Of a stretch of 64,000 nucleotides of DNA, positions 1-64,000 are shown piece after piece. The stretch covers positions 768,001-832,000 of the forward strand of contig CAVSOU010000010.1 in the NCBI GenBank assembly GCA_963729625.1, given 5' to 3'. The position numbers and the translations under genes are program-made. The notes under the pieces were generated by a model. The model was given only the letters and a program-made list of their open reading frames with translations, had not been told where the DNA came from and did not search any database. Within the stretch, counting starts at the first letter, position 1. Each line of letters begins with the position of its first letter. The stretch comes from an uncultured bacterium (GTDB taxonomy: Bacteria > Chloroflexota > UBA5177 > JANWHV01).

Positions 1-1348
1 CGCTCGTCCATGCCTGCGCGGCCAGCTGCACCGGGTCCCACGGACTGGAAAGCGGCGGCGTGTAGCTCAGGTCCAGATCGCTCAGCTCCTCCACGCGCAT
101 GCGATGAAAGAGCGCGGAGGCGAAGACGTCAATGCGCTTGGCCACGCTGGCCCGCCAGTGGCCCAGTATCTGCGCGCCGAGGAGCTGACCCGTGCTCCGG
201 TCGCCGATGACGCGGAGATGCAAGTCGCGCGCCCCCGGATAGTACGCCTTGTGGTCCGGCACCGCCAACGAGACGGTCAGCGCGTCGTACCCGGCGGCTC
301 GCGCCGCCACCTCGCCCAGGCCGGTGCCGGCGATGGCCAGATCGAACACTTTCACGACCTGCGTGCCCAGGGAACCGGCGAACAGGGCGTGACCGCCGGC
401 AGCGTTCTCCCCCGCCACACGTCCCTGCTTGTGGGCGGTGGTGCCCAGCGGCAGGTAGACAGGACGTTCGAGCAGTCGGTGCCAGGTCTCCACACAGTCG
501 CCGGCGGCAAAGACATCCGGCAGGCTGGTCTCCATGGCGTGGTTCACGTGCAAGGCGCCGCGCTCACCCAGTGTGGCGCCGCCAGCCTTGGCAAGCTCGG
601 TGGACGGCCGCACACCCGCTGCCACCAGCATGAGATCCGCCGCGGCCGTGAAGTCCGGCGTACCCGTGACCCGCAGCCCGTGCGTTCCTTCGCCGATCAC
701 AGTGATGGCGACGCTCGTATGCACCGTGACCCCATGGCGTCTGAGCTCGGCCGCGACGTCCTCACCCAGCGGCGGATCGGCCGTTGGCATGACGGTGGGT
801 GTCATCTCCACCAGGGTGACCGCCAGGCCGCGATGCCTGAGGGCATCGGCCATCTCCAGACCGATGTAGCCGCCACCGATGATCAGGGCGGAGCGCGACT
901 CCTCGCGGGCGAGTCGCTCGTGCAGAGCGAAGGAGTCATCCATCGTATGCAGCATAAAGACACCGGGAAGATCGAGACCAGCGATAGGCGGGCGAAGCGG
1001 CGCGGCGCCGGTGGCGATCACCAGGCGGTCATAGGCGAGTGTTATAGCGTCGCCAACCCGCGGCGTCGCAGATACGGCGTGGGCAGCGGGATCGATGCGT
1101 GTGGCCGTGTGGTCAAGGAGCAGTCGCACGCCGCGCGCCTCCAGATCGACGCTGGTGCGATGGGCCAGCTGAGGCCACTCCTTGACCTCACCCGAGAGGT
1201 AGAAGGGCAGCCCACAGATGCTGAAGTTCGGGAAGCGGTCGGCGACGAGCACGGTGACGTCTGATAGGGGAGCGACCTCTCGCGCCCGCAGCGCGGCGCT
1301 GATGCCGGCATCACTGCCGCCAATGACCAGCAGTCGGGTGGCAGCCAT
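1..1348 (-). CDS. FAD-dependent pyridine nucleotide-disulfide oxidoreductase (CoA-disulfide reductase/NADH oxidase family), runs off the left edge
   Basis: Hand translation from ATG 1348 (absent from the ORF track because there is no stop in the window): MAATRLLVIGGSDAGISAALRAR, NFSICGLPFYL (redox Cys), IIGGGYIGLEMA, VFAAGDCVE, DLDLSYTPPLS. Confidence 0.88.
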   Translation of the reverse strand, partial: MAATRLLVIGGSDAGISAALRAREVAPLSDVTVLVADRFPNFSICGLPFYLSGEVKEWPQLAHRTSVDLEARGVRLLLDHTATRIDPAAHAVSATPRVGDAITLAYDRLVIATGAAPLRPPIAGLDLPGVFMLHTMDDSFALHERLAREESRSALIIGGGYIGLEMADALRHRGLAVTLVEMTPTVMPTADPPLGEDVAAELRRHGVTVHTSVAITVIGEGTHGLRVTGTPDFTAAADLMLVAAGVRPSTELAKAGGATLGERGALHVNHAMETSLPDVFAAGDCVETWHRLLERPVYLPLGTTAHKQGRVAGENAAGGHALFAGSLGTQVVKVFDLAIAGTGLGEVAARAAGYDALTVSLAVPDHKAYYPGARDLHLRVIGDRSTGQLLGAQILGHWRASVAKRIDVFASALFHRMRVEELSDLDLSYTPPLSSPWDPVQLAAQAWTS

Positions 1349-1351
1349 AGC

Positions 1352-2026
1352 TCACGCCCCGTGCCGGAAATGCAGCTTCTCCGTGACAGTGGCGAGCGTC
1401 TGCGTCACGCCACTGGGTTGGGGAGCCTGCTGTGTCTCGGTCTTGTCCGTCATGCCCGCCAGCGATTCGGGCCGCCCGCGCCGCCCGCTGGCCGGATGGG
1501 GCATGTTCAGCAGGTGGCCAATGCGCGTGTTCAGCTCCAGCCATAGGGTGCTGAGCGCGCGCGCGCGGGCCGTTTTGTCTTCAATGAGGGACGGGTCGGG
1601 AAAGCTCCAGTGGATGCGTATCGGGTCGCCGGGGAAGGCCGGGCACTGGTCGCGAACGCTGTCGCACAGGGTGATGATGTAGTCGAACGACTGGCCCACG
1701 AACTCGTCCATGGACTTGGAGCGGTGCTGGCTCACGTCGATACCGTGCTCCTCCAGGAGCGCGGCGGCCATCGGGTGCACGCTTGTGGGGTGACTGCCGG
1801 CGCTGAACGCTTGCACGCGCGGCCCGCCCCGCACGCGAAGGATGGCTTCCGCCACCTGCGAGCAGGCGCTGTTATGCGTGCAGAGGAAGAGCACGCGGAT
1901 ACGCTCGTCTCGGTCCGTCGACTCGGTAGGTGTGGCCGCGTACGTCGTTGGCGTCTCGCTCGCCTCAAGGGCTGTCGGAACCTGATCGTCCGAACGGTTA
2001 GGCTGGGTATCGGTGTCGCTACGCAT
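1352..2026 (-). CDS. arsC: Arsenate reductase, LMW-PTP/thioredoxin-coupled family; P-loop Arg replaced by Cys
   Basis: RVLFLCTHNSACSQVAEA, SAGSHP, DYIITLCDSVRDQCPAFPG, HWSFPDP; GAGGAG RBS before ATG 2026; ars context. Confidence 0.85.
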   Translation of the reverse strand: MRSDTDTQPNRSDDQVPTALEASETPTTYAATPTESTDRDERIRVLFLCTHNSACSQVAEAILRVRGGPRVQAFSAGSHPTSVHPMAAALLEEHGIDVSQHRSKSMDEFVGQSFDYIITLCDSVRDQCPAFPGDPIRIHWSFPDPSLIEDKTARARALSTLWLELNTRIGHLLNMPHPASGRRGRPESLAGMTDKTETQQAPQPSGVTQTLATVTEKLHFRHGA

Positions 2027-2255
2027 TGTCTTGTCTCCTCGGATACTACTTCTACGAACATGCAATCGAAGGCCGCTTGCGATCCAAGCGCGTCACGAAC
2101 ACATCACGGCATCATGTGGGGTGTCCTTATGCCGGGCCAGGCGGTTCGGCCAGGTGCATACGCCGCCAGCTGGAAGGATGCGGTAGGAGCAGCAGATAGC
2201 TGATGAGTTCGACTCATCGTCCGCGACCCCATTGCCCTGCCTCTCAGGTTATTAC

Positions 2256-2271
2256 ATCAATGGAATTTGAT
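2256..2271. promoter_or_regulatory. ArsR/SmtB-type operator
   Basis: ATCAA-tggaat-TTGAT, a perfect 5-6-5 palindrome between divergent units. Confidence 0.75.
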
Positions 2272-2438
2272 TCAATCTCTACTGTAGTGTGACAGGAGCG
2301 CGCCAGGAAGTCAATTGGAGCAGGCTGGAGCTTGACAATCGCTCAGGTCGGTGCCGTACGCGCCAATGACGGTGTGTCGGCGTTCATCCTCACACCCGAC
2401 TCGCCGCCCACTCGTAGTAGGAGGATAGGTCCAGCTTC

Positions 2439-2705
2439 ATGAGCCTTCAGCACACCCTCTTCATTCCGGCCCTGCTTGTGCCCCTGGCTATGGACACGTT
2501 CGTACTTGCAACTGCATTGGGGCTTACCGGGCTACCAGAAGAGCAACGGGCTCGAACAAGTATCGTGTTCGCCGGCTTTGAGGCTGGCATGCCGGTCGTG
2601 GGTGTTCTCGTCGGAAGCGGCATCGGCAGCGTTCTCGGTCAGTTCGCAGGCCATGTGGCAGCCGTGGTGATCGGCATGGCTGGCGTGCTGCTTTTGCGCC
2701 CGAGA
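2439..2705 (+). pseudogene. mntP: Truncated MntP-family Mn efflux pump (N-terminal half), reading in frame into arsR
   Basis: LLVPLAMDTFVLATALG...FAGFEAGMPVVGVLVG resembles the first MntP repeat; hydrophobic similarity ends near codon 88; GGAGG RBS. End approximate. Confidence 0.65.
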
Positions 2706-2839
2706 GCGTGGGGGGTCAGGCTTGCGACTCCGACAGGCCCGGGCGCGGCACCACTCCGTGCCATGCGGCCCCCACAACGCAGGCCGTTGGGCCCTGGCGG
2801 GAGCGAACCAATCCGGCGTCTACTACAAGCGAAAGGTAC

Positions 2840-2855
2840 ATCAATGGCTATTGAA
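2840..2855. promoter_or_regulatory. ArsR-type operator overlapping the arsR start codon
   Basis: ATCAA-tggcta-TTGAA. Confidence 0.65.
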
Positions 2856-3206
2856 CTAACAATCAGAGCCGTCGACGTCGAGCCGCCTGCCGCGGACTTC
2901 CTGAAGCTGCTCGCCGACCCCACGCGGCGCCAGATCTTTCTCCTGCTGATGCGCGGTGAGATCTGCAACTGCGAACTTGCCGTCGAGCTAGATCTGCCGC
3001 AGAACCTGATCTCGCACCACATTCGGAAGCTGCGGGAAGCCGGGCTCGTACACGAGCATCGCGATCCGCATGATGGGCGCTGGATCCACTATACGGTGGG
3101 CGTGGAGGCGCTGGCCGCCGCTTGGCAGGCGTTGATGGCGGCCTTCGACCCCGCGCATCTCGGATCGCGCGTGCCGCCGTGCCGCAGCACCACGCTTGAG
3201 CCATAG
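2844..3206 (+). CDS. arsR: ArsR/SmtB metalloregulator
   Basis: LKLLADPTRRQI, GEICNCEL (alpha3 CxC site), LPQNLISHHIRKLREAGLV, RWIHY. Confidence 0.9.
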   Translation: MAIELTIRAVDVEPPAADFLKLLADPTRRQIFLLLMRGEICNCELAVELDLPQNLISHHIRKLREAGLVHEHRDPHDGRWIHYTVGVEALAAAWQALMAAFDPAHLGSRVPPCRSTTLEP

Positions 3207-3252
3207 GGCGCGGCGGACGGGAGCCACTGTTCTTTTTTCGTGTGGGATATAC

Positions 3253-3268
3253 ATCAATAAGAGTTGAA
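3253..3268. promoter_or_regulatory. ArsR-type operator directly upstream of arsP
   Basis: ATCAA-taagag-TTGAA, 5 nt before ATG 3274. Confidence 0.7.
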
Positions 3269-3273
3269 CTAGC

Positions 3274-4377
3274 ATGATTGTCGAACGTCAGCGCGCCAGC
3301 AAGCAAGAGCAGGATGGTGCGTACAGCTTCGTGTTGGCCGACCCGGCCGCCGCTTCCCCAGGACATCCGAACCGCTGGCTAGGCCTGCGTATCGCCGTCG
3401 CGGTGGTCGTCTGGGTGTATCTCTACAGCCAGCTCGACGCCTTCGCCGGCTGGCTGAGCTACGACATACTCCGTCTGCAGCGCGGCACGCACCTCGGTGA
3501 CGCGGTGGACTTCTGGGTTACCGACGTGCCCAAGATCTTCCTCCTTCTCTCCGGTATCGTCACCGTGGTCACGATTATCCGCAGCTACTTCCCACCTGAG
3601 CGGGTGAAGAAAGCCCTGGCCGGCAAGGGCGAATTCATGGCCACGGTGCTGGCGGCACTGCTAGGGACGATCACCCCCTTCTGCTCCTGCTCGGCGGTAC
3701 CACTCTTCATCGGCTTTGTGGAATCCGGCCTGCCACTGGCCGTCACCTTTGGCTTCCTGATCGCTGCACCGGTGGTTAATGAGGTGGCCCTCGTGATGCT
3801 GGCCGGGCTGTTCGGCTGGAAGATCGCGCTTTTCTATGTGGGCATGGGGCTGGTGGTCGCGGCAGTGGGCGGCACGGTGATCGGTCACCTGCACCTGGAG
3901 GATCAGGTAGAAGACTACGTCTATCGGATCAAGGTGGGTGAGGGGGAGACAGCGCGCCTGACCTTCGCCCAGCGTCTCGACGATGGGATCGCCTATACGA
4001 AGGATATTTTGCGCCGGGTCTTCCCCTGGGTCCTGGGTGGCATCTCCATCGGAGCGCTGATCCACGGCTATGCGCCGACGGACTTCGTGGTGCAGTATGC
4101 CGGGCGCGGCAATCCGCTAGCGGTGCCGCTCGTGGTGCTGATCGCTGTCCCGCTCTATTCGAACGCCGCCGGCACCATCCCCATTGTCCAGGCACTGATG
4201 GAGAAGGGGTTGCCGATGGGCACCACGCTGGCCTTCATGATGGCGATCACGGCCATCTCGGCGCCCGAGATGATCATCCTGCGCAAGGTCATCAAGCCGA
4301 AGCTGATTGCCGTCTTCATCACGGTCGTCACCCTGGCAATCATCCTGATCGGCTACGTCTTCAACGCGATTGTTTAG
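3274..4377 (+). CDS. arsP: ArsP-family (DUF318) permease, probable organoarsenical efflux
   Basis: TPFCSCSAVP signature, multiple TM segments, VPLYSNAAG, ars context. Confidence 0.85.
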   Translation: MIVERQRASKQEQDGAYSFVLADPAAASPGHPNRWLGLRIAVAVVVWVYLYSQLDAFAGWLSYDILRLQRGTHLGDAVDFWVTDVPKIFLLLSGIVTVVTIIRSYFPPERVKKALAGKGEFMATVLAALLGTITPFCSCSAVPLFIGFVESGLPLAVTFGFLIAAPVVNEVALVMLAGLFGWKIALFYVGMGLVVAAVGGTVIGHLHLEDQVEDYVYRIKVGEGETARLTFAQRLDDGIAYTKDILRRVFPWVLGGISIGALIHGYAPTDFVVQYAGRGNPLAVPLVVLIAVPLYSNAAGTIPIVQALMEKGLPMGTTLAFMMAITAISAPEMIILRKVIKPKLIAVFITVVTLAIILIGYVFNAIV

Positions 4378-4437
4378 CACGCAATGCAGCCCGGAGCGGG
4401 CAGACTGAACCGTTGGCAGCAAAGAAGGAGAGACACC

Positions 4438-4683
4438 GTGGACGTCAAGATTCTGGGAACCGGCTGCTCGAACTGCAAGCGGCTGGAAGCACTGGTACGG
4501 GAGGTGGCCGCGACAGAACACCTTCAACCCGCGATCGACAAGGTGACCGACATCCCCGCCATTATGGCCTACGGCATCATGCACACACCCGGCCTGGTGA
4601 TCGACGGCGAGGTCAAGGCTAGCGGGCGTATTCCGTCAAAGGCTGAAGTCGCGGGCTGGCTGCTGGCCGCGGCTGCCAAGTAA
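4438..4683 (+). CDS. Small thioredoxin-like redox protein (MTH895/Thioredoxin_3 family)
   Basis: GTG start after AAGGAG; VKILGTGCSNCKRL, IMAYGIMHTPGLVIDGEVKASGRIP. Confidence 0.88.
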   Translation: MDVKILGTGCSNCKRLEALVREVAATEHLQPAIDKVTDIPAIMAYGIMHTPGLVIDGEVKASGRIPSKAEVAGWLLAAAAK

Positions 4684-4767
4684 GCAAGGGCCAGGAACGA
4701 GCGGCGGCGCGGCTCGAGGACCCGGAGGCACGCCGCCTACCCTCTTCCCTTGAAGGAGAAAACGTCC

Positions 4768-5500
4768 ATGTCAACCGTGATGACTGTGAAGAGCCCAGTT
4801 CTCGAGCCGCCTCGCCCTCCTGCTCAATCATGGCTTAGCCGCTTCCATACCGGCTGGTTCGCCGCCGTCATGGGCACGGTGGTGATCGGCGTGGTGGCCA
4901 ACACGAATCCCGGGAACCAGCCGGCACTGAAGGATGCCTGCGAGGCGCTCGCCGTGGCGATGGTCGCGCTGGCACGCTTCTTGCTTGTCGCCAGCTACGC
5001 GGCCTGGGGCATGGGCTTCTTCCTCTTCCTATTGACCGCCGCCCTGCTCTACGCGCGGTATGTCTACAACCCGCTGCCCAAGGCACCCATGGCGCCCGCC
5101 TTCGGGATTGGCCTGGGCCCGATCGGCGTGGGCGGCCTGACCCTGCTGCGCATGGCCCAGGCCTCAGGGGTCGTCTGGCACAGGGCGAACGTAACGGCCG
5201 TGAGCCAGCTCTCCTCGCTGGCCGCCACCGCCTTCCGGGGGCTTCGGCCTCTGGTGGCTGCCCATGGCACCCATGCTCCTGGCGCGCTACCGGCGTGCAG
5301 GCCGCCTACCGTACGGCGTCGGCTGGCGGGCCTTCGCGTTCCCGCTCGGCGCCTACACGACGTTGACGCGCGCGCTCTCACGTGCCTGGAACCTCGGTGT
5401 CATTGAGGTGCTCGGCGCCGCGTTCGCCTGCTTGCTCGCGGCATTCTGGCTCGTAGTCACCACCTACACGCTCGTGCATATGCGAACCGGCCTAGCCTGA
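4768..5500 (+). pseudogene. TDT/SLAC1-family transporter, frameshifted and apparently internally deleted
   Basis: GWFAAVMGT, IGLGPIG, then FAFPLGAY in another frame; shift in the G-run near 5237-5241; about 243 codons in total. Confidence 0.7.
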
Positions 5501-5689
5501 AGACGCTGATGTGCCGGCGTGAAGATCCGATGGGCGCGGGTCAATGAGCGGCGAACACGACCACGCCCACGGCATGACGCGCAACACGACGCCCCAATAG
5601 TTTCGCTATCCCTGCCGGCGCGTGCGTCTCGGTCGCGCGTTGAATCGTTGAGGTCGTCCTAGACTGAGGGTGTATCGCGCTGATATCAT

Positions 5690-5705
5690 TTCAATGTAGG
5701 TTGAT
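5690..5705. promoter_or_regulatory. ArsR-type operator upstream of the second arsR
   Basis: TTCAA-tgtagg-TTGAT in an AT-rich patch. Confidence 0.7.
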
Positions 5706-5742
5706 ATATATCTACGATGGTTGCGGAGAAAGAGGCAGGGGA

Positions 5743-6162
5743 ATGGCGAGGTCGGTGATCGCGGCTCGGTCCTCGGGATTGGAGACCGAGGCGCAACTTG
5801 GGGATGTGCTGCGGGTGCTCGCAGACCCCACACGGCTGCGAATCTTCCGCCTGCTGCGTGCGGGGGAAGCCTGTGTCTGCGAGATGGCGGCCGAGCTGAA
5901 GCTGGCTGAGAATCTCGTCTCCCATCACCTGCGTGCGCTCCGCGAGGTCGGACTGGTCCACGATCGGCGTGACCGCTCGGATGCGCGGTGGGTTTACTAT
6001 CACCTGAGCACGCCCGCGCTCGCTCGGATACGTGCAGAACTTGGCGCTCTGTTCGATCCGTTTACCCTCGGCGTGCGCACGCCGACCTGCGGTCCCGCCG
6101 CGCTCATTCAGGTAGGAGCGAGCGGCGCGGAGCGCGCGGCGGAGATGTGCTGCACGAGGTGA
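5743..6162 (+). CDS. arsR: ArsR metalloregulator with CVC site and C-terminal Cys-Cys
   Basis: LRVLADPTRLRIF, GEACVCEMA, NLVSHHLRALREVGLV, RWVYY, EMCCTR. Confidence 0.92.
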   Translation: MARSVIAARSSGLETEAQLGDVLRVLADPTRLRIFRLLRAGEACVCEMAAELKLAENLVSHHLRALREVGLVHDRRDRSDARWVYYHLSTPALARIRAELGALFDPFTLGVRTPTCGPAALIQVGASGAERAAEMCCTR

Positions 6163-6200
6163 ATTGGGGCATGGCGTGGCGATCTTGGTGTGTCCAGGAT

Positions 6201-6231
6201 ATCAATAGCTACTGATGCAATTGTAGTTGAG
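6201..6231. promoter_or_regulatory. Tandem degenerate ArsR-type operators upstream of arsDA-acr3
   Basis: ATCAA-tagcta-CTGAT followed by TGCAA-ttgtag-TTGAG. Confidence 0.55.
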
Positions 6232-6300
6232 CTATGAAGCCGTGAGTGCGAGGGATGTACCCGCAGCCGCGTGCAAAGTTGCCATGAAGGGAAGAGAACG

Positions 6301-6966
6301 ATGACCAAAATACAGGTGTATGACCCACCGATGTGTTGCTCGACGGGTGTCTGTGGCCCAAACCCGGATCCCGTGCTGCCCCGCTTCGCGTCCGACCTGC
6401 AGTGGCTCGTCGGCCAGGGGGTGGTCGTCGAGCGCTACAACCTTTCCCAGCAGCCGCAGGCCTTCGTCGCGAATCCGGTGGTCAAAGCCGCGCTGACTGA
6501 GCAAGGTAACCAGTGTCTCCCGCTCCTCTTGGTCGACGGCGATGTCGTGAGCCGCGGAACCTATCCTGTACGAGAGGCGCTCGCACGCTTCACCAGCCTT
6601 CAGGAAAAGGACCTGTCGAGCCTATATACGCCTGCGGTGGCCGAGCTTGTCGCCATCGGCGCCGCCATCGCCGCAAATTGCGAGCCCTGCTTCAGATTCC
6701 ACTTTGAACAGGCCCGCACGCTCGGGGTCTCCACCGAAGACCTGGCCAGCGCCGTGAAGACAGCGCAGACGGTCAAGGACACGCCCGCGCAGTCGATCTT
6801 CGATCTGGCGCAACGCTTCTTGCGACCGAAGGCGGCACCGCTAGGCTTGCCCGTGCTGCAAGCGAGCTGCTGCGCTTCAGATGATGCCTCGTCCTCCGAC
6901 AGCTCAGGGTGCTGCTGCGCTTCGGATGAGACCTCGTCGCCCAGCGGTTCAGGCTGCTGCGCATGA
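6301..6966 (+). CDS. arsD: ArsD As(III) metallochaperone fused to a CMD/AhpD-like domain and a Cys-rich tail
   Basis: IQVYDPPMCCSTGVCG, ERYNLSQQPQAF, LPLLLVDG; then ELVAIGAAIAANCEPCFRFH; tail SCC..GCCC..GCCA. Confidence 0.9.
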   Translation: MTKIQVYDPPMCCSTGVCGPNPDPVLPRFASDLQWLVGQGVVVERYNLSQQPQAFVANPVVKAALTEQGNQCLPLLLVDGDVVSRGTYPVREALARFTSLQEKDLSSLYTPAVAELVAIGAAIAANCEPCFRFHFEQARTLGVSTEDLASAVKTAQTVKDTPAQSIFDLAQRFLRPKAAPLGLPVLQASCCASDDASSSDSSGCCCASDETSSPSGSGCCA

Positions 6967-8754
6967 TCGGCGTGGCGCATTTTCTCGACCACGCTACGCG
7001 GATCCTATTCTTTACCGGCAAGGGTGGGGTCGGCAAGACCTCGCTGTCGTGTGCCACGGCCATCGCCCTCGCGCGGCGCGGTAAGCGGGTGCTCCTGGTG
7101 AGCACCGATCCGGCCTCGAATCTCGACGAAGTGCTCGGCGTCCGGCTGTCCGGCGTGCCAACAGACGTGCCGGGTATCTCCGGCCTCGCCGCGCTGAATA
7201 TCGACCCGGAAGCCGCGGCACGCGTCTACCGGGAGCGGGTTGTCGGTCCGTATCGCGGCGTGCTGCCGGAAGCGACGGTAGCCAGCATGGAGGAGCAGCT
7301 TTCCGGGGCCTGCACCGTGGAGATTCGCCGCCTTCGACGAGTTCACCATGTTGCTGGGGGACAAGCAAGCCACAACCGCTTTCGACTACCTCATCTTCGA
7401 CACGGCGCCGACCGGGCACACCCTGCGACTGCTGAAGCTGCCTGCGGCCTGGACCGGGTTCATCGCCGAGAACACCACGGGGACATCCTGCCTGGGACCG
7501 CTGTCCGGCCTGCAGGCACAGCAGGCCCTGTACGAGGCGAGCTTCCGGACCCTTGGCGACCCCACGACGACGACGCTCGTGCTGGTCAGTCGGCCGGAGA
7601 CCTCCGCGCTGGCCGAAGCGGAGCGCACGCGGGCCGAGCTTGCTGCCATGGGGCTCACGAGCCAGTACCTGTTCCTCAATGCCGTCTTCACGGCATCGGA
7701 CACCACCGACGCCGCCGCATGCGCGCTGGAGGCCCGTGGTCTCGATGCGCACCAAAGTATGCCGGAATTGCTCGCCGCCCTGCCGCGTGTGGAGGTACCG
7801 TTACTTCCCTTTGCGCCTATGGGCGTCGCCAATCTCGGGCGTGTCTTCGGCGCGGACCCATCCGCGTCCGATCCTGCGGCCCCGATGCAGAGGGAGGCGC
7901 CCGATGTCACGGGATCGCTCGCTAAGCTGATCGACGCTATCGAGCAGCTGGGTCACGGCGTGGTAATGACCATGGGCAAGGGCGGCGTGGGCAAGACAAC
8001 GGTCGCGGCGGCCATCGCCGTCGAGCTGGCGCATCGCGGCCATCGGGTGCATTTGAGCACCACGGACCCTGCCGCACACGTGGCCGCGACCGTCGATGGC
8101 GGCGTGACAGGGCTTCAGGTCAGCCGCATCGACCCGGCGGCCGAGACGCGGCGGTATGCCGAGGAAGTCCTGGCCAGGTCGGCCCCCTATCTGGACGAGC
8201 AGGGCAAGGCGGTGCTGGAAGAAGATCTGCGCTCACCCTGCACGGAGGAGATCGCGGTCTTTCGCGCCTTCGCGGACATCGTAGCCTCCGGAGAGGACGG
8301 CCTCGTCGTGCTGGACACGGCGCCGACCGGCCACACGCTCTTGCTGCTCGACGCGGCCGAAGCGTACCACCGGGAGGTACTGCGTTCGATGAGCGACACG
8401 ACGGACGCCGTGCGGAACCTCCTGCCGCGCCTGCGCGACCCAGAGTTCTCCCGCGTGCTGCTGGTCACGCTGCCTGAAGCGACGCCGGTGCACGAGGCGG
8501 GTTCGCTCCAGGAAGACCTGCTGCGCGCCGGCATCACCCCCTTTGCCTGGGTGATCAACCAGAGTTTCTCCGGCAACGGCTTCCGCGACCCCATCCTGGT
8601 CGCGCGCGGTGTGCGCGAGCTTCCCTTCATCGAGGAGGTCGGCGCGCACCTGGCGTCCCGGCTGGCCCTGGTGCCGTGGAACGCCGAGGCACCGGTGGGA
8701 CCGGTGCGGCTCAGACGACTCGCCCAGGCCGAGCATGAGAAAGTGAGTGTGTGA
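6963..8754 (+). pseudogene. arsA: Arsenite pump-driving ATPase ArsA with a single frameshift near 7325 (true lesion or sequencing error)
   Basis: Two GKGGVGKT Walker A motifs, two DTAPTGH motifs, LSGACTVEI and LRSPCTEEI; gagattcgccgccttc carries one extra base against EIAAF; ATGA overlap with the arsD stop. Confidence 0.9.
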
Positions 8755-8757
8755 CCG

Positions 8758-9894
8758 ATGGAACATACTTCCGCAGCGGAACGCGTCGCGACGAAGCGTC
8801 TGCAACAAGGTCACACGAAGAAGAAGCTTGGCGCCTTCGAACGCTACTTGACTGTGTGGGTGGCTCTCTGCATGGTCGCCGGCGTGCTCCTGGGCAAGGC
8901 CCTCCCCGGTATCGTCGACAACGTGCGAGGCATGGAGTTTGGCGGTGGCAGCCAGATCAGCGTGCCGATTGCCGTCCTGATCTGGCTGATGATCGTCCCC
9001 ATGATGATGCGCGTGGACTTCGCGGCCATTCGTGAGGTTGGGAAGCGGCCGCGCGGACTCTTCGTCACCCTCTTCGTCAACTGGCTGATCAAGCCGTTCT
9101 CCATGGCCCTGCTGGCCTGGCTGTTCTTCCGCTTCATCTTCTCAGCCTGGATCTCCACAGCCGATGCCGACCAGTACATCGCGGGTACCATCATCCTGGC
9201 CGCCGCGCCCTGCACTGCCATGGTCTTCGTCTGGAGCTACCTGACGGACGGCGACCCGGCCTATACACTGGTGCAGGTCTCCGTGAACGATCTGATCATG
9301 CTGGTGCTCTTCGCCCCCATCGTGCGCTTCCTGGTGAGTGGCGCCTCCAACCTGGCGGTGCCCTTCAACGTGCTGCTCTACGCGGTGGCCATCTACATCG
9401 TGATCCCGCTCACCGCCGGCGTGCTCTTGCGCCGCTGGTTCGTGGGCCGGCACGGCAAAGCTTGGTTCGAACAGCAGCTCCTGCCGCGCTTCGCACCGGT
9501 GACCATGGCCGCGCTGCTGGCGACCCTCGTACTGATCTTTGGCTTCCAAGCCGACAACATCACCGGCAAGTTTCAGGACGTGGTGCTGATCGCCATCCCT
9601 CTGGTGATTCAGGTCTACTTCAATTCGTCGCTCACCTACGGGCTGATGCGCGTGTTCAAGGTCGAGTATGCTGTGGCGGCACCCGGCGCCCTGATCGGAG
9701 CCAGCAACTTCTTCGAGCTGGCGGTGGCCACGGCGATCGCTCTCTACGGTCCGGGCTCCGGAGCCGCCCTGGCCACGGTCGTCGGCGTGCTCGTGGAGGT
9801 TCCGGTCATGCTATCGGTCTGCTCGGTCTGCAATCGCACACAGGGCTGGTTCCCGGCCCCGGCGCACGCTCGCTTCGGAAAGGAGGTTTCATAG
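8758..9894 (+). CDS. acr3: ACR3-family arsenite efflux transporter
   Basis: FERYLTVWV, NWLIKPF, AAAPCTAMVFVW, GASNFFELAVA, GVLVEVPVM. Confidence 0.95.
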   Translation: MEHTSAAERVATKRLQQGHTKKKLGAFERYLTVWVALCMVAGVLLGKALPGIVDNVRGMEFGGGSQISVPIAVLIWLMIVPMMMRVDFAAIREVGKRPRGLFVTLFVNWLIKPFSMALLAWLFFRFIFSAWISTADADQYIAGTIILAAAPCTAMVFVWSYLTDGDPAYTLVQVSVNDLIMLVLFAPIVRFLVSGASNLAVPFNVLLYAVAIYIVIPLTAGVLLRRWFVGRHGKAWFEQQLLPRFAPVTMAALLATLVLIFGFQADNITGKFQDVVLIAIPLVIQVYFNSSLTYGLMRVFKVEYAVAAPGALIGASNFFELAVATAIALYGPGSGAALATVVGVLVEVPVMLSVCSVCNRTQGWFPAPAHARFGKEVS

Positions 9895-9959
9895 GGCATA
9901 TCCGCACCTGGTTGTCGGGGTTGTCACGCACCGGTGACGTTGCAGCGAAGGAATTTCAG

Positions 9960-10087
9960 CCGTGTTTTGCTCACTTGCTCCCAGGCTCCGGCTGCCGGCA
10001 CTGATTGCAGGGCTGGGTGGCTTCGCTCGCGTCGCGCGCATGAACCCCAACGCGCCCTCGATCGTCAGCGCTGGCTTCAATCCCATC
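9960..10087 (+). pseudogene. Fragment resembling a pyrroline-5-carboxylate-reductase-like protein
   Basis: SLAPRLRLPALIAGLGGFARVARMNPNAPSIVSAGFNP resembles the ProC RxMPNxP region; no intact start or end. Confidence 0.4.
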
Positions 10088-10183
10088 GGTAGCGACGCCC
10101 AGGGCGAGCGTGTACAGTCTGATCACCCACTGGACGTCGCTGGTCGACGCTACATGCTTCTCCTGCAAGGCCCGCAGCGCCAC
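10088..10183 (-). repeat. 96-bp diverged direct copy of part of the MFS gene (31571-31666)
   Basis: 11 mismatches in 96 nt by manual alignment; ALRALQEKHVASTSDVQWVIRLYTLALGVAT against ALRALQEKFVASTSDVQWVISLYTLALGVAT. Confidence 0.9.
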
Positions 10184-10323
10184 GAGTTCCTGCGATGCGC
10201 AGCTCATGGTGGTAGCAACCTACCTGCGAGGTGTGAGGCCTTGCTAGCCAGACCACTCACGTGGGCACGAGGATGGCCAGGCGGGCGGCAGCGGGTCAGC
10301 CGGCCGCCTGGTTACCGACTGCG

Positions 10324-10607
10324 CCCTACATGCCGTTCGACCTGGGGTCGTCGTCCAGCACGACCGCGCTGAGCTTCAGCGCGCCCGTGCCCTTGAATAG
10401 CCCAATGGCAACCACGGTGTAGTCATGGTCGGCCTTGAGCTGTACGCCACTCACCGTCAACACGGTGGTGGTGTCCGCACCGGCCGGATGAACCAGCACG
10501 GTATAGGTGCCGGTCGGTGCGCTGACCGGAGACATGGCGCGATTGGGGAAGGAGACGTCCTTGAAGATCAGCCCCGCCCCCTTGCCTCGATGTCCACGGC
10601 CGGCGCG
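10324..10607 (-). pseudogene. 3' remnant of a DUF4397-like gene; inverted copy of about 35552-35836
   Basis: Encodes KGAGLIFKDVSFPNRAM...DDDPRSNGM*, nearly matching the C-terminus of 35115-35834; 1-nt deletion; 5' part missing. Confidence 0.92.
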
Positions 10608-10618
10608 AGAAGAATTGC

Positions 10619-11680
10619 TCAGGCCCGTATCACCTCCATGTTGTCGTAGTCTTTCCAGCGGTAGATCGAGGTGGAAGTGATCCACGCCAAGGCGAAGATG
10701 GCGAGAATCACGAAGCCCATCTTGTTCAGGTCGATGTTGTTGGCGATGAACTTCCAGAATGGCCCGCCCAGGTCCATCTCCTGACCGATTACCTGCAGCG
10801 CCTCCAAGGCGCCGATCATCAGGGCCACGAGCACCGAGACCAGCGTGATGTTCAGGTTGTAGTAGAGCTTGCGGATTGGCTTGACGAAGGCCCAACCATA
10901 CGCGCCGAGCATCAAAATCGAATCGGTGGTATCGATCACCGTCATCCCGGCCAGGAACAGCAGGGGAAAGACCATGATAAAGAACACCGGTAGGTGCGTG
11001 GAGCCGCTGGTGGCCACGATGCCTAGCAGGCCAACCTCGGTTGCGGTGTCAAAGCCGAGCCCGAACAGCACCCCTACCGGGTACATCTTCCAGGAGGAGT
11101 CGACCTGACGGATGATGGGACGGAACAACCGCGCCAGCAGACCCCGACTTTGCAGATAGTCCTCTACCTTCTGCTCCTCATAGACGCCGCCCTGGGCCAC
11201 CTGCCGCCACATCTTGTAGATGTCGATCAGGACCAGGATGTTGATCGCGGCAATGAGGAGCAGGAACAGCGCCGAGACCGCGGTGCCAATCACCCCGATG
11301 TGGTTGGCAAGGTTGCCGCTGTTGACGTTGTCCCGTACCACCTTGAGCGAGAGAGCCAGCAGGAAGGAGATCACCAGCACGATGGTGGAATGGCCCAGGG
11401 AGAAGAAGACGCCCACCCCAACCGGTCGCTTGCCGTCCTGCATCAGCTTGCGCGTCACGTTGTCTATGGCGGCGATGTGGTCGGCGTCCACGGCATGGCG
11501 CAGGCCAAAGGTGTAGGCAGTGACGGCGGAGGCCAGAAAGAACGAGTATTGTGCCGAGGCCACGAAGGCAACCGCCCAGGCCGCCACATTCAGCAGCGCC
11601 AGGCCGCTGTAAAGCAACACGACCCGTCGCTTCGCGTCGGGCGGCAGGGCAGTAAAGACAGTGGCAAAGTTCTTGAGCAT
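10619..11680 (-). CDS. HoxN/HupN/NixA (NiCoT) nickel/cobalt transporter
   Basis: GLRHAVDADHIAAID, FSLGHSTIV, LFGLGFDTATE. Confidence 0.93.
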   Translation of the reverse strand: MLKNFATVFTALPPDAKRRVVLLYSGLALLNVAAWAVAFVASAQYSFFLASAVTAYTFGLRHAVDADHIAAIDNVTRKLMQDGKRPVGVGVFFSLGHSTIVLVISFLLALSLKVVRDNVNSGNLANHIGVIGTAVSALFLLLIAAINILVLIDIYKMWRQVAQGGVYEEQKVEDYLQSRGLLARLFRPIIRQVDSSWKMYPVGVLFGLGFDTATEVGLLGIVATSGSTHLPVFFIMVFPLLFLAGMTVIDTTDSILMLGAYGWAFVKPIRKLYYNLNITLVSVLVALMIGALEALQVIGQEMDLGGPFWKFIANNIDLNKMGFVILAIFALAWITSTSIYRWKDYDNMEVIRA

Positions 11681-11806
11681 GGATTCGATACCCTTCTGTT
11701 TCTTTGAAACGTCGCATGTGCCAAGCTATGCCTGGCTCGATGGGTGGCTGTTCCGACGTTGGCTCCACGAGTCCGCATGGTGCGTCCACCGTATCACCTT
11801 CTGGTT

Positions 11807-13150
11807 TCACCCGGTCGGTGTTTTCGCGCGCGTCCAGGACGTCCCGGCAGGTGTGTCCGCGATCACATAGCCCAGTCGCTCGAGCTGCTCGCGCACCCGA
11901 TCGGCCTCGGCCCACTGGCGACTGTCCCGGACAACGGCACGAGTCGAGACCAGCAGGTCCACCAGCAGCTGCGATTCCTGCCGCGCCTTCTCCGCGCCGT
12001 CTATGGCTTCAAGGAGCCGAACCAGGCCGGGGAGCGTTCCCTGCAGTGCCTGCACCGCCAGCTCAGCCCGGCCTGGCAGGGACTGCTCAAATCCGGAGCC
12101 GGCCAGCAAACTCAAAGCGATCAGGCCGTGCACGGCCTCGGGGATATCGCGCCTGGCAAAGGCTTGCTCCACGCGCACACGCGTGGCGAGAATATCGGCA
12201 TCCTGCGCGGCTTCGCCGTTCTCACGTGGCGGAACGACCATGGCCTGGTGGCTCACTGGGACTGCCTCTTCATCCGTGTGTGGGTGATGAAGAGCGAGAT
12301 GGTCACCGCGTGCGTAGACAGATTGGCGACCCGCAGTACGCAGAGTGACCCGGCCGGACCCAAGCACCTCGGCGTCCCGGTCAGGTCGAATGAACAGTGC
12401 GCTGTATTCGTCCAGGCCGAGGACGAGCGCGTCGGCGGGTAGCTGCTGCTCGAGCGTCTCGAAACGCGCTGCTCCCATGTAGCAGTAGCGCGTGTCGTGT
12501 TCGCCGCTCGCATTGTTCCAATGGGGCACCACAGCGAGCCGACGTTGGCCGGCAGCACCCAGCAGGTTCAACCCCTCAATCCACTCCGGGTCGTATCCGG
12601 CCTTGTAGATCTCATAGACGGGTATGGCCCAGGTCCCCACGCTGAGCGCGGCCGCGCTTGCGAACACCAGGAGCGCTCCCGCGCGCCAGCGTGCGACGAC
12701 CGCCTGCCAGACCGGGCTCTCGCGCAACACACGGATGGCGTAACTCGGGCTTCCTGGCCCGGCCAGAATGTAATTGGCCTGGCCGATCGCGCGCAGCGCA
12801 GCGCCCACGTCTTCGGCGCTTTCGCGACCGGAACGGTAGCGCGCAACTTCCAAGCTCAATCCGAAGTTGCGCCGAAAATACTCGACTGCCTTGTGGTCGA
12901 TGGCATCAATGTTAGACTCGAAGCCGGCCGGCGTATCGAGGAACACCGGCCGTACCGGGCTTTCGAGTCGTGCCATGAGCGCGCGGTGCGTCTCGGCCAT
13001 CGCATCGGCCAATTCACCGGACCCAATCAGGGCGATGGCACCGGAACCCTGCGTGAGTCGCGTGTCCGTGACGACCGGCAGGCGAGAGAGCTCGGGCGCG
13101 CCGTCACCAACCTCCGAAGCGCCCTCGAGATGCGGATGCTTGGTCACCAC
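11807..13150 (-). CDS. Peptidase S51/class I GATase-like domain fused to a CysRS anticodon-binding-like C-terminal domain
   Basis: LIGSGE, AGPGSPSY, FASAAA, VVPHWNN, LGLDE; C-terminus RAVVRDSRQWAEADRVREQLERLGYVIADTPAGTSW. Confidence 0.8.
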   Translation of the reverse strand: MVTKHPHLEGASEVGDGAPELSRLPVVTDTRLTQGSGAIALIGSGELADAMAETHRALMARLESPVRPVFLDTPAGFESNIDAIDHKAVEYFRRNFGLSLEVARYRSGRESAEDVGAALRAIGQANYILAGPGSPSYAIRVLRESPVWQAVVARWRAGALLVFASAAALSVGTWAIPVYEIYKAGYDPEWIEGLNLLGAAGQRRLAVVPHWNNASGEHDTRYCYMGAARFETLEQQLPADALVLGLDEYSALFIRPDRDAEVLGSGRVTLRTAGRQSVYARGDHLALHHPHTDEEAVPVSHQAMVVPPRENGEAAQDADILATRVRVEQAFARRDIPEAVHGLIALSLLAGSGFEQSLPGRAELAVQALQGTLPGLVRLLEAIDGAEKARQESQLLVDLLVSTRAVVRDSRQWAEADRVREQLERLGYVIADTPAGTSWTRAKTPTG

Positions 13151-13312
13151 TCACATATCCTTCTGAATCGTCAACCTAGCGCGATGCGAGCGCGGCCGTG
13201 TCATTGCCAGGCGATGGCACGGCTGCTCGCTGAAAGAGTACCTGCGCTGCTCGGCGCCACATCCGGAGGCGCCGTAGGCGGGCTGCCAGCGAAGCTAGCC
13301 CGGCTCAGGCTG

Positions 13313-15469
13313 CTAGGCCGCCTCACCTTCCGCCACGAGGTCATCTTCCTCAGACAGATCCGCGGCGCCACGCGACGGCTGCACCCGCAGGAGCCGCGCC
13401 GGAAGGGACGGCAGCCACCAGTTCCACTGCCCAAACAGCGAGACCAGGGCGGGAACCAGCAGCATCCGAACCACGGTGGCGTCGAGTAGGACACCGGCTG
13501 CCAGGCCGGTGGCGAAGATCTTGATCGTCGTTTCGGGGCCGGAGCCGAGGGCGGCGAAAGCCAGGAAAAGAATCAGGGCGGCGCTCGTTACCAGCCTGCC
13601 CGTAGTGCCTACACCCCGCACCACCGCTCCGTTGGTCCGGCCGGTGGCGTTGTACTCCTCCCGCACCCGGGCCAGGATGAACACCTCGTAGTCCATGGAG
13701 ATGCCGAAGAGGAAGGCGAAGACCATCAGGGGGACGAAGCTGGTGATCGATCCGGTGGCCTGAATACCCCAGATGGCCTGTGAGCCGAATCCATCCTGCC
13801 AGACCAGCACCAGGATGCCCCAGGAGGCCGCCACCGAAACCAGCACAAGCACGACGGCCTTCAGGGGCAGAAGGATCGAGCGGAAGGCACGTGCAAGCAG
13901 GACGAACGTGACGAGCACAATCAAGCCGATCATCAGAGGGAAGCTGCCGTAGACCGCGGAGATGAAGTCGGCGTTCTCCGCACCGGCACCGCCAATGCTC
14001 ACGCTGCTGGATTCAGCGCGCGCCACCTGGCGCATCCGATCCAGCGTGCTCCGTCCGGCGTTGGAGCTGCCGTCCGCGGTTGGCAGGGCCACAACGAGCG
14101 AGGTGCCGCCTTGGCGCCACGCCGGACCTCCCGGCGCCACGGCGCCGCGGACCCCTGATGTCTGGCCAACCCTGAGAGCCACCGTCTGTGGGTTGGCGTT
14201 CGCTACCAGGATCTCGAAAGGATTGAGAGCGCCAGGCCCGATGCCGGCCTGTTCCAGGGCGGACAGACCCTGATAGGCCTCGCCTGCCTTGGCCAGTGAA
14301 TTCGCTTTCGGGTCGCCGATGTTGAGCGAGAGGGCGGGAATGGCCAGCGCGGCCAGGACACCGATCGCCAGCCCCGCCGCCAGCCACCGGCGGCGCACCA
14401 CCAGTGTGCCCCAGGCCGTCCAGAAGCGGTTCGTGCGCGGTTTGCTGCGCCGCGGCCAGTCGATGCGCGGTCCTACCGTCTTCAATACAACCGGCAGCAG
14501 GGTGGTGGCCACCAGCACGCTGACGAGCGGGATCAGCATGCCGCCGTAGCCGACGCTGCGCAGGAAGGGCAAGGGCAGTACCACCAGAGCCAGCAGGCCG
14601 ACTGCCACCGTCGTGCCGCTGAAGATCACGGCCGTCCCGGCAGTCTCCATGGCCCGCTGGACTGCCGCCGTGTTGTCGAGCCCACCAGCGCGCTCTTCGC
14701 GCCACCGCATCACGATGAGCAGCGAGTAGTCTATGGCGATGCCCAGCCCGATCAGCGCGACGAGGAATTCGACGATGAAAGACACATCGGTGACTCTGGT
14801 CAGACCCCAGATGAGCAGGAAGGTGGAGGGAATGGCGACGATTGCCATGACGATGGGCACAAGGGCCAGGAACGAGCCGAAGACGACGGCCAGCACGATC
14901 AGCGCCCCGATACCGCCCAGCATCGCCTCCACAAGCACGCTTGGGCCGCCGCCACCGCCACCGCTTTCCAGCGCGCTCGTGCCGGTGACGGCGAAGTGCG
15001 CGCCGGCAACGGTGAAGCGCGACAGTATGTGGCGGACGGTAGGTAGCGTCGCATCGGGCGCGAAGCCGACCGGCTGCGGTCCGTAGATGAGGCCGAAGGT
15101 GGTGTGCCCATCGGCGGAGACAAACAGCCTGCTGCCGGTCGACGCGTAGGAAACCACACGCGTACGACGTAACGCGGCCTGCACGGCGTCGAAGGCGGCG
15201 CTCAGCTGAGCGCGCACGCCCGGGCTGTCGACTGTCACGGAGGACGGCAATGTGATGACCGGGACAAGCGGAGGGGTCTGGCCGCCATTGTCGTATGTCT
15301 GCAGGATGCGTTGGTTCGTCTGATACCCTGCCCCGCCGGGGACGGAGAACTGGTAGGATAGCGCGTTGTTGGCCGACTGCAACGACAGGATCGCGGCGAC
15401 CGCGACGAGCAGCCAGAATATGGCGACAAACCTGCTGTGCGTGAGCATCCAGCGTGTGAATATGGCCAC
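13313..15469 (-). CDS. MMPL-family (RND) transporter
   Basis: GLGIAIDYSLLIVMRWREE, FGISMDYEVFILARVREE, LLDATVVRMLLVP; GTG start after AAGGAG. Confidence 0.92.
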   Translation of the reverse strand: MAIFTRWMLTHSRFVAIFWLLVAVAAILSLQSANNALSYQFSVPGGAGYQTNQRILQTYDNGGQTPPLVPVITLPSSVTVDSPGVRAQLSAAFDAVQAALRRTRVVSYASTGSRLFVSADGHTTFGLIYGPQPVGFAPDATLPTVRHILSRFTVAGAHFAVTGTSALESGGGGGGPSVLVEAMLGGIGALIVLAVVFGSFLALVPIVMAIVAIPSTFLLIWGLTRVTDVSFIVEFLVALIGLGIAIDYSLLIVMRWREERAGGLDNTAAVQRAMETAGTAVIFSGTTVAVGLLALVVLPLPFLRSVGYGGMLIPLVSVLVATTLLPVVLKTVGPRIDWPRRSKPRTNRFWTAWGTLVVRRRWLAAGLAIGVLAALAIPALSLNIGDPKANSLAKAGEAYQGLSALEQAGIGPGALNPFEILVANANPQTVALRVGQTSGVRGAVAPGGPAWRQGGTSLVVALPTADGSSNAGRSTLDRMRQVARAESSSVSIGGAGAENADFISAVYGSFPLMIGLIVLVTFVLLARAFRSILLPLKAVVLVLVSVAASWGILVLVWQDGFGSQAIWGIQATGSITSFVPLMVFAFLFGISMDYEVFILARVREEYNATGRTNGAVVRGVGTTGRLVTSAALILFLAFAALGSGPETTIKIFATGLAAGVLLDATVVRMLLVPALVSLFGQWNWWLPSLPARLLRVQPSRGAADLSEEDDLVAEGEAA

Positions 15470-15593
15470 GTGAGCCCTTCTCCTTTGTGATCTGAGTCCG
15501 TAATTGGGCCGGCCTGACGCGCTTCGTGCCGCGTTGCCTTGTACGCGACGGTAGCAAGTGCCCGTGACGGCCGCCATCAACATTTCTAGGATC

Positions 15594-15622
15594 ATGATAG
15601 TTGACTAAGTTTTATTAGTCAA
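15594..15622 (-). promoter_or_regulatory. Sigma70-type promoter overlapped by a palindromic operator
   Basis: Minus strand TTGACT-17 nt-TATCAT; perfect-arm palindrome TTGACTAA-gtttta-TTAGTCAA at 15601-15622. Confidence 0.8.
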
Positions 15623-15766
15623 GCCTTCCAAGGTTCTAGAAGGTCGCAGCGTGCGCGTCCTATCCCGGTGTGACGGCCGCGGATGCTACAGGGCACGGAG
15701 AGCAGCCGCGTGCGCAGGAAGGAAGGGTTTCACCTGCCGGGCCGGCTTGGCCTTCGCGGCGCACCT

Positions 15767-17239
15767 TCAGTTGGGTCTGCGAGGGGGCGAGGCAGTGCGA
15801 GATGTCGATGCCACAGTGCGGGCCGCGACGAACATGGCCATGGCGCGCCGGCGTCGCTCGCCGTGATCGACTATTGGCGCCGGATACGTCTTGCCAAGGA
15901 CGAAGCCGAGACGCGCGGACTCGGCCGAGGGGAGCGTCCAGGGCGAGTGCACGTGCTCGTCCGGCAGGGCAGCCAGCTCGGGCACGTAGCGGCGCACGTA
16001 GGCGCCGCCCGGATCGTAGCGCCGTCCCTGCGTCACCGGGTTGAAGACGCGGAAGTACGGCTGCGCGTCCATGCCCACCGACGCGCTCCACTGCCAGCCT
16101 CCCACGTTGGCGGGCTTGTCGGCATCGATCAGATGTTGCCAGAAGTACGCTTCTCCCCAACGCCAATCGATCAGCAGATCTTTGCACAGGAAGCTTGCCG
16201 TGATCATGCGCACACGGTTGTGCATCCAGCCCTCGGCGTTGAGCTGGCGCATTCCCGCATCGACGATCGGATAGCCGGTCAGGCCGTGACACCAGGCAGC
16301 AAAGAGATCGCCGGAGTTCTCGTAGGGCATCGCGTCGTAGCGCCTCTCGAATGCCTGAGCAATCACCTCCGGAAAGTGGTACATCCAGGCGAAGTAGAAT
16401 TCGCGCCAGGCCAGCTCGCTCTCCCAGGCATCGGGTCCCTTCTGACGATCCTCCGGGGCGTCGTGCCGTGCGCGCTCCGCGGCGGCGAATGCCGCGCGTG
16501 GCGAGATTGTGCCGAAGCGCAGGTGAGCTGAGAGATGGCTGGTGCCGAGCTGAGCCGGCAGGTTGCGTGCCGTGGCGTAGGCGTGGATGGGAGCGTGCGG
16601 GGCACAGGTGAACTGTTCAAGCTGGCGCAATCCCTCGTCCTCGCCACCATGCTGGGTGCCGGCCGCGCGTGTCCAACCCAGCTCTTCCGCCGTCGGGATC
16701 GCATGGCCCTGGAGCGCGGGCGTAGAGAGCGGTCGTTCCAACGCGGCAAACGGCAACGCATGGGGCCGTGCCGACCAGGCCCGCCGGTAGGGCGTGTAGA
16801 CCCGGTAGGGCTGCCGGTCCTGCGTAAGCAGCTCATCGGGCTCCACGAGCACGAGATCCTTGAAATCGCGGTACAGGAAGCCGGCCGCCTCCACTGCACG
16901 GCGCACGCGCGCGTCGCGCCGCATACCGGGAGCAACGTAGTCGCGGTTGACGTAGACGCCTTCGGCGCCGCTCTCCCGCAGCGTGGCCAGGAGAACCTGT
17001 GCTGGGTCACCGCGACGTACCAGCAGATAACTGCCGTGGTGGCGCAGATTGGTATCGAGCACGCGCAGGCTGTCCAGCAGGAAGGTGATGCGTGGGCCGT
17101 TAGCGTGGGGCGCGGTGATCAGTGAGGGGTCGAGGATGAACAGCGGAATCACCCGCGCCGCATCACGCACCGCGTGGTACAGCGCCGCATGATCGCGCGT
17201 GCGGAGGTCGCGCCGGAACCAGCAGACGAGGGTGCGCAT
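15767..17239 (-). CDS. phrB: Deoxyribodipyrimidine photolyase
   Basis: WFRRDLR..DH, TSHLSAHLRFGTIS, ELAWREFY, TGYPIVDAGMRQL, WMHNRVRM, NVGGWQW. Confidence 0.95.
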   Translation of the reverse strand: MRTLVCWFRRDLRTRDHAALYHAVRDAARVIPLFILDPSLITAPHANGPRITFLLDSLRVLDTNLRHHGSYLLVRRGDPAQVLLATLRESGAEGVYVNRDYVAPGMRRDARVRRAVEAAGFLYRDFKDLVLVEPDELLTQDRQPYRVYTPYRRAWSARPHALPFAALERPLSTPALQGHAIPTAEELGWTRAAGTQHGGEDEGLRQLEQFTCAPHAPIHAYATARNLPAQLGTSHLSAHLRFGTISPRAAFAAAERARHDAPEDRQKGPDAWESELAWREFYFAWMYHFPEVIAQAFERRYDAMPYENSGDLFAAWCHGLTGYPIVDAGMRQLNAEGWMHNRVRMITASFLCKDLLIDWRWGEAYFWQHLIDADKPANVGGWQWSASVGMDAQPYFRVFNPVTQGRRYDPGGAYVRRYVPELAALPDEHVHSPWTLPSAESARLGFVLGKTYPAPIVDHGERRRRAMAMFVAARTVASTSRTASPPRRPN

Positions 17240-17244
17240 CGGCC

Positions 17245-18732
17245 CTATGGCTGTCCGAGTTCCAGGCGGATGCGCTGTGCTACGAGTCGAGCACCAATGA
17301 TCACCATCGGTACGCCGCCGCCCGGCACCGTTCCGGCACCCACGAAGTACAGGCGATCCAGGGCCCTGGCCTTGTTGTGGGGCCGCATGTAGCCGACCTG
17401 GAAGAAGTCATGCGCCAGGCCGAACGTGGCGCCGTGGCGCAGGTGATACGATTCGGCCCAGTCGGCCGGCGTGACCATCTTTTCCACCACGATGTGCTGC
17501 CGTATGTCCGGCGCCGCCAGCGACTCGACCTTGTCGAGCACCAGCTCCCGGTAGCGCGGCCCCTCAGTAGCCCAGTCCATGCCCTCGTAGATGCGCGGCA
17601 CGGGCACGAGGACATAGACACAGTCCGCACCAGCGGGCGCCATGGCCGGATCCGTGCGGGTGACGCAGTGCACGTAGAACGAAGGGTCCGAAGGCAGGCG
17701 ATGCTGTTTGAAGATTTCGACGAAGTTCCTGTCGCTGTCTTGGGCGAGGAACACATTGTGGTGGAACAGGTCGTCATAGACCTTGTCGACGCCGAGGTAG
17801 AGCATGAAAGCCGAACATCCGTAGCGCAGGCGATCCAGCCGCCCGCCCGCGTACGGCGCGCGGAACTGAGGTGGCAGCAGAGATCGGTAACTGTAGGGGA
17901 GGTCCGCGTTGCACACGACGACGTCTGCTGCCATCTCGGTGCCGTTCGTCAAGCGCACTCCGGCGGCGCGGCCATTTCGGACGATGATCTCCTCGGCCTC
18001 ACACGCAAGGCGGACTTCTCCGCCCAATTCCGTGAGAACCCGTACGAGCGCGCGCGGAATGCTGTACATACCGCCCATGGGGTACCAGATGCCGTCGTGG
18101 ATCTCGGTATAGGGCAGTAACGAGTAGATCGCCGGCGCGTCGGCCGGAGCCAGGCCAAGATACATAGTCTGGAAGGTGAAGGCGACACGTAGCCGCGGGT
18201 CCTTGAAGTACCGGGCGGCGAACTTGGCGAGCGACGTCAAGGCGTTGAGACGCAGCACATAGTAGAGGTTCAAAGGCGTGAAGAATTCCGCCCAACTGCG
18301 AAAGTTGCGATCGGTGAAGCGCTGCCGCGACACACGGTACTTGTATTCGGCGTCGGCGAGAAAGCGCCGATATTGGTCGCCTGCTCCTGGCTCGATGGCC
18401 TCGAGCTGGCGGCAGAGGGCCGCCTCATCACTCGACAGATCCAGGTGCGTGCCGTCGCCAAAGCGGATCCGGTAGTTGAAGGGCAGCCGGACCAGCTCCA
18501 GGTACTCGCGGATGTCCCTGCCGACCGACCTGAACAGCTCGCGCAATGTGTCCACCATCAGAAGAATCGAGGGACCTGTATCGAAGGTGAAGCCGGCCTC
18601 CGCGTAGGTGTTGCAGCGTCCGCCTGGTGCTGCATTCTTCTCCAGCACGGTGACGTCGTAACCCTGGTGCTGCAGTCGAACCGACGTTGCCAGGCCCCCG
18701 ATCCCAGCGCCAATCACAATCGCGCGTTTCAT
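17245..18732 (-). CDS. crtI: Phytoene desaturase
   Basis: IGAGIGG, GFTFDTGPS, WYPMGGM, YFVGAGTVPGGGVPMV. Confidence 0.92.
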   Translation of the reverse strand: MKRAIVIGAGIGGLATSVRLQHQGYDVTVLEKNAAPGGRCNTYAEAGFTFDTGPSILLMVDTLRELFRSVGRDIREYLELVRLPFNYRIRFGDGTHLDLSSDEAALCRQLEAIEPGAGDQYRRFLADAEYKYRVSRQRFTDRNFRSWAEFFTPLNLYYVLRLNALTSLAKFAARYFKDPRLRVAFTFQTMYLGLAPADAPAIYSLLPYTEIHDGIWYPMGGMYSIPRALVRVLTELGGEVRLACEAEEIIVRNGRAAGVRLTNGTEMAADVVVCNADLPYSYRSLLPPQFRAPYAGGRLDRLRYGCSAFMLYLGVDKVYDDLFHHNVFLAQDSDRNFVEIFKQHRLPSDPSFYVHCVTRTDPAMAPAGADCVYVLVPVPRIYEGMDWATEGPRYRELVLDKVESLAAPDIRQHIVVEKMVTPADWAESYHLRHGATFGLAHDFFQVGYMRPHNKARALDRLYFVGAGTVPGGGVPMVIIGARLVAQRIRLELGQP

Positions 18733-18783
18733 TGCCGTCCTGCCTCTTCTCCGGCAGATGCCGGAATCTCGCCAAACACGTGC

Positions 18784-19128
18784 TCAGCCAGGATCGTCGT
18801 TGCCCGCGTGCTGTCGCTTCAACACATAGTGCCGAAGGAGCAGTACGGTCTGCACGACCATCAGGTCGGTAAGCAGAAAGAAAACAGTCTCCTCGATCGG
18901 CACATCGGCAACCGCGAATCCGACGATGTGGTCGGCGTGCAGCACCCAAATGCCGGAATGAATCGCCACGCCGTCCGCGCACGAGAGATATACGGTCGGC
19001 AGGCTCGCGGCAACCGCAATCAGGCCCAGCCGCGGCAACAGCACCTGCCGGCCAACCAACCAGTGCCCGATTAGCACAGGCGCCGCCCAGCCCAGCTCGA
19101 AGATGAGATACGTTGCGTGACCAAACAC
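18784..19128 (-). CDS. Lycopene cyclase domain protein (heterodimeric CrtYc/Yd type)
   Basis: Small hydrophobic protein; ADGVAIHSGIW, VPIEETVFF (PxEE); beside crtI. Confidence 0.85.
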   Translation of the reverse strand: MFGHATYLIFELGWAAPVLIGHWLVGRQVLLPRLGLIAVAASLPTVYLSCADGVAIHSGIWVLHADHIVGFAVADVPIEETVFFLLTDLMVVQTVLLLRHYVLKRQHAGNDDPG

Positions 19129-19131
19129 AGG

Positions 19132-19446
19132 CTACCGCATCCTTGTAGTCTGCCGCTGCAGCAGCCAGATCGTGAAGAGGCCCGTGAGCACAACCTGCAG
19201 CACGTAGAACACGTACTCTTCTACCGGTACGACGCCCAAGACGACGCCGACGACATGGGCGGGATCGAACGACCACACGCCGTTCCGTATGAGCGCGTTA
19301 TCCCACGGCGCGGTGTAGGCCAGGGCCACCAGCGTCGTGAATGCCGCCGTGGGCCACGCCCAGCCCGGCACGCATCCGCGCAGTGCAACGAGCAGACCGC
19401 CAATGGGCAGAACAAGAAACAAGGCCAGGAAGGCGAAATAGCTCAT
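19132..19446 (-). CDS. Lycopene cyclase domain protein (heterodimeric CrtYc/Yd type)
   Basis: YTAPWDNALIRNGVW, VPVEEYVFY. Confidence 0.88.
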   Translation of the reverse strand: MSYFAFLALFLVLPIGGLLVALRGCVPGWAWPTAAFTTLVALAYTAPWDNALIRNGVWSFDPAHVVGVVLGVVPVEEYVFYVLQVVLTGLFTIWLLQRQTTRMR

Positions 19447-19527
19447 GCTCTGGGCTTCTATTCAAGAAATGACGTTGCGGCACGTCACCATCACCGTAAG
19501 CCGGCATCTCAGTATGCCCAAGCCAAT

Positions 19528-20268
19528 CTACCTCCCTGCGCGACGTATGGCTTTCAGCATGATGTGGTAGGAAACGCGGCCACAGCGAAGCCTATCCTCC
19601 GCGATGTAGGCCCCATAATACAGATAGGCCAGGCGATCGTACAGCGCCTGGCTGCGGAGCAGGCCCTTGCCGAGCGACAGCATCGCCAGGTTCAGCAACT
19701 CGACCAGGCCCAAGCCGGTGCGCTCGACGTGCTCCACGAGGAACTGCGGCGAGAGCAGGCGTCGCAGGTCGGCTTCGGCGTAGTGACGATGAAAGGGATA
19801 TCCTCCCTCAATCACCTCCTCTGGAGGATGGGATCCGCCGCCGGCAAGAAAATCCCACACATTCAGCGAATCCAGCCACTGCAAGACACCCTTGTGCGGG
19901 ACGCTGAGGACCAGCGTGCCGCCCGGGCGCAGCACCCTGGCGATCTCGGCGAGCACCGGTTGCTCGCGTCGCACGTGTTCCAGCACGTCGAGCAGGAGCA
20001 CGGCGTCGAAATACGCATCCGCAAACGGCAGGGATTCGGCAGAAGCAACCTGAAAGGGAATCTGCGGGTGACGGCGCCGCGCACGCTCAATGAAGGTGGC
20101 CGACGCGTCCACGCCATACACTTCGTGCCGGCGCGCGATCATGGCGGTGCCGTAGCCGAAGGCACAGCCGAGATCGAGCACGCGGCCACCCTCCGGCAAA
20201 AGCCGCAGAGCCCGCTGCCAGCGTGCCATGCGCCTAACCTCCTCCGCCTGCCACAGCGGTGTATGCAT
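19528..20268 (-). CDS. Class I SAM-dependent methyltransferase
   Basis: RVLDLGCAFG, LPFADAYFDAV, DVLEHV, RVLRPGG. Confidence 0.88.
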   Translation of the reverse strand: MHTPLWQAEEVRRMARWQRALRLLPEGGRVLDLGCAFGYGTAMIARRHEVYGVDASATFIERARRRHPQIPFQVASAESLPFADAYFDAVLLLDVLEHVRREQPVLAEIARVLRPGGTLVLSVPHKGVLQWLDSLNVWDFLAGGGSHPPEEVIEGGYPFHRHYAEADLRRLLSPQFLVEHVERTGLGLVELLNLAMLSLGKGLLRSQALYDRLAYLYYGAYIAEDRLRCGRVSYHIMLKAIRRAGR

Positions 20269-21168
20269 GCGCGGTCTCTGTCGCGTCTCCGACCGGTGCT
20301 CGGGCGAGCCTGCTTCAGGTGAGAAGTTCCGTCTTCGGTCGCGCGATCCCCTGATGCGCTCTCAAGCCCCGGCGCGTCGTACGCACCGCGAAGCCGCGGC
20401 GGCAGGAGCGCGGCGATCCGGCACATGGCACAAGACCTCGCCCACGCGTCAAGCGCCCCGCCGGCAGGCGCGGATAGGAGGTCAGGCGTCCACGGCGCGC
20501 CAAACCGCGCCTGCAGAGTCCCTCCGGCTTCCCACACGGCGGCCGGCACGACCGCGACGCCGGAGCGATGCAGCCGCAGGAGCAGCGCGCCGGTACCGGG
20601 GAGCGCTTCGCGCAGGCCGGCGGTGGTGCCCGCCGTTCCCTCGGGGAACAGCACGATCGGCTCACCCCGGCCACGGGGCGCCGGCAGGGCAAGCCGAAAG
20701 AGCTGCCGGAGCGCCGCGGCCCGGCCGGCGACCGCGCGCGGATCGGTGGGCAGCGAGACCATGCTCCAGATACGAGCGACACGTCCCAGCAGGAGTCCGG
20801 ACCCGGGTATCACTCGCCCGCGCACACGTATGTCACCAATCACGGCAAAGTGCACGCGGGCGTGATCCGGCCGGGCACGACGGATCTCTCGCGCCAGTAT
20901 GCCGCCGGCAAAGCCGATCCACAGGCCGCGCCGCTGGTAGTGGTTGGCGACGATCACCATGGCACCGGCCGGAGGAATATGCTCTCGGCTGTGGACAATG
21001 CGGCTGGCGCGGCCACGCGGCGAGCACGCGCTCGGCATCCTCCTCAACCGGCCTGCGGGCGCCGTCGAACAGACTGCGCGTCAAGTCCAGCCACAGCCAA
21101 GACGGGAGCGTGTACTGGCGCGTCCCTCCCAGGCGATAGCCGCGTCGAAGCGTCGGTGCGATGGCCAT
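20139..21168 (-). pseudogene. PlsC-superfamily acyltransferase (candidate carotenoid-glycoside acyltransferase), frameshift near 21003
   Basis: Overlapping ORFs 20833-21168 and 20139-21047; VIVANHY, IVLFPEGT, VVPAAV. Confidence 0.7.
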
Positions 21169-21210
21169 GTCAGCGAACCTTTACTGTCATCGTGCAACTG
21201 GCTCCAGCAA

Positions 21211-22353
21211 TCAGCGGTCGACTGAATAGACGCGGCCTTTCCACGGCGCGCCCCGCCGGGTCAGGGTCCGTGCGGCCGAATACAAAGCGATGGCCTGGAA
21301 CACCAACGCCGAGATAGGGTAGGTGAGCGCGCCAAGCCGGCCCGCCTGGAACTGGCGCTGCCAAAAGGCCAGGCCACGCGCCACGACGACATACAACGCC
21401 AGCACGCTCAGCCGGCGGATGCGTCCGCCGTGCCGCCAGGCGTGCCAGGCCAGCATGGGCAAGGCGGTATCGGCGATGACGCTCGCGGCAGTAATGGCGC
21501 CCCCGATGGGGTCTGCCGCCACGAAGCGGAAGGAGTTCTTCCCGAACCCGGCCCAGATGGCGCCAAAGCCATCGTACATGCGCACGCTTGCCAGTTCTTC
21601 CCCGCGGGCCAGGGGCAGGTTGAGGCCCGCGCGCCGGCACTGCTGTGCCAGCGCCACATCCTCGATCAGGCTGCCACGCACGCCCTCATGGCCCCCGCAG
21701 CGCGCGTAGCCCTTGACGCTCATGAGTATCCACTGGCCGTTCGCCCGCGGCGACGAGGGCCGCGCTCCGGCGAAGTAGCGAGCGTAGGCGTACGGCAGCA
21801 GCAGCCGCTCCCAGACGGTGAGGCAGCGCTGCTGCAAGAGCAGCGACAACCCGTCGAGCGAGTGGTCGATCACGTATCTGTAGCTGACACGCAATGCCTG
21901 CGGAGACAGCTCGGTGTCGGCGTCGAGAAACAGCAGCCAGGGCTGGGTCGCCGCGTCCGCGCCCAAATGGCAGGCGAAGGTCTTGCCGGTCCATCCAGAA
22001 GGCGGCCCCTGGCAGCGGATCACGGTCACCCCGGCCTTTTCGGCAATGGCGGCCGTCCCGTCCTCGGACTGGTCGTCGACGACGATGATCTGTGCTGCCT
22101 TCAGCGACTGCGCGGCAAGTGACGAGAGCAGCGTAGGCAGGTTGTGCGCTTCGTTACGCGCGGGGATGATCGCCGAGATGGGCGCCGGGCCGTCTCCGCC
22201 GGCGTCTCCTTGCGCCTCGCTACCGTGCACCATGGGCAGTCGCGCGTAGTTGTGTCGCGCCAAGTAGAAGGTCAGCATCTCCCAGGCGATGAAGCCTGGC
22301 AGAAGAAGCCGCTCCCAGTTGGCTACGAATCGAGCGTTGCTGCTGTTTCCCAT
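21211..22353 (-). CDS. GT2 glycosyltransferase, CrtQ/CruC-like (carotenoid glycosyltransferase candidate)
   Basis: IIPARNEA, VVDDQSEDGT, GWTGK, FLDAD, ANGQ, GGHE..R..LIED, VRMY, WKGRVY. Confidence 0.88.
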   Translation of the reverse strand: MGNSSNARFVANWERLLLPGFIAWEMLTFYLARHNYARLPMVHGSEAQGDAGGDGPAPISAIIPARNEAHNLPTLLSSLAAQSLKAAQIIVVDDQSEDGTAAIAEKAGVTVIRCQGPPSGWTGKTFACHLGADAATQPWLLFLDADTELSPQALRVSYRYVIDHSLDGLSLLLQQRCLTVWERLLLPYAYARYFAGARPSSPRANGQWILMSVKGYARCGGHEGVRGSLIEDVALAQQCRRAGLNLPLARGEELASVRMYDGFGAIWAGFGKNSFRFVAADPIGGAITAASVIADTALPMLAWHAWRHGGRIRRLSVLALYVVVARGLAFWQRQFQAGRLGALTYPISALVFQAIALYSAARTLTRRGAPWKGRVYSVDR

Positions 22354-22365
22354 CGTCAGTGAGCC

Positions 22366-23884
22366 TCAGACATCGACGATAATCCGGTGATATCCCGTCG
22401 CGCCGGCCGGGTAGATATCGCTCTCGTGCTCGGTCTGCGGCGCTCCCGTCCCGTCGAAGGCGCGCGCCTCCAGGGTCAGATGACCGTGCACCGGCAGGAT
22501 AACCCGCCATTGCACCCAGGTGAGCCGGGACAGCGCTGGCACCTGCAGGGCGGCATCGACCCAGGGACCGCTCCCCGTCCGCACCTGAACCCGTCGGATC
22601 CCGCGGCTGCCCGCGAAGGCCACGCCCGCGACAAGCGTGCCGCCGGCAGCCTGTCTCGCAATATCGATGCGCGCCGTCGTGTGCACCACGGCACTGTCGG
22701 TCCAACCCAATTCCTGCCAGCTGCCCTTGAATGCCTGGTCGACGAGTTCGATGTGTTCAACCCACTTGATGCCTTTGAACCCGTAGCTGCCGGGAATCAG
22801 CATGCGAGCGGGATAGCCATGCCGCCGGTCCAGGTACTGACCGTTCATGCCGTAGGCAATGAGCACCGCGGGATCGAGGGCCAGGTCAAGCGGGATGCTG
22901 TCCGCCAAACCGTCCGGCGCGCGCATGACGACCTTGGCGTCGGTTCTCAAGGGGCCGGCCGCCGCGAGCAGCGCGCGAAGCGGCACGCCGGTGAACAGGG
23001 CGCAGCTCATCAGCGAGCCGCCAACCGGATTGCTGACGCACTCTTGGGTGACGTAGTGCGACGTTGAGGGTAGAGCAAGGAGCGTGTCGAAGGTGTAGAC
23101 GTAGGGGCGTTTGACCAGGCCGTCGACGCGTAGGCTCCAGCTCACGTCGCTCAGATCGGGGTCGACGAGGTTCTTGCTCAGGTAGTAGAAGTTGTCGCTA
23201 GCCGTGACTTCCGGCGTGATGCCTGGGATCTCGAAGCCCTGTCGTCGCGGTCTTGGCGCGCTGAAACCAAACAATCTGCCGCCACGCATCAGCACGGTGC
23301 GCGACTTATACCAGGGTTCAACCAGAAGCAACGCGGTCAGGACCATGGCGGCGCGCACGATGCGCATGCTGTCGGAGATGAACGCTTGACGTGGCCGCTT
23401 CTGCCCTGCCCGCTCCGCGCGCGGACCGCGAGGTGCAGTGATATGGCGCCACCCCAGCACCACCGCGTACAGCCCTACCAGGATGGCGGGAGGCACGAGG
23501 ATCAAGGGGTGGAAACACGATAAAGAGAGCGATGCAGAGCAGGAACAGTGCCGCCAGGGGCAGTACAAAACCGGGCAGCCTCCCGCGTGGGCTGGCGGCG
23601 ACTGCTCCCGCCAGCCCGCCCAGCACGAGACAGACGGCAAACCCTCCCAGGAGCGCGAGCGGGCGCGCGGCAGGACCGAGATGCAGGATCAACTGCTGCG
23701 CAAGATCGACCGGAGTCGCCAGCATTACTTTCTCGGACACCGGTTCCAGCGCCCAGGTCCAATTGAACAACAGGCTCGGTATGCTGGCAAGCACCACGGC
23801 CAGCGCCATCGCCAGCATGCCGTTTCTGTAGCCTTCTAGCAGCTTCGTCGCCGTCCTATCTCTCGTGATCGATGCACCCACCAT
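22366..23884 (-). CDS. Membrane-anchored sulfite-oxidase-family molybdopterin oxidoreductase, frameshift near 23508
   Basis: TQECVSNPVGG (Mo-ligand Cys), AYGMNG, HGYPAR..PGSYGFKGIKW, TWVQW; the N-terminal TM part lies in another frame, joined at a CCCC run. Confidence 0.82.
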
Positions 23885-23947
23885 GCAGAGACGGTTCCCT
23901 CTTCGAAGGAATGCCTGTACAGGGCAACAAACTGCGCTCTCCACTGC

Positions 23948-24454
23948 CTACGTGTGCAGGGGAGTCGCCTCCAGGGACCGCACGACCTTGAGCGCTTCCT
24001 GAACGTGGTGCCGCACGCGCAACTGGGATGAGAACGAGTAGCGGACAACACCTGCACTGTCGATGACATAGGTGACCCTGCCGGGTAGAAGGCCAAATGC
24101 CGTCGTCGCACCATAGGCTTTGCGCACGCTGCCGTCGACATCCGACAGCAGCGTGAACGGCAGCCTGTGCTTGGCCGCGAACTGCTCATGCCGTGACGAG
24201 GCATCCGCGCTGATGCCGACGACCTCAGCGCCGGCTTCTCTGAAGTCCTCGTAGTTGTCGCGGAAGCTGCAGGCCTGGGCCGTACAGCCGGCTGAGTCGT
24301 CTTTTGGATAGAAGTACAGCACAATGGTACCGGAGCCGAGCATGTCGTGCAGGGAAACCGTCGCCCCATCGGCGGCGGGAAGAGTGAAGTCGGGTGCCAG
24401 ATCGCCGACTTCTACTGGGCCCGAATGTCGTGGATTCTCAGTCAATTCAGTCAT
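23948..24454 (-). CDS. bcp: Peroxiredoxin, BCP/PrxQ family
   Basis: VGDLAPDFTL, YFYPKDDSAGCTAQACSFRD, GRVTYVID; start codon uncertain. Confidence 0.92.
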   Translation of the reverse strand: MTELTENPRHSGPVEVGDLAPDFTLPAADGATVSLHDMLGSGTIVLYFYPKDDSAGCTAQACSFRDNYEDFREAGAEVVGISADASSRHEQFAAKHRLPFTLLSDVDGSVRKAYGATTAFGLLPGRVTYVIDSAGVVRYSFSSQLRVRHHVQEALKVVRSLEATPLHT

Positions 24455-24654
24455 CCTCTCGACAGATGGTACCCCATCACCCGCGCGGATCGGCGGGCTT
24501 TCAGGGTACGTCGTCGGAGGAGCACACAAGCGTCGCACCGGGAGCGCAATCGCCACAAGCGTTGGCACTCTGCCTGCCGGCTACCAGCCCAGCCGCCGCG
24601 TTGGTCGCACCGCCGACGACGTATCTACCATCACCATAGCTGAGTTTGTTGGAT

Positions 24655-24684
24655 TTGACTAATCTTTATTATTCAGTTTACACT
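24655..24684 (+). promoter_or_regulatory. carH promoter and operator
   Basis: TTGACT-18 nt-TACACT overlapped by TTGACTAA-tcttta-TTATTCAG. Confidence 0.75.
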
Positions 24685-24695
24685 GGATCGTAGAG

Positions 24696-25652
24696 ATGAG
24701 GCACGCGGCTCAGAGTGGGCCGCGAACGAAAGAGAAGATGCACAGCAAGCAAGACAGTCCTCAAGGCGGATCCAGCTTGTTCCCGATTGGGACGGTCGCG
24801 CGACTGACCGGGGTGCCGGAGATGACCTTGCGGAATTGGGAGAAGCGGTATGGCATGCCCAGTCCGGGCCGCGACGGCTCGGGCGGACGGCGTCTGTATA
24901 CCGGCGACGAGATCGCCCTGGTCCGCTATCTTGCCCAACGCGTGGCGAGTGGCACGTCGATCCGCAGGGCGGTTGCCGCGGCGGTGGATAACCAGCGAGA
25001 CCCCGATCGCCTTGTGCAGTCACTGCTCATGGCTGCACAGTCGTTGGATGCGGCAGGCGTGGAGCGGAGCCTCTCCGCGGCGACGGCGGCTCTCCCTCCT
25101 GCCGACGCCTGGTCCCGCGTTCTCGTACCAGCGCTGCGCGGGCTGGGCGATCGCTGGGAGGCGGGCGATGACGTGATCGCCGCGGAGCACCTTGCCAGCA
25201 GTGCCATCGCGGCGTGGCTACGGGCAGTGATCGCGGGCATCCCGGCCGGCACAGGACATCCGCGAGCAGCTGCGGCGTGCGGTCCCGACGAGCAGCACGA
25301 GCTGGGCACGATGGCCCTGGTGGCGCTGGCATCGACTCGCGGCACCCCGATGGTGTACCTGGGCGCCAACACGCCGCACAGTGCTCTGGAAGATGAGCGA
25401 CGGATCATGGGCCTGCGCGTCCTCTGCATCACGGCCACCCAGCCCGACACAGCCGATCGCGTGGTCGAGATCATCGAGAACCTGGCAAGGCAGCCGGCTG
25501 AGACAGCGCTGGCCTATGGTGGGCCAGGGTTCGCGCAACGCGAGGGCGCGCACGCGCGCCTGACAGGACTCGCCATCTATCTTGGCGTGACGATTGACGA
25601 CGCGGTCGGGCGCATCGAGCAGTTGTGTGCCCAGGCAGCGGGCGGCGCCTGA
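24696..25652 (+). CDS. carH: CarH/LitR-family adenosylcobalamin-dependent photoreceptor repressor (MerR HTH plus B12-binding domains)
   Basis: IGTVARLTGV..TLRNWEKRYG, GGRRLY; W-x9-EH (WEAGDDVIAAEH); EQHELG; YLGANTP; adjacent to crtB. Confidence 0.9.
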   Translation: MRHAAQSGPRTKEKMHSKQDSPQGGSSLFPIGTVARLTGVPEMTLRNWEKRYGMPSPGRDGSGGRRLYTGDEIALVRYLAQRVASGTSIRRAVAAAVDNQRDPDRLVQSLLMAAQSLDAAGVERSLSAATAALPPADAWSRVLVPALRGLGDRWEAGDDVIAAEHLASSAIAAWLRAVIAGIPAGTGHPRAAAACGPDEQHELGTMALVALASTRGTPMVYLGANTPHSALEDERRIMGLRVLCITATQPDTADRVVEIIENLARQPAETALAYGGPGFAQREGAHARLTGLAIYLGVTIDDAVGRIEQLCAQAAGGA

Positions 25653-25707
25653 CGCTCTAGGCTGGCCCTAGGGCGCCACGTGGCGGAAGGCGTGGAGGAA
25701 ACCGTGT

Positions 25708-26730
25708 ATGGATGGTCATGGCCACGACCGCGATGGCAGTGAGGGAGTCGGCGGCGAGATGAATGGATTCGGACGGAGCGATTCGATGCTGGAGCATGCC
25801 AACGCGCATTGCGCCCGTATCATCGCTGCGAAAGCCCGCAGCTTCTCGCTTGCCTCGCGCTTTCTCCCTGCCGGCAAACGGTGCGACGTGAACGCGCTCT
25901 ACGCCTTTTGCCGCACCGTCGACGACATCGCCGACGTGCCAGGAGACGGCGCATCGTTCGCTTCCATCCGGCTCCAGTTGGATGGCTGGCGAGCCTGGCT
26001 GCTCGCCGGGGCCCCATTTGAGGACGAACCGGTTCGCTACGCACTCGCACACGTCATACGAAAATGTTCGCTGCCACTATCGCCGCTGCTTGAGCTGCTT
26101 GACGGCCTGTCCGACGACGTCGAGCCCCGCCAGCTTCCCGATCTTGCCGCCCTTGACCGCTTCTGTTACCGCGTCGCCGGCACGGTGGGCATCGCCATGG
26201 CCGCGCTGCTGGGCGCCCAGGACGCGGCCGCCCTGGATCCGGCGCGAGATCTCGGCATGGCGATGCAGTTGACCAACATCGTGCGCGACGTCGGTGAGGA
26301 TCTGGCGCGGGGACGCATCTATATTCCCGCGGACGCCATGGCGCGGGCCGGCTATCGGCAAGTCGATCTCGAGCAAGGCATCGTCGACGCGCGTTTCGTG
26401 ACTCTGCTTCAGCCACTCATCCAGCGTGCGCGTGACTACTACCGCATGGGTTTGGCCGGGCTCCACTACCTGCCTCGCGACTGCCGGCTGCCCATCGCGA
26501 TTGCCGCGCAGGCCTATGCTGGGATTCTCATTAAGGTCGAGCACGCAGGCTTCGACGTGCTGACGCAGCGAGTGCACACGGGACGGCGCGAGAAGCTGCT
26601 GCTCGTGACGCGGGCCGGCCTCAAGCATCTTGCCACGCGAGGGTTTGCGCGCGGGCCGAACGAATGGCATGGGTTAGACAGCGAACGCCGTGAGCCGCCA
26701 GGAGAACCGACGTGGAAGATATCCCTGTAA
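25708..26730 (+). CDS. crtB: Phytoene synthase
   Basis: SFSLASRFLP, YAFCRTVDDIAD, CYRVAGTVG, MQLTNIVRDVGED..RGRIYIP; start may be 25758. Confidence 0.93.
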   Translation: MDGHGHDRDGSEGVGGEMNGFGRSDSMLEHANAHCARIIAAKARSFSLASRFLPAGKRCDVNALYAFCRTVDDIADVPGDGASFASIRLQLDGWRAWLLAGAPFEDEPVRYALAHVIRKCSLPLSPLLELLDGLSDDVEPRQLPDLAALDRFCYRVAGTVGIAMAALLGAQDAAALDPARDLGMAMQLTNIVRDVGEDLARGRIYIPADAMARAGYRQVDLEQGIVDARFVTLLQPLIQRARDYYRMGLAGLHYLPRDCRLPIAIAAQAYAGILIKVEHAGFDVLTQRVHTGRREKLLLVTRAGLKHLATRGFARGPNEWHGLDSERREPPGEPTWKISL

Positions 26731-26874
26731 TCCTTGTCAGCGGCGCCACGGGATATATCGGCGGCCGCCTCGTCCCTCGCTTGCTGGCGGACGGCCACAG
26801 CGTGCGCGTCCTCGTGCGCGACCACGATCGCTTGCAGGGCCGTGCCTGGCGCAGGCGGGTGGAGGTTGCCCAGG
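26701..26874 (+). pseudogene. Truncated 5' copy (RBS plus about 54 codons) of the SDR/DUF2867 gene at 37725
   Basis: Direct repeat of about 37714-37887; the last 130 nt differ at only about 2 positions; similarity stops at gttgcccagg. Confidence 0.92.
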
Positions 26875-27636
26875 TTGTCCACCTGCATCACCTTCATCCG
26901 CGCCCACCATCACCAGGCGCACAGGCCGGCTGAAGTGCTCGCGGGCCTGGAGATAGAGGTCGAGCAGCCACAGTTGCCCTTTATGCGTGCCCAGCCGTCC
27001 CACGCAAAGGATCGTGAGTGGCGCACCTGGAACGCTGCCGACGGCCGGCTGGGCGGGCACAGCGGCACCGCAGGGGATGCGGACCAGCTTGCTATGTTGC
27101 GGCCGATATGCCTCAGCGACTCCCCGCCACTCGAGCTTGCGGAGCGCCACGGCGCGTTCCACCTGGCGGCAGATGAGGGTATTCGGCCAGCGCAGCGGTG
27201 CGCGCCAGCCATCGAGATCATGGAACGACGGTGTGAACACGGTGGCAGTATCCCGGGATCGTCGCGCAAGCAGGGGCAGGTGCGCCCAGATCCAGCCATC
27301 ACCGACGAAATGGAGCACGTCAGGCTTGTATGTGTGCAGGATATGGCCGATTTCGCGTGGAGAGAAGTAGGTTACCGGGCAGGAGTAGCGGGGAAACAGC
27401 GGTGCGGGCCGGTGTGGCGCGCAGGTGAGGCGGAATACCTCCAGGCCGCCCCGCTGCACCTCGTGCGCGGCAAGTCCTTCAACGTAGCGGGGAGGGAAGG
27501 CATAGCGCGTGGTGAGCACCGCGCGCCGTTCAATACCGGGTTCTGCTCGAAGCGCCCACGCGAGGCGCTCGATCGCTCGCTCGATCCCACCGAGGTGGGC
27601 AGGCTTGTAATAGGGTGTGACAAGGAGCACGCGCAT
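26875..27636 (-). pseudogene. GT4 glycosyltransferase truncated at its 3' end
   Basis: MRVLLVTPYYKP..GGIER, CVGRLGTHKG, LVMVG; reads into the antisense of the SDR fragment before any EX7E motif. Confidence 0.78.
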
Positions 27637-27640
27637 GGGC

Positions 27641-28363
27641 CTACGCCGCCCCTGTGTCGAGGGTGACTCGCTCACCCTCACGGTACTCGTGCGCACGGCC
27701 CCCCGTATAGACGGTCACCGGTCCAGGCCCTACCACCTCCCACTCAGGGCCGTTGCCGAGCAGCCCAACATGCTCGGGGATGCCCAACACGGCGAATGAG
27801 GGGAACACCTCGCGAGATGCCCGCTCCGCCAGGGTCGCCATCGATCCGGCGCGGCGGGGTGAGTAGTGCGGCATGACCAGCGCATTGGCGACCAAGGCGA
27901 GGGCGGCAACCCATGGGGTGTCGTCTTCATTGCGCCTGCCGGGCAGGAGCGTATGGCTGCACATCACCATCGCGCCGGCACTCGAGCCACCCACCACGCC
28001 ACCTCGCTCGCAGACGCGAAGCGCCGCGGCCCAGGCCGCTGTTCCAGCGAGCACGTCCAGCAGTACATCCGGATCGCCGCCGCCAATGTAGATCAAGGTG
28101 CCGCTCTCGATCAGACCGACGTTCTCAGGCTTCTCGGCATCGTCACGGGTCAGGATCATCGCCACCTCGCAGGGTGCGCCAAGTCGCCCGAAATAGGCTA
28201 CCGCGCCACGTCCGCTCTGATACGGATAGTGGCGGGCTACGGCGGTTGGCAGGAACACCACACGGGCATTGACGCCTCCGGCGGCGCGCAGCACCTGCCG
28301 GTCCATGGTCTCGCAACCCGGTCGAAACTCATCGCCGCCGGCAAGCACGATCTGTCCCGCCAT
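27641..28363 (-). CDS. Peptidase S51/cyanophycinase-like protein
   Basis: LAGGDE, FLPTA, IYIGGGDP, GGSSAGAM, MPHY, LGIPE. Confidence 0.85.
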   Translation of the reverse strand: MAGQIVLAGGDEFRPGCETMDRQVLRAAGGVNARVVFLPTAVARHYPYQSGRGAVAYFGRLGAPCEVAMILTRDDAEKPENVGLIESGTLIYIGGGDPDVLLDVLAGTAAWAAALRVCERGGVVGGSSAGAMVMCSHTLLPGRRNEDDTPWVAALALVANALVMPHYSPRRAGSMATLAERASREVFPSFAVLGIPEHVGLLGNGPEWEVVGPGPVTVYTGGRAHEYREGERVTLDTGAA

Positions 28364-28667
28364 GACCCTTCCCTTTCTAGGTTTCCTGCCAGGTTAACTC
28401 GTAGAAGGCAACGCCTTCGGGCGCCAGGCTCTTGCGGGAAGGTAAGGCTGCTTGTAGCCGATGCTGTCAGTCTTAACGCCTATACCGCGCTCGTCAATTC
28501 ACGCTGCCGCTAACACAGCGTGGAGGTTTGAAACTTGATCGACCAGGGTGTCTTGGGCAGAAACAGGTTGCACGTCAGGGTCGGATCTGCCATGCCGGCC
28601 TTGGTGTATACAAATGCAATAGTCAACAGGGCTACCGGGCGGACGTGAAGACACAGGGCGGGAGTCG

Positions 28668-29033
28668 TCAAGAAAGTGGAAGGAGTCGCAGGCGGCTGTG
28701 GCTGGGGTCAATAGTCAGTATGGCTCCGGCTTGCAGCTCCGGCTCCATTTGCTTGACGGCGGCGATAACGTGTGTGCCGATAGTGTCGGGGCTGACATCA
28801 TCGGCGCGAATCCGTATGACACTGGGCTTGTGATCGTGCGTGGCTGCCAGGATTGCGCTGAAGTCTAGATCGTGGGTCAGGACGATGTAGTCATGCTCGA
28901 TGGCAAACGCCATGATCTCGGCATCTGGCGCGTCATGCTTGCCCACTGACGCCCAATGGACTGCCGGTATTCCTTCACCGGCCAGTCGGCCGACCCAGCG
29001 CGGTGAAAGGTTCATGTCGACAAGCAGCTTCAT
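28668..29033 (-). CDS. DUF5615 PIN-like putative toxin
   Basis: MKLLVDMNLSP, APDAEI, VLTHDLDF; start overlaps the DUF433 stop. Confidence 0.85.
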   Translation of the reverse strand: MKLLVDMNLSPRWVGRLAGEGIPAVHWASVGKHDAPDAEIMAFAIEHDYIVLTHDLDFSAILAATHDHKPSVIRIRADDVSPDTIGTHVIAAVKQMEPELQAGAILTIDPSHSRLRLLPLS

Positions 29034-29260
29034 GCTTTGGCCAGCTGGATTTCGCGTTCTTCCGCGCGCCACGCAGCGTAGCGAAGCGCCTGCATAATGT
29101 CTTCGAGTTCAACGTATGGGTAGTCGGTCAGGATCTCCTCGATGCTATGGCCGGCACCGATTTGGCCAACAAGCATGCCGACCGTCACTCGCGTTCCCCG
29201 AATGCATGCTTTGCCCCCCATAACCTCAGGTCGTTGGGAAATGCGGTCGAATTGTGTCAT
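29030..29260 (-). CDS. DUF433 putative antitoxin
   Basis: RISQRPEVMGGKACIRGTRVTV, EEILTDYP. Confidence 0.9.
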   Translation of the reverse strand: MTQFDRISQRPEVMGGKACIRGTRVTVGMLVGQIGAGHSIEEILTDYPYVELEDIMQALRYAAWRAEEREIQLAKA

Positions 29261-29388
29261 GTAGCCCTCCTCAGACTTTCTGTCATGATGTTACCCAGAA
29301 GGCAGGCCATGCTGGTCCGTGCGCCCGACGCGATCACCGCGCCGGTGTCCAGATCTTCGTCGATGCGCAGGAGTCGTCGAAAGCCCGG

Positions 29389-29952
29389 TCAGTCTGCGGC
29401 TCTCAGAGCGGCAAGAGCGCCGCTCCAAGCGACCACCTGGTCGAGCATGGCGCTCAGCGAAGCTAGATGGTGGTCGCCCGGCTTGAAGCGCGTGTAGTGC
29501 TCAAAGTCGGCGTGCAGCGACAGGGCGACTTGGGAGCGAACATCGGCCATTTGCAGTTCCCCGGCGATGAGGCGCAGGTGTTCCACCGCCCGCGTGCCAC
29601 CAGCGCTGCCATAGCTGACGAAGCCCACAGCCTTGTTGTTCCATTCCTTATAAAGGAAGTCGATGGCGTTCTTGAGTGCGCCCGAGGTCGAATGGTTGTA
29701 CTCCGGTGTGACGAACACGAAGCCGTCGAAGCTTGCGATCTTGGCTGCCCAGGCAATGGTATGCGCCTTGGAGTACTGCCCGAGCGACGGGGGCATCGGT
29801 TCGTCGAGATGCGGCAAGTGGAAGTCGAGCAGATCGATGAGTTCGTAGTCGGCGTCAGCACGCTGCGATGCGATCGTGTAGACCCACCGTGCCACGGCCT
29901 CGCCATTGCGGCCCGGGCGCGTGCTACCGATGATAATGCCGATTCTGGTCAT
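29389..29952 (-). CDS. NADPH-dependent FMN reductase
   Basis: IIGSTRPGRNG, FVTPEYNHS, LKNAIDFL, FVSYG. Confidence 0.92.
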   Translation of the reverse strand: MTRIGIIIGSTRPGRNGEAVARWVYTIASQRADADYELIDLLDFHLPHLDEPMPPSLGQYSKAHTIAWAAKIASFDGFVFVTPEYNHSTSGALKNAIDFLYKEWNNKAVGFVSYGSAGGTRAVEHLRLIAGELQMADVRSQVALSLHADFEHYTRFKPGDHHLASLSAMLDQVVAWSGALAALRAAD

Positions 29953-30202
29953 TGCTGTACTCCTTTTTGTTACGGGTGTGTGCGTCTCGAAAATTCGGTG
30001 CTGTCTCAGTAGGGACGAGCGATGATGGGACTGGCGTGCTCTGTACTAGGTTGAGCAAGCAGGACGACGGGACCAGAATAACCGCAGCCCGGGGCCGGCG
30101 CGACCGCAGATCCCAGCCGGACTTGGCGTTGGGCGTGCAGGTCGTGCGCAGCTTGCCGGTGAGTCATTTCGTGCCCATGCGAGCGCTTGCCGATATCCCT
30201 GG

Positions 30203-31822
30203 TCATGCCTGCGCACCTTCCGGCCTGCGCGCCTCGAACGGCCGGGGCACGTTCGTCATGGCGGCGCCCGTCGCCAGACCGGACGTGCGGGTCGCGACCG
30301 GGGTCGCGCTTGCCCGGCCAGCCGGCGCCGTGCGACGACTATATGCGCCAGGCCAACCGGGGAGAAAACAGGCTAGGGCAGTGGCGACGATAGAGATGGC
30401 CAGCGCCGCGACGTAGGCATGCTCTAGGCCCGTGAGGTACTTCTGCTGGAATCGTCCGACTGCTGCGGCCGTGGCGCCGACCGACGGCTGACGGAGAGTG
30501 ACCGCCCCAGCGGCGATGGTGGCCAGCAGCGCTACGCCTATCGCCTGCATCGTTTGCTGGAAGGATCTGAGCAGCGGAGTCGCTCGTCTGATGCGAGTGA
30601 ACGGCACGTCGCTCAGTGCTGCAACCTGCGTGGTTTGGATCACCAGCGCTACGCCGATGCCGCGGAGTGCTGCCAAGACGGCGATGAGAGTCAGGCTCGT
30701 GGAGAGGGTGATGTGCGAGAGCTGATAGGTGTTGAAGACCAGGAGCAGGAATCCGACCAGGATCGGTAGGCGCGGCCCGACCCGGTCGGTAATCTTCCCC
30801 GCGAGAGGTGAGACAACCCCCGAGGTCAGGGCGAGGGGAAGCAGGAACAGGCCCGCTTCGAATGCCGTCCGACCGCGCAGGACCTGCAGGTACAGCGGGA
30901 GCAGGAACTCGGCGCCGAACAGGGCGACGCTACCCACCATGCCCACGACTCCGGCCACGGCAAAGCTGCGAATACCCAGGAGGCGCAAGTCGAGCAGCGG
31001 CTCGGGGGCCCGAAGCTCGGCCACGACGAGGGCGAGCAGCGCCGCCAAGCCCAGTCCCAGTCCTGCCAGCACGCGCCAGTCGCCCCAGCCCGCGCCGGGC
31101 TCCCCGGCCACCGAGGCGGCGAAGAGCAGGGCACCGAAACCAAGCGGCGCCAGCACGATGCCTGCAAGGTCGGCACGGGCCGCACGCGCCGGCTCCGCCC
31201 TCAGCAAGCGCCCGGCGATGCCGGCGCCCGCGAGGCCGATCGGCACGTTGATAAAGAATATCCAGGGCACCTGACCTTGGTCCACCAGCCAACCGCCGAG
31301 CAGCGGGCCACTCGCAGGGGCAAAGACCAGCACGATACCGAAAATGCCGAAGGCGAGGCCGCGCTGCTCCGGTGGGAAGGCCCCGAACAATAGGGCAGTG
31401 GCCAGTGGCAGCGCGATGCCGCCGCCGATTCCCTGCAATGCGCGCGCGGCGATCAGCAGGCCCAGATTCGGGGCCAGGCCGCAGAGCGCGGAGCCGAGCA
31501 CGAAGATGAGTAGACCGCCGATGTAGACCCGCTTGGCTCCAAGGCGGTCACCCAGGAATCCGGAGAGTGGGGTGGCGACTCCCAAGGCAAGCGTGTACAG
31601 ACTGATCACCCACTGGACGTCGCTGGTCGACGCCACGAACTTTTCCTGCAAGGCCCGTAGCGCCACATTGACCACCGTCGCGTCGAGGATCACCATGAAC
31701 AGACCCACCACGACCGAGGCCAAGACCTGCCATTTGTAACGATCGGCGCCGACCCCGCCTTCCCTGACGGCGGTCTTCCACGAACCTGGCGTGACCGGGC
31801 GCTCGCCGTGCGAGCTATCCAC
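30203..31822 (-). CDS. MFS transporter, DHA2 (EmrB/QacA) family
   Basis: LDATVVNVAL, GFLGDRLGAKR, ARALQGIGGG, GPLLGG, WIFFINVPIG, EPLLDLRL. Confidence 0.92.
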   Translation of the reverse strand: MDSSHGERPVTPGSWKTAVREGGVGADRYKWQVLASVVVGLFMVILDATVVNVALRALQEKFVASTSDVQWVISLYTLALGVATPLSGFLGDRLGAKRVYIGGLLIFVLGSALCGLAPNLGLLIAARALQGIGGGIALPLATALLFGAFPPEQRGLAFGIFGIVLVFAPASGPLLGGWLVDQGQVPWIFFINVPIGLAGAGIAGRLLRAEPARAARADLAGIVLAPLGFGALLFAASVAGEPGAGWGDWRVLAGLGLGLAALLALVVAELRAPEPLLDLRLLGIRSFAVAGVVGMVGSVALFGAEFLLPLYLQVLRGRTAFEAGLFLLPLALTSGVVSPLAGKITDRVGPRLPILVGFLLLVFNTYQLSHITLSTSLTLIAVLAALRGIGVALVIQTTQVAALSDVPFTRIRRATPLLRSFQQTMQAIGVALLATIAAGAVTLRQPSVGATAAAVGRFQQKYLTGLEHAYVAALAISIVATALACFLPGWPGAYSRRTAPAGRASATPVATRTSGLATGAAMTNVPRPFEARRPEGAQA

Positions 31823-32001
31823 TATTCCCCTCCAGCCCTCTGTTCCTGTGCCAAACCATGGACCTCGTGTTCCCGCGATACGGACTTCATCGCCGTAGCA
31901 ACGTGCCCTGACGTCGCTGCCGCTGCGTCCCGACGTAGAGTGCAGCCCTGCTAGACGTCTTCACCGAAGATGGAGCGTAGCGGCGGTGCCTGGTCCGCAC
32001 T

Positions 32002-32081
32002 ATGAATAATTTTTCTTAGTCAATTCCGCTCCGTATTCACTATACCCGAAGGCGCAGAGTTTGACTACGGTTATTAGTCAA
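32002..32081. promoter_or_regulatory. Two palindromic operator copies upstream of the MFS gene
   Basis: ATGAATAA-tttttc-TTAGTCAA (32002-32023) and TTGACTAC-ggtta-TTAGTCAA (32061-32081), flanking a minus-strand TATAGT. Confidence 0.7.
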
Positions 32082-32088
32082 ACAGCCA

Positions 32089-32560
32089 ATGTGGAGGTCG
32101 CGCTCCAGGCGGCTGCAGCGCGCGACGCGGCCGTCATCGCCGCACTGCACACCAGCAGCCGGTGTGGCACATATCGCGGCATCTTCTCCGATGTCTACCT
32201 GGACCATGAGATACTTACCGAGCGTCAGCGCTATTGGCGGCGCCAGCTTCAGGCAGAGCCGCGTGCACAGCAGAGCGTCCTGATGGCCACAGACGGCAGC
32301 ACGGGCGTCGGCTTCATCTGCGTCGTGCTAGACGCTGAGCCGTAACGGTGTCAATGCTCGACAATCTGCATATCCTGCCCTCCTACCAGGTTCGTGGGAT
32401 AGGACGGCAACTGCTCGACACAGGTCGTGCCTGGGTGCAACGCCGGGCGGCGTACGACCCCTAGCACCTGTGGGTGGTGGAGGACAACCGAGCTGCGCGG
32501 CGCGTCTAGGAGCATCTGGGTTACATACCGGCAGACCGCGCCATCCACCATGCCCCTGAC
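32089..32560 (+). pseudogene. GNAT acetyltransferase, disrupted
   Basis: DAAVIAALH..TYRGI..YW..VGFICV, stop at 32343, then LDNLHILPSYQVRGIGRQLL in another frame; ends approximate. Confidence 0.75.
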
Positions 32561-32846
32561 GGCACTGAGTTTTCGTCATGGCGCTACGTACAGCGGATCC
32601 AGGCGCCAGCGTCGAGTTGAGCATTCTGCTGTTTCAAGCTCCCAGCAAAAGCCCTGCACCCATCCCGTGCCACAGCGTGGCCGCCGGGTCGCCTGTCCCA
32701 CCACTGGAAGGACCGCGCGCGCAAGCGCTGGAGGCATCAGCGCATCTTCATGCGTGAGGCCGTGTGTTGCGCAGCGAGTTCGGCGCATATCCCGACGTCA
32801 GGTCCCGGTAATTACGACGTCGCACCCCATATCCAGCGGGCTATCG

Positions 32847-33200
32847 TTACTCCGTGCTACCAGCCACCTCGTCGAGAGATGCGGCAAGATAGACGATGCC
32901 AACGCCACCTCGACGATCGACTGCCTCAGGCGGAAGGAAGCGCGGCTCAGACTGATTGCGTACGGCGGCAGCCGCCTTGCGGATCGGGACGCCGCTGAGC
33001 ACGCGGTGCGCCAGCAGGCGCACGTGGTCAACATCCTCCACTCGGTACAGGCGCCGGTTTCCCCGTACGGTACGCCGCCGCAGCGGAATGCCGTACCGCT
33101 TCTCCCAGTTTCTCAGGGTGGTTGCCGGTACGCCCGTGAGGCGCGCAGCGGTGCTGATCGGGAACACGATGGACTGAGCAGGCCGACCTTCTTGCTCCAC
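32847..33200 (-). CDS. CarH paralogue retaining the MerR HTH but lacking the B12-binding region (possible pseudogene)
   Basis: FPISTAARLTGVPATTLRNWEKRYG..GNRRLY; tail GIVYLAASLDEVAG resembles the CarH C-terminus LAIYLGVTIDDAVG; start uncertain. Confidence 0.75.
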   Translation of the reverse strand: MEQEGRPAQSIVFPISTAARLTGVPATTLRNWEKRYGIPLRRRTVRGNRRLYRVEDVDHVRLLAHRVLSGVPIRKAAAAVRNQSEPRFLPPEAVDRRGGVGIVYLAASLDEVAGSTE

Positions 33201-33266
33201 GTGCCTTGCCCTCTGCTCAGCACACAGTCGCAGATCCTCAGGAGGCCTGCGCACACCGCCTACTCC

Positions 33267-33296
33267 AGTATGAGATGACTAATATAGATTATTCAA
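33267..33296 (-). promoter_or_regulatory. Promoter and operator of the CarH paralogue
   Basis: Minus strand TTGAAT-18 nt-CATACT; operator ATGACTAA-tataga-TTATTCAA; 26 of 33 nt match the carH promoter. Confidence 0.72.
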
Positions 33297-33460
33297 GCAT
33301 GGGTGGTGCGCCTGCCTGGTCCGTCTCGCGACCGCCATGCACGAGAAGTCTGCAAGGCGCCGCCGCCCATCCCCGCCGCCCACCCTCTGCCGTCGCCGGA
33401 TCACCGGCGGCGTGGTTCAGCGGTCGCCGAACGACGGACGCACCGGGCTGCAAACTGGAC

Positions 33461-33540
33461 TTGAAGAAGAAATCTAGTCAAAACGTACACCGTGTGGTAT
33501 GGTGGTAGCGAGGGCGCTTTGACTAGTAAAACTTAGTCAC
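33461..33540. promoter_or_regulatory. Operator copies upstream of the DUF4397 operon
   Basis: TTGACTAG-taaaac-TTAGTCAC (33519-33540) and a weaker TTGAAGAA-gaaat-CTAGTCAA (33461-33481). Confidence 0.7.
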
Positions 33541-33763
33541 GGTGTCTTGGGAGAGGTCAGGCGCCATGGTCGCGCAGAGCGCTCCTCGAGCGGTATGTGC
33601 CGAAGGGCACAGGGAGGGATGTGCAAGCCCGCTGAATAGTAGGTGCAGAATGTGTTCGGCTCGGTTACCGTTTACCACTTGCCGGCGAATCGCACCGGCG
33701 TCACCACCCAGATAGTCGCCTGAACGTTCACAGCCGGGACTTGCCGGCTCAAGAGGAGGATCG

Positions 33764-35059
33764 ATGACAGTCCTTGTTCACCGGCGGGTCTTCACCCGCC
33801 TGCTACCCCTGGTGTGTGCTCTCCTGGTGGCGATGCTCGCGCCGTCAGCATGGGGCCTCAACGCCAGTGCCGCAACTCCCCCGCCAACCGCGAACGTGCG
33901 CGTCGTGCATGCCTCGCTGGATGCTCCGGCCGTGGATGTGTATGTCGACGGGGCCAAAGCCTTCTCCAATCTTGCCTTCATGGCGGTCACGGACTACGCC
34001 TCGCTGCCGGCTGGCAGCCACCATGTGCAGGTCTTTGCCGCCGGTACCGGCCCGTCCGGCAAGGCGGTGATCGACGCCGCGGTGACGCTCAAGGCCGGCA
34101 CGGACTACACCGTCGCCGCTATCGGGCTGCTTGCGACGATCAAGCCTCTCGTGCTCGTCGACGACAACAGCCTGCCGCCACCCGGCGCCTCGCGCTTGCG
34201 TGCCGTTCACGCCTCCACGGACGCGCCGGCCGTGGATCTGGCCGTGACTGGTGGCCCCACTGTAATCAAGGGCCTGGCCTTCGGCTCAGCCAGTGACTTC
34301 CTGACCGTGAAGCCGGGCGCTCTTCCGCTCAATGTCCTGGCTGCCGGCACCAGTACGGTGGCCCTCGGCTTGCCCGACTTCCGCATCCACCCCGGCCGCA
34401 CGTTCACGGTGTTCGTGGTGGGCACGCTCAAGGGGGGCCTGCAGGTCATCGTGGCCAAGGATCGTGGGCCGCAGGCGCGCATACGCGTCGCGCATGCTTC
34501 GCCGGATGCCCCGGCCGTGGACGTCTACCTGGACGGCGCAGCGGCGATCACCAACCTCAGCTTCAAGACGGTGACCCCCTACCTGACGGTCCCCGCGGGC
34601 AGCCATCATGTCCAGGTCTTTGCCTCCGGCACCGGCCCGTCCGGCAAGGCAGTCATCGACACGACGGTCTTCCTGAAGAACGCCTGGGACTACACGGTCG
34701 TGGCCGCCAACAAGCTGGCCAATATCACCGCCTTCGTGCTGCATGACAACAACCCGCCACCGCCGAGCGGGAAAGCCGAAGTGCGTGTGGTGCATGCCTC
34801 GCCGGACACTCCGGCAGTGGATGTCGCGGTGACCGGCGGCGCGGTGCTGAGCTCAGGGCTGCAGCCCAACGCGGCCAGCGACTACCTCACGGTTCCTGCC
34901 GGCACCTACAATCTGGAAGTGCGCGCGGCAGGCACGACCACCGCGGCACTGAAGCTGCCGGGCGTCACGCTCGCCGCCGGCAAGATCTACACGGTCTACG
35001 CTGAAGGGCTGCTTTCGGGCATGCCCGCGCTCAGCACCATTACCTCGGTCGACAACTAG
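33764..35059 (+). CDS. Secreted DUF4397-like (AlgF-like) tandem-repeat protein, four repeat units
   Basis: Signal peptide (..ASAA); four xRxxHASxDxPAVD repeats; GAGGAGG RBS. Confidence 0.85.
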   Translation: MTVLVHRRVFTRLLPLVCALLVAMLAPSAWGLNASAATPPPTANVRVVHASLDAPAVDVYVDGAKAFSNLAFMAVTDYASLPAGSHHVQVFAAGTGPSGKAVIDAAVTLKAGTDYTVAAIGLLATIKPLVLVDDNSLPPPGASRLRAVHASTDAPAVDLAVTGGPTVIKGLAFGSASDFLTVKPGALPLNVLAAGTSTVALGLPDFRIHPGRTFTVFVVGTLKGGLQVIVAKDRGPQARIRVAHASPDAPAVDVYLDGAAAITNLSFKTVTPYLTVPAGSHHVQVFASGTGPSGKAVIDTTVFLKNAWDYTVVAANKLANITAFVLHDNNPPPPSGKAEVRVVHASPDTPAVDVAVTGGAVLSSGLQPNAASDYLTVPAGTYNLEVRAAGTTTAALKLPGVTLAAGKIYTVYAEGLLSGMPALSTITSVDN

Positions 35060-35114
35060 CGCGCGTGCCTCGCAGATACGCTTTACCCGTTTAGCACCTA
35101 ACAGGGAGCAGTCA

Positions 35115-35834
35115 ATGTCAATGTTCACATCGCTCAAACACATGGGCGTGGCCATCGTCGTGGCGGGCGCCACGCTTGCGCCGCTCGCCGTCACCCATAC
35201 CGCACAGGCTGCCGGCACTGCGTACGTGCGTGTCCTCCACGCCAGCCCCGATGCCCCCGCCGTCGAGGTCTTCGTCGACGGGGCCAAGGCGGTAAAGAGC
35301 CTGTCGTTCCCCTATGTCACGCCGTTCCTCACCGTCCCTGCCGGCTCGCATCACCTGCAAGTATTCCCGGCCGGCGCGGCGTATAGCGCCAAGGGCGGGG
35401 TGATCAACGTCACCGTGCCCTTCACGGCCAACATCTACTACACCGTAGCAGCCGTCGGCCAGCTCAAGGCGATCAGCGCCAAGGTGTTCAGCCTCCCGGC
35501 AGGCATGAACAGCACCAAGGCCACGGTGCGCTTCATCCACCTTTCGCCCAACGCGCCGGCTGTGGACATCGAGGCCAAGGGGGCGGGGCTTATCTTCAAA
35601 GACGTCGCCTTCCCCAACCGCGCCATGGCTCCGGTCACCGTACCGACAGGCAGCTACACCTTGTTGGTCCACCCTGCCGGTGCAGACAGCACCACCGTGT
35701 TGACGGTGAGTGGCATACAGCTCAAGGCCGACCATGACTACACCGTGGTTGCCATTGGGCTATTCAAGGGCACGGGCGCGCAGAAGCTCAGCGCGGTCGT
35801 ACTGGACGACGACCCGATGTCGAACGGCATGTAG
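35115..35834 (+). CDS. Secreted DUF4397-like protein, two repeat units
   Basis: Signal peptide (..AQAA); VRVLHASPDAPAVEV and VRFIHLSPNAPAVDI. Confidence 0.85.
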   Translation: MSMFTSLKHMGVAIVVAGATLAPLAVTHTAQAAGTAYVRVLHASPDAPAVEVFVDGAKAVKSLSFPYVTPFLTVPAGSHHLQVFPAGAAYSAKGGVINVTVPFTANIYYTVAAVGQLKAISAKVFSLPAGMNSTKATVRFIHLSPNAPAVDIEAKGAGLIFKDVAFPNRAMAPVTVPTGSYTLLVHPAGADSTTVLTVSGIQLKADHDYTVVAIGLFKGTGAQKLSAVVLDDDPMSNGM

Positions 35835-35991
35835 GGAGGAGTTAGCGAGCAGCCGTGCCGTTGCGAGTCTACGGCACGGCTGCCCTGGCAGTGTGGCAAG
35901 GCGAGAGTCGCAGAAGAATAAGCGAATCGTGACCAGGAAACGCCAACACAAGAACCCCGTAGAAGTTGGCAGCCGACGTCCCGTTCCGATT

Positions 35992-36048
35992 GAGAGCGCC
36001 GGCGGCGTGGCCGCTGCCCTGCGTGCGATCGGTCAGTCCAACTACATT
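35992..36048 (+). repeat. 57-bp inverted diverged fragment of the S51-CysRS fusion gene (about 12767-12823)
   Basis: ESAGGVAAALRAIGQSNYI against ESAEDVGAALRAIGQANYI; 10 mismatches in 57 nt. Confidence 0.75.
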
Positions 36049-36114
36049 GGTGACAGCAGAACGGGCACAGCGCCCGAGTTGCGTGCCTGTGCAATGACTG
36101 GACCTTGGTGATCT

Positions 36115-36612
36115 ATGACTATTTGGAGTGGCAGGGACCTTCGTGTGGCGCCCGACGCCGATTTGGATCCCGGCCGAGCGATAGCGGCCGGGATCGCGGC
36201 TGCAAGTGCCTATCTGCTGGTAATGTACGCGGACATGGCGATCACGCGGTCGGCCTCCGACGATCTGCTCATGCTTGGCCGGCCTTTCACCTCGGACCCA
36301 CGCCGAGCACGCCTCATCGGCCTGCCCTTGCACGTGGGATTCGGCGCCGCCGTCGGCCTTCTCTACGGCGGCTACGGGCATTGCCGGTTGCGCGGTCCCA
36401 ACTGGCTGCGCGGCGTCGCCATGATGGCCATCGAAAACACGGTACTCTGGCCCACGGCAATCATCGCCGACCGCATGCACCCGTCGATGGTGTCGGGGGA
36501 GCTGCCAAAACTGAACACGCCGCTGCCGTTCGCCCAGCAGCTAGTGCGGCATGCTGCCTTCGGCCTCGTGCTGGGCATCCTGTGTGGGAACGGCCGGCAC
36601 GTCTCAGGGTAG
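36115..36612 (+). CDS. Hypothetical membrane protein (about 4 TM, His inside TM segments)
   Basis: Hydrophobic segments; GLPLHVGFG, RHAAFGLVLG; co-oriented with neighbours. Confidence 0.7.
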   Translation: MTIWSGRDLRVAPDADLDPGRAIAAGIAAASAYLLVMYADMAITRSASDDLLMLGRPFTSDPRRARLIGLPLHVGFGAAVGLLYGGYGHCRLRGPNWLRGVAMMAIENTVLWPTAIIADRMHPSMVSGELPKLNTPLPFAQQLVRHAAFGLVLGILCGNGRHVSG

Positions 36613-36787
36613 GAGGTCGGCGCGGCGGACGCACGGCGGAAGTGCTTGCCTGCGCCGTTATCGCTCGTATCTTGACAGCTGCTCTGCGAAGGTTCAGTTT
36701 CGCTGGTTAGGCGCTATATTTTGGGCTGCGACCGGTCTTCCAACGCCAAGGCAACAGCCGCGTCAAGGGACAGAAACAGCAGCAGCT

Positions 36788-36955
36788 GTAGTGCGCAGTG
36801 CCTACGGCGCCAGGTCGGCCCTTAGCCTTCTGGATGGCAGAGTCACATACGTGAGCGACAGGAAGGGTATCATTCGTTACAGGTTCTCTTCCCTGATCCG
36901 CGTGCATCATCACGTCCAGGAAGCGCTGAAGGTCGTGCGCTCCCTGGAAGAGGCT
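36788..36955 (+). pseudogene. C-terminal remnant of a BCP peroxiredoxin paralogue
   Basis: VRSAYGA..GRVTYVSD..RYRFSS..RVHHHVQEALKVVRSLE matches the end of 23948-24454; active-site half absent. Confidence 0.85.
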
Positions 36956-36959
36956 GCAG

Positions 36960-37484
36960 ATGGGCTTCCCGACACTCACCGCGTTCAATCTGGCGGAACA
37001 ACGGGTCACACTGCCCGGGGACCTGAGCGGTGAGCGGAACTTGCTGCTCATCGCTTTCCAGAGATGGCAGCAAGAGGAGGTCGATACCTGGACCGGGCTG
37101 GCCGCGCAATTGGGCAGCGACCATCGAGGATTCCAATTCTATGAGCTGCCAACCCTCGAGCCGGGGAACCCGCTCTCTCGCTGGTTCATCAACCAGGGCA
37201 TGCGCTCGGGGATCAGAGACCTGGAGAGCCGCCGTCGCACGATCACGCTCTATCTTGACAAGAAGGCGTTTCGCCGTGCTCTAGACCTTCCGGACGAGAA
37301 GCAGATTCACGTGCTGCTGGTCGGCCGCGACGGGACGGTCTACTGGCGGGCCGCGGGGCGTCTCAACGAAGACAACGCACGGTCGCTGCGAGCAATGCTC
37401 GCCGAATGGGAGCGGGAGGAGTCGCTGCGCAGTATTGGCCGTCAGGTCGAGGAGCATGTCGATGAGCCGATGCACGATGGATGA
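36960..37484 (+). CDS. Conserved hypothetical thioredoxin-like-fold (ATP10-like) protein
   Basis: FPTLTAFNL..VTLPGDL, IAFQRWQQEEVDTW, FINQGMRSGI, TITLY. Confidence 0.7.
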   Translation: MGFPTLTAFNLAEQRVTLPGDLSGERNLLLIAFQRWQQEEVDTWTGLAAQLGSDHRGFQFYELPTLEPGNPLSRWFINQGMRSGIRDLESRRRTITLYLDKKAFRRALDLPDEKQIHVLLVGRDGTVYWRAAGRLNEDNARSLRAMLAEWEREESLRSIGRQVEEHVDEPMHDG

Positions 37485-37724
37485 CGCGTTCAGCCCCCAG
37501 CTTGTAGATGTTGTCGGCGTCGCCGGCGATGCACAGGCATGCGAGGGATTGCTGATTCGGTGGATTGGCGGCATGCGCAGCACTCGTTCCTGCACAGCAA
37601 AGACATGTCAAGAATCGCGCAGGGCGAAAAGCCTCGGGCTGCCTCTGCCAGCAGATGGCCGGGCCTTGGCAACGTGCGTCGGCCCTGGGAGCAACGGTCC
37701 TTCCGACCGGTCAGGAGGACCGAC

Positions 37725-39203
37725 GTGGTAGATACCGCGGTAGTCCTGGTCACCGGCGCCACGGGATATATCGGTGGCCGCCTCGTCCCTCGCTTGCTGG
37801 CGGACGGCCATAGCGTGCGCGTCCTCGTGCGCGACCACGATCGCTTGCAGGGCCGTGCCTGGCGCAGGCGGGTGGAGGTTGCCCAGGGCGATGTGCTCGA
37901 CCCTACCACGCTGCCGCGGGCACTTGCTGGTGTGCATACCGCGTACTACCTGATCCACAGCATGCTGGGTGGCGAGGATTTCCATGTGCGAGACCTAGCC
38001 GCCGCACGCAACTTCGGACGTGCTGCCCGGGCCGCGGGGGTCCACCAGATCATCTATCTCGGTGGTCTAGGAGATCCCGATGCCGATCTCTCCGCGCACT
38101 TGCGCTCCCGCCAACAGGTTGGTGATGCCCTGCGAGAGAGCGAGGTCCTCATCACAGAGTTTCGAGCCGCCGTTATCGTCGGTTCTGAGAGCGTGTCGTT
38201 CCAGATGGTCCGCACCCTCACCGACCGACTGCCGATCATGATCTGTCCTCGCTGGGTGTTCAGCCGCGTGCAGCCCATCGCCATCGACGATGTGCTGCGC
38301 TACCTGACGGCCGCGCTGGACACGCCCGAGAGCGCCGGCCGCGTGCTCGAGATCGGCGGGTCTGACGTTCTGACGTACGGGGAGATGATGCTGGCCTACG
38401 CGCGTGTCCGTGGACTGCGCCGAGTGCTCATTGCCGTGCCGTTCTTGACCCCGCGTCTCTCCTCCTACTGGGTGCATTGGGTCACGCCGATTCCGGCCGC
38501 CATCGCGCGTCCGCTTATCGAGGGGCTGCGCAACGAAGTGATCGTGCGAGATGACAGCGCGCGCACCCTTTTCCCTCAGATCCAGCCCATGGGCTATCGC
38601 GCGGCCGTGAAGCTCGCCTGCGCTCAGACCGTGGCCGATGAGGTGGAGACAACCTGGAGCGATGCGCTGGCCTCCAGCCGGCGAGGCGAATCCCCCGCGA
38701 CGCTCAATACAGACGCCCGCATGTTCAGCGACCGCCGAGAGCTAGTTGTGCACGTGCCTCCCAGCCTCGTATGGCGGGAGTTCACGCGGCTTGGTGGTGC
38801 ACACGGTTGGCTCTACGCCAATCGACTGTGGCAACTGCGGGGCATGCTGGACCGCGCAGTGGGCGGCGTGGGCTTGCGCCGCGGCCGTCGCCATCCGGAC
38901 AAGGTCTACGTGGGCGATGCCATCGATTTCTGGCGCGTGGAGGCAATGGAACCGGACCACTTGCTCCGCCTGCGGGCGGAGATGAAGGTGCCAGGGAAGG
39001 CATGGCTGCAGTTCGAGGTCACGCCCCGCGGCAGAGAGGAGTCGGTGTTGAGGCAGACGGCCCTCTTCGCTCCAACGGGTCTGCCTGGACTGCTGTACTG
39101 GTACGTGCTGTATCCCATTCACGTGCGAATCTTCAGCGGCATGGCTCATGCGCTGGCGCGACGCGCCGAGGCAGCGGCACTGAGCCGACAAGCGGTTCTG
39201 TAG
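37725..39203 (+). CDS. SDR-family NAD(P)-binding oxidoreductase with DUF2867 domain (YbjT-like)
   Basis: VTGATGYIGGRL, AYYLIHSM, HLRSR, QPIAIDDV, GDAIDFWRV, AEMKVPGKAWL; AGGAGG RBS. Confidence 0.9.
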   Translation: MVDTAVVLVTGATGYIGGRLVPRLLADGHSVRVLVRDHDRLQGRAWRRRVEVAQGDVLDPTTLPRALAGVHTAYYLIHSMLGGEDFHVRDLAAARNFGRAARAAGVHQIIYLGGLGDPDADLSAHLRSRQQVGDALRESEVLITEFRAAVIVGSESVSFQMVRTLTDRLPIMICPRWVFSRVQPIAIDDVLRYLTAALDTPESAGRVLEIGGSDVLTYGEMMLAYARVRGLRRVLIAVPFLTPRLSSYWVHWVTPIPAAIARPLIEGLRNEVIVRDDSARTLFPQIQPMGYRAAVKLACAQTVADEVETTWSDALASSRRGESPATLNTDARMFSDRRELVVHVPPSLVWREFTRLGGAHGWLYANRLWQLRGMLDRAVGGVGLRRGRRHPDKVYVGDAIDFWRVEAMEPDHLLRLRAEMKVPGKAWLQFEVTPRGREESVLRQTALFAPTGLPGLLYWYVLYPIHVRIFSGMAHALARRAEAAALSRQAVL

Positions 39204-39314
39204 TAACCGCCCCCGTGGCGCCGCGGGGATTTGGGCGCACGTGCCTGGAGGACTTGAGCCCCGCTCCCCCTTTGGACACAGGGTCCGGTTACCGTGCTTT
39301 TGGGAGGACTGCCC

Positions 39315-40382
39315 GTGCGCATCGCGATAGTGGGGGCTGGGGTCTCTGGGCTGGTCTGCGGACGAACGCTCGCGTCTCAGGGACATCACGTGGTGGTCTT
39401 CGAGAAGAGACGTGGCGTTGGCGGGCGAGCCACGACCCGCCTACTGCACGGCTGCGTGGTCGATCACGGTGCGCAGTATCTGCGCCTGCCCGACGATCTG
39501 CCCGACCTGCGCCGCTTAGTGCTGCGAGACCTGTCCCGCGAGGGGCTCACCACCATCGATCGTCCGGTCTGGCCCTTCGATCGGCGGAACAACATTCGAC
39601 CGGCAGACACACGGCACAATGCCGAGCCCAAGTGGACCTATGCCGGTGGCCTACGCATGCTTGGCTGCGCCCTTGCCACGGGGCTGGACGTACGGCTGGG
39701 CACGCACGTGAGCCGCGTCTATCGCGTGCCCGGGGGCTATCGTCTGCTGGATCAGGCTGGCGCGGTGCTTGGTGAAGCGGAACGGGTGCTCGTGGCGATC
39801 CCTGCGCCTCAGGCAATTGACCTGCTGCAGGGCAGGCCGGGACGCACGGACCGGGTTGATGCCGCGCTCGCGCTCCTCGGGACCGCGACGTACTGGCCGA
39901 TGCTCACCTTCATACTCGGCTATCGCCGGCCGCGGGACGGCACGATCTTCGCCGGCGGAACGGCGCCTGACCCACGTCCGTATTATGCGCTCGTCAACGC
40001 CGATGGCGATCACGATCTCTCATGGCTGGCAGTCGAGAACGACAAGGGTCGCACGCGGACGCCGGACGATGTGCTGGTGCTGGTCGTGCAGATAGCTGTG
40101 CCGTTCAGTGAGCGGCACCTCGACGTACCGGCCGCCCACCTGTTGGCTAGCATGCACGGCAAGGTGCGCGCCCTCCTCGGAGTCAACCTTGGTGAGCCGC
40201 TCTGGTTCGATTTCGCGCGGTGGCGCCATGCTCGGCCCAGCCGCCTGCTTGACCTGGGGGAGCTGAACACCGCACATGACGGACTGTGCTTTGTGGGCGA
40301 CTATGCAGCGGGCTGGCGCCTGCATCTGGCACTGCAAGCCGGGCTCAATGTAGCGCCGCTCGTTGTCGGCCACCCCACCTGA
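39315..40382 (+). CDS. Renalase-like FAD-dependent oxidoreductase
   Basis: IVGAGVSG, FEKRRGVGGRATTR, DHGAQY, AIPAPQA, RWRHA, GDY. Confidence 0.85.
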   Translation: MRIAIVGAGVSGLVCGRTLASQGHHVVVFEKRRGVGGRATTRLLHGCVVDHGAQYLRLPDDLPDLRRLVLRDLSREGLTTIDRPVWPFDRRNNIRPADTRHNAEPKWTYAGGLRMLGCALATGLDVRLGTHVSRVYRVPGGYRLLDQAGAVLGEAERVLVAIPAPQAIDLLQGRPGRTDRVDAALALLGTATYWPMLTFILGYRRPRDGTIFAGGTAPDPRPYYALVNADGDHDLSWLAVENDKGRTRTPDDVLVLVVQIAVPFSERHLDVPAAHLLASMHGKVRALLGVNLGEPLWFDFARWRHARPSRLLDLGELNTAHDGLCFVGDYAAGWRLHLALQAGLNVAPLVVGHPT

Positions 40383-40519
40383 AGCAGATTCCCCGCAGTG
40401 GGCGTCCGCTCGCGAGGAACTTCTGCTGCCAATCTACTCTCTCCCTGCCGGCAGGGTGCGAGCGGCAGCTTCCCCGCTGGACATGGCGCCCTCAATGCTG
40501 CTACACGCAGTGATCTCGG

Positions 40520-40890
40520 AGGCCAGGAAAGTGCTGCGCAGCGCCGTGCGGTTGGCGGGAGCTTGCCACCACCACGGCCTCTGCGGCCACTTACTCACCG
40601 CCGTTCAGGCGCACGCCGAGCGCCCGATCGCCTTGGCGCAGCACGGCCTTCACAGTGGTACCTCAGCGAAGGGCTCCTTCTGGCAACGCTGCGGCCAGCT
40701 GCTCGGAAATGGCTTGCATGCCGGCGGCGGGCACCACGGTGCGGCCTTCGGTCAGCATCTTCACGGAGAATCGGCCCATTGCCGAGCTGGTCTCCAGCGT
40801 GGAGTCCAGAAAGATACCGCCGAAGAGCGGACGCAGAAAGCGCTCTACGAAGCGCGGCGAATAGTGGCGCTGTTGCACATACACCAGGCC
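40520..40890 (-). pseudogene. Decayed fragment of an FAD-dependent (amine oxidase/protoporphyrinogen oxidase-like) enzyme
   Basis: RFVERFLRPLFGGIFLDSTLETSS...VPAAGMQAISEQLA with flanking stops and frameshifts; ends approximate. Confidence 0.65.
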
Positions 40891-40968
40891 GGCCCGACCG
40901 GCGGATGATCGTCGGGCACGTTGGCACCCGACGAGCAGTCGATCCAATACGCCCGTGCTGACGCGGCT

Positions 40969-43794
40969 CTACCGCAGGACAGCAGCCTGCCGGTGACCAT
41001 TGGACTTCTCCTTCGACATGCCCTCTGCTCGCGCGGCGCGCACCGCACGAAGCCACCCTGCCATCTCGGGCGCGGGCGCCGGACGGGCCAGAAAGTAGCC
41101 CTGGCCGAGGTCGGCGTTCATCATCGACAGCAGAGCCCAGGCCTCGCGCGTTTCCACGCCTTCCGTCACCACCTTCATGCCCAGGGAGTGGCCGAGACCG
41201 ATGGTCGAGGCCACGATGGTCTGGTTGGCGCTGCCGCTCGCCAGGTGCTGCACGAACGATCGGTCGATTTTGAGCTCGTGGACCGGAAGCTGGGAGAGAT
41301 AGGCCAGCGACGAGTAGCCTGTGCCGAAGTCGTCGATGGCCAGACGCACGCCGAGCCCCGCCAACTGGTCAACCACGGCCCGCGTGCCCTCGACGTCTGC
41401 CATGAGCACGCTCTCAGTCAGCTCCAGACACAGGTGATCGGGTGCAACCGCATGCCGGCGCAGAAGACTGGCCACCGTCTCGCACAGGTGTGGGTCGCGC
41501 AGATTGCGCAGCGAGAGGTTGACGGAAACCGCCACCTCGAGGCCCTCCTGCGCCCAGGTCGCCACCTGGGCCAACGCGGCGTTCAGCACCCACTCGGTAA
41601 GTGGGACGATCAACCCTGTCTGCTCCGCCAGGGGGATGAAGCGGTCGGGCGGCAGCATGCCCAGTTCGGGGTGAGGCCAGCGCACAAGGGCCTCCACCGC
41701 CACTACCTCGCCGGAGGCCACGGCGACCTCAGGCTGGAAGTGCAAGACGAGCTCATCGGCGGTGATCGCCCGCTGCAAATCGGCCAGCAAGTTCAGCCGG
41801 CTCGCATCGTGGCCATCCTGTGCTTGGTCGTAAAAGGCGAGCCCCAGGCCGCCGCGCTTGGCCAAGTACATGGCCACGTCAGCGTGCTGCAGCAGGCTCG
41901 ACTCCGTGGTTCCGTGTTCGGGGGCGACGGCGATACCCACGCTGGCCCCGATGGAGAGCCGCTGCCCATCAATGACGTAGGGCTCTTCAATGGCGGCACG
42001 CAGGTTCCTTGCGACCGCCGCGGCGCCGTCCACGCCGGCGCCGGGCAGGAGCACAGCGAACTCGTCCCCGCCTAGCCGCGCCACGGTATCGCTGCCGCGC
42101 ACACCGCTGACGAGGCGCTGGGCAACCTGGACCAGCAGTTGGTCCCCGACGTCGTGCCCCAGAGTGTCGTTGACCTCCTTGAAGCGGTCCAAGTCCAGTA
42201 GCAACAGGCCGAGCGGCTCGGAACCGCGTTGCACCTGCGGAAGCGCCTCGGCCAACCGCACGCGGAGCAGGCCGCGGTTGGGGAGACTGGTGAGAGTGTC
42301 GGTGCTGGCGAGGACCTCCAGCTGCGCATTCGCCTCGGTCAGGGCGGTATTGTTGTGGTAGAGGGCAAGCAGATCTCTGTGCAACCGCGTCAAGTTGCGC
42401 GCGAATTCCTGGTTCTCCGCCAGGGCAAAGACTTGCCGCGCCAGCACCAGGACCACCAGCACGGCGCTGCCCAGATATACGCCGAGCTGCAGGAACGGAT
42501 CAGCCGGACTCCGCCAGGCATAAATCAGCAGGGCGTACACAGCAGGCACCAGCGCATAGGGCCACAGGCTCCGCCAAAACGCGGACACTTCAACGGGCAG
42601 CGAGATGTGGGCCTCAGGCTGCGCAGACGGTTCGGCCGCGTCGGCGGCTGCCCGCCGCAGCAGCCACATCCCTAGGCCGACGATAAGGTAGCTCATCGGC
42701 CAGACTGCATCGAGCGGTCCTCCACTTGCGTAGGTCCCCTGCAGCGCTTGATACTCGGAAACGGAATCGACCGTCAGCGTGAGACCGATGCCCAGAGCCA
42801 GGATCAGGCCGCCCGTCCGCTGCCAGGGCTCGTGGGTACGCACGAGCATCAAGGACAGGCAGCAAAGCAGCACGAGATCAGCGCACGGGTAGCCGACATT
42901 CACGATCAGTGCGAGCGCATTGCTAGCCCCCTGCAGCAGCGTCGGCCCCAGGATGAAATACCAGCTGAAGGTGACGCCTGCAGTGAGGAGCATGAGGCCA
43001 TCCAGCAGGATGCGGGTGCGCACCACGCGCGAGAGGGGACGCCGTGGCAGCAGCAGGAAGCCGCAGAGGAGGATCGGGTAGCCGCTCAGATATGCCAGGT
43101 CGGCCACCGATGGTGCCGGTGCCGGCTGCTGCAGGACCTGCGCATAGATGGCCAATATGGCGTCGCCAAGTGCCCAGCAGAGGATGCCCAGGCCCACCAG
43201 AAAGGAGGACATGTTGAGCGTGTTCCTGAAGCATACTCGCTCAGTGCGACCTCCTTGACTAGCCGGAGAAGAAGACTCGCTCGGCAGGGTGGTGCCCGCT
43301 CTGCCGGTGGAGCCGAGGAGGCAGAGTGCGACCGCTGCCAGGTCGAGCACTACAGACCCAAGGTTGTCGACAGGCCCGACGAGACCATGGTTGACAGGGC
43401 GAACAAGGAGAAACCCGAACAGTGCGCCACAGGCCAGGAGGATGAAGGGCAGGGGTAGCCAAGCACCGTATGGCCTTGCTCGCAGGCAAACGACGTTGGT
43501 GCTGGTCGAGGGCAGCCCTGGGCTGTGTCGCTGCGGATTGTGCTGCCCTTCCGCCATGGGCGGTACATGGTCGCCTTCGGCGCACGCGAGCAGCGCAGCG
43601 ACTTTCTCCAGCTGGTTGGGAAAGAGATCGCCGGGCACGGCATCGCGACCGCGCGCCTGGCATACCACGTAGCGGGCGCAGACAGTGAAATCGCCGTGGC
43701 AGTACTGCGTGCGAAGCCTGTCGCTCAGGACCGGCATCTGCGCCAGCTGGCCATTAAAGAACAGGCATCCCGCGAGCTTCTCGCAGTCTGGCAT
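40969..43794 (-). CDS. Membrane diguanylate cyclase/phosphodiesterase (Cys-rich N-terminal module, multi-TM sensor, GGDEF, EAL)
   Basis: DTLTSLPNR, DLDRFKEVND, RGSD..RLGGDEF, VEALVRW, IDDFGTGYSS, EGVE, QGY. Confidence 0.93.
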   Translation of the reverse strand: MPDCEKLAGCLFFNGQLAQMPVLSDRLRTQYCHGDFTVCARYVVCQARGRDAVPGDLFPNQLEKVAALLACAEGDHVPPMAEGQHNPQRHSPGLPSTSTNVVCLRARPYGAWLPLPFILLACGALFGFLLVRPVNHGLVGPVDNLGSVVLDLAAVALCLLGSTGRAGTTLPSESSSPASQGGRTERVCFRNTLNMSSFLVGLGILCWALGDAILAIYAQVLQQPAPAPSVADLAYLSGYPILLCGFLLLPRRPLSRVVRTRILLDGLMLLTAGVTFSWYFILGPTLLQGASNALALIVNVGYPCADLVLLCCLSLMLVRTHEPWQRTGGLILALGIGLTLTVDSVSEYQALQGTYASGGPLDAVWPMSYLIVGLGMWLLRRAAADAAEPSAQPEAHISLPVEVSAFWRSLWPYALVPAVYALLIYAWRSPADPFLQLGVYLGSAVLVVLVLARQVFALAENQEFARNLTRLHRDLLALYHNNTALTEANAQLEVLASTDTLTSLPNRGLLRVRLAEALPQVQRGSEPLGLLLLDLDRFKEVNDTLGHDVGDQLLVQVAQRLVSGVRGSDTVARLGGDEFAVLLPGAGVDGAAAVARNLRAAIEEPYVIDGQRLSIGASVGIAVAPEHGTTESSLLQHADVAMYLAKRGGLGLAFYDQAQDGHDASRLNLLADLQRAITADELVLHFQPEVAVASGEVVAVEALVRWPHPELGMLPPDRFIPLAEQTGLIVPLTEWVLNAALAQVATWAQEGLEVAVSVNLSLRNLRDPHLCETVASLLRRHAVAPDHLCLELTESVLMADVEGTRAVVDQLAGLGVRLAIDDFGTGYSSLAYLSQLPVHELKIDRSFVQHLASGSANQTIVASTIGLGHSLGMKVVTEGVETREAWALLSMMNADLGQGYFLARPAPAPEMAGWLRAVRAARAEGMSKEKSNGHRQAAVLR

Positions 43795-44689
43795 CGGGTC
43801 TCTCAACTCTCAGCCCAGCATGAATGGCATGTCCGGCATTCCAGATTGGCTTTTAGCAGCATGAGCAGGAGCGACTCTGCTCGCCAACACGTGCCTATGC
43901 GCTACCGGATGACACCTACTGCTCATCTCTATCGGCACAAACAACCGGCACTTGAGGGCCAAAATACGCAGGGACTTCTCCCAATGCAGCAGAGCACCAT
44001 GAGCGAGAAGACTATAGCCCGATCATCATCGATCACCTTGTCCTGGCCCGGACTGAAGGGCTGGGGTGCCCACGTAGCGCGTTGCGCAGTGCGCGATCGC
44101 CCCAAGCACTGGCGCGCCTGCTGCAAGCAACAGCTGACGTCGCACATCGGCCACTGGTGGGGTCTTCCCGCACAGTACTGCAACTTCACAGATCGATTGC
44201 AAATCTTTAGCAGGTCATGACGTCGCGGTTATGGCACGGTAATTAGCCACCACCATGATGTCGGCAGTGCATCAGATCCGACGCACACAGGAAGCCTTCA
44301 GCTTCTCCGAGCGAAACATACCGCCGCAACCGAAGTGAGCTTTGGCGACAAGGGCTTCTTGGTCGGCAATCCTCGCCTGGCTGTGCTACGCCGATTCCCA
44401 TCTACGAGTGTTCACGTGAGGGCCACGCCGCCGATGTGCAGCGCGGCCTCACGGTCGATACCGGCTGCGCCGTCAGGCATTGCCATGTGGCACCGACAGC
44501 AGCGAACATGGTGGTGTCGCCATGGGCAGCTCACCCGCCTTTCACGACGGTCACGTGGTACTTCATGTTCTGGGCCATGATCTTGAGGCGGCAACCATGC
44601 GCGCAATCGACGTGCTCCGCGACAGCATGTACGCGCCGTAGCGCATCATCGTCTCTTGCCGCGCCTGCTCGATCAGCTCGGGCCACGCG

Positions 44690-44885
44690 GCCATCGAAGG
44701 TCCTGTCGCGAAGCGTCGGCAGCAGCGCCAGCGCGATCGCCGCCATACCCCCAACCCAGACGGCCACGGCGAGCAAGTGCAGCCAATCAAGCAGTGTCGA
44801 CGTCACCACCAGTTGGGGCACTGCCGCCGTGTGCCCCGAACAGGTGATGGCCAGCAAGTAGGCAAGGCCCAGCACCCTCGCTGTC
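44690..44885 (-). pseudogene. CopD-like copper resistance membrane protein fragment
   Basis: ITCSGHTAA..LDWLHLLAVAVWVGGMAAI within an otherwise patchwork region. Confidence 0.55.
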
Positions 44886-45203
44886 CAGACGGCAGGAGAG
44901 TCGGGCTCGCCGGCCTTTGCACCGGCACCTGCGTACGATGCGGACGGGCCGGGTCGCGATCCGGTGCCCCACGCATGCGTTGACTGGCCCGAGCCACTCA
45001 GCAGGCGAGAGGGCCAAGCCAGCAGAGCGCCGCTGAGCACGAGGAATGCCAGGATGGACAGCACCCCGCGACCTAGCCTGCCGTTCGTCAGGAACGGCAC
45101 TTGCACCGTCCTGTGGAGGGCTCTGTATTGGGCATCTCAGCTGCCTGGCAAGTGCGCGGCTCCGGCGGCCCAAGTGCACGCCATTGAGAGCCCTGGTCAC
45201 CTG

Positions 45204-45270
45204 CCTGTTGACGACCTGTTGACACCGTTGGTCAGTTTGTTTATGCGCCAGTTTATGTCCCGCCGATAAT
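45204..45270 (+). promoter_or_regulatory. kdp promoter with OmpR-type direct repeats (candidate KdpE sites)
   Basis: CCTGTTGAC twice at 11-nt period (45204, 45215), GTTTATG twice (45239, 45251), then GATAAT. Confidence 0.55.
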
Positions 45271-45307
45271 GTAGAGCTTGAATAACGGTCGTCGTGGAGA
45301 TAGATGT

Positions 45308-45409
45308 ATGGCGTTCGACCTATGGGTCATGCTGCTGACGGTCCTGTTCTTTCTGGCGGTCGTCGCCTTCGCAGTTGGCTGCGATCGATTGATGGGGACA
45401 AAACGATGA
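45308..45409 (+). CDS. 33-aa membrane peptide upstream of kdpF
   Basis: MAFDLWVMLLTVLFFLAVVAFAVGCDRLMGTKR*; GGAG RBS; ATGA overlap with kdpF. Confidence 0.7.
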   Translation: MAFDLWVMLLTVLFFLAVVAFAVGCDRLMGTKR

Positions 45410-45492
45410 TCGAGAATATCGTGCTCACCGTCATATCGCTGTTGGTGCTGGCGTACCTGTTCGTCGCGTTGCTGCGGCCGGAGGTATTCTGA
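45406..45492 (+). CDS. kdpF: K+-transporting ATPase subunit F
   Basis: MIENIVLTVISLLVLAYLFVALLRPEVF; stop overlaps the kdpA start. Confidence 0.9.
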   Translation: MIENIVLTVISLLVLAYLFVALLRPEVF

Positions 45493-47246
45493 TGCCCAAT
45501 TGGTTGACCGGAAGTGCCGTCATCCAGTGGGCGATGTACAGCGTCATCCTGCTGCTGACGGCAAAACCGCTTGGAACGTATCTCTATCGCCTGTTCACTG
45601 GTGGACGCACCTTTCTGCATCCAGCAATACGGCCGATTGAGGTCGGCATCTACCGGCTGACAGGCGTGCGCGAAGACGAGGAAATGACCTGGTACGGCTA
45701 CCTTCTGGCTTCGTTGGCCTTCAGTGTTCCCGGCCTGATCCTCACCTACGTCATCGAGCGCACCCAGCAGTGGCACGGGACCTTCTTCAATCCGCAGCAT
45801 TTTCCCAACGTGCCGGCGCTGTTGGCGTGGAACACCGCCGTAAGCTTCACCACCAATACGAACTGGCAGAACTACGGCGGTGAGTCGACGATGAGCTACC
45901 TGACCCAGATGACGGGTCTGGCCATGCACAACTTCTTCTCGGCCGCGGTCGGCATCGTCTGGGCGGTGGCCCTGGTCCGCGGGCTCGCGCGCCACACGGC
46001 GGGAGCCATCGGCTCCTTCTGGGTCGATCTTGTGCGATGTTTGCTCTATGTGCTGCTGCCCATCTGTATCTTCTACGGACTCTTTCTCGTGTGGCAGGGC
46101 GTGCCGCAAAACTTCAGTTCATACACGGTAGCCCACACGTTGGAAGGCACGGTCCAGACCATCGCTCAGGGGCCCGTCGCCTCACAGGAAGCAATCAAGG
46201 TGCTGGGCACCAATGGCGGCGGCTTCATGAATGCCAACTCCGCGCATCCATTCGAGAACCCCACCCCGCTCTCCAACTTCGTTGAGATATTGTCCATCCT
46301 GCTGATCGGGTCCGCGCTCGTGTACATGTTCGGCAAGTGGGTGGGCAATACGAAGCAGGGGTGGTCGCTCTGGGCGGCGATGTTCATCCTGTTCTCTATC
46401 GGCTACTTCACCGCGGTGATCGCCGAGCAGAAGGGCAACTCGCTCATCGCCTCGGCCGCCCATGTCGCCCTCGCCGCCACGAACAGTCCATACCAGCCCG
46501 GTGGCAACATGGAAGGCAAGGAAGTCCGCTTCGGCATCGTGGACTCCTCCCTTTTTGCCACAATCACCACCGACGCATCGTGCGGCGCCATAAACGCCTG
46601 GCACGAAAGCTTCACGCCCATCGGCGGGCTTGTCCCGCTCACCAATATCGCCACTGGCGAGGTGATTTTCGGCGGCGTGGGCGCGGGACTCTATGGCATG
46701 TTGATGTACGCCATCCTGGCCGTGTTCATCGCGGGCCTCATGGTGGGACGCACGCCAGAGTACCTGGGTAAGAAGATCGAGGCCTTCGAGATCAAGATGG
46801 CCAGCATCGCGCTGCTCATCTCGCCGGCGAACATCCTATTGTTCGCGGCAACAGCAGTGCTGGGAGCCTGGGGCACCACGTCGATACTCAACGCAGGCCC
46901 GCATGGGCTTACCGAGATCCTGTACCTGTACACGTCCAGCAACGGCAACAACGGCTCGGCCTTTGCCGGTCTGACAAGCAACACCAATTGGTACAACTGG
47001 AGCGGCGGCTTCGCCATGCTGATCGGCCGCTTCGTGTTCGTCACGCCACTGATCGCCATCGCCGGCTCGATGGCCAGGAAGAAAGTGGTGCCGGCATCGC
47101 TGGGCACCTTCCCTACCGACGGGCCGACTTTCAGCTTCCTCCTGGTGTTCGTGATCATCATCGTCGCGGCGCTGACCTACTTCCCGGCCTACTCGCTCGG
47201 GCCAATCATCGAGCAATTGCTCCTCAATGCTCACCACACGTTTTAA
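45492..47246 (+). CDS. kdpA: K+-transporting ATPase subunit A
   Basis: SFTTNTNWQNYGGE, LGTNGGG, NMEGKEVRFG, NNGSAFAG. Confidence 0.97.
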   Translation: MPNWLTGSAVIQWAMYSVILLLTAKPLGTYLYRLFTGGRTFLHPAIRPIEVGIYRLTGVREDEEMTWYGYLLASLAFSVPGLILTYVIERTQQWHGTFFNPQHFPNVPALLAWNTAVSFTTNTNWQNYGGESTMSYLTQMTGLAMHNFFSAAVGIVWAVALVRGLARHTAGAIGSFWVDLVRCLLYVLLPICIFYGLFLVWQGVPQNFSSYTVAHTLEGTVQTIAQGPVASQEAIKVLGTNGGGFMNANSAHPFENPTPLSNFVEILSILLIGSALVYMFGKWVGNTKQGWSLWAAMFILFSIGYFTAVIAEQKGNSLIASAAHVALAATNSPYQPGGNMEGKEVRFGIVDSSLFATITTDASCGAINAWHESFTPIGGLVPLTNIATGEVIFGGVGAGLYGMLMYAILAVFIAGLMVGRTPEYLGKKIEAFEIKMASIALLISPANILLFAATAVLGAWGTTSILNAGPHGLTEILYLYTSSNGNNGSAFAGLTSNTNWYNWSGGFAMLIGRFVFVTPLIAIAGSMARKKVVPASLGTFPTDGPTFSFLLVFVIIIVAALTYFPAYSLGPIIEQLLLNAHHTF

Positions 47247-47258
47247 GGAGTCACACTG

Positions 47259-49361
47259 ATGGCTTTGACGACACCACACGTGGGCGAGCAGGCTCCGGCG
47301 CCGCGCGGTCCGCTCGGCGCTGAACGCCGCAAGAGCCGATCGCTCGCCATCTTTGACCGCGCGATTACGCGCCGCGCCGCCGTTGACGCCGCGCGCAAGC
47401 TGGACCCGCGGATACAGCTCCGCAATCCCGTGATGTTCGTCGTCCTGGTGGGCGCGACTGTCACTACCGTGGAGTTCGTGCGATCGCTCTTCGACAGTGC
47501 GCTGAGTGCCGACCGCGGGTTCACGCTGCAGGTCTCAGTCTGGCTGTGGTTCACCGTGCTGTTCGCCAACTTTGCCGAAGCAATGGCCGAGGGACGCGGC
47601 AAGGCTCAGGCCGACACGTTGCGCAAAACGCGCACGGACGCGCAGGCGAAACGGATTTCGGCCAACGGTCAGACGCAGATCGTCTCCGCTACCGAGCTGC
47701 GGCGAGGCGACCTCGTGCTAGTGGAGGCCGGTGACCTGATCCCCGGCGACGGGGAGGTGCTGGAAGGCGTCGCCTCGGTCAACGAGGCGGCAATCACCGG
47801 CGAAAGCGCCCCGGTGATCAAGGAGCCGGGCACGGACATCCGATCATCGGTCACGGGCGGTACGACCATTGTCAGCGATCGCCTGACGATCCGCATCACC
47901 GCGAACCCGGGCGAGACGTTCATCGACCGCATGATTGCCCTGGTGGAAGGCGCCAGCCGCCAGAAGACCCCCAACGAGATCGCCCTGAACATCCTCCTCG
48001 CCTCGCTGACGATCATCTTCCTGCTGGCCGTCTATACGCTGCAGCCTTTCGCCATCTACTCCGGCAGTGCCGTGGCCGTGACCACCCTCGTGGCGCTTCT
48101 GGTCTGCCTGATTCCCACTACCATCGGCGGCCTGCTCAGTGCGATCGGCATTGCCGGCATGGATCGGTTGGTGCAGTTCAACGTGCTGGCCATGAGCGGC
48201 CGCGCGGTGGAAGCCGCGGGCGACGTGGACACATTGCTGCTCGATAAGACCGGCACGATTACTTTCGGCAACCGCCTGGCCTCCGAGTTCTTCGCGGTGG
48301 GCGGCCACAGCCAGGAAGAACTGATCGAGGCGGCCCTGCAGTCAAGCCTGGCGGACGACACGCCCGAAGGCAAGAGCGTTGTGGCCCTGGCCGAGCAATT
48401 CGGCGCCAAGTCCGGCAGCGTCGTGTTGCAGGGCGCGGAGCTGGTGCCGTTTACGGCCGAAACGCGCATGAGCGGCGTCCGCCAAAACGGGCACCAGACC
48501 ATGAAGGGCGCAGTCGATGCAATTCGGCGGATCGTACCCGCCGCGCCGCCCGAGCTGACCTCCGTCGCCGACCGTATCGCGGGCGAGGGCGGCACGCCGC
48601 TTGCCGTCGCCCGCGACGGCGAAGTCCTTGGCGTGATCTATCTGAAGGACACCGTCAAGCCCGGGATGCGCGAGCGCTTCGATGAGTTGCGACGCATGGG
48701 CATCCGCACGATCATGGTCACGGGCGACAACAAGCTCACTGCGGCGACCATCGCCAGGGAGGCTGGGGTCGACGACTTCGAGGCGGAGAGCAAGCCTGAG
48801 GACAAGATCGGGCTGATCCGGCGCGAGCAGGCCGAAGGCAAGCTGGTGGCTATGACCGGCGACGGCACGAACGACGCCCCAGCTTTGGCACAGGCCGACG
48901 TAGGCGTAGCCATGAACACCGGGACACAGGCGGCCAAGGAAGCCGGCAATATGGTTGATCTGGACAGCAACCCCACCAAGCTGATTGAGATCGTGGCCAT
49001 CGGCAAGCAGCTGCTGATAACGCGGGGCGCTCTGACCACCTTCTCGATCGCCAATGATGTCGCCAAGTACTTCGCCATTCTGCCTGCGATGTTCAGCAAA
49101 CAGTTCCCCCAGCTGAGCGCCCTCAACGTCATGAAGCTGTCGACTCCGCACTCCGCCGTCCTCTCCGCTGTCATCTTCAATGCCCTGATCATCGTGGCCC
49201 TGATCCCACTGGCGCTGCGAGGTGTCAAGTACCGGCCCCAGGGCGCGGCACAGATTCTGCGCCGAAATCTGCTGATTTACGGCCTCGGCGGCATAGTCCT
49301 GCCGTTCCCAGGTATCAAATGTTGCGACCTGGTGCTCACCGGGCTGCATCTGACGCTGTGA
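47259..49361 (+). CDS. kdpB: K+-transporting ATPase subunit B
   Basis: [30 protein letters not shown]. Confidence 0.97.
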
Positions 49362-49374
49362 GGTGGTGAAAGTC

Positions 49375-50016
49375 ATGGGTACCGTATCAACAACATTGGA
49401 GCCGGCGCCTGGATCCGTTCATCTAGCGAAGACCTCAATCGGAGCTTCGATCCGCACCGGAATCGTTATGACGCTCGTGCTGACCATCATCGTCGGCGTG
49501 GTCTATCCGTTTTTCGTGACTGGAGCGGCCCAGGTGCTGTTCCACGACCAGGCCAACGGATCGCTGATCGAGGGACCGAATGGGCAGGTCGTCGGATCGT
49601 CGCTGATCGGTCAGAACTTTACACAGCCGCGGTATTTCCATCCGCGCGCGTCCGCCGCCGGCGCCGGCTACGATGCCAGTAGCTCGTCCGGCACGAATCT
49701 GGGTCCAACGAGCACCTACCTGCTTACTACTACAGTCAAGCTCGCGGCACAGCTTCGCGCGGAGAACAATCTGCCGCCAAGCTACGTCCTGCCTGCGGAC
49801 GCGGTTTCGACGTCGGCCAGCGGCCTCGATCCTGACATCAGCCCCGCGTACGCTGATCTGCAGGTTCCGCGCGTGGCCAGCGCGCGCGGCCTCTCGCAGG
49901 TGCAAGTGCGAAACCTGGTGCAACAGTACACGAGCGGCCGCGATCTGGGTGTACTGGGCGAGCCGCGCGTGAACGTGCTGCAGCTCAATCTGGCCCTGGA
50001 TCGCGTCAAGAAATAG
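49375..50016 (+). CDS. kdpC: K+-transporting ATPase subunit C
   Basis: QANGSLI, GSSLIGQNF, SASGLDPDIS, GEPRVNVLQLNLALD. Confidence 0.96.
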   Translation: MGTVSTTLEPAPGSVHLAKTSIGASIRTGIVMTLVLTIIVGVVYPFFVTGAAQVLFHDQANGSLIEGPNGQVVGSSLIGQNFTQPRYFHPRASAAGAGYDASSSSGTNLGPTSTYLLTTTVKLAAQLRAENNLPPSYVLPADAVSTSASGLDPDISPAYADLQVPRVASARGLSQVQVRNLVQQYTSGRDLGVLGEPRVNVLQLNLALDRVKK

Positions 50017-50236
50017 CGAGATCCACTGTGCAACGCAGCAGGATCGGCATTTCCGGCGTTGCGCGTTCCGAGGTAACGTACTAGGGTAAAGCGGACACCT
50101 TATTGGGCCTGGCGTCCGTGAGGAGCATCGGCATCGTTCCATGCGCACCGGTGCTGATGCCGGCGCGACACACCCGCCGGCATCGGCGATGACTGCGCAT
50201 CAAGCAGGAGAGAAGCGCGACACATGTACGGCCAGT

Positions 50237-51412
50237 ATGGCTAAAGAGCGAGAACTTGAGCGACCCGACCCGGACGAGCTCCTCGCGCGCATAAAGGCTG
50301 ACGAGCAACCGGCAAAGGGCAGGTTGCGCATCTATCTTGGCGCCGCTCCTGGGGTGGGTAAGACGTTCGCCATGCTGCAGGAGGCCCATCGCCGCAAGGA
50401 GCGCGGCACTGACGTCGTGATCGGCTTCGTGGAAACACACGGACGCGCGCATACCGCCGAGCAGATCGTCGGCTTGGAAGTAGTGCCGCCACGCGAAGTG
50501 CCCTATAAGGGCGTGATCGTGCGCGAGATGGACACCGATGCGGTCATCGCCCGCCATCCGCGAGTGGCGCTTGTCGACGAGCTGGCGCACACGAATGTGG
50601 CGGGCTCTCGGCATGAGAAGCGCTACGAGGACGTGCAGGATCTGCGCAATGCCGGCATTACCGTCCTCTCGACGGTGAACATCCAGCACATTGAGAGCCT
50701 CAACGACGTCGTGCGACAGGTCACGGGTGTGAGCGTACACGAGACTGTGCCGGATTGGGTAATCGAAGAGGCAGACCAGGTAGAGCTGATCGACATGACA
50801 CCGGAGGCGCTCATCCAGCGGATGCGACACGGCAACATCTACCCTCCCGAACAGGCAAAGCGCGCTCTGGACAATTTTTTCACGGGTGCCAACCTGATGG
50901 CACTGCGAGATCTTGCGCTTCGCGCCACGGCAAAAGGCGTGGAAGAGCACCTCAGCCGCTACATGCACGGCCGCGACGATCATGGTCCGCATGCGGCAGT
51001 GACAGACCGTATTCTGGTGGCGGCAGACCACCAGCCAGGCGCCAAGACCGTAATACGCCGAGGCTGGCGAATTGCCTCGGCACTCAAAGCCAACCTCGTG
51101 GTCGTCTATGTGGAGCCCGAGCGCGGGCCACGCGGCGCGCAGACCATCGAAGATGAGCGTCACCTGCGCGCCAATCTGCAGCTGGCCGACGAACTGGGCG
51201 CGCAGGTAGTCCGTCTCAGGGGAAAGGTCTCTGACCAGCTGGTCGCTTATGCGAGCGCGAACAATGCAACGGAAATCGTGATCGGACAGTCCAGGCGAGG
51301 TCGCTGGTCAGAGTTCATCCATGGCTCCGTGACGCATGACCTGCTGCGCAACTTGCACGGAATCGACGTGCGCGTGGTCGCCGAGCCCGCAAAGACATCG
51401 CGCCGTGAGTAG
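50237..51412 (+). CDS. kdpD: KdpD N-terminal cytoplasmic part (KdpD domain plus USP domain) as a separate gene
   Basis: IYLGAAPGVGKT, VDELAHTN, NIQHIESLND, then a USP-like region; stops before any TM segment. Confidence 0.9.
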   Translation: MAKERELERPDPDELLARIKADEQPAKGRLRIYLGAAPGVGKTFAMLQEAHRRKERGTDVVIGFVETHGRAHTAEQIVGLEVVPPREVPYKGVIVREMDTDAVIARHPRVALVDELAHTNVAGSRHEKRYEDVQDLRNAGITVLSTVNIQHIESLNDVVRQVTGVSVHETVPDWVIEEADQVELIDMTPEALIQRMRHGNIYPPEQAKRALDNFFTGANLMALRDLALRATAKGVEEHLSRYMHGRDDHGPHAAVTDRILVAADHQPGAKTVIRRGWRIASALKANLVVVYVEPERGPRGAQTIEDERHLRANLQLADELGAQVVRLRGKVSDQLVAYASANNATEIVIGQSRRGRWSEFIHGSVTHDLLRNLHGIDVRVVAEPAKTSRRE

Positions 51413-51494
51413 TGTGTTCGTGCGGCGGGGCAATGCGCCTCGAGACGCGAGTCCCCAAGGCTCGTCGCCGAGTTCGGCCTATACTGGTTAATGC

Positions 51495-53171
51495 ATGAAA
51501 GCTCTTGAGCGCAAGCTTCGCCGGTTCCCGCGTTTTGACATGCGGGTCCAGCGCCCTCGCGCGGCGGGCGGCGCCGGCCTCGTGCTTGTTTGCATGCTCG
51601 TACCGCTCTTGAGCGCCCTGGACGGCGCCAATGGCCCGCTTGGCCAGAGCATTCCCCTTCTCTTTCTCGTCCCGGTGCTCCTGGCCTCCGCTGCGGGAGG
51701 ACGCGCCGCGGGCTCGGTGGTCGCCTGCGTAGCCGTTGTTGCCTGGGATTGGTTCTTCATACCGCCCGTGCACCGCGTCACTATCGCAACGCCGCGCGAT
51801 GCAGTCGCCCTGTTGGTATTTCTGCTTGTCGCGCTGCTGGTGAGCGAGCTCGCCACCATTGTGCGCAAACGAACCAGCGAAGTGGTACGGAGAGCCAGCC
51901 TGTCGGATGCCCTCTATGACCTGAGTATGGCGCTGATCGGGCGGCGCGCGCCGCTCGATCAGCTCAGCCCGCTCACCGCGCGCCTGAGCGCGGCGTTCGA
52001 TCTGGAGGCGTGCGCGGTTCTCATGCCGGATCAGTGGGGACGTTGGCAGACTATCTCCGCCAGCGGTCGACTGCCCGACGAGCTTCGAGCGGAGCAGAAC
52101 CGAAATGTCGCTGCCGTGGCGACGCAGGTGCACGAGCACGGGCACGAAGGCTGGCTGGGCGACGTGGATGTCGCGCGCGCGCGGCGAGACAGGGTGCGGA
52201 GGCCGCGCGCGGGTCACGAGCGGGTCCGCTTCATTCCCCTCCGCGTGGGCGATCGCCCGGTTGGCGTGCTGGAGCTGCTGCTGCACGCAGCTGAGTCGGT
52301 CGACGTCGAGCGCGAGCAGCTCCTGGCCACCTTCGCCAACGGGGCGGCGATCGCGCTGGAACAGGCGCGTCTGGCAAGCGAGGAGCAGGCGGCGGCCATA
52401 GCGCGCGAAAGCGACCGGCTCAAGAGTGCGCTGCTCTCGTCAGTGTCGCACGACCTGCGGACACCGCTCGCAGGTATCAAGGCCGCGGCAAGCTCGCTGC
52501 TGGAGGACGACGTCGAATGGAGCGACGAGGACAGGCACGCATTCGCCGCCGAAATCAACGCCGAAGCCGACCGTTTGACGCGCCTGGTGTCCAACCTGCT
52601 CGACCTGTCACGCATTGAAGCAGGCGCCATGCGGCCTCTGAAGGAATGGGAGGACCTGGCGGCGCTCGTCGACAGGGTAGTGAACCGACTGCGTCCTCAC
52701 CTGGCTGACCACCCGATCGCATGCACCGTTGACGACAATCTGCCACTGGTCGACCTGGATGCCGTGCAAATCGAGCAGGTGCTGACAAATCTGCTGGAAA
52801 ACGCGGGCAAGTATGCACCTGAAGGCTCGCCGATAACGGTCACAGTTGAGGCGCACACGCTGGACGACCGCTCACGGCGCTTGCACCTCACCGTGCAGGA
52901 TCGAGGCCCAGGTATTCCGCCCTCGGAGAGGGATCGAATATTCGACAAGTTCTATCGTTTGTCCGGGCCAGGGGCCGGGGCAGCCGGTACCGGTATGGGT
53001 CTGGCCATCGTCAAAGGCCTGGTTGAAGCGCACGGCGGCCGCGTATGGGTCGAGAGCGCGCCGGATGGGGGCAGCCGTTTTGTTGTGGAGCTACCGATGG
53101 ACAGACAGTCTTCGGGGCATGAAGGGCTTGGGCCGAAGCAAGCGGTGGCCGGCGCGGCGCAGAGTGCCTGA
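51495..53171 (+). CDS. KdpD membrane, GAF and histidine kinase part
   Basis: WDWFFIPP TM region, SVSHDLRTPL, NLLENAGKY, DRGPG, GTGMGLAI; start uncertain. Confidence 0.9.
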   Translation: MKALERKLRRFPRFDMRVQRPRAAGGAGLVLVCMLVPLLSALDGANGPLGQSIPLLFLVPVLLASAAGGRAAGSVVACVAVVAWDWFFIPPVHRVTIATPRDAVALLVFLLVALLVSELATIVRKRTSEVVRRASLSDALYDLSMALIGRRAPLDQLSPLTARLSAAFDLEACAVLMPDQWGRWQTISASGRLPDELRAEQNRNVAAVATQVHEHGHEGWLGDVDVARARRDRVRRPRAGHERVRFIPLRVGDRPVGVLELLLHAAESVDVEREQLLATFANGAAIALEQARLASEEQAAAIARESDRLKSALLSSVSHDLRTPLAGIKAAASSLLEDDVEWSDEDRHAFAAEINAEADRLTRLVSNLLDLSRIEAGAMRPLKEWEDLAALVDRVVNRLRPHLADHPIACTVDDNLPLVDLDAVQIEQVLTNLLENAGKYAPEGSPITVTVEAHTLDDRSRRLHLTVQDRGPGIPPSERDRIFDKFYRLSGPGAGAAGTGMGLAIVKGLVEAHGGRVWVESAPDGGSRFVVELPMDRQSSGHEGLGPKQAVAGAAQSA

Positions 53172-53188
53172 ATAGTTCCGGTCGGAGG

Positions 53189-53929
53189 TTGAACGTGGCA
53201 CGCATCCTCGTGGTGGACGACGATCCGGCCATCCGCCGCACGCTGTACACCAACCTCTTTGCGCGAGGCTACGATGTGGTCGCCGCGGAGACTGGTGAGG
53301 AAGCGGTGCACTATGCCCGCGAGAGTGTGCCGGACCTAGTCGTGCTTGACCTCATGTTGCCGGGGCTCTCGGGCCTCCAGGTGTGCGAGATTCTACGGTC
53401 CGAACTGGCGTCGCCGATTCTCGTGCTTTCCGCACACGGCGAAGAACACCTCAAGGTCCGCGCGCTCGACCTCGGAGCAGACGACTATCTGACGAAGCCG
53501 TTCGGCATGGGCGAATTGCTCGCTCGGGTAAGGGCGCTGCTGCGCCGCCAGCAAAGTGAGCCCGACAAGCCACGGGCGCTCGTTGTCGGCGATCTCGAAG
53601 TGGATCTCGACGCCCGCCGTGCGACGTGGCGCGGGGCTGAGCTGGATCTGACCCGGCGCGAGCTGGAGATACTGGCCTATATGATGCGCCGTCCGGGCCA
53701 GGTGGTGACACACCGCATGCTGCTTGAGGCCATCTGGGGTCCCGAATACGAGGCGGAGACCCATTATGTCCGCGTGTTCATGAACCGCCTGCGCGGGAAG
53801 ATCGAGGCTGATCCGTCGCACCCGAGCGTACTCGTGACGGTGTCTGGGGTCGGCTATCGTCTCGAACTCGCTGCCGCCGAGCATGGCAATTCGCCGGCTG
53901 AGCCTGCCGGCGACGCGCCAGGCAGCTAG
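53189..53929 (+). CDS. kdpE: OmpR-family response regulator KdpE
   Basis: ILVVDDD, LDLMLP, GADDYLTKPF, IWGPEY, LRGKIEADPSHP. Confidence 0.88.
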   Translation: MNVARILVVDDDPAIRRTLYTNLFARGYDVVAAETGEEAVHYARESVPDLVVLDLMLPGLSGLQVCEILRSELASPILVLSAHGEEHLKVRALDLGADDYLTKPFGMGELLARVRALLRRQQSEPDKPRALVVGDLEVDLDARRATWRGAELDLTRRELEILAYMMRRPGQVVTHRMLLEAIWGPEYEAETHYVRVFMNRLRGKIEADPSHPSVLVTVSGVGYRLELAAAEHGNSPAEPAGDAPGS

Positions 53930-53997
53930 GCTGGCGGAAATAGCCAAGATCGCGGAGGATCGCGGCGAGAGATGTTGATCAACGTGTAAGGTGCGAC

Positions 53998-54399
53998 ATG
54001 GCCGATTCAATCTTGATTATCGAGGACGATCCCACGTTGTTGCGCGCCATCTGTCGCAACCTTTCGGTGCGCGGCTATGACGCGCGGGGCGCCACCACCG
54101 TAGCGGAAGCCCTTGCTGCTATCCGGCAAGACATCCCGGCCGTGATCGTGGCCGACATCGATCTGCCGGATGGATCGGGCTGGGAGGTATTGCGCGCCGT
54201 GCGCGAGAGCCGGCACGGTGAGGTTGGTATGATCGTCATGTCCGCTCTTCGGCCCAATCAGCGGCTGGCCACCGAGCTCGAAGTGGCAGGAATCCTGGAG
54301 AAGCCATTTCCTATTGATGCACTTCTCCGGCTCGTCGCGGCCCAGATCAGGCCCTCGCCACCACCGCGCGACGATGAGGCGGCAGCAGCGGAGGGCTAA
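53998..54399 (+). CDS. Single-domain response regulator receiver protein
   Basis: ILIIEDD, ADIDLPDGSG, MSA, EKPF. Confidence 0.85.
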   Translation: MADSILIIEDDPTLLRAICRNLSVRGYDARGATTVAEALAAIRQDIPAVIVADIDLPDGSGWEVLRAVRESRHGEVGMIVMSALRPNQRLATELEVAGILEKPFPIDALLRLVAAQIRPSPPPRDDEAAAAEG

Positions 54400-54584
54400 A
54401 GAGGGGCCGCATACACACTTCTTCCGAAGACCTTCCGTGCTGTGCTACCTTAAGATCCGAGCCCGCCCTCCTGCCGGCAGCGCCAGCGGCGAGATCGCCA
54501 ATGGCAACCTGCGAATGCTCAGCCTGGCAGCACCCCGCGGGTCGTGGACAACTTGTGCCATAGCCGAAGGAGCGTCGTCGCAGC

Positions 54585-55649
54585 ATGAACCTTTTCGACC
54601 AGATGCAGATACGTGATGTCGTGATCGCCAATCGCATCTCGATGGCGCCGATGTGCACTTATTCCGCTGACAACGGCGTCGCCAACGACTGGCATGTCCT
54701 CCATTACGGCACTCGTGCCGTGGGCGGCGTTGGTCTGATCTGCGCCGAAGCCACCGCCGTTATCCCCGAGGGCCGCATTACTCCCGGAGACCTCGGACTC
54801 TGGGACGACGACCAGATCCCTCCCCTGAGCCGGGTGACGGCCGTCATCCGTCAGCACGGTGCCGTTGCCGGTATCCAGCTGGCCCACGCAGGGCGTAAGG
54901 CGAGCACGTCACGCCCATGGGATGGAGATCACGCCCTGGAGACGGCGCAAGGTGGCTGGCGGCCGGTCGTAGGGCCGAGTCCCATCCCGTTCGACTCTGA
55001 CCACCCCGTGCCCACGGCGCTCGACGAGGCCGGCATCCAGCGCATCATCGACGCGTTTCGTGCCTCCGCGAGCCGCGCCCTTCAGGCCGGCTTCCAGGTT
55101 GTGCAGGTTCACGCGGCCCACGGCTATTTGCTGCATGAGTTCCTTTCACCGCTGAGCAACCATCGCGAGGATGCGTACGGCGGAACGTTTGAGAATCGCA
55201 CTCGATTGCTTCGTCAAGTTGTCGACGCTATCCGGGAGGTGTGGCCCGCCACCAATCCACTGTTCGTTCGCCTGTCCATCACCGAGTGGCTCGACGCGGG
55301 CTGGAGCGTGGCCGACTCGGTCACGCTGTCCCGTCAGTTGGCGTCACAGGGAGTCGATCTTATCGACTGCTCGTCCGGCGGTAACATTGCCGGAGTACGT
55401 CCGCCACTGGGGCCCGGCTTCCAGACGCCGCTGGCCGTAACGATCAAGCGCGATGCCGGCGTGTCGACCGCGGCGGTAGGCATGATCACCGCGCCTGCCC
55501 AGGCGGACCATATTGTTCGGACTGGCCAGGCCGACATGGTCTCCCTCGGGCGCGAGTTGTTGCGCGACCCGTACTGGACTCTGCACGCCGCAAAGGTGCT
55601 TGGGCAGGAAGCACGCTGGCCCAAGCAATACATGAGCGTGCGAGCCTGA
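54585..55649 (+). CDS. NADH:flavin oxidoreductase/old yellow enzyme (NamA/YqjM-like)
   Basis: MAPMCTYS, IQLAHAGRKAS, HAAHGYLLHEFLSP, GRELLRDPYW. Confidence 0.93.
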   Translation: MNLFDQMQIRDVVIANRISMAPMCTYSADNGVANDWHVLHYGTRAVGGVGLICAEATAVIPEGRITPGDLGLWDDDQIPPLSRVTAVIRQHGAVAGIQLAHAGRKASTSRPWDGDHALETAQGGWRPVVGPSPIPFDSDHPVPTALDEAGIQRIIDAFRASASRALQAGFQVVQVHAAHGYLLHEFLSPLSNHREDAYGGTFENRTRLLRQVVDAIREVWPATNPLFVRLSITEWLDAGWSVADSVTLSRQLASQGVDLIDCSSGGNIAGVRPPLGPGFQTPLAVTIKRDAGVSTAAVGMITAPAQADHIVRTGQADMVSLGRELLRDPYWTLHAAKVLGQEARWPKQYMSVRA

Positions 55650-55790
55650 AGCTCGGCACGACACTGCGGAGCACGTGGAGGAGTGTCGCGCCGGCGCGGT
55701 TGGCGTCTCGGGGCGAGCGTACCGCCGTTGACAGGTCCAGGCACCACGTTCAGCGGGCGATATACGCAACTGATGGCGTGGACAGTGGGC

Positions 55791-56477
55791 TCAGACGGCA
55801 GCTACGCTGCGGTCTTCGATCTCCCACGTGTGATCGAGCACGTGCCAGGCGATACGTCTGACAGCGTAGGGCGGTGGCCAGCCTGTCTCTGGCAGTCGCG
55901 CCCACGCATCGGGCGCCTGCAGCGCCCTGATCATGGCATCACGCAAGGCCGCGATAGCAGACGGGTCGTCACGTGACGGCTGCCGAAGCGCGACGCCGAT
56001 CTTTCGCCCGTAGACCGCTTCGGCCCCCAGCACGTGGTCGATCATCTTGTCCCGATCGCGGCCGCCCCCGCGCGGGCCTTTGCGCAGTTCGGCCGGCGCA
56101 GTCGCGATCACCCGTTTGAAGACGACCCAGGACGCTCTTAGGAGCGCGATGTGGTGTTCGGCCGCCTCAGGCGGCCATGGCAGCAAGTCGCTGCTGGCGC
56201 ATAGCCCGGGAACGCCGAAATCGGTGTAGCCCGCGGAGCCGGCCAGTCGCTCCACAATCTTGAAGTCGTTTCGTGGCTGAAGATCGAACGAGATTCCTGC
56301 CTCCCGTGCGACGGTCGCGTAACGCTCGGCGTACCTCGCGAGCGCTTCGAGAGCCTGCTCTTCGGTCTTGCCGGAGCGGCACCACCCGGGCCAGCCCAGT
56401 GCGCACGCGAACACGCGTTTCTGCCCGATCTCAAGGTAGACTGCCGTCAGGTCGCTGGATCGAGGTGGCGTCAACAC
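55791..56477 (-). CDS. Conserved hypothetical protein (HicB-like N-terminus, DinB-like C-terminus)
   Basis: WPGWCRSGKTEEQALEAL; GGGRDRDKMIDHV; RRIAWHVLDHTWEIED. Confidence 0.7.
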   Translation of the reverse strand: MLTPPRSSDLTAVYLEIGQKRVFACALGWPGWCRSGKTEEQALEALARYAERYATVAREAGISFDLQPRNDFKIVERLAGSAGYTDFGVPGLCASSDLLPWPPEAAEHHIALLRASWVVFKRVIATAPAELRKGPRGGGRDRDKMIDHVLGAEAVYGRKIGVALRQPSRDDPSAIAALRDAMIRALQAPDAWARLPETGWPPPYAVRRIAWHVLDHTWEIEDRSVAAV

Positions 56478-56696
56478 GTCGTCCCGCCTTCCATATGAGG
56501 TTCTCGCGTAGCACTTGCGTCACCTTTGCTGTCGTGGGCCGTTAAGCCAGGCTACCACGGATCAGGCTGCTGGGCCACAAACCTGTGCGGCTCCTTCCTT
56601 CGGCCACAGGGGTGGCGCAGATTGACCGCAGCCATTCGTGCCCGAAGTGTTGATTGCCGATTGAGGCGAGCCTCAAAGCCCAGAGGATCTCGGTGG

Positions 56697-57791
56697 TCAG
56701 CGGGCAGCAGCGCTCACCGCCCTCGCCTTAAAGGTTGCGTAGAGTTCCTGCCCCTCACGGCACTGCAGGAATGCCTCGGCCTCAGGCGTGATCTCGGCGA
56801 CCAGCGGCACTGCGCCTTCCGATCCGACTGCCAGGGTCACGCGCACTCGGCCTCCCAAGGGCAAGACCTCTCGCACGCGCCCAAGCAGGGTGTTGCGGGC
56901 CGAGCCGGCCGGCGGCTCGGTGGAGAGAGTGATCTCCCAGGGCCGCAGGCCAAGACTTACGGGCCCAGCCGTCAGGCCCTCGGCAGGCGCGAAGACCTCT
57001 ACGCCACCGGGAACCACGACACGGGCCAGATGGTCGGGCTCGTGCGCCAGCAGTTGGCCCTCCAGGTAGTTGACCCCGGTGAAATCGGCCACGAAACGGG
57101 TGTGGGGGTGTGCGAGCAGGTCGGCGTGGCTGCCGTCCTGCACGACTCGTCCATCGACAAGGATCACGATCCGCTCGCGGAACACCAGAGCGTCCGCGTA
57201 GTCGTGCGTCACCAGCACGGTCGGAATAGCCAGATCTGCCAACACCGAACGGAGCTCGCCGCGCACGCTCGTGCGCGTCTGCACATCCAGTGCCGCCAGG
57301 GGCTCGTCCAGCAGGAGTGCGCTCGGCTCCAGCACCAGAGCACGGGCCAGCGCAACGCGCTGTCTCTGCCCGCCCGACAGCTGCGCCGGGCGTTCGTTCG
57401 CCAGATTGGCCAGACCCAGTCGCTCCAGTGTTGAGCCAACGCGGTTTCGCCGCTCGGCCCGTCTCACTCTGCGAGCCTCCAGGCCGTAGGCCACATTCCG
57501 CTCCACGCTGAGATGGGGAAAGAGTGCGTACTCCTGGAACACTACGCTGATATTGCGCCTGCCCGAGGGCAGGCGGGCGCCCCCTTCTACATCGTCGAGA
57601 GTTCGCTCACCCAGCCGGATCGTCCCGGCATCCGGCGGCGCCAGACCGGCGACGAGCCGCAACAGCGTGCTTTTGCCCGAGCCGCTCGGACCGACAACAG
57701 CGGTTACACCGGGAGCGAATGCGAGATCCACGCTCAAGGTGAAGTCGCGCAGCTGCTTTGTCACGGCGATGTGCAGTGTGGCACTAGGCAT
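56697..57791 (-). CDS. modC: Molybdate ABC transporter ATP-binding protein with TOBE domain
   Basis: GPSGSGKST, LSGGQRQR, LLLDEP, ELYATFKA. Confidence 0.88.
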   Translation of the reverse strand: MPSATLHIAVTKQLRDFTLSVDLAFAPGVTAVVGPSGSGKSTLLRLVAGLAPPDAGTIRLGERTLDDVEGGARLPSGRRNISVVFQEYALFPHLSVERNVAYGLEARRVRRAERRNRVGSTLERLGLANLANERPAQLSGGQRQRVALARALVLEPSALLLDEPLAALDVQTRTSVRGELRSVLADLAIPTVLVTHDYADALVFRERIVILVDGRVVQDGSHADLLAHPHTRFVADFTGVNYLEGQLLAHEPDHLARVVVPGGVEVFAPAEGLTAGPVSLGLRPWEITLSTEPPAGSARNTLLGRVREVLPLGGRVRVTLAVGSEGAVPLVAEITPEAEAFLQCREGQELYATFKARAVSAAAR

Positions 57792-58593
57792 CGATCAACC
57801 GCACTGCCAGTGAGACGACCAGGCTGACCAGCACGAGTACGACTGAGAGCGCGACCGCCCCGTCGAGGTCCCCGCTCTCCAGGCTGAGGTAGACGGCCAG
57901 AGGCATAGTCTGGGTGACGCCCATCAGATTGCCGGCAAACATGATCGTGGCGCCGAACTCGCCCAGTGCCCGCGCCCAGGTGAGCACTGCCCCGCCGACC
58001 AGGCTGGGCAGTGCCATGGGGACAGTGATCCGACGAAAGGTGCCCCAGCTGCCATAGCCCAGGGTAGCGGAGGCATCCTCCAGCACACGGTCCACAGACA
58101 GGAAACCGGCGCGAGCTGCTCGGACATAGAAGGGACAGGACACGAATAGCTGGGCCATCACCACGGCCGGAGTGCTGAAGGCAATATGGATGCCCAGGTT
58201 GTTCAGCGTAGGACCGAGCAGGCCCTGCCGCCCAAAGGCGAGCAGCAAGGCCACGCCGGCCACCGCGGGCGGCACCACGATCGGCAGGTCCACGACGCTG
58301 TCCAGCAGGCGCTTGCCCGGGAAGGAGCCGCGGGCCAGCAGATAGGCCGTCGGCGTTCCCAAGAGCAGCGTCAACAGCAGGGTTACCGCGGTCGTCTCCA
58401 GGCTAAGCGTCAGGGCGCTGGTGGCGGTCGAACTCTGTAGGCTCGCCCATAGCGTGCCCGGCGGCGTCTGAAGCACCAGTGCGGCCAGTGGGAAAGCAAT
58501 GTAGAGCAGCAGCATCGCCGCCAGAAAGACCACCAGCAGGCGCCCGGCCCCGGCGCGAAGACCGGGACCGATGTTGCCGCGTAACGGTCGCAT
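57784..58593 (-). CDS. modB: Molybdate ABC transporter permease
   Basis: DLPIVVPPAVAG, WARALGEFGAT, TQTMPLAVY; start approximate. Confidence 0.92.
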   Translation of the reverse strand: MRPLRGNIGPGLRAGAGRLLVVFLAAMLLLYIAFPLAALVLQTPPGTLWASLQSSTATSALTLSLETTAVTLLLTLLLGTPTAYLLARGSFPGKRLLDSVVDLPIVVPPAVAGVALLLAFGRQGLLGPTLNNLGIHIAFSTPAVVMAQLFVSCPFYVRAARAGFLSVDRVLEDASATLGYGSWGTFRRITVPMALPSLVGGAVLTWARALGEFGATIMFAGNLMGVTQTMPLAVYLSLESGDLDGAVALSVVLVLVSLVVSLAVRLIDA

Positions 58594-58612
58594 CGTGCCT
58601 ACCGGATCGCGG

Positions 58613-59899
58613 TCACGACGGAGTGCCCTCCGGCGTGCCCACGACGATGGAATTGACGTTGGCCACCCAGCGCCCGGCCAGGGTATCACCCGGCACGATC
58701 AGTCGGATGGCACCTTCATCGGCCGCCAGCGGCTTTCCGTCTCGGTTATAGGCCAGGATCACCTGCTCGTGCCCGAAGTCTGGGGTGATCTCGGCCATGC
58801 CCACCGTGACCTGGTAGTTATCGGTGGCGCCGACAGTGACGAATTGGCGGAGCAGATCATTCTTGAAACTGGTGTTGGGGACCAGGCCGGCCTTTTGCAG
58901 CACGGTGTACAGGAGCGGACCAGTGTACGAGTAGACGCCCTTGGTGCCCGTATCCGTACGCAAGGTGACGGTGATCGTGGTCTTCGGCAGCTTCTGCAGA
59001 TCGGCGACGGTCAAAGTGACTATTGAGCTCACAACGCCGCTTATGACCACGGACGATGAGGGACCGCCCGCCGGCGCGCTGGTAATGAAGCCCTGTGCGG
59101 TCAACACGGCCTTGCCTGCCGCCGATTCCACATAATCGACGAACTTCTGCGCAAGGGTCGCGTTCTGACTGGCTTTGGTGACGGCGATGGGATAGACAGC
59201 GATCTGGTTGAAAGGCGGGGGCACCGCGATCGTCTGCACTTTCGGGGCCACGCTGGGCGTGACATCGGTCACGTAGACCACACCGGCATCGGCCTCTCCC
59301 AGGCTGACCTTCGCCGTCACGGCCTTGACGTCGGTCTCATTTGATTTGATGTTGGCCTGAATGCGGGCGAGGAAGTCCGTCCCAAAGGCCTCATCGGCGG
59401 CCATCACCTGGAAAGCGGCGCGGGCATATTTGCCCACGGGCACGGTCGGTGCGGCCAGCACCAGGTTCACGCCAGGGCGCGCCAGGTCGGGCAGGCTGTA
59501 TATGTGCGCCGGGTTGTCCTTGGGTACTATCACCACGAGGCGGTTCCGAACGAAGACCGTGGGGGTGGAGGCGATCAACCCTTTGGAGGTGGCGAGCGTC
59601 ATCTGCGCCTGGTTGGCGGACGCAAAGACATCGGCGGGGGCCCCCTGCGCCATCTGGGTGACCAGAGCGTCGGAGCCGGCGAAGTTGAACTTCACGCTCA
59701 CATTGTTTGCCTTGCTGAACGTGTTGCCAATGGTCGTGAAAGCTTCCGTCAGCGACGCAGCAGCGAAGACCGTGAGTGTGCCGTTGTCCGCGGCTCGGTT
59801 GTCGGGCGAGGCAGCGCGTGCGGCGCCGCAGGCGAGCGATGATAGGACGAGGATGAGGGCGACTAGCGAGAACGCTGGGCGTCGAAGTCGACTGACCAT
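58613..59899 (-). CDS. modA: Molybdate-binding protein ModA fused to a C-terminal molybdopterin-oxidoreductase-like domain
   Basis: VFAAASL, GAPADVFASA, VPVGKYA, ADAGVVYVTD; C-terminus YTGPLL..ILAYNRDGKPL..RLIVPGD..RWV; GGAGG RBS. Confidence 0.88.
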   Translation of the reverse strand: MVSRLRRPAFSLVALILVLSSLACGAARAASPDNRAADNGTLTVFAAASLTEAFTTIGNTFSKANNVSVKFNFAGSDALVTQMAQGAPADVFASANQAQMTLATSKGLIASTPTVFVRNRLVVIVPKDNPAHIYSLPDLARPGVNLVLAAPTVPVGKYARAAFQVMAADEAFGTDFLARIQANIKSNETDVKAVTAKVSLGEADAGVVYVTDVTPSVAPKVQTIAVPPPFNQIAVYPIAVTKASQNATLAQKFVDYVESAAGKAVLTAQGFITSAPAGGPSSSVVISGVVSSIVTLTVADLQKLPKTTITVTLRTDTGTKGVYSYTGPLLYTVLQKAGLVPNTSFKNDLLRQFVTVGATDNYQVTVGMAEITPDFGHEQVILAYNRDGKPLAADEGAIRLIVPGDTLAGRWVANVNSIVVGTPEGTPS

Positions 59900-60072
59900 G
59901 GTCCCTCCAGTGAGCCGATGGCTCAATACAGTGGGTAGAAAAGAGCATGAGCGGAAGGAAATGACGGCGATCCTGCGCGCTCTACATGCGTGCACCTCCC
60001 CGAAACTTGCCTTTAGCGGAGGGCTTCAGGGCCGACAGGACGCGGGGCGACACACACGAGTAGAGGCAGAGA

Positions 60073-60654
60073 TCATCGCACACTACTGGTTGCCCCCAGT
60101 GCTTCGGCGCAACGGTCGAGCCAGGCCAGCGCCGACCTTGTGCGCTCGACGCGGCCGTCGTGCAGCAGCCGGCGAAAGAACGCATCCTGGCTTTCGGCAG
60201 GATATGGAGGCTCGCATTCGAGGTCTGCGAGATACGTGCGGAACCTCGCGCGCTGGCGCGCGAGCAAGGCGTCACTGCGGGCGGGACCCTGGCGGTACGC
60301 CAGATACAGTTTGAGGGGGAAATCCAGCATGATATCGCGGGGCCGGTCTACCGGCTCGTCGATCCAGCGCTGCACCAGCTCTCGTCCCGCGTCGGTCAGC
60401 TCGAACACATGGCGTGGCGGACGAGCGCCCTGCTCAAGGAGATGGCCCTGCACCAGACCATCGCGTTCCAGCTGGGCAAGAAGCGCATAGAGGTGGCTGG
60501 CGCCCAGGTGCATGATCGAGTCAAGCACCGTTCCGGGAATGAACGCGCGCGCCAGGTCATAGCCGTAGCTGGGACCCGGCAGAAGGAGACCGAGTAAGGC
60601 ATGCCGCGCCGGCTCGGCAGCAGTCAGCGGACGCCGCATGCGCGCAACTCCCAT
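60073..60654 (-). CDS. PadR-family transcriptional regulator
   Basis: HALLGLL..PSYGYDL, LYALLAQLERDGLV, FELTDAGR. Confidence 0.88.
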   Translation of the reverse strand: MGVARMRRPLTAAEPARHALLGLLLPGPSYGYDLARAFIPGTVLDSIMHLGASHLYALLAQLERDGLVQGHLLEQGARPPRHVFELTDAGRELVQRWIDEPVDRPRDIMLDFPLKLYLAYRQGPARSDALLARQRARFRTYLADLECEPPYPAESQDAFFRRLLHDGRVERTRSALAWLDRCAEALGATSSVR

Positions 60655-60864
60655 GATACATGGAACGTCACACTATAATTACCCATAATATGACTATAGG
60701 CAGCCTGCGTCTAGTGGTCAACAGATGCTCCTGCAAGGCCAGGGAATTGGGCTGCCTCCTCTTCGGCGCCGCTGGGCGAGCGGCGCCGAAGAGGAAGACC
60801 GTCAGGAGCGAAATGCTTCGAGGTAGAGAAACGTCAGCCTCCAGCGGCTGACCGGCGAAGGGCG

Positions 60865-61740
60865 TCAGTATCGTTCAGGCACGAACGTCTGATCGGTCAT
60901 CGGCGGCCTCACGTAGCCCCGTTCGCTCTGGCGCGGAGGCAGGACGAAAGTCTCTGGCGTCAGGTCCTCATACGGTACCGTACCGAGAAGATGGCTGATG
61001 CAGTTGAGCCTCGCCCGCTTCTTGTCGTCTGCGTTGACGACATACCAGGGGGCCTGTTTGGTATCCGTGTAGGAGAACATGGCGTCCTTCGCCTTGGAGT
61101 ACTCCGCCCAGCGCGCCCGGGACTCCAGGTCCATGGGGCTGATCTTCCAGCGCTTGGTAGGATCCGCGATACGGGCGTGGAAACGCTTCTCCTGCTCGTC
61201 ATCGCTCACCGAGAACCAGTATTTGACCAAGATGATGCCCGAGCGAATCAACATGCGCTCGAACTCAGGGCATGACCGCAAGAATTCCTGATACTCAGCC
61301 TCGCCGCAGAAGCCCATGACATGCTCGACGCCGGCGCGGTTGTACCAGCTCCTGTCGAACAGCGCCATCTCGCCTCCAGCGGGAAGGTGGGGCACATAGC
61401 GCTGGAAGTACCACTGACTCTTCTCGCGCTCGGTAGGCGTGCCCAGGGCGACCACTCTGCATATACGCGGATTCAGGCAGGCGGTAATTGTCTTTATGGC
61501 TCCACCCTTGCCGGCCGCGTCACGCCCTTCGAAGATCACGACCAGTTTCAACGCCTTCGCCTTCACCCACTCCTGAAGCTTCACCAGCTCAACCTGGAGG
61601 GGGATTAGCTGCTTCACGTAGTCTTTCGTGTCCATCTTGGGGCGCTCATCCCCGGCGGGGCGGGCCATGATGGCGGCCCCACCGAATCCCTTCGGATCGT
61701 TCGCGGGCTCCGGCTTTGGCTCACGTTGCTTCTGTGCCAC
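60865..61740 (-). CDS. ppk2: Polyphosphate kinase 2
   Basis: FEGRDAAGKGG, QWYFQRY, FDRSWYNRAGVE; GGAGG before GTG 61740. Confidence 0.95.
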   Translation of the reverse strand: MAQKQREPKPEPANDPKGFGGAAIMARPAGDERPKMDTKDYVKQLIPLQVELVKLQEWVKAKALKLVVIFEGRDAAGKGGAIKTITACLNPRICRVVALGTPTEREKSQWYFQRYVPHLPAGGEMALFDRSWYNRAGVEHVMGFCGEAEYQEFLRSCPEFERMLIRSGIILVKYWFSVSDDEQEKRFHARIADPTKRWKISPMDLESRARWAEYSKAKDAMFSYTDTKQAPWYVVNADDKKRARLNCISHLLGTVPYEDLTPETFVLPPRQSERGYVRPPMTDQTFVPERY

Positions 61741-62044
61741 GAGGTCCTCCGATCGCCTGGGCTCCAACACGACAGCCTGCTGTTGAACCAGCTCGGCCCC
61801 GGCAGCGAATGGCCGTTCTTGTCGCTCTCTGTTCAGGCATGGTATAGCGACGTTGAGGTGATGTCCATGAGCCGTTCGGAGCAGGCTACAAACTACAAGG
61901 CCCGACTCGGCTATGGCGCCATGATGCACCATGACGGGGCGGCACAAATCGGCGTACGTGAGAGTGTATCATCTGCCTAGGCACGAAAACCCGCACAGGG
62001 CTGTGTCCTGATGTGAAGCATGAGAGCAACAGAGGTAGCTTGCA

Positions 62045-63040
62045 ATGAAGGTACTGTTCATCGGCGGCACTGGCTTCATCAGTACCGCAGTCAGCCGCCA
62101 GATAGTGGACGCGGGCATCGACCTGACGTTGCTGCACAGAAGCCCGGACCCGGAGTCGATGCCCGGCGCCAGTCACCTCACGGCAGATATCGACCAGCCG
62201 GAAGCCGTCGACGCCGCCCTCCGAGACAGGCACTTCGACGTGGCAGTCGACTGGATAGCCTATACGCCGGACCACATCGAGCGCGACATAGCACTCTTCC
62301 GCGGTCGCGTCAGACAATATGTATTCATCAGTACGGCTGCCACCTACCAGAAACCACCCACAACCTACCGTTTGACTGAATCGACGCCATTGTGCAACCC
62401 GTATTGGACGTACGCGCGGAACAAGATAGCCTGTGAAACGCGCCTGATGCAGGCATATCGAGACGAGCAGTTTCCCGTCACCATTGTGCGTCCAAATCTG
62501 ACATACGGTCCGAACTTTCCCATAGCGATCGGCGGCTGGGGCTGCTACACGCTGGCCGATCGCCTGATGAAAGGTCAGCCGATTATTGTGCATGGGGACG
62601 GAACGTCATTGTTCGTCGTCACACGCTCCGAGGACTTCGCTCGGGGCTTCACAGGGCTCCTCGGGAATTATCTGGCGATTGGCCATGCCTTCCATATCAC
62701 ATCTGACGAAGTGCTGACCTGGAACCAGATTTACAGCACGCTGGCCGACACACTTGGAGTGGAGGCCAACATCGTGCATATCCCGTCGGATTTCATTGCT
62801 CGCATTGCGCCGGATCTCGGTGCGGGCCTGCTCGGAGACAAGTGCTGGAGCGCGGTGTTCGACAACAGCAAGATACGGTCGTTTGTGCCAGGGTTCCAGG
62901 CGGTCATTCCTTACCGAGAAGGCATACGCAGGACGCTGGCCTGGTTCGCTGCCGACCCGCGGCGTCAGCGCGTGGATGCGAAGGTGAACGCGGAGATGGA
63001 CAGTATTCTTGCCGCCTACGGCCAGGCTCGATCGACCTAG
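62045..63040 (+). CDS. NAD-dependent epimerase/dehydratase (extended SDR)
   Basis: LFIGGTGFIS, YARNK (YxxxK), TIVRP..TYG. Confidence 0.9.
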   Translation: MKVLFIGGTGFISTAVSRQIVDAGIDLTLLHRSPDPESMPGASHLTADIDQPEAVDAALRDRHFDVAVDWIAYTPDHIERDIALFRGRVRQYVFISTAATYQKPPTTYRLTESTPLCNPYWTYARNKIACETRLMQAYRDEQFPVTIVRPNLTYGPNFPIAIGGWGCYTLADRLMKGQPIIVHGDGTSLFVVTRSEDFARGFTGLLGNYLAIGHAFHITSDEVLTWNQIYSTLADTLGVEANIVHIPSDFIARIAPDLGAGLLGDKCWSAVFDNSKIRSFVPGFQAVIPYREGIRRTLAWFAADPRRQRVDAKVNAEMDSILAAYGQARST

Positions 63041-63086
63041 ACCGCGGACCGGCGTGAATGCTGAGACGAGTAGCCTCTCCTGCAGG

Positions 63087-64000
63087 TTACGGCGCAAGTA
63101 GCTCGCCCATGGTCCGCAACTCCAGCTCGCCGATCGCGGGCACGCCATGCTTGGCCGCGGCTCTCACCTTGCTGCCGCCTGGCGTGACTCCGGCCACGAG
63201 GTAACTGGTATGGCTGCTCACGGCACTGGCGACAGTGCCTCCGCGAGAGCGAATCCATGCCTCGACGTCCTCGCGGCTACCCATCTCCAGGGAGCCGGTC
63301 ACGACGAAGGTCCTTCCGGATAGAGGGCCATCGGCGGCCTGAGAAATGCTCTCTCGCTCGCCCTGCACGCCAAGCTCCGGCATCCGGCGAATCCACGCGG
63401 AGTTCTCGGCAAGATACGTCGAGAACGCGCCGGCGGTCGCTTGCCCGATGCCATGCAGGGCAGTCAGTTCTGCCTGCAGAGCTTCGAGAGACTCCCCGGC
63501 TCGCTCAAGCAAGTCGGCCAGGCCGAAATGTTGGGCAATGGTCCGGCATTCGGGGTAGCCAACCCCCGGCGCTCCAAGCGCGTGCAACACGGTGCTGAAC
63601 GGCTTGGCCCGTGACAGTGCGATAGCCGTGGCAAGCTTTGCAGCCCTGACGGCGCCGTAGAGCTGCCCGTTCGCCAGCGGCAGGGATGCCAGCTGGTCCG
63701 GCGTGAGACGATAGAGGTCCACGGGAGAACGGACAAGGCCGCCGCTGACCAGCGACTCGATAACTTCCTTGCCCAGACCTTCGATGTCCATGTTGTCGCG
63801 CGCCGCAAAGTAGTCCAATGTCTTGCGCAGCTTTGGCGGGCAGGCAGCGTTGCGACATTCGAGCACCTTCCCGTTACGGAGGACCAGCGGAGTGCCACAG
63901 CTTGGGCACTGGTCTGGCACGGACAAATTGGGATCGCGCTCCTGGCCGAGCGCAAGGCGAAGCACTTTGGGTATGACGTCTCCGGCGCGGGTGACGACGA
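63087..64000 (-). CDS. ligA: NAD-dependent DNA ligase, 3' part (gene starts beyond the window)
   Basis: RAGDVIPKV, Zn finger CPSC..C..C, MDIEGLG, HhH motifs, BRCT GRTFVVTGSL. Confidence 0.93.
   Translation of the reverse strand, partial: VVTRAGDVIPKVLRLALGQERDPNLSVPDQCPSCGTPLVLRNGKVLECRNAACPPKLRKTLDYFAARDNMDIEGLGKEVIESLVSGGLVRSPVDLYRLTPDQLASLPLANGQLYGAVRAAKLATAIALSRAKPFSTVLHALGAPGVGYPECRTIAQHFGLADLLERAGESLEALQAELTALHGIGQATAGAFSTYLAENSAWIRRMPELGVQGERESISQAADGPLSGRTFVVTGSLEMGSREDVEAWIRSRGGTVASAVSSHTSYLVAGVTPGGSKVRAAAKHGVPAIGELELRTMGELLAP

What the first reader, a model, noticed from the sequence alone, without database searches (positions are those of the whole stretch)
11807..13150. S51-type hydrolase fused to a CysRS anticodon-binding-like domain
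The N-terminal 280 aa have an S51/class I GATase-like pattern (Ser in FASAAA, His in VVPHWNN, acidic GLDE). The last 50 aa (R..RQWAEADRVREQLERLGYVIADTPAGTSW) match the C-terminal helical domain of cysteinyl-tRNA synthetase. No HIGH or KMSKS motif is present. Inference: a tRNA-targeted hydrolase, for example trans-editing or removal of an oxidised aminoacyl group, placed in a photo-oxidative stress unit.
Basis: partly seen in the sequence, partly recalled or inferred. Interest (0 to 1): 0.72.

Follow-up and report, generated by a model that had tools for sequence, protein, structure and literature searches.

The report
Peptidase-like enzyme with tRNA-Cys-binding module
This gene encodes an uncharacterised but widespread bacterial enzyme that joins a serine-peptidase-type catalytic domain to the part of cysteinyl-tRNA synthetase that reads the tRNA-Cys anticodon, so it probably works on tRNA-Cys rather than on ordinary peptides.

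Summary
Window 11807-13150 (-) encodes a 447-aa protein. Its N-terminal domain has an S51-type fold (6nqc Z 27.5, cyanophycinase Z 25) with a Ser165/His210/Glu248 triad. Its C-terminus holds the whole CysRS anticodon-binding module (helical bundle plus alpha/beta domain, = E. coli 331-460), not only the last 50 aa. It has no synthetase core.

The family is large: 358 cluster representatives at E<=1e-30, and at least 596 species genomes over many phyla. The triad and the equivalents of E. coli CysRS G34-contact residues R423/R427/W432/D436/R439 are kept in >=97% of 151 representatives.

The "photo-oxidative stress unit" context is not conserved (0-2 of 80 loci). Instead, 22 of 80 loci place the gene beside a FemX/Sba18-like aminoacyl-tRNA-dependent transferase. 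20 loci have an MshA-like GT4 and 13 a BshB-like deacetylase. This genome carries that GNAT>PIG-L pair 170 kb away.

Best reading (0.33): a tRNA-Cys-docked aminoacyl-ester hydrolase. Close rival (0.22): a Cys-tRNA-dependent cysteinyl transferase. No biochemistry exists, and I found no publication.

The parts
11807..13150 (-). Whole ORF, 447 aa plus stop, GTG start
   Evidence: Full-length relatives: 1353 hits; 1505 cluster representatives at E<=1e-3 and 358 at E<=1e-30.
13158..13163 (-). GAAGGA Shine-Dalgarno-like motif, 7 nt before the GTG
   Evidence: Read directly from the sequence.
13043..13150 (-). N-terminal extension, residues 1-36, predicted disordered
   Evidence: pLDDT below 50 for residues 1-5 and 7-33. 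Only the closest relatives cover it. Most homologues start near residue 30-36.
12281..13042 (-). S51-like (cyanophycinase/PepE-fold) hydrolase domain, residues 37-290
   Evidence: 6nqc E 8.4e-11; Foldseek; VIA Z 27.5, 25 and 20-22.
12656..12658 (-). Ser165 codon, predicted nucleophile (FASAAA)
   Evidence: Ser in 150 of 151 representatives. Aligned to the Ser of 6nqc 'CSAGA'. Strand-Ser-helix position.
12521..12523 (-). His210 codon (VVPHWNN)
   Evidence: His in 150 of 150. Aligned to 6nqc 'IPHFN'.
12407..12409 (-). Glu248 codon (GLDE)
   Evidence: Glu in 141 of 150. Aligned to 6nqc 'GIDE'.
12218..12280 (-). Variable linker, residues 291-311
   Evidence: pLDDT below 50 for residues 301-311. 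Poorly conserved, gap-rich columns.
11924..12217 (-). Helical region, residues 312-409: four long helices, homologous at profile level to the CysRS helical bundle
   Evidence: Helices 312-332, 336-355, 359-382 and 386-409. Family profile 292-416 matches E. coli CysRS 331-460 at E 2.2e-13 and 8qhp 358-487 at E 5.1e-16.
11834..11953 (-). CysS_C anticodon-binding alpha/beta domain, residues 400-439, holding R404, R408, W413, D417, R420, D432 and W439
   Evidence: Pfam PF23493 25.1 bits. 1u0b_B Z 8.4 with 34% identity. Residue mapping; conservation.

Best explanation
The protein is a two-module enzyme that docks on tRNA-Cys and acts on whatever is esterified to its 3' end.

Step 1 (inferred; supported by residue conservation). 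The C-terminal module, derived from the CysRS helical bundle and alpha/beta domain, binds the GCA anticodon. It uses the same Arg/Arg/aromatic/Asp/Arg set that reads G34 in E. coli CysRS.

Step 2 (inferred from fold and triad). The S51-type domain uses Ser165, activated by His210 and Glu248, to attack the aminoacyl ester on A76. This gives an aminoacyl-Ser165 enzyme and free tRNA. It is the same chemistry by which S51 peptidases take a single N-terminal residue onto their serine.

Step 3 (inferred; the least certain step). Water resolves the intermediate. The enzyme would then be a trans-acting deacylase that clears aberrant aminoacyl-tRNA-Cys, meaning oxidised or non-cognate groups. S51 enzymes prefer aspartyl P1 groups and cysteine sulfinate is isosteric with aspartate; that point is my inference and is untested.

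In many lineages the enzyme works beside a FemX/Sba18-like aminoacyl-tRNA-dependent transferase, an MshA-like GT4 and a BshB-like deacetylase. I infer that this module builds an aminoacyl (probably cysteinyl)-glucosamine conjugate from Cys-tRNA-Cys. The deacylase would police or tune the tRNA pool that the module draws on. In this genome the GNAT>PIG-L pair lies 170 kb away on the same contig.

I put tRNA-Cys docking at about 0.65 and the full deacylase reading at 0.33.
For: (1) There is no synthetase core, but the whole CysRS anticodon module is present.

(2) The G34-contact equivalents are conserved across 151 representatives clustered at 50% identity: R404 139/140, R408 138/140, position 413 aromatic 137/139, D417 136/140, R420 136/139, D432 135/137, W439 130/138. 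The C-terminal domain is present in 137 of 151.

(3) The triad is conserved: Ser 150/151, His 150/150, Glu 141/150. This argues for an active enzyme and against a passive adaptor.

(4) S51 fold, Z 20-27.5.

(5) There is a link to a tRNA-using pathway. 22 of 80 loci have a Fem-like GNAT nearby, on the same strand in 21. 20 of 80 have a GT4, 13 of 80 a PIG-L and 17 of 80 GFO genes. L046 has stop/start overlap between the target and the GNAT. The GNAT model (pLDDT 93) is closest to the aminoacyl-tRNA-dependent enzymes Sbb17/Sba18, FemA/FemX and MprF (TMq 0.50-0.61), above acetyl-CoA tandem GNATs (0.35-0.47).

(6) Co-occurrence. In the phylum of G024 the GNAT is found in 16 of 19 target-bearing genomes and 11 of 132 others. 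In Chloroflexota it is 27 of 56 against 37 of 145. There is no enrichment with the ATP-dependent MshC-like gene: 24 of 56 against 72 of 145.

(7) The GNAT>GT4>PIG-L module runs without the target in other genomes. The GNAT is anti-correlated with the MshC-like gene (both 8, GNAT only 56, MshC-like only 88, neither 49). This suggests the GNAT is the ligating enzyme and the target is an accessory, which fits a hydrolase better than the pathway's transferase.

(8) A serine-bound aminoacyl-enzyme formed from aa-tRNA has precedent in cyclodipeptide synthases (passage of PMC12945691).
Against: There is no biochemical datum for any member.

I therefore could not test whether Ser165 can reach A76 while the anticodon is bound. 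pTM 0.65 leaves the domain arrangement open.

No tRNA-Cys gene lies within any of the 80 loci.

The family also occurs without the Fem-like module: 32 of 80 genomes, 29 of 56 Chloroflexota, and all Actinomycetota members checked.

CysRS is not known to need editing (my recall), so the aberrant substrate is hypothetical.

Hydrolysis versus transfer cannot be told from sequence.

The conserved Arg/Asp residues could in part be structural.

Co-occurrence counts come from related genomes, which are not independent, and from MAGs.
Confidence: 0.33

Rival explanations
1. Cys-tRNA-Cys-dependent cysteinyl transferase. Steps 1 and 2 are the same, but the cysteinyl-Ser165 intermediate is resolved by an amine, such as the free amine of the glucosamine conjugate made by the GT4 and PIG-L enzymes or another acceptor. 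The enzyme would then be a functional analogue of MshC/BshC, or would add a further residue next to the Fem-like enzyme.
For: It is the first gene of tight operons with an MshA-like GT4 (TIGR03449, E 5.2e-92, full length), a BshB1-like PIG-L and a GNAT. This is the four-enzyme layout of mycothiol synthesis, with this protein in the MshC slot.

BshC was found in 0 of 5 operon genomes, and none had an MshC above cut-off. In G024 the second CysRS-like gene is a PALP + complete CysRS fusion, a tRNA charger rather than an MshC-type ligase.

One member is fused to a GT2 glycosyltransferase (P0192).

Acyl-transferases exist in the same fold class: MetA, homoserine O-succinyltransferase (recalled).
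Against: The GNAT>GT4>PIG-L module is complete without it in genomes at least 98% complete that have only one CysRS, no MshC-like gene and no BshC.

The Fem-like GNAT, not this protein, shows the complementary distribution with the MshC-like gene.

G040 has a CysRS core without an anticodon-binding domain besides the operon.

The family occurs in Actinomycetota, which make mycothiol with MshC (recalled), and in 29 of 56 Chloroflexota genomes without the GNAT.

All characterised S51 enzymes are hydrolases.
Confidence: 0.22
2. tRNA-gated amidase or peptidase. The S51 domain cleaves a small amide, for example releasing cysteine from a Cys-glucosamine thiol or trimming a dipeptide. The CysRS module senses uncharged tRNA-Cys as a signal of cysteine shortage and switches the hydrolase on.
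For: S51 enzymes release single N-terminal residues or dipeptides (titles of 1fy2, 6a4r and 7uqw).

There is a genomic link to a putative aminoacyl-glucosamine pathway.

The module does not need the protein.

A second, shorter S51 paralogue without the tRNA module lies directly upstream in several operons (L031, L035, L044 and L014; L031 is cyanophycinase-like at E 1.1e-19).
Against: It needs an allosteric link between domains that are joined by a disordered, variable linker.

The protein also occurs in genomes where neither the Fem-like nor the MshC-like route was found: 10 of 56, of which 8 have only a weak GNAT paralogue.

I know of no precedent for an anticodon-binding domain used as a sensor on a peptidase.
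Confidence: 0.15
3. An ordinary S51-type exopeptidase whose CysRS-derived tail has lost RNA binding. The tail would now serve oligomerisation, stability or binding of another ligand.
For: Sources name relatives only 'cyanophycinase-like exopeptidase' or 'hypothetical protein'.

No tRNA-Cys gene is nearby.

As I recall, NCBI uses the name 'CysS/YqeB C-terminal domain-containing protein', which would mean the domain occurs in non-synthetase contexts. I did not check this here.

L012 carries an alpha/beta-hydrolase domain in place of the CysS_C tail.
Against: There is near-invariance of exactly the surface residues that read G34 in CysRS, over a family spanning many phyla at 30-40% identity.

The whole two-part anticodon module is retained.

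The family is enriched beside, and co-occurs with, an aminoacyl-tRNA-dependent transferase, and shows no enrichment with the ATP-dependent MshC-like route.
Confidence: 0.15

Closest known systems
MEROPS S51 peptidases: cyanophycinase (3en0, 7uqw), aspartyl dipeptidase PepE (1fy2, 6a4r), and the uncharacterised acI-B1 actinobacterial peptidase 6nqc
   Same: Same fold (VIA Z 27.5, 25 and 20-22). Ser-His-Glu motifs in the same order and aligned with 6nqc.
   Different: Pfam PF03575 does not reach this protein at E<=1, and the cyanophycinase NCBIfam model gives 22 bits against a cut-off of 126.6. There are family-specific invariant motifs: PVYE[IV]YK, and an insertion N-x-[ES]-G-x-HDTR[FY]C[YF]MG that is absent from 6nqc. 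There is a 150-aa C-terminal tRNA-synthetase-derived module that no characterised S51 enzyme has.
Cysteinyl-tRNA synthetase (E. coli CysRS, 1li5/1u0b)
   Same: The helical bundle plus C-terminal alpha/beta anticodon-binding domain is homologous (profile E 2.2e-13 over CysRS 331-460; Z 8.4 with 34% identity over 406-461). The G34-contact residues are retained.
   Different: It has no Rossmann catalytic domain and no HIGH/KMSKS motif. It cannot activate cysteine or charge tRNA.
MshC (mycothiol cysteine ligase), a CysRS paralogue
   Same: Both are CysRS-derived proteins. Both are linked, here only by gene context, to an MshA-like GT4 plus PIG-L deacetylase pathway.
   Different: They are mirror images. 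MshC keeps the catalytic core and lacks the anticodon domain (TIGR03447 model of 411 positions; matches). This protein keeps only the anticodon module. There is no homology between the catalytic parts.
Free-standing aminoacyl-tRNA deacylases (YbaK/ProXp, AlaX, DTD)
   Same: The proposed job is the same: a trans-acting hydrolase of an aminoacyl ester on a specific tRNA.
   Different: There are no Pfam or NCBIfam matches to these families. Those enzymes derive from synthetase editing domains (recalled), not from a peptidase fold, and as far as I recall they do not carry a synthetase anticodon-binding module of this kind.
Aminoacyl-tRNA-dependent transferases: GNAT-fold FemX/Orf11(Sba18)/MprF, cyclodipeptide synthases, PEARLs (review PMC12945691; outline and passages read)
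   Same: Proposed use of aminoacyl-tRNA outside translation. CDPSs form a Ser-bound aminoacyl-enzyme. TglB uses Cys-tRNA-Cys. Orf11 aminoacylates an amino sugar.
   Different: The fold is different. The review's section headings list aaRS-like, GNAT-fold, CDPS and PEARL classes, and a term search of its text found no 'serine hydrolase' or 'peptidase'. None of those classes is described there as reading the anticodon (term 'anticodon': 0 occurrences).

Membership tests
MEROPS S51 / Pfam Peptidase_S51 (PF03575) | Cyanophycinase/PepE fold | tested here: met
   VIA Z 27.5 (6nqc), 24.8-25.9 (3en0, 7uqw, 7uqv), 20.2-21.8 (PepE), each over 210-236 residues. Foldseek E 5.8e-14 to 3e-10.
MEROPS S51 / Pfam Peptidase_S51 (PF03575) | Ser-His-Glu catalytic triad at the family's positions | tested here: inconclusive
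   S165, H210 and E248 align with the SAG / PH / DE motifs of 6nqc and are conserved 150/151, 150/150 and 141/150. A residue-level superposition on cyanophycinase Ser132 (named in the title of 7uqw) or on the PepE triad was not obtainable, because no coordinates or residue alignment were returned.
MEROPS S51 / Pfam Peptidase_S51 (PF03575) | Match to the curated sequence model above its cut-off | tested here: not met
   PF03575 is not listed for this protein at E<=1. Relative P0135 scores 19.7 bits against a cut-off of 23.9. PF03575 is precomputed on 6 of the 120 listed relatives. TIGR02069 cyanophycinase scores 22.3 bits against a cut-off of 126.6. I therefore call it S51-like, not a filed member.
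MEROPS S51 / Pfam Peptidase_S51 (PF03575) | Hydrolysis of Asp-X or beta-Asp-Arg peptides | not testable with these tools
   This needs an enzyme assay.
Cysteinyl-tRNA synthetase (TIGR00435) | Class I catalytic domain with HIGH and KMSKS motifs | tested here: not met
   No tRNA-synt_1e match. No HIGH or KMSKS-like motif. TIGR00435 scores 24.5 bits against a cut-off of 340, over the C-terminal 54 residues only. The genome has a separate full CysRS on contig C8 (444 bits).
Cysteinyl-tRNA synthetase (TIGR00435) | C-terminal anticodon-binding domain (Pfam CysS_C) with G34-reading residues | tested here: met
   PF23493 scores 25.1 bits against a cut-off of 23. 1u0b_B Z 8.4 with 34% identity. R404/R408/W413/D417/R420 correspond to E. 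coli R423/R427/W432/D436/R439 and are conserved.
Cysteinyl-tRNA synthetase (TIGR00435) | Binding of tRNA-Cys | not testable with these tools
   No protein-RNA modelling or assay was available.
MshC / BshC cysteine-adding enzymes of mycothiol and bacillithiol synthesis | Homology to the MshC (CysRS core) or BshC catalytic protein | tested here: not met
   Pfam and NCBIfam scans of the protein list neither. It can only be a functional analogue.
Trans-editing deacylases (YbaK/ProX, AlaX, DTD) | Homology to a synthetase editing-domain family | tested here: not met
   No such family appears in the Pfam or NCBIfam scans at E<=1.
Trans-editing deacylases (YbaK/ProX, AlaX, DTD) | Hydrolysis of an aminoacyl-tRNA ester | not testable with these tools
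   This needs a deacylation assay.

The most novel reading that the evidence does not exclude
The S51-CysRS-module family is a new structural class of aminoacyl-tRNA-using enzyme: a serine-hydrolase fold that is steered by an anticodon-binding domain and forms a cysteinyl-enzyme from Cys-tRNA-Cys. Together with the FemX/Sba18-like GNAT, the MshA-like GT4 and the BshB-like deacetylase, it marks a tRNA-dependent route to a cysteinyl-glucosamine low-molecular-weight thiol in Chloroflexota, Desulfobacterota, Nitrospirota and relatives. This route would be a non-orthologous replacement of the ATP-dependent MshC step. The evidence is that the Fem-like GNAT and the MshC-like gene are nearly mutually exclusive in 201 Chloroflexota genomes: both 8, GNAT only 56, MshC-like only 88.
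Probability: 0.2. Interest if true: 0.9.

Novelty: new variant of a known kind. Interest (0 to 1): 0.74.

Why it matters
If the enzyme really docks on tRNA-Cys, it would be the first peptidase-fold enzyme aimed at a tRNA by a synthetase anticodon module. It would be either a new kind of quality control for the one aminoacyl-tRNA whose side chain is easily oxidised, or a new way of drawing cysteine out of translation.

Its genomic partners point to a tRNA-dependent pathway for an aminoacyl-glucosamine compound of the mycothiol/bacillithiol type. They occur in phyla for which I know of no described major thiol. A pathway of this kind would make that question directly testable with a four-gene operon.

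The family is large: at least 596 species genomes, 56 of 201 sampled Chloroflexota and 19 of 151 genomes in a second phylum. It carries only automatic names.

Tried and rejected
(1) Complex prediction of the co-operonic pair from L046 (target + Fem-like GNAT, alignments A3 and A2) gave no verdict: score 0.00, mark 0.32. It says nothing either way.

(2) RNA evidence: no RNA holder was listed for the gene.

(3) tRNA-Cys gene next to family members: none was found in the 80 loci, the window or the six extra loci scanned. The genome has one tRNA-Cys(GCA), at C10:704008.

(4) 'The target replaces MshC/BshC' as a strict rule is rejected. Genomes with the GNAT module but no target have one CysRS, no MshC-like gene and no BshC. 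Target-bearing Chloroflexota genomes without the GNAT do have an MshC-like gene in 5 of 5. The target shows no enrichment with the MshC-like gene.

(5) Window neighbours as a functional unit are rejected. The promoter/terminator scan was uninformative: 2 promoter-like sites against 0.9 expected and 4 terminator-like sites against 3.0 expected, none between MMPL, the target and NicO except a weak + strand hairpin at 11778-11796.

(6) Sequence search of the GNAT against PDB gave no hit at E<=1. Only the fold search was informative.

(7) The helical region 312-385 matches only designed helical repeats structurally. Its CysRS homology rests on the profile search.

(8) Earlier findings of this scan: three look-ups, nothing to show.

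(9) Literature searches for 'cyanophycinase-like', a tRNA-dependent low-molecular-weight thiol, BshC + Cys-tRNA, and Chloroflexi/MshA/BshB found no description of this architecture or pathway. Hauenstein et al. 2004 (PubMed 15489861) is not held, so the contact residues are taken from passages of two later papers.

(10) Geometry (Ser165 to anticodon-site distance) could not be computed, because model coordinates are not exposed.
Full report
OBSERVATION.

Window 11807-13150 (minus strand) is an open frame of 447 codons starting at GTG. A GAAGGA motif lies 7 nt upstream.

Ser165 lies in FASAAA, His210 in VVPHWNN and Glu248 in GLDE. There is no HIGH or KMSKS-like motif.

Pfam finds only CysS_C (PF23493), at residues 400-439 with 25.1 bits against a cut-off of 23. 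NCBIfam finds the C-terminal ends of two cysS models and a weak cyanophycinase match (22.3 bits, cut-off 126.6). Against PDB sequences, residues 37-270 match 6nqc_A, a 'cyanophycinase-like exopeptidase' (E 8.4e-11). Residues 387-442 match the C-termini of four CysRS chains (E 4e-5 to 1.7).

STRUCTURE.

An AlphaFold2 model built from a 42-sequence alignment has mean pLDDT 85.6 and pTM 0.65. It shows five parts:
- a disordered N-terminal 36 residues;
- an alpha/beta domain at 37-290;
- a disordered linker at 291-311;
- four long helices at 312-409;
- a helix plus beta-hairpin at 413-441.

Foldseek and VIA-align place the first domain with 6nqc (Z 27.5), cyanophycinase and pseudo-CphB (Z 24.8-25.9) and PepE (Z 20-22). 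The last 56 residues match E. coli CysRS in its tRNA complex: 1u0b_B, Z 8.4, rmsd 2.4 A, 34% identity, model 386-442 = CysRS 406-461.

With the family profile the sequence match to CysRS lengthens to profile positions 292-416 = E. coli CysRS 331-460 (E 2.2e-13; 8qhp E 5.1e-16). By my recollection of the CysRS domain map, that range is the helical bundle plus the alpha/beta anticodon domain. So the protein carries the whole anticodon-binding module of CysRS and none of its catalytic core. The genome has a normal full-length CysRS elsewhere (contig C8, 444 bits) and a single tRNA-Cys(GCA).

THE FAMILY.

The protein belongs to a large family of similar length.
- 1353 proteins at E<=1e-3 among the 8000 candidates scored. 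Where a source gives a name, it is 'hypothetical protein' or 'cyanophycinase-like exopeptidase'.
- In the library clustered at 50% identity, 1505 representatives at E<=1e-3 and 358 at E<=1e-30.
By record title they are Chloroflexota, Desulfobacterota-type 'delta proteobacteria', Actinomycetota (Acidimicrobiia, Ilumatobacteraceae, Nanopelagicales, Bifidobacterium), Dormibacterota, Nitrospirae, Nitrospinaceae, Aminicenantes and Syntrophomonadaceae.
- The ESM Atlas lists the same architecture under automatic names such as 'Cysteinyl-tRNA synthetase-like family protein'.

I aligned the 150 listed representatives plus the query (151 sequences).

| Residue | Conserved |
|---|---|
| Ser165 | 150/151 |
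| His210 | 150/150 |
| Glu248 | 141/150 |
| C-terminal domain aligned | 137/151 (the rest are short or truncated) |

IS THE TAIL STILL AN ANTICODON READER?

The ungapped phmmer alignment to E. coli CysRS puts R404, R408, W413, D417, R420, D432 and W439 opposite R423, R427, W432, D436, R439, D451 and W458.

I read passages of two papers:
- PMC12684709 says that G34 of tRNA-Cys is read by Arg427, Asp436 and stacking on Trp432 (citing Hauenstein 2004), with a water network through Asp436 and Arg423.
- PMC13449415 used Arg427, Trp432, Asp436 and Arg439 to re-aim the anticodon domain.

The equivalent positions in the family are conserved as follows:

| E. coli CysRS | This protein | Conserved in the family |
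|---|---|---|
| R423 | R404 | R 139/140 |
| R427 | R408 | R 138/140 |
| W432 | W413 | aromatic 137/139 (W 81, F 37, Y 19) |
| D436 | D417 | D 136/140 |
| R439 | R420 | R 136/139 |
| D451 | D432 | D 135/137 |
| W458 | W439 | W 130/138 |

The family spans many phyla, and members share as little as 30% identity with this protein. This is the pattern expected if the RNA contact is still in use. It is my main reason to put tRNA-Cys docking at about 0.65. It is inference, not proof, because some of these residues may also hold the small domain together.

CONTEXT IN THE WINDOW.

The gene lies between an MMPL transporter (13313-15595) and a NicO transporter (10619-11680) on the same strand. A photolyase, a CrtI-like oxidase, AhpC, a MerR-B12 regulator and a phytoene synthase lie further on one side, and an ars operon on the other.

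None of these recurs beside relatives: 0-2 of 80 loci each. The 'photo-oxidative stress unit' is therefore not a conserved setting.

CONSERVED CONTEXT ELSEWHERE.

I called ORFs of at least 90 aa in the 80 best loci, taking the first start after a stop. I clustered them by all-against-all BLASTP (E<=1e-8, at least 50% coverage, single linkage). Many loci end at contig ends, so the counts below are lower bounds.

| Recurrent neighbour | Loci | Identification |
|---|---|---|
| Acetyltransf_6/FemAB_like GNAT | 22 of 80 | |
| GT4 glycosyltransferase | 20 of 80 | best NCBIfam match mycothiol MshA, TIGR03449, E 5.2e-92, 308.8 bits, full length, below the 462.5 cut-off |
| GFO/IDH/MocA oxidoreductases | 17 of 80 | resemble inositol dehydrogenases |
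| PIG-L deacetylase | 13 of 80 | best match BshB1, 108.8 bits, cut-off 182.5; then BshB2, Mca, MshB |

Most of these genes lie downstream on the same strand.

By record title the 22 GNAT loci are 19 Desulfobacterota-type MAGs, one Nitrospinaceae, one Nitrospirae and one Deferrisomatales.

L046 shows the tightest form: target 2232-3479, GNAT 3479-4492, GT4 4492-5790, PIG-L 5794-6489. Several operons add a short S51 paralogue without the tRNA module directly upstream (cyanophycinase-like at E 1.1e-19).

The GNAT has no sequence hit in the PDB. Its model (pLDDT 93.2, pTM 0.89) is closest to aminoacyl-tRNA-dependent enzymes:
- Sbb17/Sba18 'aminoacyl-tRNA-dependent peptide synthase', solved with the amino sugar streptothrisamine (TMq 0.58-0.61);
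- FemA and FemX;
- MprF.

Acetyl-CoA tandem GNATs score lower, at TMq 0.35-0.47. The review PMC12945691 (outline and passages read) describes the related Orf11 as a Gly-tRNA-dependent enzyme that acylates streptothrisamine.

The module therefore reads as follows. The GT4 adds GlcNAc to an acceptor. PIG-L frees the amine. The Fem-like enzyme puts an aminoacyl group from an aa-tRNA on it. That the amino acid is cysteine is my inference, drawn from the tRNA-Cys module of the neighbouring protein.

CO-OCCURRENCE.

The GNAT profile (A2) was built from 18 operon loci plus the own-genome copy, so those genomes match by construction.

- Among the 80 genomes holding the best relatives, a strong GNAT orthologue (E<=1e-55) is present in 41 of 50 and 7 of 30, or 48 of 80. 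All Actinomycetota-titled genomes in the second batch lack it.
- In an even sample of the phylum of G024 (151 genomes), the target is in 19 and the GNAT in 27. Both occur in 16, target only in 3, GNAT only in 11 and neither in 121. The two genes lie on one contig within 3.1 kb in 7 of the 19.
- In an even sample of the window's own phylum (201 genomes, all but G000 at least 90% complete), the target is in 56 and the strong GNAT in 64. The GNAT is in 27 of 56 target-bearing genomes and 37 of 145 others.

These genomes are related to one another, so the odds ratios (about 59 and 2.7) overstate the independent evidence. The Chloroflexota tallies include three genomes that the tool flags as unpublished (G076, G208, G211).

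THE MODULE WITHOUT THE TARGET, AND THE MshC-LIKE GENE.

In small, nearly complete Chloroflexota genomes that lack the target, GNAT>GT4>PIG-L is a three-gene operon by itself (L112, L113, L115). Five such genomes have one CysRS, no MshC-like paralogue and no BshC.

Five operon-bearing genomes likewise have no BshC and no MshC above cut-off. Their second CysRS-like gene is a PALP + complete CysRS fusion in G024. In G040 it is a 410-aa core without an anticodon-binding domain.

Five Chloroflexota genomes with the target but without the GNAT each have an MshC-like gene (367-405 bits, above the 237-337 bits that canonical CysRS genes give to this model).

Across the 201 Chloroflexota genomes, 96 hold an MshC-like gene at E<=1e-104. 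At that cut only Corynebacterium rings among the 14 control genomes. This gene is nearly exclusive with the Fem-like GNAT: both 8, GNAT only 56, MshC-like only 88, neither 49.

I read this as two alternative ways of doing one step, ATP-dependent and tRNA-dependent. If so, the Fem-like enzyme, not the target, is the ligating enzyme.

The frequency of the target in each class is as follows:

| Class of genome | Genomes with the target |
|---|---|
| GNAT only | 22 of 56 |
| both | 5 of 8 |
| MshC-like only | 19 of 88 |
| neither | 10 of 49 |

The target is enriched with the tRNA-dependent route but is not bound to it.

THIS GENOME.

- The Fem-like GNAT (33% identical to the L046 one, E 6.5e-40) and a PIG-L gene (44%, E 1e-51) overlap by 4 nt at C10:607502-609297. 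That is 170 kb from the target. They lie divergent from a SAM-dependent methyltransferase and next to MTAP-like, AdoHcy hydrolase and MetK genes.
- No MshA-like GT4 above cut-off and no BshC were found, in a genome that is 87% complete.
- A CysRS/MshC-like core is split over two frames on C9.
- A second copy of the target family on C11 is broken by several stops in its N-terminal part.

MECHANISM.

What is shown: the fold, the conserved triad, the complete and conserved anticodon module, and the gene-context and co-occurrence statistics.

What is inferred:
- docking on tRNA-Cys;
- attack of Ser165 on the 3' aminoacyl ester;
- the fate of the acyl-enzyme.

An S51 active site normally takes one N-terminal residue onto its serine. 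An aminoacyl-tRNA offers just such a residue on a better leaving group. A serine-bound aminoacyl-enzyme made from aa-tRNA is established for cyclodipeptide synthases.

I commit to hydrolysis, a trans-acting deacylase for aberrant aminoacyl-tRNA-Cys, at 0.33. Three points support this. All known S51 enzymes are hydrolases. The linked module works without this protein. The family also lives in genomes without the module.

The other readings are:
- cysteinyl transfer to an amine, 0.22;
- a tRNA-gated amidase, 0.15;
- a plain peptidase with a repurposed tail, 0.15.

I could not test whether the two sites are the right distance apart, because there is no protein-RNA modelling and no access to coordinates. 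The interdomain arrangement of the model is uncertain.

COMPARISON AND NOVELTY.

The protein is S51-like by fold but below every curated S51 sequence cut-off. It is not a CysRS, MshC, BshC or a known editing factor (see the membership table).

The review of aminoacyl-tRNA-dependent enzymes that I consulted lists aaRS-like, GNAT-fold, CDPS and PEARL classes and no hydrolase-fold class. My literature searches found nothing on this architecture or on a tRNA-dependent thiol pathway. The library lacks most subscription journals, so this is 'not found', not 'not published'.

I rate the finding a new variant of a known kind: a synthetase-derived, tRNA-directed accessory enzyme. If the bolder reading holds, it would be a new class.

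Noticed in passing
Own genome C10:607502-609297 (L101 9503-11298); outside the window: A Fem-like GNAT (Acetyltransf_6) and a BshB-like PIG-L deacetylase overlap by 4 nt. They lie divergent from a SAM-dependent methyltransferase (L101 8538-9500) and next to MTAP-like, AdoHcy hydrolase and MetK genes. This is a candidate tRNA-dependent aminoacyl-glucosamine (thiol?) module, possibly with a methylation step.
   Followed up: partly
201 Chloroflexota genomes: The Fem-like GNAT and an MshC-like CysRS paralogue without an anticodon-binding domain (353-410 bits to TIGR03447, below the 485 cut-off) are nearly mutually exclusive: both 8, GNAT only 56, MshC-like only 88, neither 49. This suggests two alternative routes for one step. 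MshC-like genes are far commoner in Chloroflexota (96 of 201) than I expected.
   Followed up: partly
L110:4795-7107 (+), genome G024: A 770-aa fusion of a PALP (cysteine-synthase-like) domain to a complete CysRS (catalytic domain, DALR_2, CysS_C). It is a second CysRS in operon-bearing Desulfobacterota-type genomes. Open frames of 765-775 aa occur in 4 of the 5 genomes checked.
   Followed up: partly
L002 1008-2199 (-), own genome contig C9: A CysRS/MshC-like catalytic core (model positions 1-371, no anticodon domain) is split over two overlapping reading frames. It is either a frameshifted pseudogene or an assembly error.
   Followed up: partly
L004 about 685-1749 (+), own genome contig C11: A second copy of the S51-CysS_C family (60% identical over the intact part). 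Its N-terminal 120 residues are broken by several stops or frame changes, so it is probably a pseudogene.
   Followed up: partly
P0192 (593 aa); L012:8019-10013: Variant architectures. P0192 is S51 + CysS_C + a C-terminal GT2 glycosyltransferase. L012 has the S51 domain followed by an alpha/beta hydrolase (S33-like) in place of the CysS_C tail. Each is a single case, and a merged gene call is not excluded.
   Followed up: partly
L031:5954-6637, L035:7746-8456, L044:6713-7561, L014:7007-7771: A short (228-283 aa) cyanophycinase-like S51 paralogue without the tRNA module lies directly upstream of the S51-CysS_C gene in several operons. This could be a heteromer or a second hydrolytic step.
   Followed up: partly
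L048 2813-3063, L067 2373-2679, L071 9293-9531: In three Acidimicrobiia-type loci a tRNA-Glu / tRNA-Asp / tRNA-Phe cluster follows the family member within about 100 nt. No tRNA-Cys is present.
   Followed up: no
L112 5145-9798 and L113 8817-13438: In small Chloroflexota genomes the GNAT>GT4>PIG-L operon lies next to a tRNA-Thr/Tyr/Thr cluster and the EF-Tu gene.
   Followed up: no
window 6963-8754 (+): The arsA ATPase of the ars operon is read from two overlapping ORFs in different frames (6963-7925 and 7348-8754). This may be a frameshift or a sequencing error.
   Followed up: no
window 15767-26730: A set of genes that looks light-responsive: photolyase, CrtI-like amine oxidase, GT2, sulfite-oxidase-like molybdoenzyme, AhpC, a MerR + B12-binding regulator (CarH/LitR type) and phytoene synthase.
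   Followed up: no
window 2439-3206 (+): This ORF combines a weak MntP-like membrane segment (residues 36-86) with an ArsR-type HTH (160-205). It may be an over-extended start or an unusual membrane-anchored ArsR.
   Followed up: no

Follow-up and report, generated by a model that had tools for sequence, protein, structure and literature searches.

Class I CarH/LitR proteins, represented by CarH of Thermus thermophilus (PDB 5C8D/5C8E), Bacillus megaterium and the myxobacteria, consist, in this order, of a MerR-type winged helix-turn-helix (wHTH), a four-helix bundle bearing a Wx9EH motif, and a Rossmann B12-binding module that carries the lower-axial His. Their characterised operators are three to five tandem direct repeats of the form nnnnTnnACAn, which the DNA-binding domains (DBDs) bind in one orientation, and their recognition helix is described as RxWERRY (PMC9304148). 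The crt operator of Myxococcus xanthus CarA and CarH was first described as two inverted repeats, one over the -35 box, and serves two paralogous repressors whose recognition helices are the same and of which CarA is B12-independent (PMC9304148, PMC2926617); these inverted repeats are now thought to be incidental to tandem direct repeats. The class II LitR repressors of Pseudomonas (PplR1, PmlR2) have no Rossmann B12 module; a LOV partner acts as their switch. As described in PMC9758184, they have symmetric-looking sites (TGTACA-N12-TGTACA), Site 1 over the -35 and Site 2 between start site and start codon, and LitR/CarH-family regulons extend well beyond carotenoids. Classical MerR-family activators (MerR, CueR, SoxR) use the same DNA-binding fold on a dyad-symmetric site that starts at the -35 and stops just short of the -10, within over-long spacers of 19-20 bp that the activator remodels.

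The window, a stretch of 64,000 nucleotides analysed as a whole, carries a recurring 22-bp palindrome, TTGACTAA-N6-TTAGTCAA, at the seven positions given in the preliminary description (Table 1). There are five N6 copies with 0-2 mismatches in the 5.4-Mb assembly and two N5 copies one nucleotide shorter. All seven lie within 15601-33540, ~18 kb around carH, and all seven are in promoter regions. With TTGACTAANNNNNNTTAGTCAA at ≤3 mismatches, the window yielded 15601 (0 mismatches) and 24655, 32002, 33275 and 33519 (2 each), whereas 0.03 N6 matches were expected in the shuffled window and five were reached in 0 of 100 shuffles. The same five sites and no others were found at this threshold in the whole assembly (genome G000; 5,411,702 bp, 21 contigs, 87% complete), and the N5 variant matched genome-wide only at 32061 (1 mismatch) and 33461 (3 mismatches). 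For other spacers between 0 and 15, the genome contained no match at ≤2 mismatches except one at N14, and 1-7 matches each at 3 mismatches. A position weight matrix gave the sites 31.6-39.4 bits, scores that are circular for those five since the matrix was derived from them, and the next-best genomic place 16.7 bits. The motif is thus not scattered genome-wide, a possibility that had been raised against its regulatory role.

In a repeat search, 15601 was a perfect inverted repeat with arms of 8+8, and the perfect repeat at 32061 was GTTTGACTA-N7-TAGTCAAAC. The likeness noted earlier between 33519 and 15601 holds for 20 positions, with 15601 read as its reverse complement, out of 22 rather than 21. 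The flanks of the seven sites were unrelated to each other, so the palindrome is not part of a longer dispersed repeat. As claimed, the sites lie in AT-rich patches, with a GC content of 0.52-0.58 compared with ~0.65 in the surroundings.

Table 1 Candidate operators and genes of the palindrome-containing block (window coordinates; promoters are predictions).
Feature	Position	Strand	Description
Distal mmpL-unit candidates	10619..13150	-	447-aa protein of unknown family (11807-13150) and NicO (10619-11680)
mmpL	13313..15595	-	RND-type lipid/hydrophobe exporter; Pfam MMPL 7.4e-72; behind O-mmpL
O-mmpL	15601..15622		Perfect, TTGACTAA-gtttta-TTAGTCAA; between phr 3' end and mmpL 5' end; overlaps TTGACT-17-TATCAT (-)
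crt/phr row	15767..24568	-	Gene row read from O-carH/crt
O-carH/crt	24655..24676		2 mismatches; divergent bcp...phr/carH-crtB intergenic region; TTGACT-18-TACACT (+) at 24655-24684; TAGTCA-17-TATGGT (-), -10 at 24633-24638
carH	24696..25652	+	Class I CarH/LitR-type AdoCbl photoreceptor repressor by sequence signatures; proposed binder
crtB	25708..26730	+	Phytoene synthase; Pfam SQS_PSY 5.8e-72; co-directional with carH
FMN reductase	29389-29952		Downstream of MFS; Pfam FMN_red 8.9e-42
MFS transporter	30203..31822	-	Behind paired O1-MFS/O2-MFS; Pfam MFS_1 1.7e-47
O2-MFS	32002..32023		N6, 2 mismatches
O1-MFS	32061..32081		N5, 1 mismatch; proximal arm is -35 of TAGTCA-17-TATAGT (-), 32067..32039
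mini-CarH	32847..33200	-	117-aa MerR wHTH and short tail, no B12-binding domain; Pfam MerR_1 7.9e-12 only
O-miniCarH	33275..33296		2 mismatches; covers -35 and spacer of TTGAAT-18-CATACTGG (-), promoter of DBD-only MerR gene
O1-DUF4397	33461..33481		N5, 3 mismatches; proximal arm is -35 of TAGTCA-17-TATGGT, -10 at 33498-33503
O2-DUF4397	33519..33540		N6, 2 mismatches; about +10 to +31 from predicted start site
Two DUF4397 genes	33764..35834	+	33764-35059 and 35115-35834; Pfam DUF4397 2.1e-96 and 1.3e-39; behind paired O1-/O2-DUF4397

Judging from sequence, the palindrome, with its A/T-rich N6 or N5 centre, is probably the operator of the CarH protein encoded in its midst. Its exclusive occurrence in the carH neighbourhood and its autoregulatory placement at carH itself both argue for this. 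CarH has the class I domain order, and its gene adjoins crtB and crtI. Pfam recognised MerR_1, MerR and B12-binding_2, with B12-binding at 22.8 bits, under its cut-off. CarH matched T. thermophilus CarH 5c8d (E 8e-27) with both Wx9EH and the lower-axial His motif ExHxxG aligned, residues that are invariant across an alignment of its clade. This agreement, together with a PduO-type adenosyltransferase and a B12-dependent MetH in the genome, supports a B12-dependent CarH as the binder. Translation of CarH probably starts at M15 (24738). Unlike characterised class I proteins, it falls below the cut-off of the NCBIfam CarH equivalog model (119.9 versus 400 bits), and it belongs to a small, uncharacterised clade (metagenomic members 56-64% identical) in which the recognition helix is RNWEKRY throughout, compared with the RxWERRY of PMC9304148. 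The changed helix fits a changed site. Each 11-bp half-site reads TnnTCA (TnnACT on the other strand) and agrees with the known TnnACA at three of four specified positions, and the units are inverted instead of tandem. The earlier suggestion of a CarH-type operator with inverted layout and variant half-site is therefore supported.

Comparative support comes from one other genome, the congeneric G001; no further orthologues were found in 401 genomes of the phylum, including all 21 of the class. G001 encodes a CarH orthologue (77% identity), keeps the carH-crtB order, and has exactly two strong palindrome sites, both perfect, at the orthologous positions upstream of carH/crt (C19:59802) and mmpL (C19:52786). 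In pairwise alignments, the palindrome stands out as a conserved island within diverged spacer DNA; at carH/crt, the islands are the palindrome and TACACTGG. The class I CarH/LitR gene is the only regulator gene common to both clusters, which, with perfect palindromes at both positions, points to CarH as the binder.

This bears on whether the palindrome could instead serve a regulator from a different family encoded away from the cluster, such as a CRP/FNR- or TetR-type dimer with sites of ~22 bp, leaving CarH to act at other places or on weaker repeats. Symmetric dimers typically use 22-bp sites with two-fold symmetry, which is not typical of characterised CarH, and in Thermus a CRP/FNR-family regulator is also involved in light induction. 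Against such a regulator, the window offers no canonical CarH operator as an alternative (three TnnACA repeats in tandem, 0 matches at ≤1 mismatch), and the half-site resembles the CarH repeat. It would also be unusual for a regulator encoded elsewhere to have all its sites in one 18-kb block beside carH, and we regard this explanation as quite improbable.

The palindrome overlaps predicted -35 boxes, further evidence for the CarH operator and a feature shared with class I CarH sites. Among the five sigma70-like promoter matches within 15000-34500, three overlap a palindrome site, in agreement with the reported placement over the -35 and spacer. TTGACT-18-TACACT lies directly 5' of carH in both genomes, with the site covering its -35 and spacer, and the predicted mini-CarH promoter matches it in geometry and -10 context. 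TAGTCA-N17-TAnnnT recurs at five of six arm-proximal promoters examined (the remaining one being AATGTT), which also favours CarH; these include two orthologous pairs and so represent four independent promoters. The predicted DUF4397 promoter is under the promoter-scan threshold (8/12 by count). O2-MFS would occupy about +5 to +27, downstream of the predicted MFS promoter, and the two operator pairs (32002/32061 and 33461/33519) have an identical centre-to-centre distance of 58.5 bp. This paired layout recalls Sites 1 and 2 of class II LitR in PMC9758184. The motif sequence differs from that of class II LitR, and TGTACA-N12-TGTACA occurs in the window at 18063 and 18531 (inside crtI), 46705 and 58906 (inside an ORF), none at a palindrome site. 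The spacers here, in contrast to those of classical MerR-family activators, are of the optimal 17-18 bp, which fits simple repression.

The operator at carH could also be read on a single strand, as a canonical tandem array in which three 11-bp repeats follow one another: TTGACT, TwwTTA and then TTTACA (G000) or CATACA (G001) over the -10, with the palindrome secondary. In both carH promoters, T-nn-ACT, T-nn-TTA and (T/C)-nn-ACA are spaced 11 bp apart on the + strand, with the -35 at the first and the -10 at the third, which matches the DR/dr plasticity described in PMC9304148. Such an array would leave GTCAA in the second arm unexplained, although this arm is kept as an exact mirror image in nine sites of two genomes. 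The other sites lack a third repeat in register, and the N5 variants break the 11-bp register. A tandem array is therefore very improbable.

Taking CarH as the binder of the inverted repeat, we infer from the sequence patterns the binding symmetry, the precise promoters and operons, and the dependence on light and B12, as follows. In the dark, an AdoCbl-bound CarH oligomer would occupy each 11-bp half-site with one winged-helix domain, in two-fold symmetry. It would cover the -35, which is the TTGACT arm at carH-crtB and mini-CarH and the TAGTCA arm on the other strand at the crt/phr row, mmpL, MFS and DUF4397, repressing six promoters through -35 occlusion. Light would photolyse AdoCbl, the oligomer would fall apart, and the whole 25-kb photoprotection block would be switched on, supplying carotenoid synthesis, photolyase, peroxiredoxin, a molybdoenzyme, two transporters and secreted DUF4397 proteins. 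At MFS and DUF4397, with a second copy just downstream of the predicted start site, the paired operators may be held by one tetramer (four DBDs on four half-sites) or by two cooperating dimers. Since characterised CarH DBDs bind tandem repeats in one orientation, an inverted repeat would need a geometry unseen for class I CarH; if CarH is indeed the binder, the layout differs from CarH sites studied so far in both the inverted repeat and the RNWEKRY helix.

Of the seven sites, five belong to a block that is not present at the corresponding position of G001, which leaves the link between these five and CarH without cross-genome support. They cluster within 1.6 kb around the mini-CarH gene, and one covers its own promoter. 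This gene had been described as a CarH paralogue, but its product is a DBD-only protein of 117-135 aa (the longest ORF extends to 33254, 135 aa) in which Pfam and a PF02607 search found no B12 domain. Its recognition helix is identical to that of CarH, it shares 55% identity with the CarH DBD and 62% with clade member P0007, beginning at the VEQEG position, and its GC pattern (0.75/0.52/0.70) is coding-like. Mini-CarH could be an additional binder.

It is rather unlikely that mini-CarH is the main binder of these five sites, which would then form a separate sub-regulon, light-independent or indirectly light-dependent, with CarH serving only the carH/crt and mmpL sites. Isolated CarA DBDs bind operator DNA in vitro according to PMC2926617, and G001, missing both block and gene at this place, has only the other two sites. 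However, a lone wHTH without a dimerisation module fits a strictly symmetric 22-bp site poorly (CarA, by comparison, keeps its full C-terminal oligomerisation domain), and the five sites are not separable in sequence from the two core sites. Since G001 has the motif without the gene, the best match there being the DBD of CarH itself, the motif is older than mini-CarH. A search of 5.8 billion proteins returned no relatives of similar length beyond its own 117-aa entry, suggesting a young, lineage-specific derivative. The lack of a mini-CarH orthologue and of any other shared regulator gene in G001 leads back to CarH.

The photoprotective gene content, a property shared with known LitR/CarH regulons, is further support for CarH. 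Photolyase and carotenoid genes, targets in class I systems, are predicted targets here; seven sites at six promoters, including those of transporters and DUF4397 proteins, set this regulon apart from class I and bring it close to the wide regulon of class II LitR (PMC9758184). The crt/phr row, which we take as a single operon, encodes bcp peroxiredoxin, a molybdopterin oxidoreductase (sulfite-oxidase/MsrP-like), a GT2 glycosyltransferase, an acyltransferase, a methyltransferase, two lycopene-cyclase-domain proteins, crtI and photolyase; its carotenoid product is probably a glycoside-ester. G001 has the genes of this row in the same order, but without phr and with a reduced bcp.

The claim of a regulon wider than carotenoids is supported as a local CarH regulon, with metal uptake its weakest member because NicO is unlinked to mmpL in G001. 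The mmpL orthologue there is 90% identical, with the same operator, and is also followed by the 447-aa gene; NicO lies elsewhere. In G000, the 447-aa gene and NicO are possible distal members of the mmpL unit, separated by gaps of 163 and 127 nt, and the real mmpL start is probably downstream of 15595. The 447-aa product, previously called an S51 protein, had no Pfam S51 match; its only link to that family is a 26% tblastn match between the window's S51 protein and the G001 orthologue of the 447-aa protein. MFS has no close orthologue in G001 (best match 43%). The second DUF4397 gene has a G001 orthologue (82%) within the palindrome-preceded mmpL unit, so that it stays behind a palindrome in both genomes though the operons differ, which again favours CarH. 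The first DUF4397 protein has a signal-peptide-like N-terminus.

The inverted repeat TTGACTAA-N6-TTAGTCAA was found five times in the window, positions 768001-832000 of contig C10, against 0.03 matches expected from shuffled sequences, and the same five matches were the only ones in the whole assembly (5.41 Mb, 63% GC, 21 contigs, 87% complete) when up to three mismatches were allowed. Two further copies with an N5 spacer were the sole N5 matches genome-wide at this threshold. Other spacer lengths gave one to seven matches each at three mismatches and only one match, at N14, with two or fewer. When a position weight matrix was derived from the sites, it scored them at 31.6-39.4 bits, and the next best genome position reached 16.7 bits; this comparison is circular as regards the five sites used for training, although the score gap is real. 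The recurring palindrome reported in the preliminary description is thus confirmed in full by the window count, the assembly search and the N5 search, and the survey of this genome by mismatch search and weight matrix confines the sites to the neighbourhood of carH. The spacers are A/T-rich. Because the sequences flanking the sites are unrelated to each other, the palindrome represents a short site, and a dispersed repeat or MITE as its source was ruled out. The seven sites are spread over five intergenic regions, each at the 5' side of a gene unit.

Palindrome copies, genes (Pfam/NCBIfam gene map) and promoter-like matches of the carH neighbourhood, in window coordinates
Feature	Position	Strand	Remarks
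N6 site	15601		perfect arms
N6 site	24655		two mismatches
N6 site	32002		two mismatches
N6 site	33275		two mismatches
N6 site	33519		two mismatches
N5 site	32061		one mismatch
N5 site	33461		three mismatches
NicO	10619-11680	-
Unassigned 447-aa gene	11807-13150	-
mmpL	13313-15595	-
crt row	24568 to 15767	-	bcp peroxiredoxin first, photolyase last
crt row: molybdopterin oxidoreductase		-	after bcp; sulfite-oxidase/MsrP-like
crt row: GT2 glycosyltransferase		-	weak CruG/HpnB likeness
crt row: acyltransferase, methyltransferase, two lycopene-cyclase-domain genes, crtI, photolyase		-
carH	24696-25652	+	followed by crtB (+)
Block after crtB			GT4, S51 peptidase, DUF5615/PIN-like, FMN reductase
DUF5615/PIN_10 gene	28668-29072	-	within the block after crtB
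MFS transporter	30203-31822	-
94-aa ORF	32061-32345
Small MerR gene (mini-CarH)	32847-33254	-
Two DUF4397 genes	33764-35834	+
TTGACT-17-TATCAT			mmpL; overlaps palindrome
TTGACT-18-TACACT			carH; overlaps palindrome
TAGTCA-17-TATAGT			MFS; overlaps palindrome

The proposed binder, CarH, matched Pfam MerR_1 (4.8e-10) and MerR (3.8e-08) in a region aligned with the DNA-binding domain (DBD) of Thermus thermophilus CarH (5c8d), and its four-helix bundle matched B12-binding_2 (4.4e-09). Over the alignment with 5c8d (E 8e-27), both the Wx9EH motif (W154-x9-E164-H165) and the lower-axial histidine motif (E199-x-H201-x-x-G204) were aligned; the former was invariant in 12 of 12 sequences of the CarH clade alignment (43-91% identical), and the latter was invariant there as well. 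In class I CarH/LitR proteins, the Wx9EH motif caps the adenosyl group. The Pfam B12-binding model stayed below its cut-off (22.8 vs 32.1 bits). Judged from these sequence features, the 318-aa protein is a class-I CarH/LitR, one that scores 119.9 bits against a cut-off of 400 for the NCBIfam equivalog NF052513 (TransRegCarH) and whose recognition helix reads RNWEKRY in place of RxWERRY. The RNWEKRY helix is shared by the small MerR protein (hereafter mini-CarH) and by 10 of the 11 clade sequences that cover the region (P0010 is without a DBD), the remaining one, P0011, having RNWERRF. The WERRY form was found in T. thermophilus CarH and, in translations read by eye, in the 15 remaining loci of a set of 17 CarH-like loci of relatives. 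The metagenomic clade members P0003-P0010 show 56-64% identity and lie on contigs of up to 45 kb. Class I members oligomerise and bind DNA with AdoCbl in the dark and lose this activity in light; genes for an adenosyltransferase and further B12 enzymes are present in the genome. Contig 7 carries another full-length CarH paralogue (C7:298648-299517, minus strand; 34% identity), which has the canonical RAWERRY helix and, with its orthologues in the congeneric genome G001 and in another relative, G002, makes up loci L016, L015 and L003. No TTGACTAA palindrome was found upstream of or near this contig-7 gene.

Searches of 41 relatives, of the class (21 genomes) and of the phylum (401 genomes) found an orthologue of CarH only in G001 (77% identity). 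Related-locus searches of genome and metagenome contigs gave only CarH-like loci of 27-35% identity, and the locus-matching contigs from four DNA runs (80% likeness) were only short, low-depth pieces; among the sequencing runs searched, no RNA run contained the locus. The palindrome is perfect at each of the only two strong sites in G001. The carH site is immediately upstream of that gene, in a position orthologous to 24655; the mmpL site, orthologous to 15601, separates the upstream side of mmpL from the end of the crt row. Pairwise alignments of both intergenic regions showed the palindrome as a conserved island amid diverged sequence, as were a TACACTGG box after the palindrome and the start region of carH, GAGAAGATG. 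Apart from CarH, the two clusters have no regulator gene in common. We consider it probable that the palindrome is a CarH operator, at which CarH would occlude the -35 region in the dark and be released by light. That an unlinked regulator binds the palindrome instead seems quite improbable, given sites confined to the carH neighbourhood in one genome and found at the carH cluster in the other.

Gene content around the sites differs between the two genomes. In G001, crtB is followed by an NmrA/DUF2867 gene whose counterpart in the genome under study (G000) lies at 37539, and therefore the segment from about 26.7 to 37.5 kb is G000-specific at this position. This segment (window 26737-37500) comprises about 10.8 kb of extra genes and holds five of the seven sites; it may reflect either an insertion in G000 or a deletion in G001. 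No orthologues of mini-CarH, of the MFS transporter (best match 43%) or of the first DUF4397 gene were found in G001. The second DUF4397 gene has an orthologue (82%) inside the operator-controlled mmpL unit of G001 and is thus under the palindrome in both genomes despite rearrangement. Within the crt row, the photolyase gene is missing in G001 except for a 19-aa remnant (G001:C19:52827-52883, L025), and bcp is cut down to a 53-aa match. Both genomes conserve a short box, (T/A)TCCAAGGT, that adjoins the mmpL operator on its mmpL-distal flank (15623-15640; G001:C19:52808-52825). The G000 copy belongs to a small hairpin-like repeat, CCTTC...GAAGG; the box may serve to terminate the crt/phr row or provide an additional contact for a protein. 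In G002, a palindrome-like TTGATGAA-N6-TTAATCAA with three mismatches (G002:C13:7887-7908, L027) was observed in an intergenic region 2.1 kb downstream of a carH2-like gene; it may be a chance match, because controls gave two to eight such matches per genome.

The preliminary description had counted the small MerR gene as a CarH paralogue in a B12-photoreceptor regulon. As a photoreceptor it fails: the protein has a MerR domain only, and the B12-binding_2 model found no match there. The DBD shares 55% identity with the CarH DBD and 62% with a metagenomic clade member. The start was placed at 33200 because of the alignment with the clade member and a 117-aa database entry. The tail faintly resembles the very C-terminal end of CarH proteins (E 0.19-0.24), a resemblance that would fit an origin by internal deletion of the B12 domain but is no proof of it. 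A downstream B12 domain masked by a frameshift was considered and rejected, as PF02607 had no match and the small minus-strand ORFs belong to no family. The protein database search returned no relatives of similar length. With its clade-type helix and five sites in the G000-specific segment, mini-CarH could itself be the main binder of those five sites; the same palindrome stands at carH and mmpL of G001, where mini-CarH has no orthologue, and we regard this explanation as unlikely. Co-binding by mini-CarH is compatible with the palindrome being a CarH operator.

According to extracts of PMC9304148, characterised CarH proteins have the recognition helix RxWERRY and bind tandem 11-bp direct repeats, nnnnTnnACAn, with the -35 lying in one repeat; there are three repeats in T. 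thermophilus, four in Bacillus megaterium and DR/dr mixtures in myxobacteria. Here, in contrast, the two 11-bp halves are inverted rather than tandem, and the half-site TnnTCA (TnnACT on the other strand) agrees with the CarH repeat at three of the four specified positions. Taken together, the changed helix and the changed half-site suggest co-variation. Three tandem TnnACA repeats with at most one mismatch had no match in the window, and it appears highly improbable that carH is preceded by a disguised canonical three-repeat array. An inverted-repeat operator for a class-I CarH/LitR was not found in the subscription-free literature searched. Class II LitR proteins recognise TGTACA-N12-TGTACA sites and are without the Rossmann B12 module, whereas the CarH studied here has the Rossmann motif. 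With up to two mismatches, this class II pattern gave four matches in the window (18063, 18531, 46705 and 58906), where 0.5 were expected. Two of them (18063 and 18531) fall within crtI and one (58906) within an ORF, and none coincides with a palindrome site; they are probably compositional, because none is near an examined promoter. Just upstream of several carH2-type genes in relatives of the same class (L004, L007, L008, L009 and L014), cTGTACAAT or cTCTACAAT was observed over the likely -10, which is reminiscent of TGTACA, the core motif in sites of class II LitR.

A consensus promoter scan of 15000-34500 gave five promoter-like sites, three of which overlap a palindrome. Classical MerR activators have their dyad inside an over-long -35/-10 spacer of 19-20 bp; the promoter-like spacers here are 17, 17 and 18 bp, which rules out a classical MerR activator site. 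Lining up the nine sites of both genomes, partly from the scan and partly by eye, with predicted start sites, revealed two recurrent layouts of putative promoters. In layout (a), at carH of both genomes and at the mini-CarH gene, the distal arm provides the -35 (TTGACT/TTGAAT), followed by an 18-bp spacer that includes the remainder of the palindrome and then by (T/C)A(C/T)ACTGG. In layout (b), at the crt row of both genomes, G001 mmpL, DUF4397 and MFS, the proximal arm TAGTCA is the -35, followed after 17 bp by TAnnnT; G000 mmpL has AATGTT where layout (b) has TAnnnT. The six promoters compared for layout (b), G000 mmpL included, amount to four independent cases, because two pairs are orthologous. 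At the carH/crt site, both divergent -35 boxes lie back to back on one arm. In the predicted promoters of MFS and DUF4397, the N5 site gives the -35 and the N6 site follows closely after the predicted start, with a centre-to-centre spacing of 58.5 bp at both. Extracts of PMC9758184 describe this arrangement for the class II LitR of Pseudomonas mendocina, with Site 1 over the -35 and Site 2 after the start.

The prediction is of a real and well-delimited local regulon. Its target genes fit photoprotection: they encode carotenoid synthesis together with glycosyl- and acyltransferases, as well as a photolyase, a peroxiredoxin and a molybdoenzyme. The regulator family, its autoregulation and its carotenoid and photolyase targets are already known, and control of photolyase and many non-carotenoid genes by the LitR/CarH family has been shown according to portions of PMC9758184. 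Among the candidate members, MmpL (an exporter), the MFS transporter and the secreted DUF4397 proteins are new; the case for NicO is the weakest, as this gene and mmpL are not linked in G001. Also new are the way the operator is laid out and its half-site, the variant helix shared by a small clade, promoters with paired operators in a class-I system and a DBD-only derivative placed under the same operator. We speculate that the MmpL, MFS and DUF4397 products export or display carotenoid glycolipids. A more elaborate scenario, doubtful when taken as a whole, is that the small RNWEKRY clade switched from tandem repeats bound in one orientation to two-fold symmetric recognition of the 22-bp palindrome and, in this genome, spawned mini-CarH, without a B12 domain, under the same operator. 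Mini-CarH, light-induced yet light-blind, would re-occupy the half-sites and create a built-in adaptation (incoherent feed-forward) loop, and MmpL together with DUF4397 would form a light-induced route for the export and surface display of carotenoid glycolipids.

Among B12 photoreceptors CarH serves as a model, and it is in wide use as an optogenetic part; to our knowledge, its DNA recognition is understood for tandem direct repeats only. If the prediction is true, a CarH clade that combines a single Arg-to-Lys helix change with a compact 22-bp palindrome of near-perfect symmetry would make it possible to test cleanly how the CarH tetramer can re-arrange its flexible DBDs, and would supply an orthogonal operator/repressor pair. 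It would also give DUF4397 proteins and an MmpL-type exporter their first physiological context, light and photo-oxidative stress, in a poorly sampled bacterial class.

Minor features were also observed within the G000-specific segment. At window 32061-32846, about 500 bp without an assignable gene follow the 94-aa ORF. A by-eye impression that this ORF is GNAT-like was dropped, as no Pfam or NCBIfam family backs it. The ORF has a coding-like GC pattern, and the TTG that opens it falls inside the 32061 operator. The DUF5615/PIN_10 gene may encode the toxin of a toxin-antitoxin pair.

Follow-up and report, generated by a model that had tools for sequence, protein, structure and literature searches.

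The window analysed here is a 64,000-nucleotide stretch of DNA from an uncultured Chloroflexota bacterium. Near its middle lie two adjacent DUF4397 genes, preceded by two palindromic operators and a promoter-like element:

32847-33254, minus strand: small MerR-type gene, 135 aa, divergent from the DUF4397 unit
33461-33481, no strand: operator O1, imperfect 21-bp palindrome TTGAAGA-N7-TAGTCAA
33475-33503, plus strand: promoter-like element, TAGTCA, 17 nt, TATGGT, with TGG before the -10 (extended -10 type)
33519-33540, no strand: operator O2, 22-bp palindrome TTGACTA-N8-TAGTCAC
33764-35059, plus strand: four-repeat DUF4397 gene, 431 aa, signal peptide
35115-35834, plus strand: two-repeat DUF4397 gene, 239 aa, signal peptide
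37539-39203, plus strand: NmrA/SDR + DUF2867 gene, downstream of the DUF4397 pair

The Pfam family PF14344 (DUF4397) matches four stretches of the 431-aa protein (E 2e-96, 319.1 bits) and two stretches of the 239-aa protein (E 1e-39, 135.9 bits), both above the gathering cut-off of 30.6 bits. In the translations, the unit H-x-S-P-D-A-P-A-V-D occurs four times and twice, respectively. Judged by eye, both N-termini are signal-peptide-like, with charged and hydrophobic stretches and an A-x-A type end; the n-region of the four-repeat protein contains RR-x-F. Both C-termini are polar and free of a hydrophobic tail. Within the four-repeat gene, 33899-34255 and 34484-34840 form a tandem duplication with 70% DNA identity. 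DUF4397 is the sole domain found, and searches of Pfam and NCBIfam returned no catalytic family for either protein. The family as a whole is spread from archaea to proteobacteria and includes fusions to kinases, anti-sigma factors and even NuoJ. The same-strand neighbours of the pair are a DUF6789 gene, an ORF without a family and the NmrA + DUF2867 gene, a type also found near 5 of 79 related DUF4397 loci and 6 of 29 CarH loci.

The right half of O1 provides the -35-like hexamer TAGTCA, and transcription is predicted to start near 33510, upstream of O2; the two operators lie 58.5 bp apart, centre to centre. The hexamers were read by eye, and the promoter is missing from the consensus-scan list because only 8 of its 12 positions match the consensus. 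An element of the same layout, TAGTCA-17-TATAGT, is on that list on the minus strand at 32067-32039. Together, the ORFs, the PF14344 matches and O1/O2 confirm the preliminary description of a four-repeat and a two-repeat signal-peptide protein behind two operator copies. The leader of about 250 nt folds no better than shuffled sequences (z -0.18), and Rfam, searched over the entire window at its gathering threshold and over 33250-33800 with E allowed up to 1, gave no match; a riboswitch is thus without any sign. A search of public sequencing runs returned no RNA run with the organism and three DNA-type rows from one study (best share 0.32).

The operators recur at other promoters of the window, one of which precedes a gene for a photoreceptor-type regulator:

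15601-15622, no strand: operator at the MMPL-unit promoter, perfect palindrome; minus-strand TTGACT, 17 nt, TATCAT
24655-24676, no strand: operator at the carH-crtB promoter, overlapping the -35; TTGACT, 18 nt, TACACT
24696-25652, plus strand: CarH/LitR-type regulator, 318 aa, MerR HTH + B12-binding_2
30203-31822: DHA2-type MFS exporter gene, faced by the mirror-image two-operator promoter
32002-32081, minus strand: mirror-image two-operator promoter facing the MFS gene; O1' 32061-32081, -10 TATAGT, O2' 32002-32023
33275-33296, no strand: operator at the small MerR promoter; minus-strand TTGAAT, 18 nt, CATACT

The element is the palindrome TTGACTA-N7/8-TAGTCAA. The pattern TTGACTA-N8-TWNTCA, allowed up to two mismatches, has 13 strand-matches in the window where 1.05 would be expected; 100 shuffles never produced as many. 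Ten of the 13 are five palindromes matched on both strands (15601, 24655, 32002, 33275 and 33519); two of the other three fall inside DUF4397 coding sequence, and the last, at 44980, looks like chance. The five palindromes sit on the promoters of carH-crtB, the MMPL unit, the MFS exporter, the small MerR gene and the DUF4397 pair. Across the 5.4-Mb genome the pattern, with up to two mismatches, is no commoner than a reversed control (8 versus 11 per strand), and palindromes with an AT-rich spacer number only five, all inside 18 kb. The signal is the clustered AT-rich-spacer subset, not the genome-wide pattern count. O1 itself aligns to the perfect N7 palindrome at 32061-32081, and the DUF4397 and MFS promoters have one two-operator layout in common, with an identical spacing of 58.5 bp.

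The regulator encoded at 24696-25652 matches Pfam MerR_1 and MerR, as well as B12-binding_2 (E 4e-9). Class I LitR proteins are described by an RxWERRY-like recognition helix, W-x9-EH, and the series D/E-x-H-x2-G/P, x41, S-x-T/V, x22-27, G-G (PMC9304148). The window protein contains R-N-W-E-K-R-Y in its recognition helix, W-x9-E-H in the region of the four-helix bundle, and a cobalamin motif of E-Q-H-E-L-G, 41 residues, T-A-T, 26 residues and G-G, with the spacing counted by hand and T in place of S. The NCBIfam equivalog NF052513 scores 119.9 bits, below its cut-off of 400, and on these sequence criteria the protein is a distant member rather than an equivalog of the characterised proteins.

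As in the class I CarH/LitR regulons of T. thermophilus, B. megaterium and Myxococcus, a MerR-type B12 photoreceptor is combined here with an operator over its own and the carotenoid -35. The regulon in the window differs from these in two respects: the operator is a 21/22-bp palindrome, paired 58.5 bp apart at two promoters, and the targets extend to exported proteins and two exporters. Thermus and Bacillus CarH bind tandem 11-bp direct repeats (PMC9304148). Compared with the direct-repeat pattern nnnnTnnACAn, the window sites likewise overlap the -35 but are palindromic, and only the carH promoter also fits repeats: there TTGACT and TTTACA lie 22 bp apart, compatible with a repeat / pseudo-repeat / repeat reading.

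The departure from documented CarH direct repeats is one argument for an account without light, which we consider quite unlikely. It holds that the palindromes serve the small MerR protein or some other factor, or are look-alikes of -35 hexamers, and that the DUF4397 genes encode ordinary surface proteins placed beside the island by chance. The small MerR lends itself to this role, having an operator of its own and a CarH-like recognition helix, and lacking a B12 domain. Its paralogy with CarH is confined to the DNA-binding domain (55% identity to CarH residues 16-106), and by its recognition-helix motif, common to both proteins, the small MerR could be an operator binder. It is not obviously a frameshifted carH, as neither the gene nor the sequence downstream of it contains a B12 domain or a remnant of one. 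Against this account stands the presence of the same element on the promoter of carH itself and on the carotenoid/MMPL unit.

Rearrangement has been extensive in the island, where five segments are duplicated between different parts, a point in favour of chance placement of the DUF4397 genes. One of these rearrangements concerns DUF4397 directly:

10318-10607, minus strand: DUF4397 3' fragment at the end of the MMPL unit, rearrangement scar

The preliminary description had reported a third, broken copy at 10324-10607, and took it to link both halves of the island to the light regulon. The copy is really present, but it is a fragment of 291 nt, 91% identical in inverted orientation to the 3' end of the two-repeat gene at 35552-35842. 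Situated next to the stop codon of NicO (gene at 10619-11680), it lacks its own start and signal peptide and was rejected as a third DUF4397 gene. Being a duplication scar, it provides no independent evidence within this genome. A sister genome (G001) encodes an 82% identical orthologue of the two-repeat protein and retains a perfect palindrome upstream of MMPL, in the same place as 15601-15622; this conservation argues against the account without light. In G001 the MMPL gene is followed, after a gap of 270 nt and on the same strand, by the two-repeat DUF4397 gene. Among other genomes in the genus, neither a DUF4397 match nor an AT-rich palindrome turned up in three of four (83-92% complete).

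Of the 79 related DUF4397 loci, 21 have a CarH homologue no more than 10 kb away; in 17 of the 79 it is divergent, adjacent and aligned into the B12 domain. Chance would account for about 0.15 such loci, an estimate based on some 55 CarH hits across 151 genomes. The intergenic regions of the CarH-adjacent loci contain AT-rich repeats around a TTGAC-type -35. In a quick tree with SH-aLRT support only, the DUF4397-adjacent CarHs fall into at least three supported clades, separate from the crtB-linked clade. Recurrence of the adjacency across several CarH clades and in three additional phyla speaks against the account without light. In Thermomicrobiales the order is carH, divergent from DUF4397 - epimerase/DUF1731 - (heliorhodopsin or FMN dehydrogenase) - crtB - crtI, and on the betaproteobacterial Caballeronia plasmid p1 a carH with MerR and both B12 domains lies 29 bp upstream of DUF4397. 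Gene calling suffered from noise at high GC: antisense ORFs had displaced the true genes at six of the 17 CarH-adjacent loci (L050, L059, L066, L071, L076 and L080), and statements on gene order therefore come from the remaining 11. Each of the 11 DUF4397 genes called cleanly among the CarH-adjacent loci encodes a signal-peptide-like N-terminus, and five of the 11 products end in a hydrophobic stretch and a basic tail.

The link recurs but is not universal. The remaining 58 of the 79 loci, among them the closest four-repeat homologues (L009-L013, L015 and L016), have no CarH within 10 kb, and the account without light gains from this number. In the reciprocal direction the test failed: the 29 CarH loci most like the window CarH include 16 with crtB but none with DUF4397 within 1.5 kb. 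In 20 of the 79 loci the adjacent gene encodes a sortase instead. These cassettes, in Firmicutes and Actinomycetota, carry the same two-domain surface module but have the sortase directly downstream, with the Pfam Sortase domain confirmed in three representatives; the window pair has neither a sortase neighbour nor a hydrophobic sorting tail.

A further homologue, TT_P0044/TTHB089 of Thermus thermophilus, is a protein of 221 aa with two repeats (PMC1876623). It has a signal peptide, shows 41-42% identity over 181 aa, and is encoded about 10 kb from ldrP, carH, crtB and phr in the light cluster of pTT27, where a homologue of the NmrA + DUF2867 protein is also found. The gene is the first of a three-gene unit, followed by genes for a methyltransferase and an alpha/beta hydrolase. 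Its promoter, P44, was reportedly found to be light-activated by Takano et al. in 2014. In another study, TTHB099, the LdrP orthologue, binds at -78 of TTHB089 with a KD of 3.3 nM, and TTHB089 expression is lower in a TTHB099-deficient strain (logFC -0.78, adj. p 0.045) (PMC7662524). The TTHB099 site is also visible in the sequence upstream of TTHB089. Direct binding of LdrP at this homologue is a further point against the account without light. The two systems are alike in the two-repeat signal-peptide protein and in the make-up of the cluster. They differ in that Thermus control runs through the LitR-dependent activator LdrP, without an operator on the gene itself, and in that only the window has a four-repeat paralogue besides the two-repeat protein. 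The tie between DUF4397 and a B12 photoreceptor regulon, as first proposed for this locus, is thus upheld by the operator in common with the carH promoter, by both sets of CarH-linked loci, by the Caballeronia plasmid and by Thermus.

An AlphaFold2 (AF2) model of the two-repeat protein (pLDDT 84.6) consists of two all-beta sandwich domains, residues 33-130 and 133-233, in keeping with the one beta-sandwich of roughly 110-120 residues expected for each DUF4397 unit. Its best structural match is the extracellular domain of PepT2 (Z 16.2, 181 residues aligned). The match to PepT1/PepT2 (5a9h, 7nqk) extends over both domains of the model (Z 16.0-16.2, 176-181 residues, Foldseek E 8e-9), but at 16-18% identity, and with the domain being inserted into a eukaryotic transporter, transfer of function is not justified. 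Further matches are the luminal domain of HGSNAT (Z 10.5-11.5), the C-domain of AlgF (Z 9.9) and domain 4 of pneumolysin (Z 8.2). A search of PDB sequences with the DUF4397 family profile gave no hits at E up to 1. On the model, the DUF4397 fold appears to be a generic tandem beta-sandwich, similar to AlgF and the extracellular domain of PepT and lacking any enzyme signature.

The similarity to AlgF raises the idea of an adaptor that makes protein-protein contacts in a machine for envelope glycan modification, for example light-switched O-acetylation. AlgF is likewise periplasmic and built of two beta-sandwich domains (6d10 C-domain, rmsd 2.8 over 88 residues), and HGSNAT, whose luminal domain matches slightly better, is a transmembrane acetyltransferase. 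The match to the AlgF family (PF11182) reaches 31.3 bits, below the gathering cut-off of 34.4 and hence outside the family; the window offers no alginate or acyltransferase context, with no AlgI/J/X-like acyltransferase gene among the neighbours examined; and a common sandwich fold proves no function. An adaptor of this kind appears very improbable.

Another possibility is an extracytoplasmic carrier of carotenoids or lipids, in which the sandwich would take up a hydrophobic product of the light response, possibly passed on by the MMPL exporter. A parallel exists in algal AstaP, described as an exported, water-soluble astaxanthin binder of the fasciclin type, that is, a neofunctionalised adhesion-type domain induced by photo-oxidative stress. 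Its fold is other than that of DUF4397, and fasciclin (PF02469) was not found in this genome (87% complete). Among the fold matches, pneumolysin domain 4 is a membrane-binding sandwich, but the matches are generic sandwiches and none is a known carotenoid-binding fold. Gene order points both ways. In G001 the two-repeat gene that follows MMPL is also downstream of the MMPL-heading operator and of crtI, in the window the 10318-10607 scar hints at this MMPL-linked ancestry as well, and in Thermomicrobiales DUF4397 opens carH-controlled units that run into crtB and crtI. Across the 79 loci, MMPL occurs within 10 kb in none, crtB in three and crtI in four, and many DUF4397 members are sortase cargo with no CarH nearby. 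A predicted complex of MMPL (718 aa) with the mature two-repeat protein (residues 33-239) scored 0.00, with a mark of 0.32, and speaks neither for nor against binding. The MMPL partnership suggested in the preliminary description is not supported, G001 being the only case in which the two-repeat gene follows MMPL. We regard the carrier role, likewise unsupported, as unlikely.

Taken as a whole, the data lead us to favour somewhat a reading in which the DUF4397 pair is a light-derepressed unit of the CarH (adenosylcobalamin photoreceptor) regulon and encodes non-catalytic, exported envelope modules. Light probably switches the pair on, because sites of the carH-promoter type precede the genes and the pairing recurs in distant bacteria. 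In the dark, B12-bound CarH (24696-25652) would sit on O1, over the -35, and on O2, just past the start, and this occupancy would block transcription of the unit. Light would free CarH from the operators and so allow synthesis and export of the four-repeat and two-repeat proteins. Once exported, these would serve as tandem beta-sandwich modules of the PepT-extracellular-domain or AlgF type and, judging from the modelled fold and the predicted export, may bind or scaffold an envelope component. The pair would thereby be part of a photo-oxidative stress programme together with the carotenoid genes, photolyase, peroxiredoxin, and the MMPL and MFS exporters.

CarH-type light switches are usually discussed in connection with the regulation of carotenoid and photolyase genes. 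A literature search found no publication connecting DUF4397 with light and no function for the family, in agreement with the preliminary description. A bolder proposal, still doubtful, is that exported DUF4397 proteins make up a conserved branch of the B12/CarH response to light in at least four phyla (Chloroflexota, Gemmatimonadota, Deinococcota and Pseudomonadota), directly protecting the envelope from light. Such protection might come from carotenoids or other hydrophobic quenchers held outside the membrane, or from a light-induced coat. If true, this would be the first physiological role for the large DUF4397 family, and a widespread exported family under a CarH-type switch would point to an unstudied light response at the cell envelope.

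The two DUF4397 genes are neighbours on a common strand, on the edge of an island of light-response genes that also contains glycosyltransferase, methyltransferase and peroxiredoxin genes.

Features of the island (strand where assigned)
10088-10183, duplicated MFS gene fragment
13313-15595, -, MMPL transporter (database form 718 aa)
15601-15622, palindrome TTGACTA-N8-TAGTCAA, perfect copy, MMPL promoter (TTGACT, 17 nt, TATCAT)
15767-17239, photolyase
17245-18732, phytoene desaturase (crtI)
24655-24676, palindrome copy, carH promoter (TTGACT, 18 nt, TACACT)
24696-25652, +, CarH/LitR-type regulator (MerR HTH and B12-binding_2)
25708-26730, phytoene synthase (crtB)
26699-26874, duplicated NmrA gene fragment (94%)
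30203-31822, -, DHA2-type MFS exporter
32002-32023, palindrome copy O2', MFS-facing promoter
32061-32081, operator O1', perfect N7 palindrome, MFS-facing promoter
32847-33254, -, small MerR-type protein (135 aa), paralogous to CarH in the DNA-binding domain only (55% identity)
33275-33296, palindrome copy, small MerR promoter (TTGAAT, 18 nt, CATACT)
33461-33481, operator O1, N7 spacing, imperfect; provides TAGTCA as -35, then 17 nt and TGG-TATGGT
33519-33540, palindrome copy O2, DUF4397 promoter, downstream of the predicted start
33764-35059, +, four-repeat DUF4397 ORF (431 aa; Pfam PF14344, four matched stretches, E 2e-96)
35115-35834, +, two-repeat DUF4397 ORF (239 aa; Pfam PF14344, two matched stretches, E 1e-39)
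36791-36948, duplicated peroxiredoxin gene fragment
37539-39203, +, NmrA+DUF2867 protein

The preliminary description had placed these proteins, as secreted products, apparently under photoreceptor control behind two operator copies, and O1 and O2 are indeed present. With a loosened pattern, the palindrome yields 13 strand-matches in the window against 1.05 expected, a count reached in 0 of 100 shuffles. Across the 5.4-Mb genome, the strict pattern (at most two mismatches) shows no excess (8 versus 11 per strand in a reversed control), and palindromes with an AT-rich spacer comprise only the five copies listed, all inside 18 kb. The left half-site forms the -35 at the carH, MMPL and small MerR promoters. 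Unlike these, the DUF4397 promoter has a two-operator layout, its hexamers being read by eye and below the consensus scan's threshold. The MFS-facing promoter (31990-32090) is its mirror copy on the opposite strand, with the same centre-to-centre operator distance (58.5 bp in both); TAGTCA-17-TATAGT at this promoter was picked up by the scan. Given this shared layout, the MFS exporter appears from the sequence to belong to the DUF4397 regulon. A 94-aa ORF that starts within O1' (32061-32345, +) resembles the beginning of a longer protein, gives no Pfam hit (E up to 0.01), and may be a truncated gene. At MMPL, the first ATG of the ORF (15595) falls within the predicted -10 (region 15594-15622); the 718-aa database form therefore places the true start ~42 codons inside the ORF.

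The CarH of the window carries the RxWExRY recognition helix, W-x9-E-H, E-x-H-x-x-G, T-x-T 41 residues further on and G-G after another 26; the hallmark criteria are those in PMC9304148. Its score against the NCBIfam equivalog, 119.9 bits with a cut-off of 400, therefore marks it as a distant member. The same genome encodes a second full-length CarH homologue (contig C7:298624-299517; 36% identity to the window CarH).

In the favoured mechanism, control of the DUF4397 unit would involve: occupation of O1 and O2 in the dark by AdoCbl-CarH, blocking the promoter; release of CarH in the light; and export of both proteins, which would work without catalysis as envelope modules for binding or scaffolding under photo-oxidative stress. 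The regulatory half, dark block and light release, is quite probable, and is better supported than the envelope-scaffold half. Alternatively, the unit may answer to the small MerR, or to another signal. This protein shares the recognition-helix motif of CarH, has its own operator copy, and could, judging from these features, compete with CarH at common sites independently of light; a search for a B12 domain or its remnant found none.

Bearing on this alternative is how often a B12-binding CarH adjoins DUF4397 genes elsewhere. Among the best 79 of 456 relative-encoding stretches from species-level genomes, tblastn with the window's proteins located a CarH homologue within 10 kb of the DUF4397 gene in 21. 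In 17 (18 counting a Paraburkholderia MerR head), the alignment extends into the B12 domain, with the gene in divergent orientation less than 500 bp away; ~0.15 of 79 loci would be expected by chance, an estimate based on ~55 CarH hits across 151 genomes in the phylum. The proposed linkage to carH recurs; MMPL was near 0 of these 79 loci in the same 10-kb search. Other neighbours are crtB (3), crtI (4), photolyase (2) and NmrA+DUF2867 (5). As the genomes are related and not independent, the number of clades weighs more than that of loci: in a quick tree with SH-aLRT support only, DUF4397-adjacent CarHs fall into three or more supported clades (one of three rows at 100, one of six at 97-98, one of six at 100), separate from a 24-row crtB-linked clade. 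Their hosts are Chloroflexia, Thermomicrobiales/Sphaerobacteraceae, Limnocylindrales and one Gemmatimonadota MAG. Between the paired genes, AT-rich repeated elements flank a TTGAC-type -35 directed towards DUF4397. The Thermomicrobiales unit comprises, in order, carH / DUF4397, epimerase+DUF1731, heliorhodopsin or FMN dehydrogenase, crtB and crtI. In locus L056, a heliorhodopsin gene (11636-12460) lies within a carH / DUF4397 - epimerase - crtB unit; members of the same heliorhodopsin cluster (c46) also lie near DUF4397 in L051 (Thermomicrobiales) and L014 (Gemmatimonadota). Beyond the phylum, Caballeronia plasmid p1 carries a gene for a 304-aa MerR + B12-binding_2 + B12-binding protein, with 29 bp separating it from the DUF4397 gene downstream.

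In the opposite direction, of the 29 loci that most resemble the window CarH (its own excluded), none has DUF4397 within 1.5 kb and 16 have crtB; the pairing is a trait of particular CarH paralogues. CarH was not found within 10 kb in 58 of the best 79 DUF4397 loci, the closest four-repeat homologues among them. A sortase gene lies directly downstream in 20 of the 79, mostly in Bacillaceae and Exiguobacterium (Pfam Sortase domain confirmed in three representatives).

In Thermus thermophilus HB27, a 221-aa DUF4397 gene, the same size as TT_P0044, lies ~10 kb from ldrP, carH, crtB and phr. Takano et al. in 2014 reportedly showed light activation, under LitR and LdrP, of the promoter preceding TT_P0044. 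A 2007 survey lists TT_P0044 and TTHB089 as two-repeat members of the then-unnamed family (PMC1876623). A 2020 study reports a KD of 3.3 nM for binding of TTHB099, the LdrP orthologue, to a site at -78 of TTHB089, and a lower TTHB089 level in a TTHB099-deficient strain (logFC -0.78, adj. p 0.045; PMC7662524). This site is present in the HB27 sequence as well.

The preliminary description's repeat motif holds: an H-x-S-P-D-A-P-A-V-D stretch opens every unit, and its His, both Pro and Val are invariant in domain 1 across 46 homologues. The four-repeat gene contains a tandem duplication (33899-34255 versus 34484-34840, 70% DNA identity). Neither protein matches NCBIfam. Both N-termini resemble signal peptides by eye, with neither a lipobox cysteine nor a hydrophobic C-terminal tail. 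All 11 CarH-linked homologues examined elsewhere have signal-peptide-like N-termini; five end in a hydrophobic stretch and basic tail, and therefore stay at the surface. In CarH-linked Thermomicrobiales members (loci L029, L036, L051, L056, L087), the first domain is preceded by a conserved N-terminal extension bearing two cysteines, and the C-terminal tail is rich in Thr and Pro; the window proteins lack both features.

Modelled by AF2 from a 46-row alignment (mean pLDDT 84.6), the 239-aa protein has two all-beta domains; the best match is the extracellular part of PepT2/PepT1, itself of two domains (Foldseek E 8e-9; VIA Z 16.2, rmsd 2.9, 181 residues). A PDB search with the family profile (E up to 1) found no solved structure of a sequence relative. 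Other matches are the HGSNAT luminal domain (Z 10.5-11.5), pneumolysin domain 4 (Z 8.2) and the AlgF C-domain (Z 9.9), the last bearing on a less likely role as an AlgF-like adaptor. A carotenoid or lipid carrier is a further, less likely alternative. Nothing suggests catalysis, and the predicted fold and export point to the envelope-scaffold role.

The island itself has been reshaped. The supposed third DUF4397 copy (10318-10607) is a true fragment, 91% identical over 291 nt, inverted, to 35552-35842, the final third of the two-repeat gene plus a few bases past its end; but with no start or signal peptide, and abutting the stop of a nickel-transporter gene, it represents a scar rather than a gene. 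MFS, DUF4397, NmrA and peroxiredoxin fragments (74-94% identity, two copies inverted) are spread across both halves, and therefore indicate recent rearrangement; from its sequence, the inverted pair, ~25 kb apart, could mediate inversion. The DUF4397 scar is informative nonetheless: sister genome G001, of the same genus, has an intact two-repeat orthologue (82% identity) 270 nt downstream of MMPL, in the order crtI, MMPL, DUF4397, homologue of 11807-13150, with a perfect palindrome directly upstream of MMPL; the four-repeat gene has no match there. Three of four other genomes of the genus (83-92% complete) lack a DUF4397 match. Elsewhere in the window, an ars cluster (ArsR, ArsP-type permease, ArsD, Acr3-like SBF protein) surrounds an ArsA ATPase split into two overlapping ORFs (6963-7925 and 7348-8754; region 6963-8754), which may reflect a frameshift or assembly error.

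The kind of switch, the DUF4397 family and one member (Thermus) in an experimentally studied light cluster are already known; the searchable literature yielded no mention of the pairing's recurrence across CarH clades and phyla. As most of the 79 loci lack CarH and many have sortase, DUF4397 is a general extracytoplasmic module, and only a subset of the family has been recruited to light regulons.
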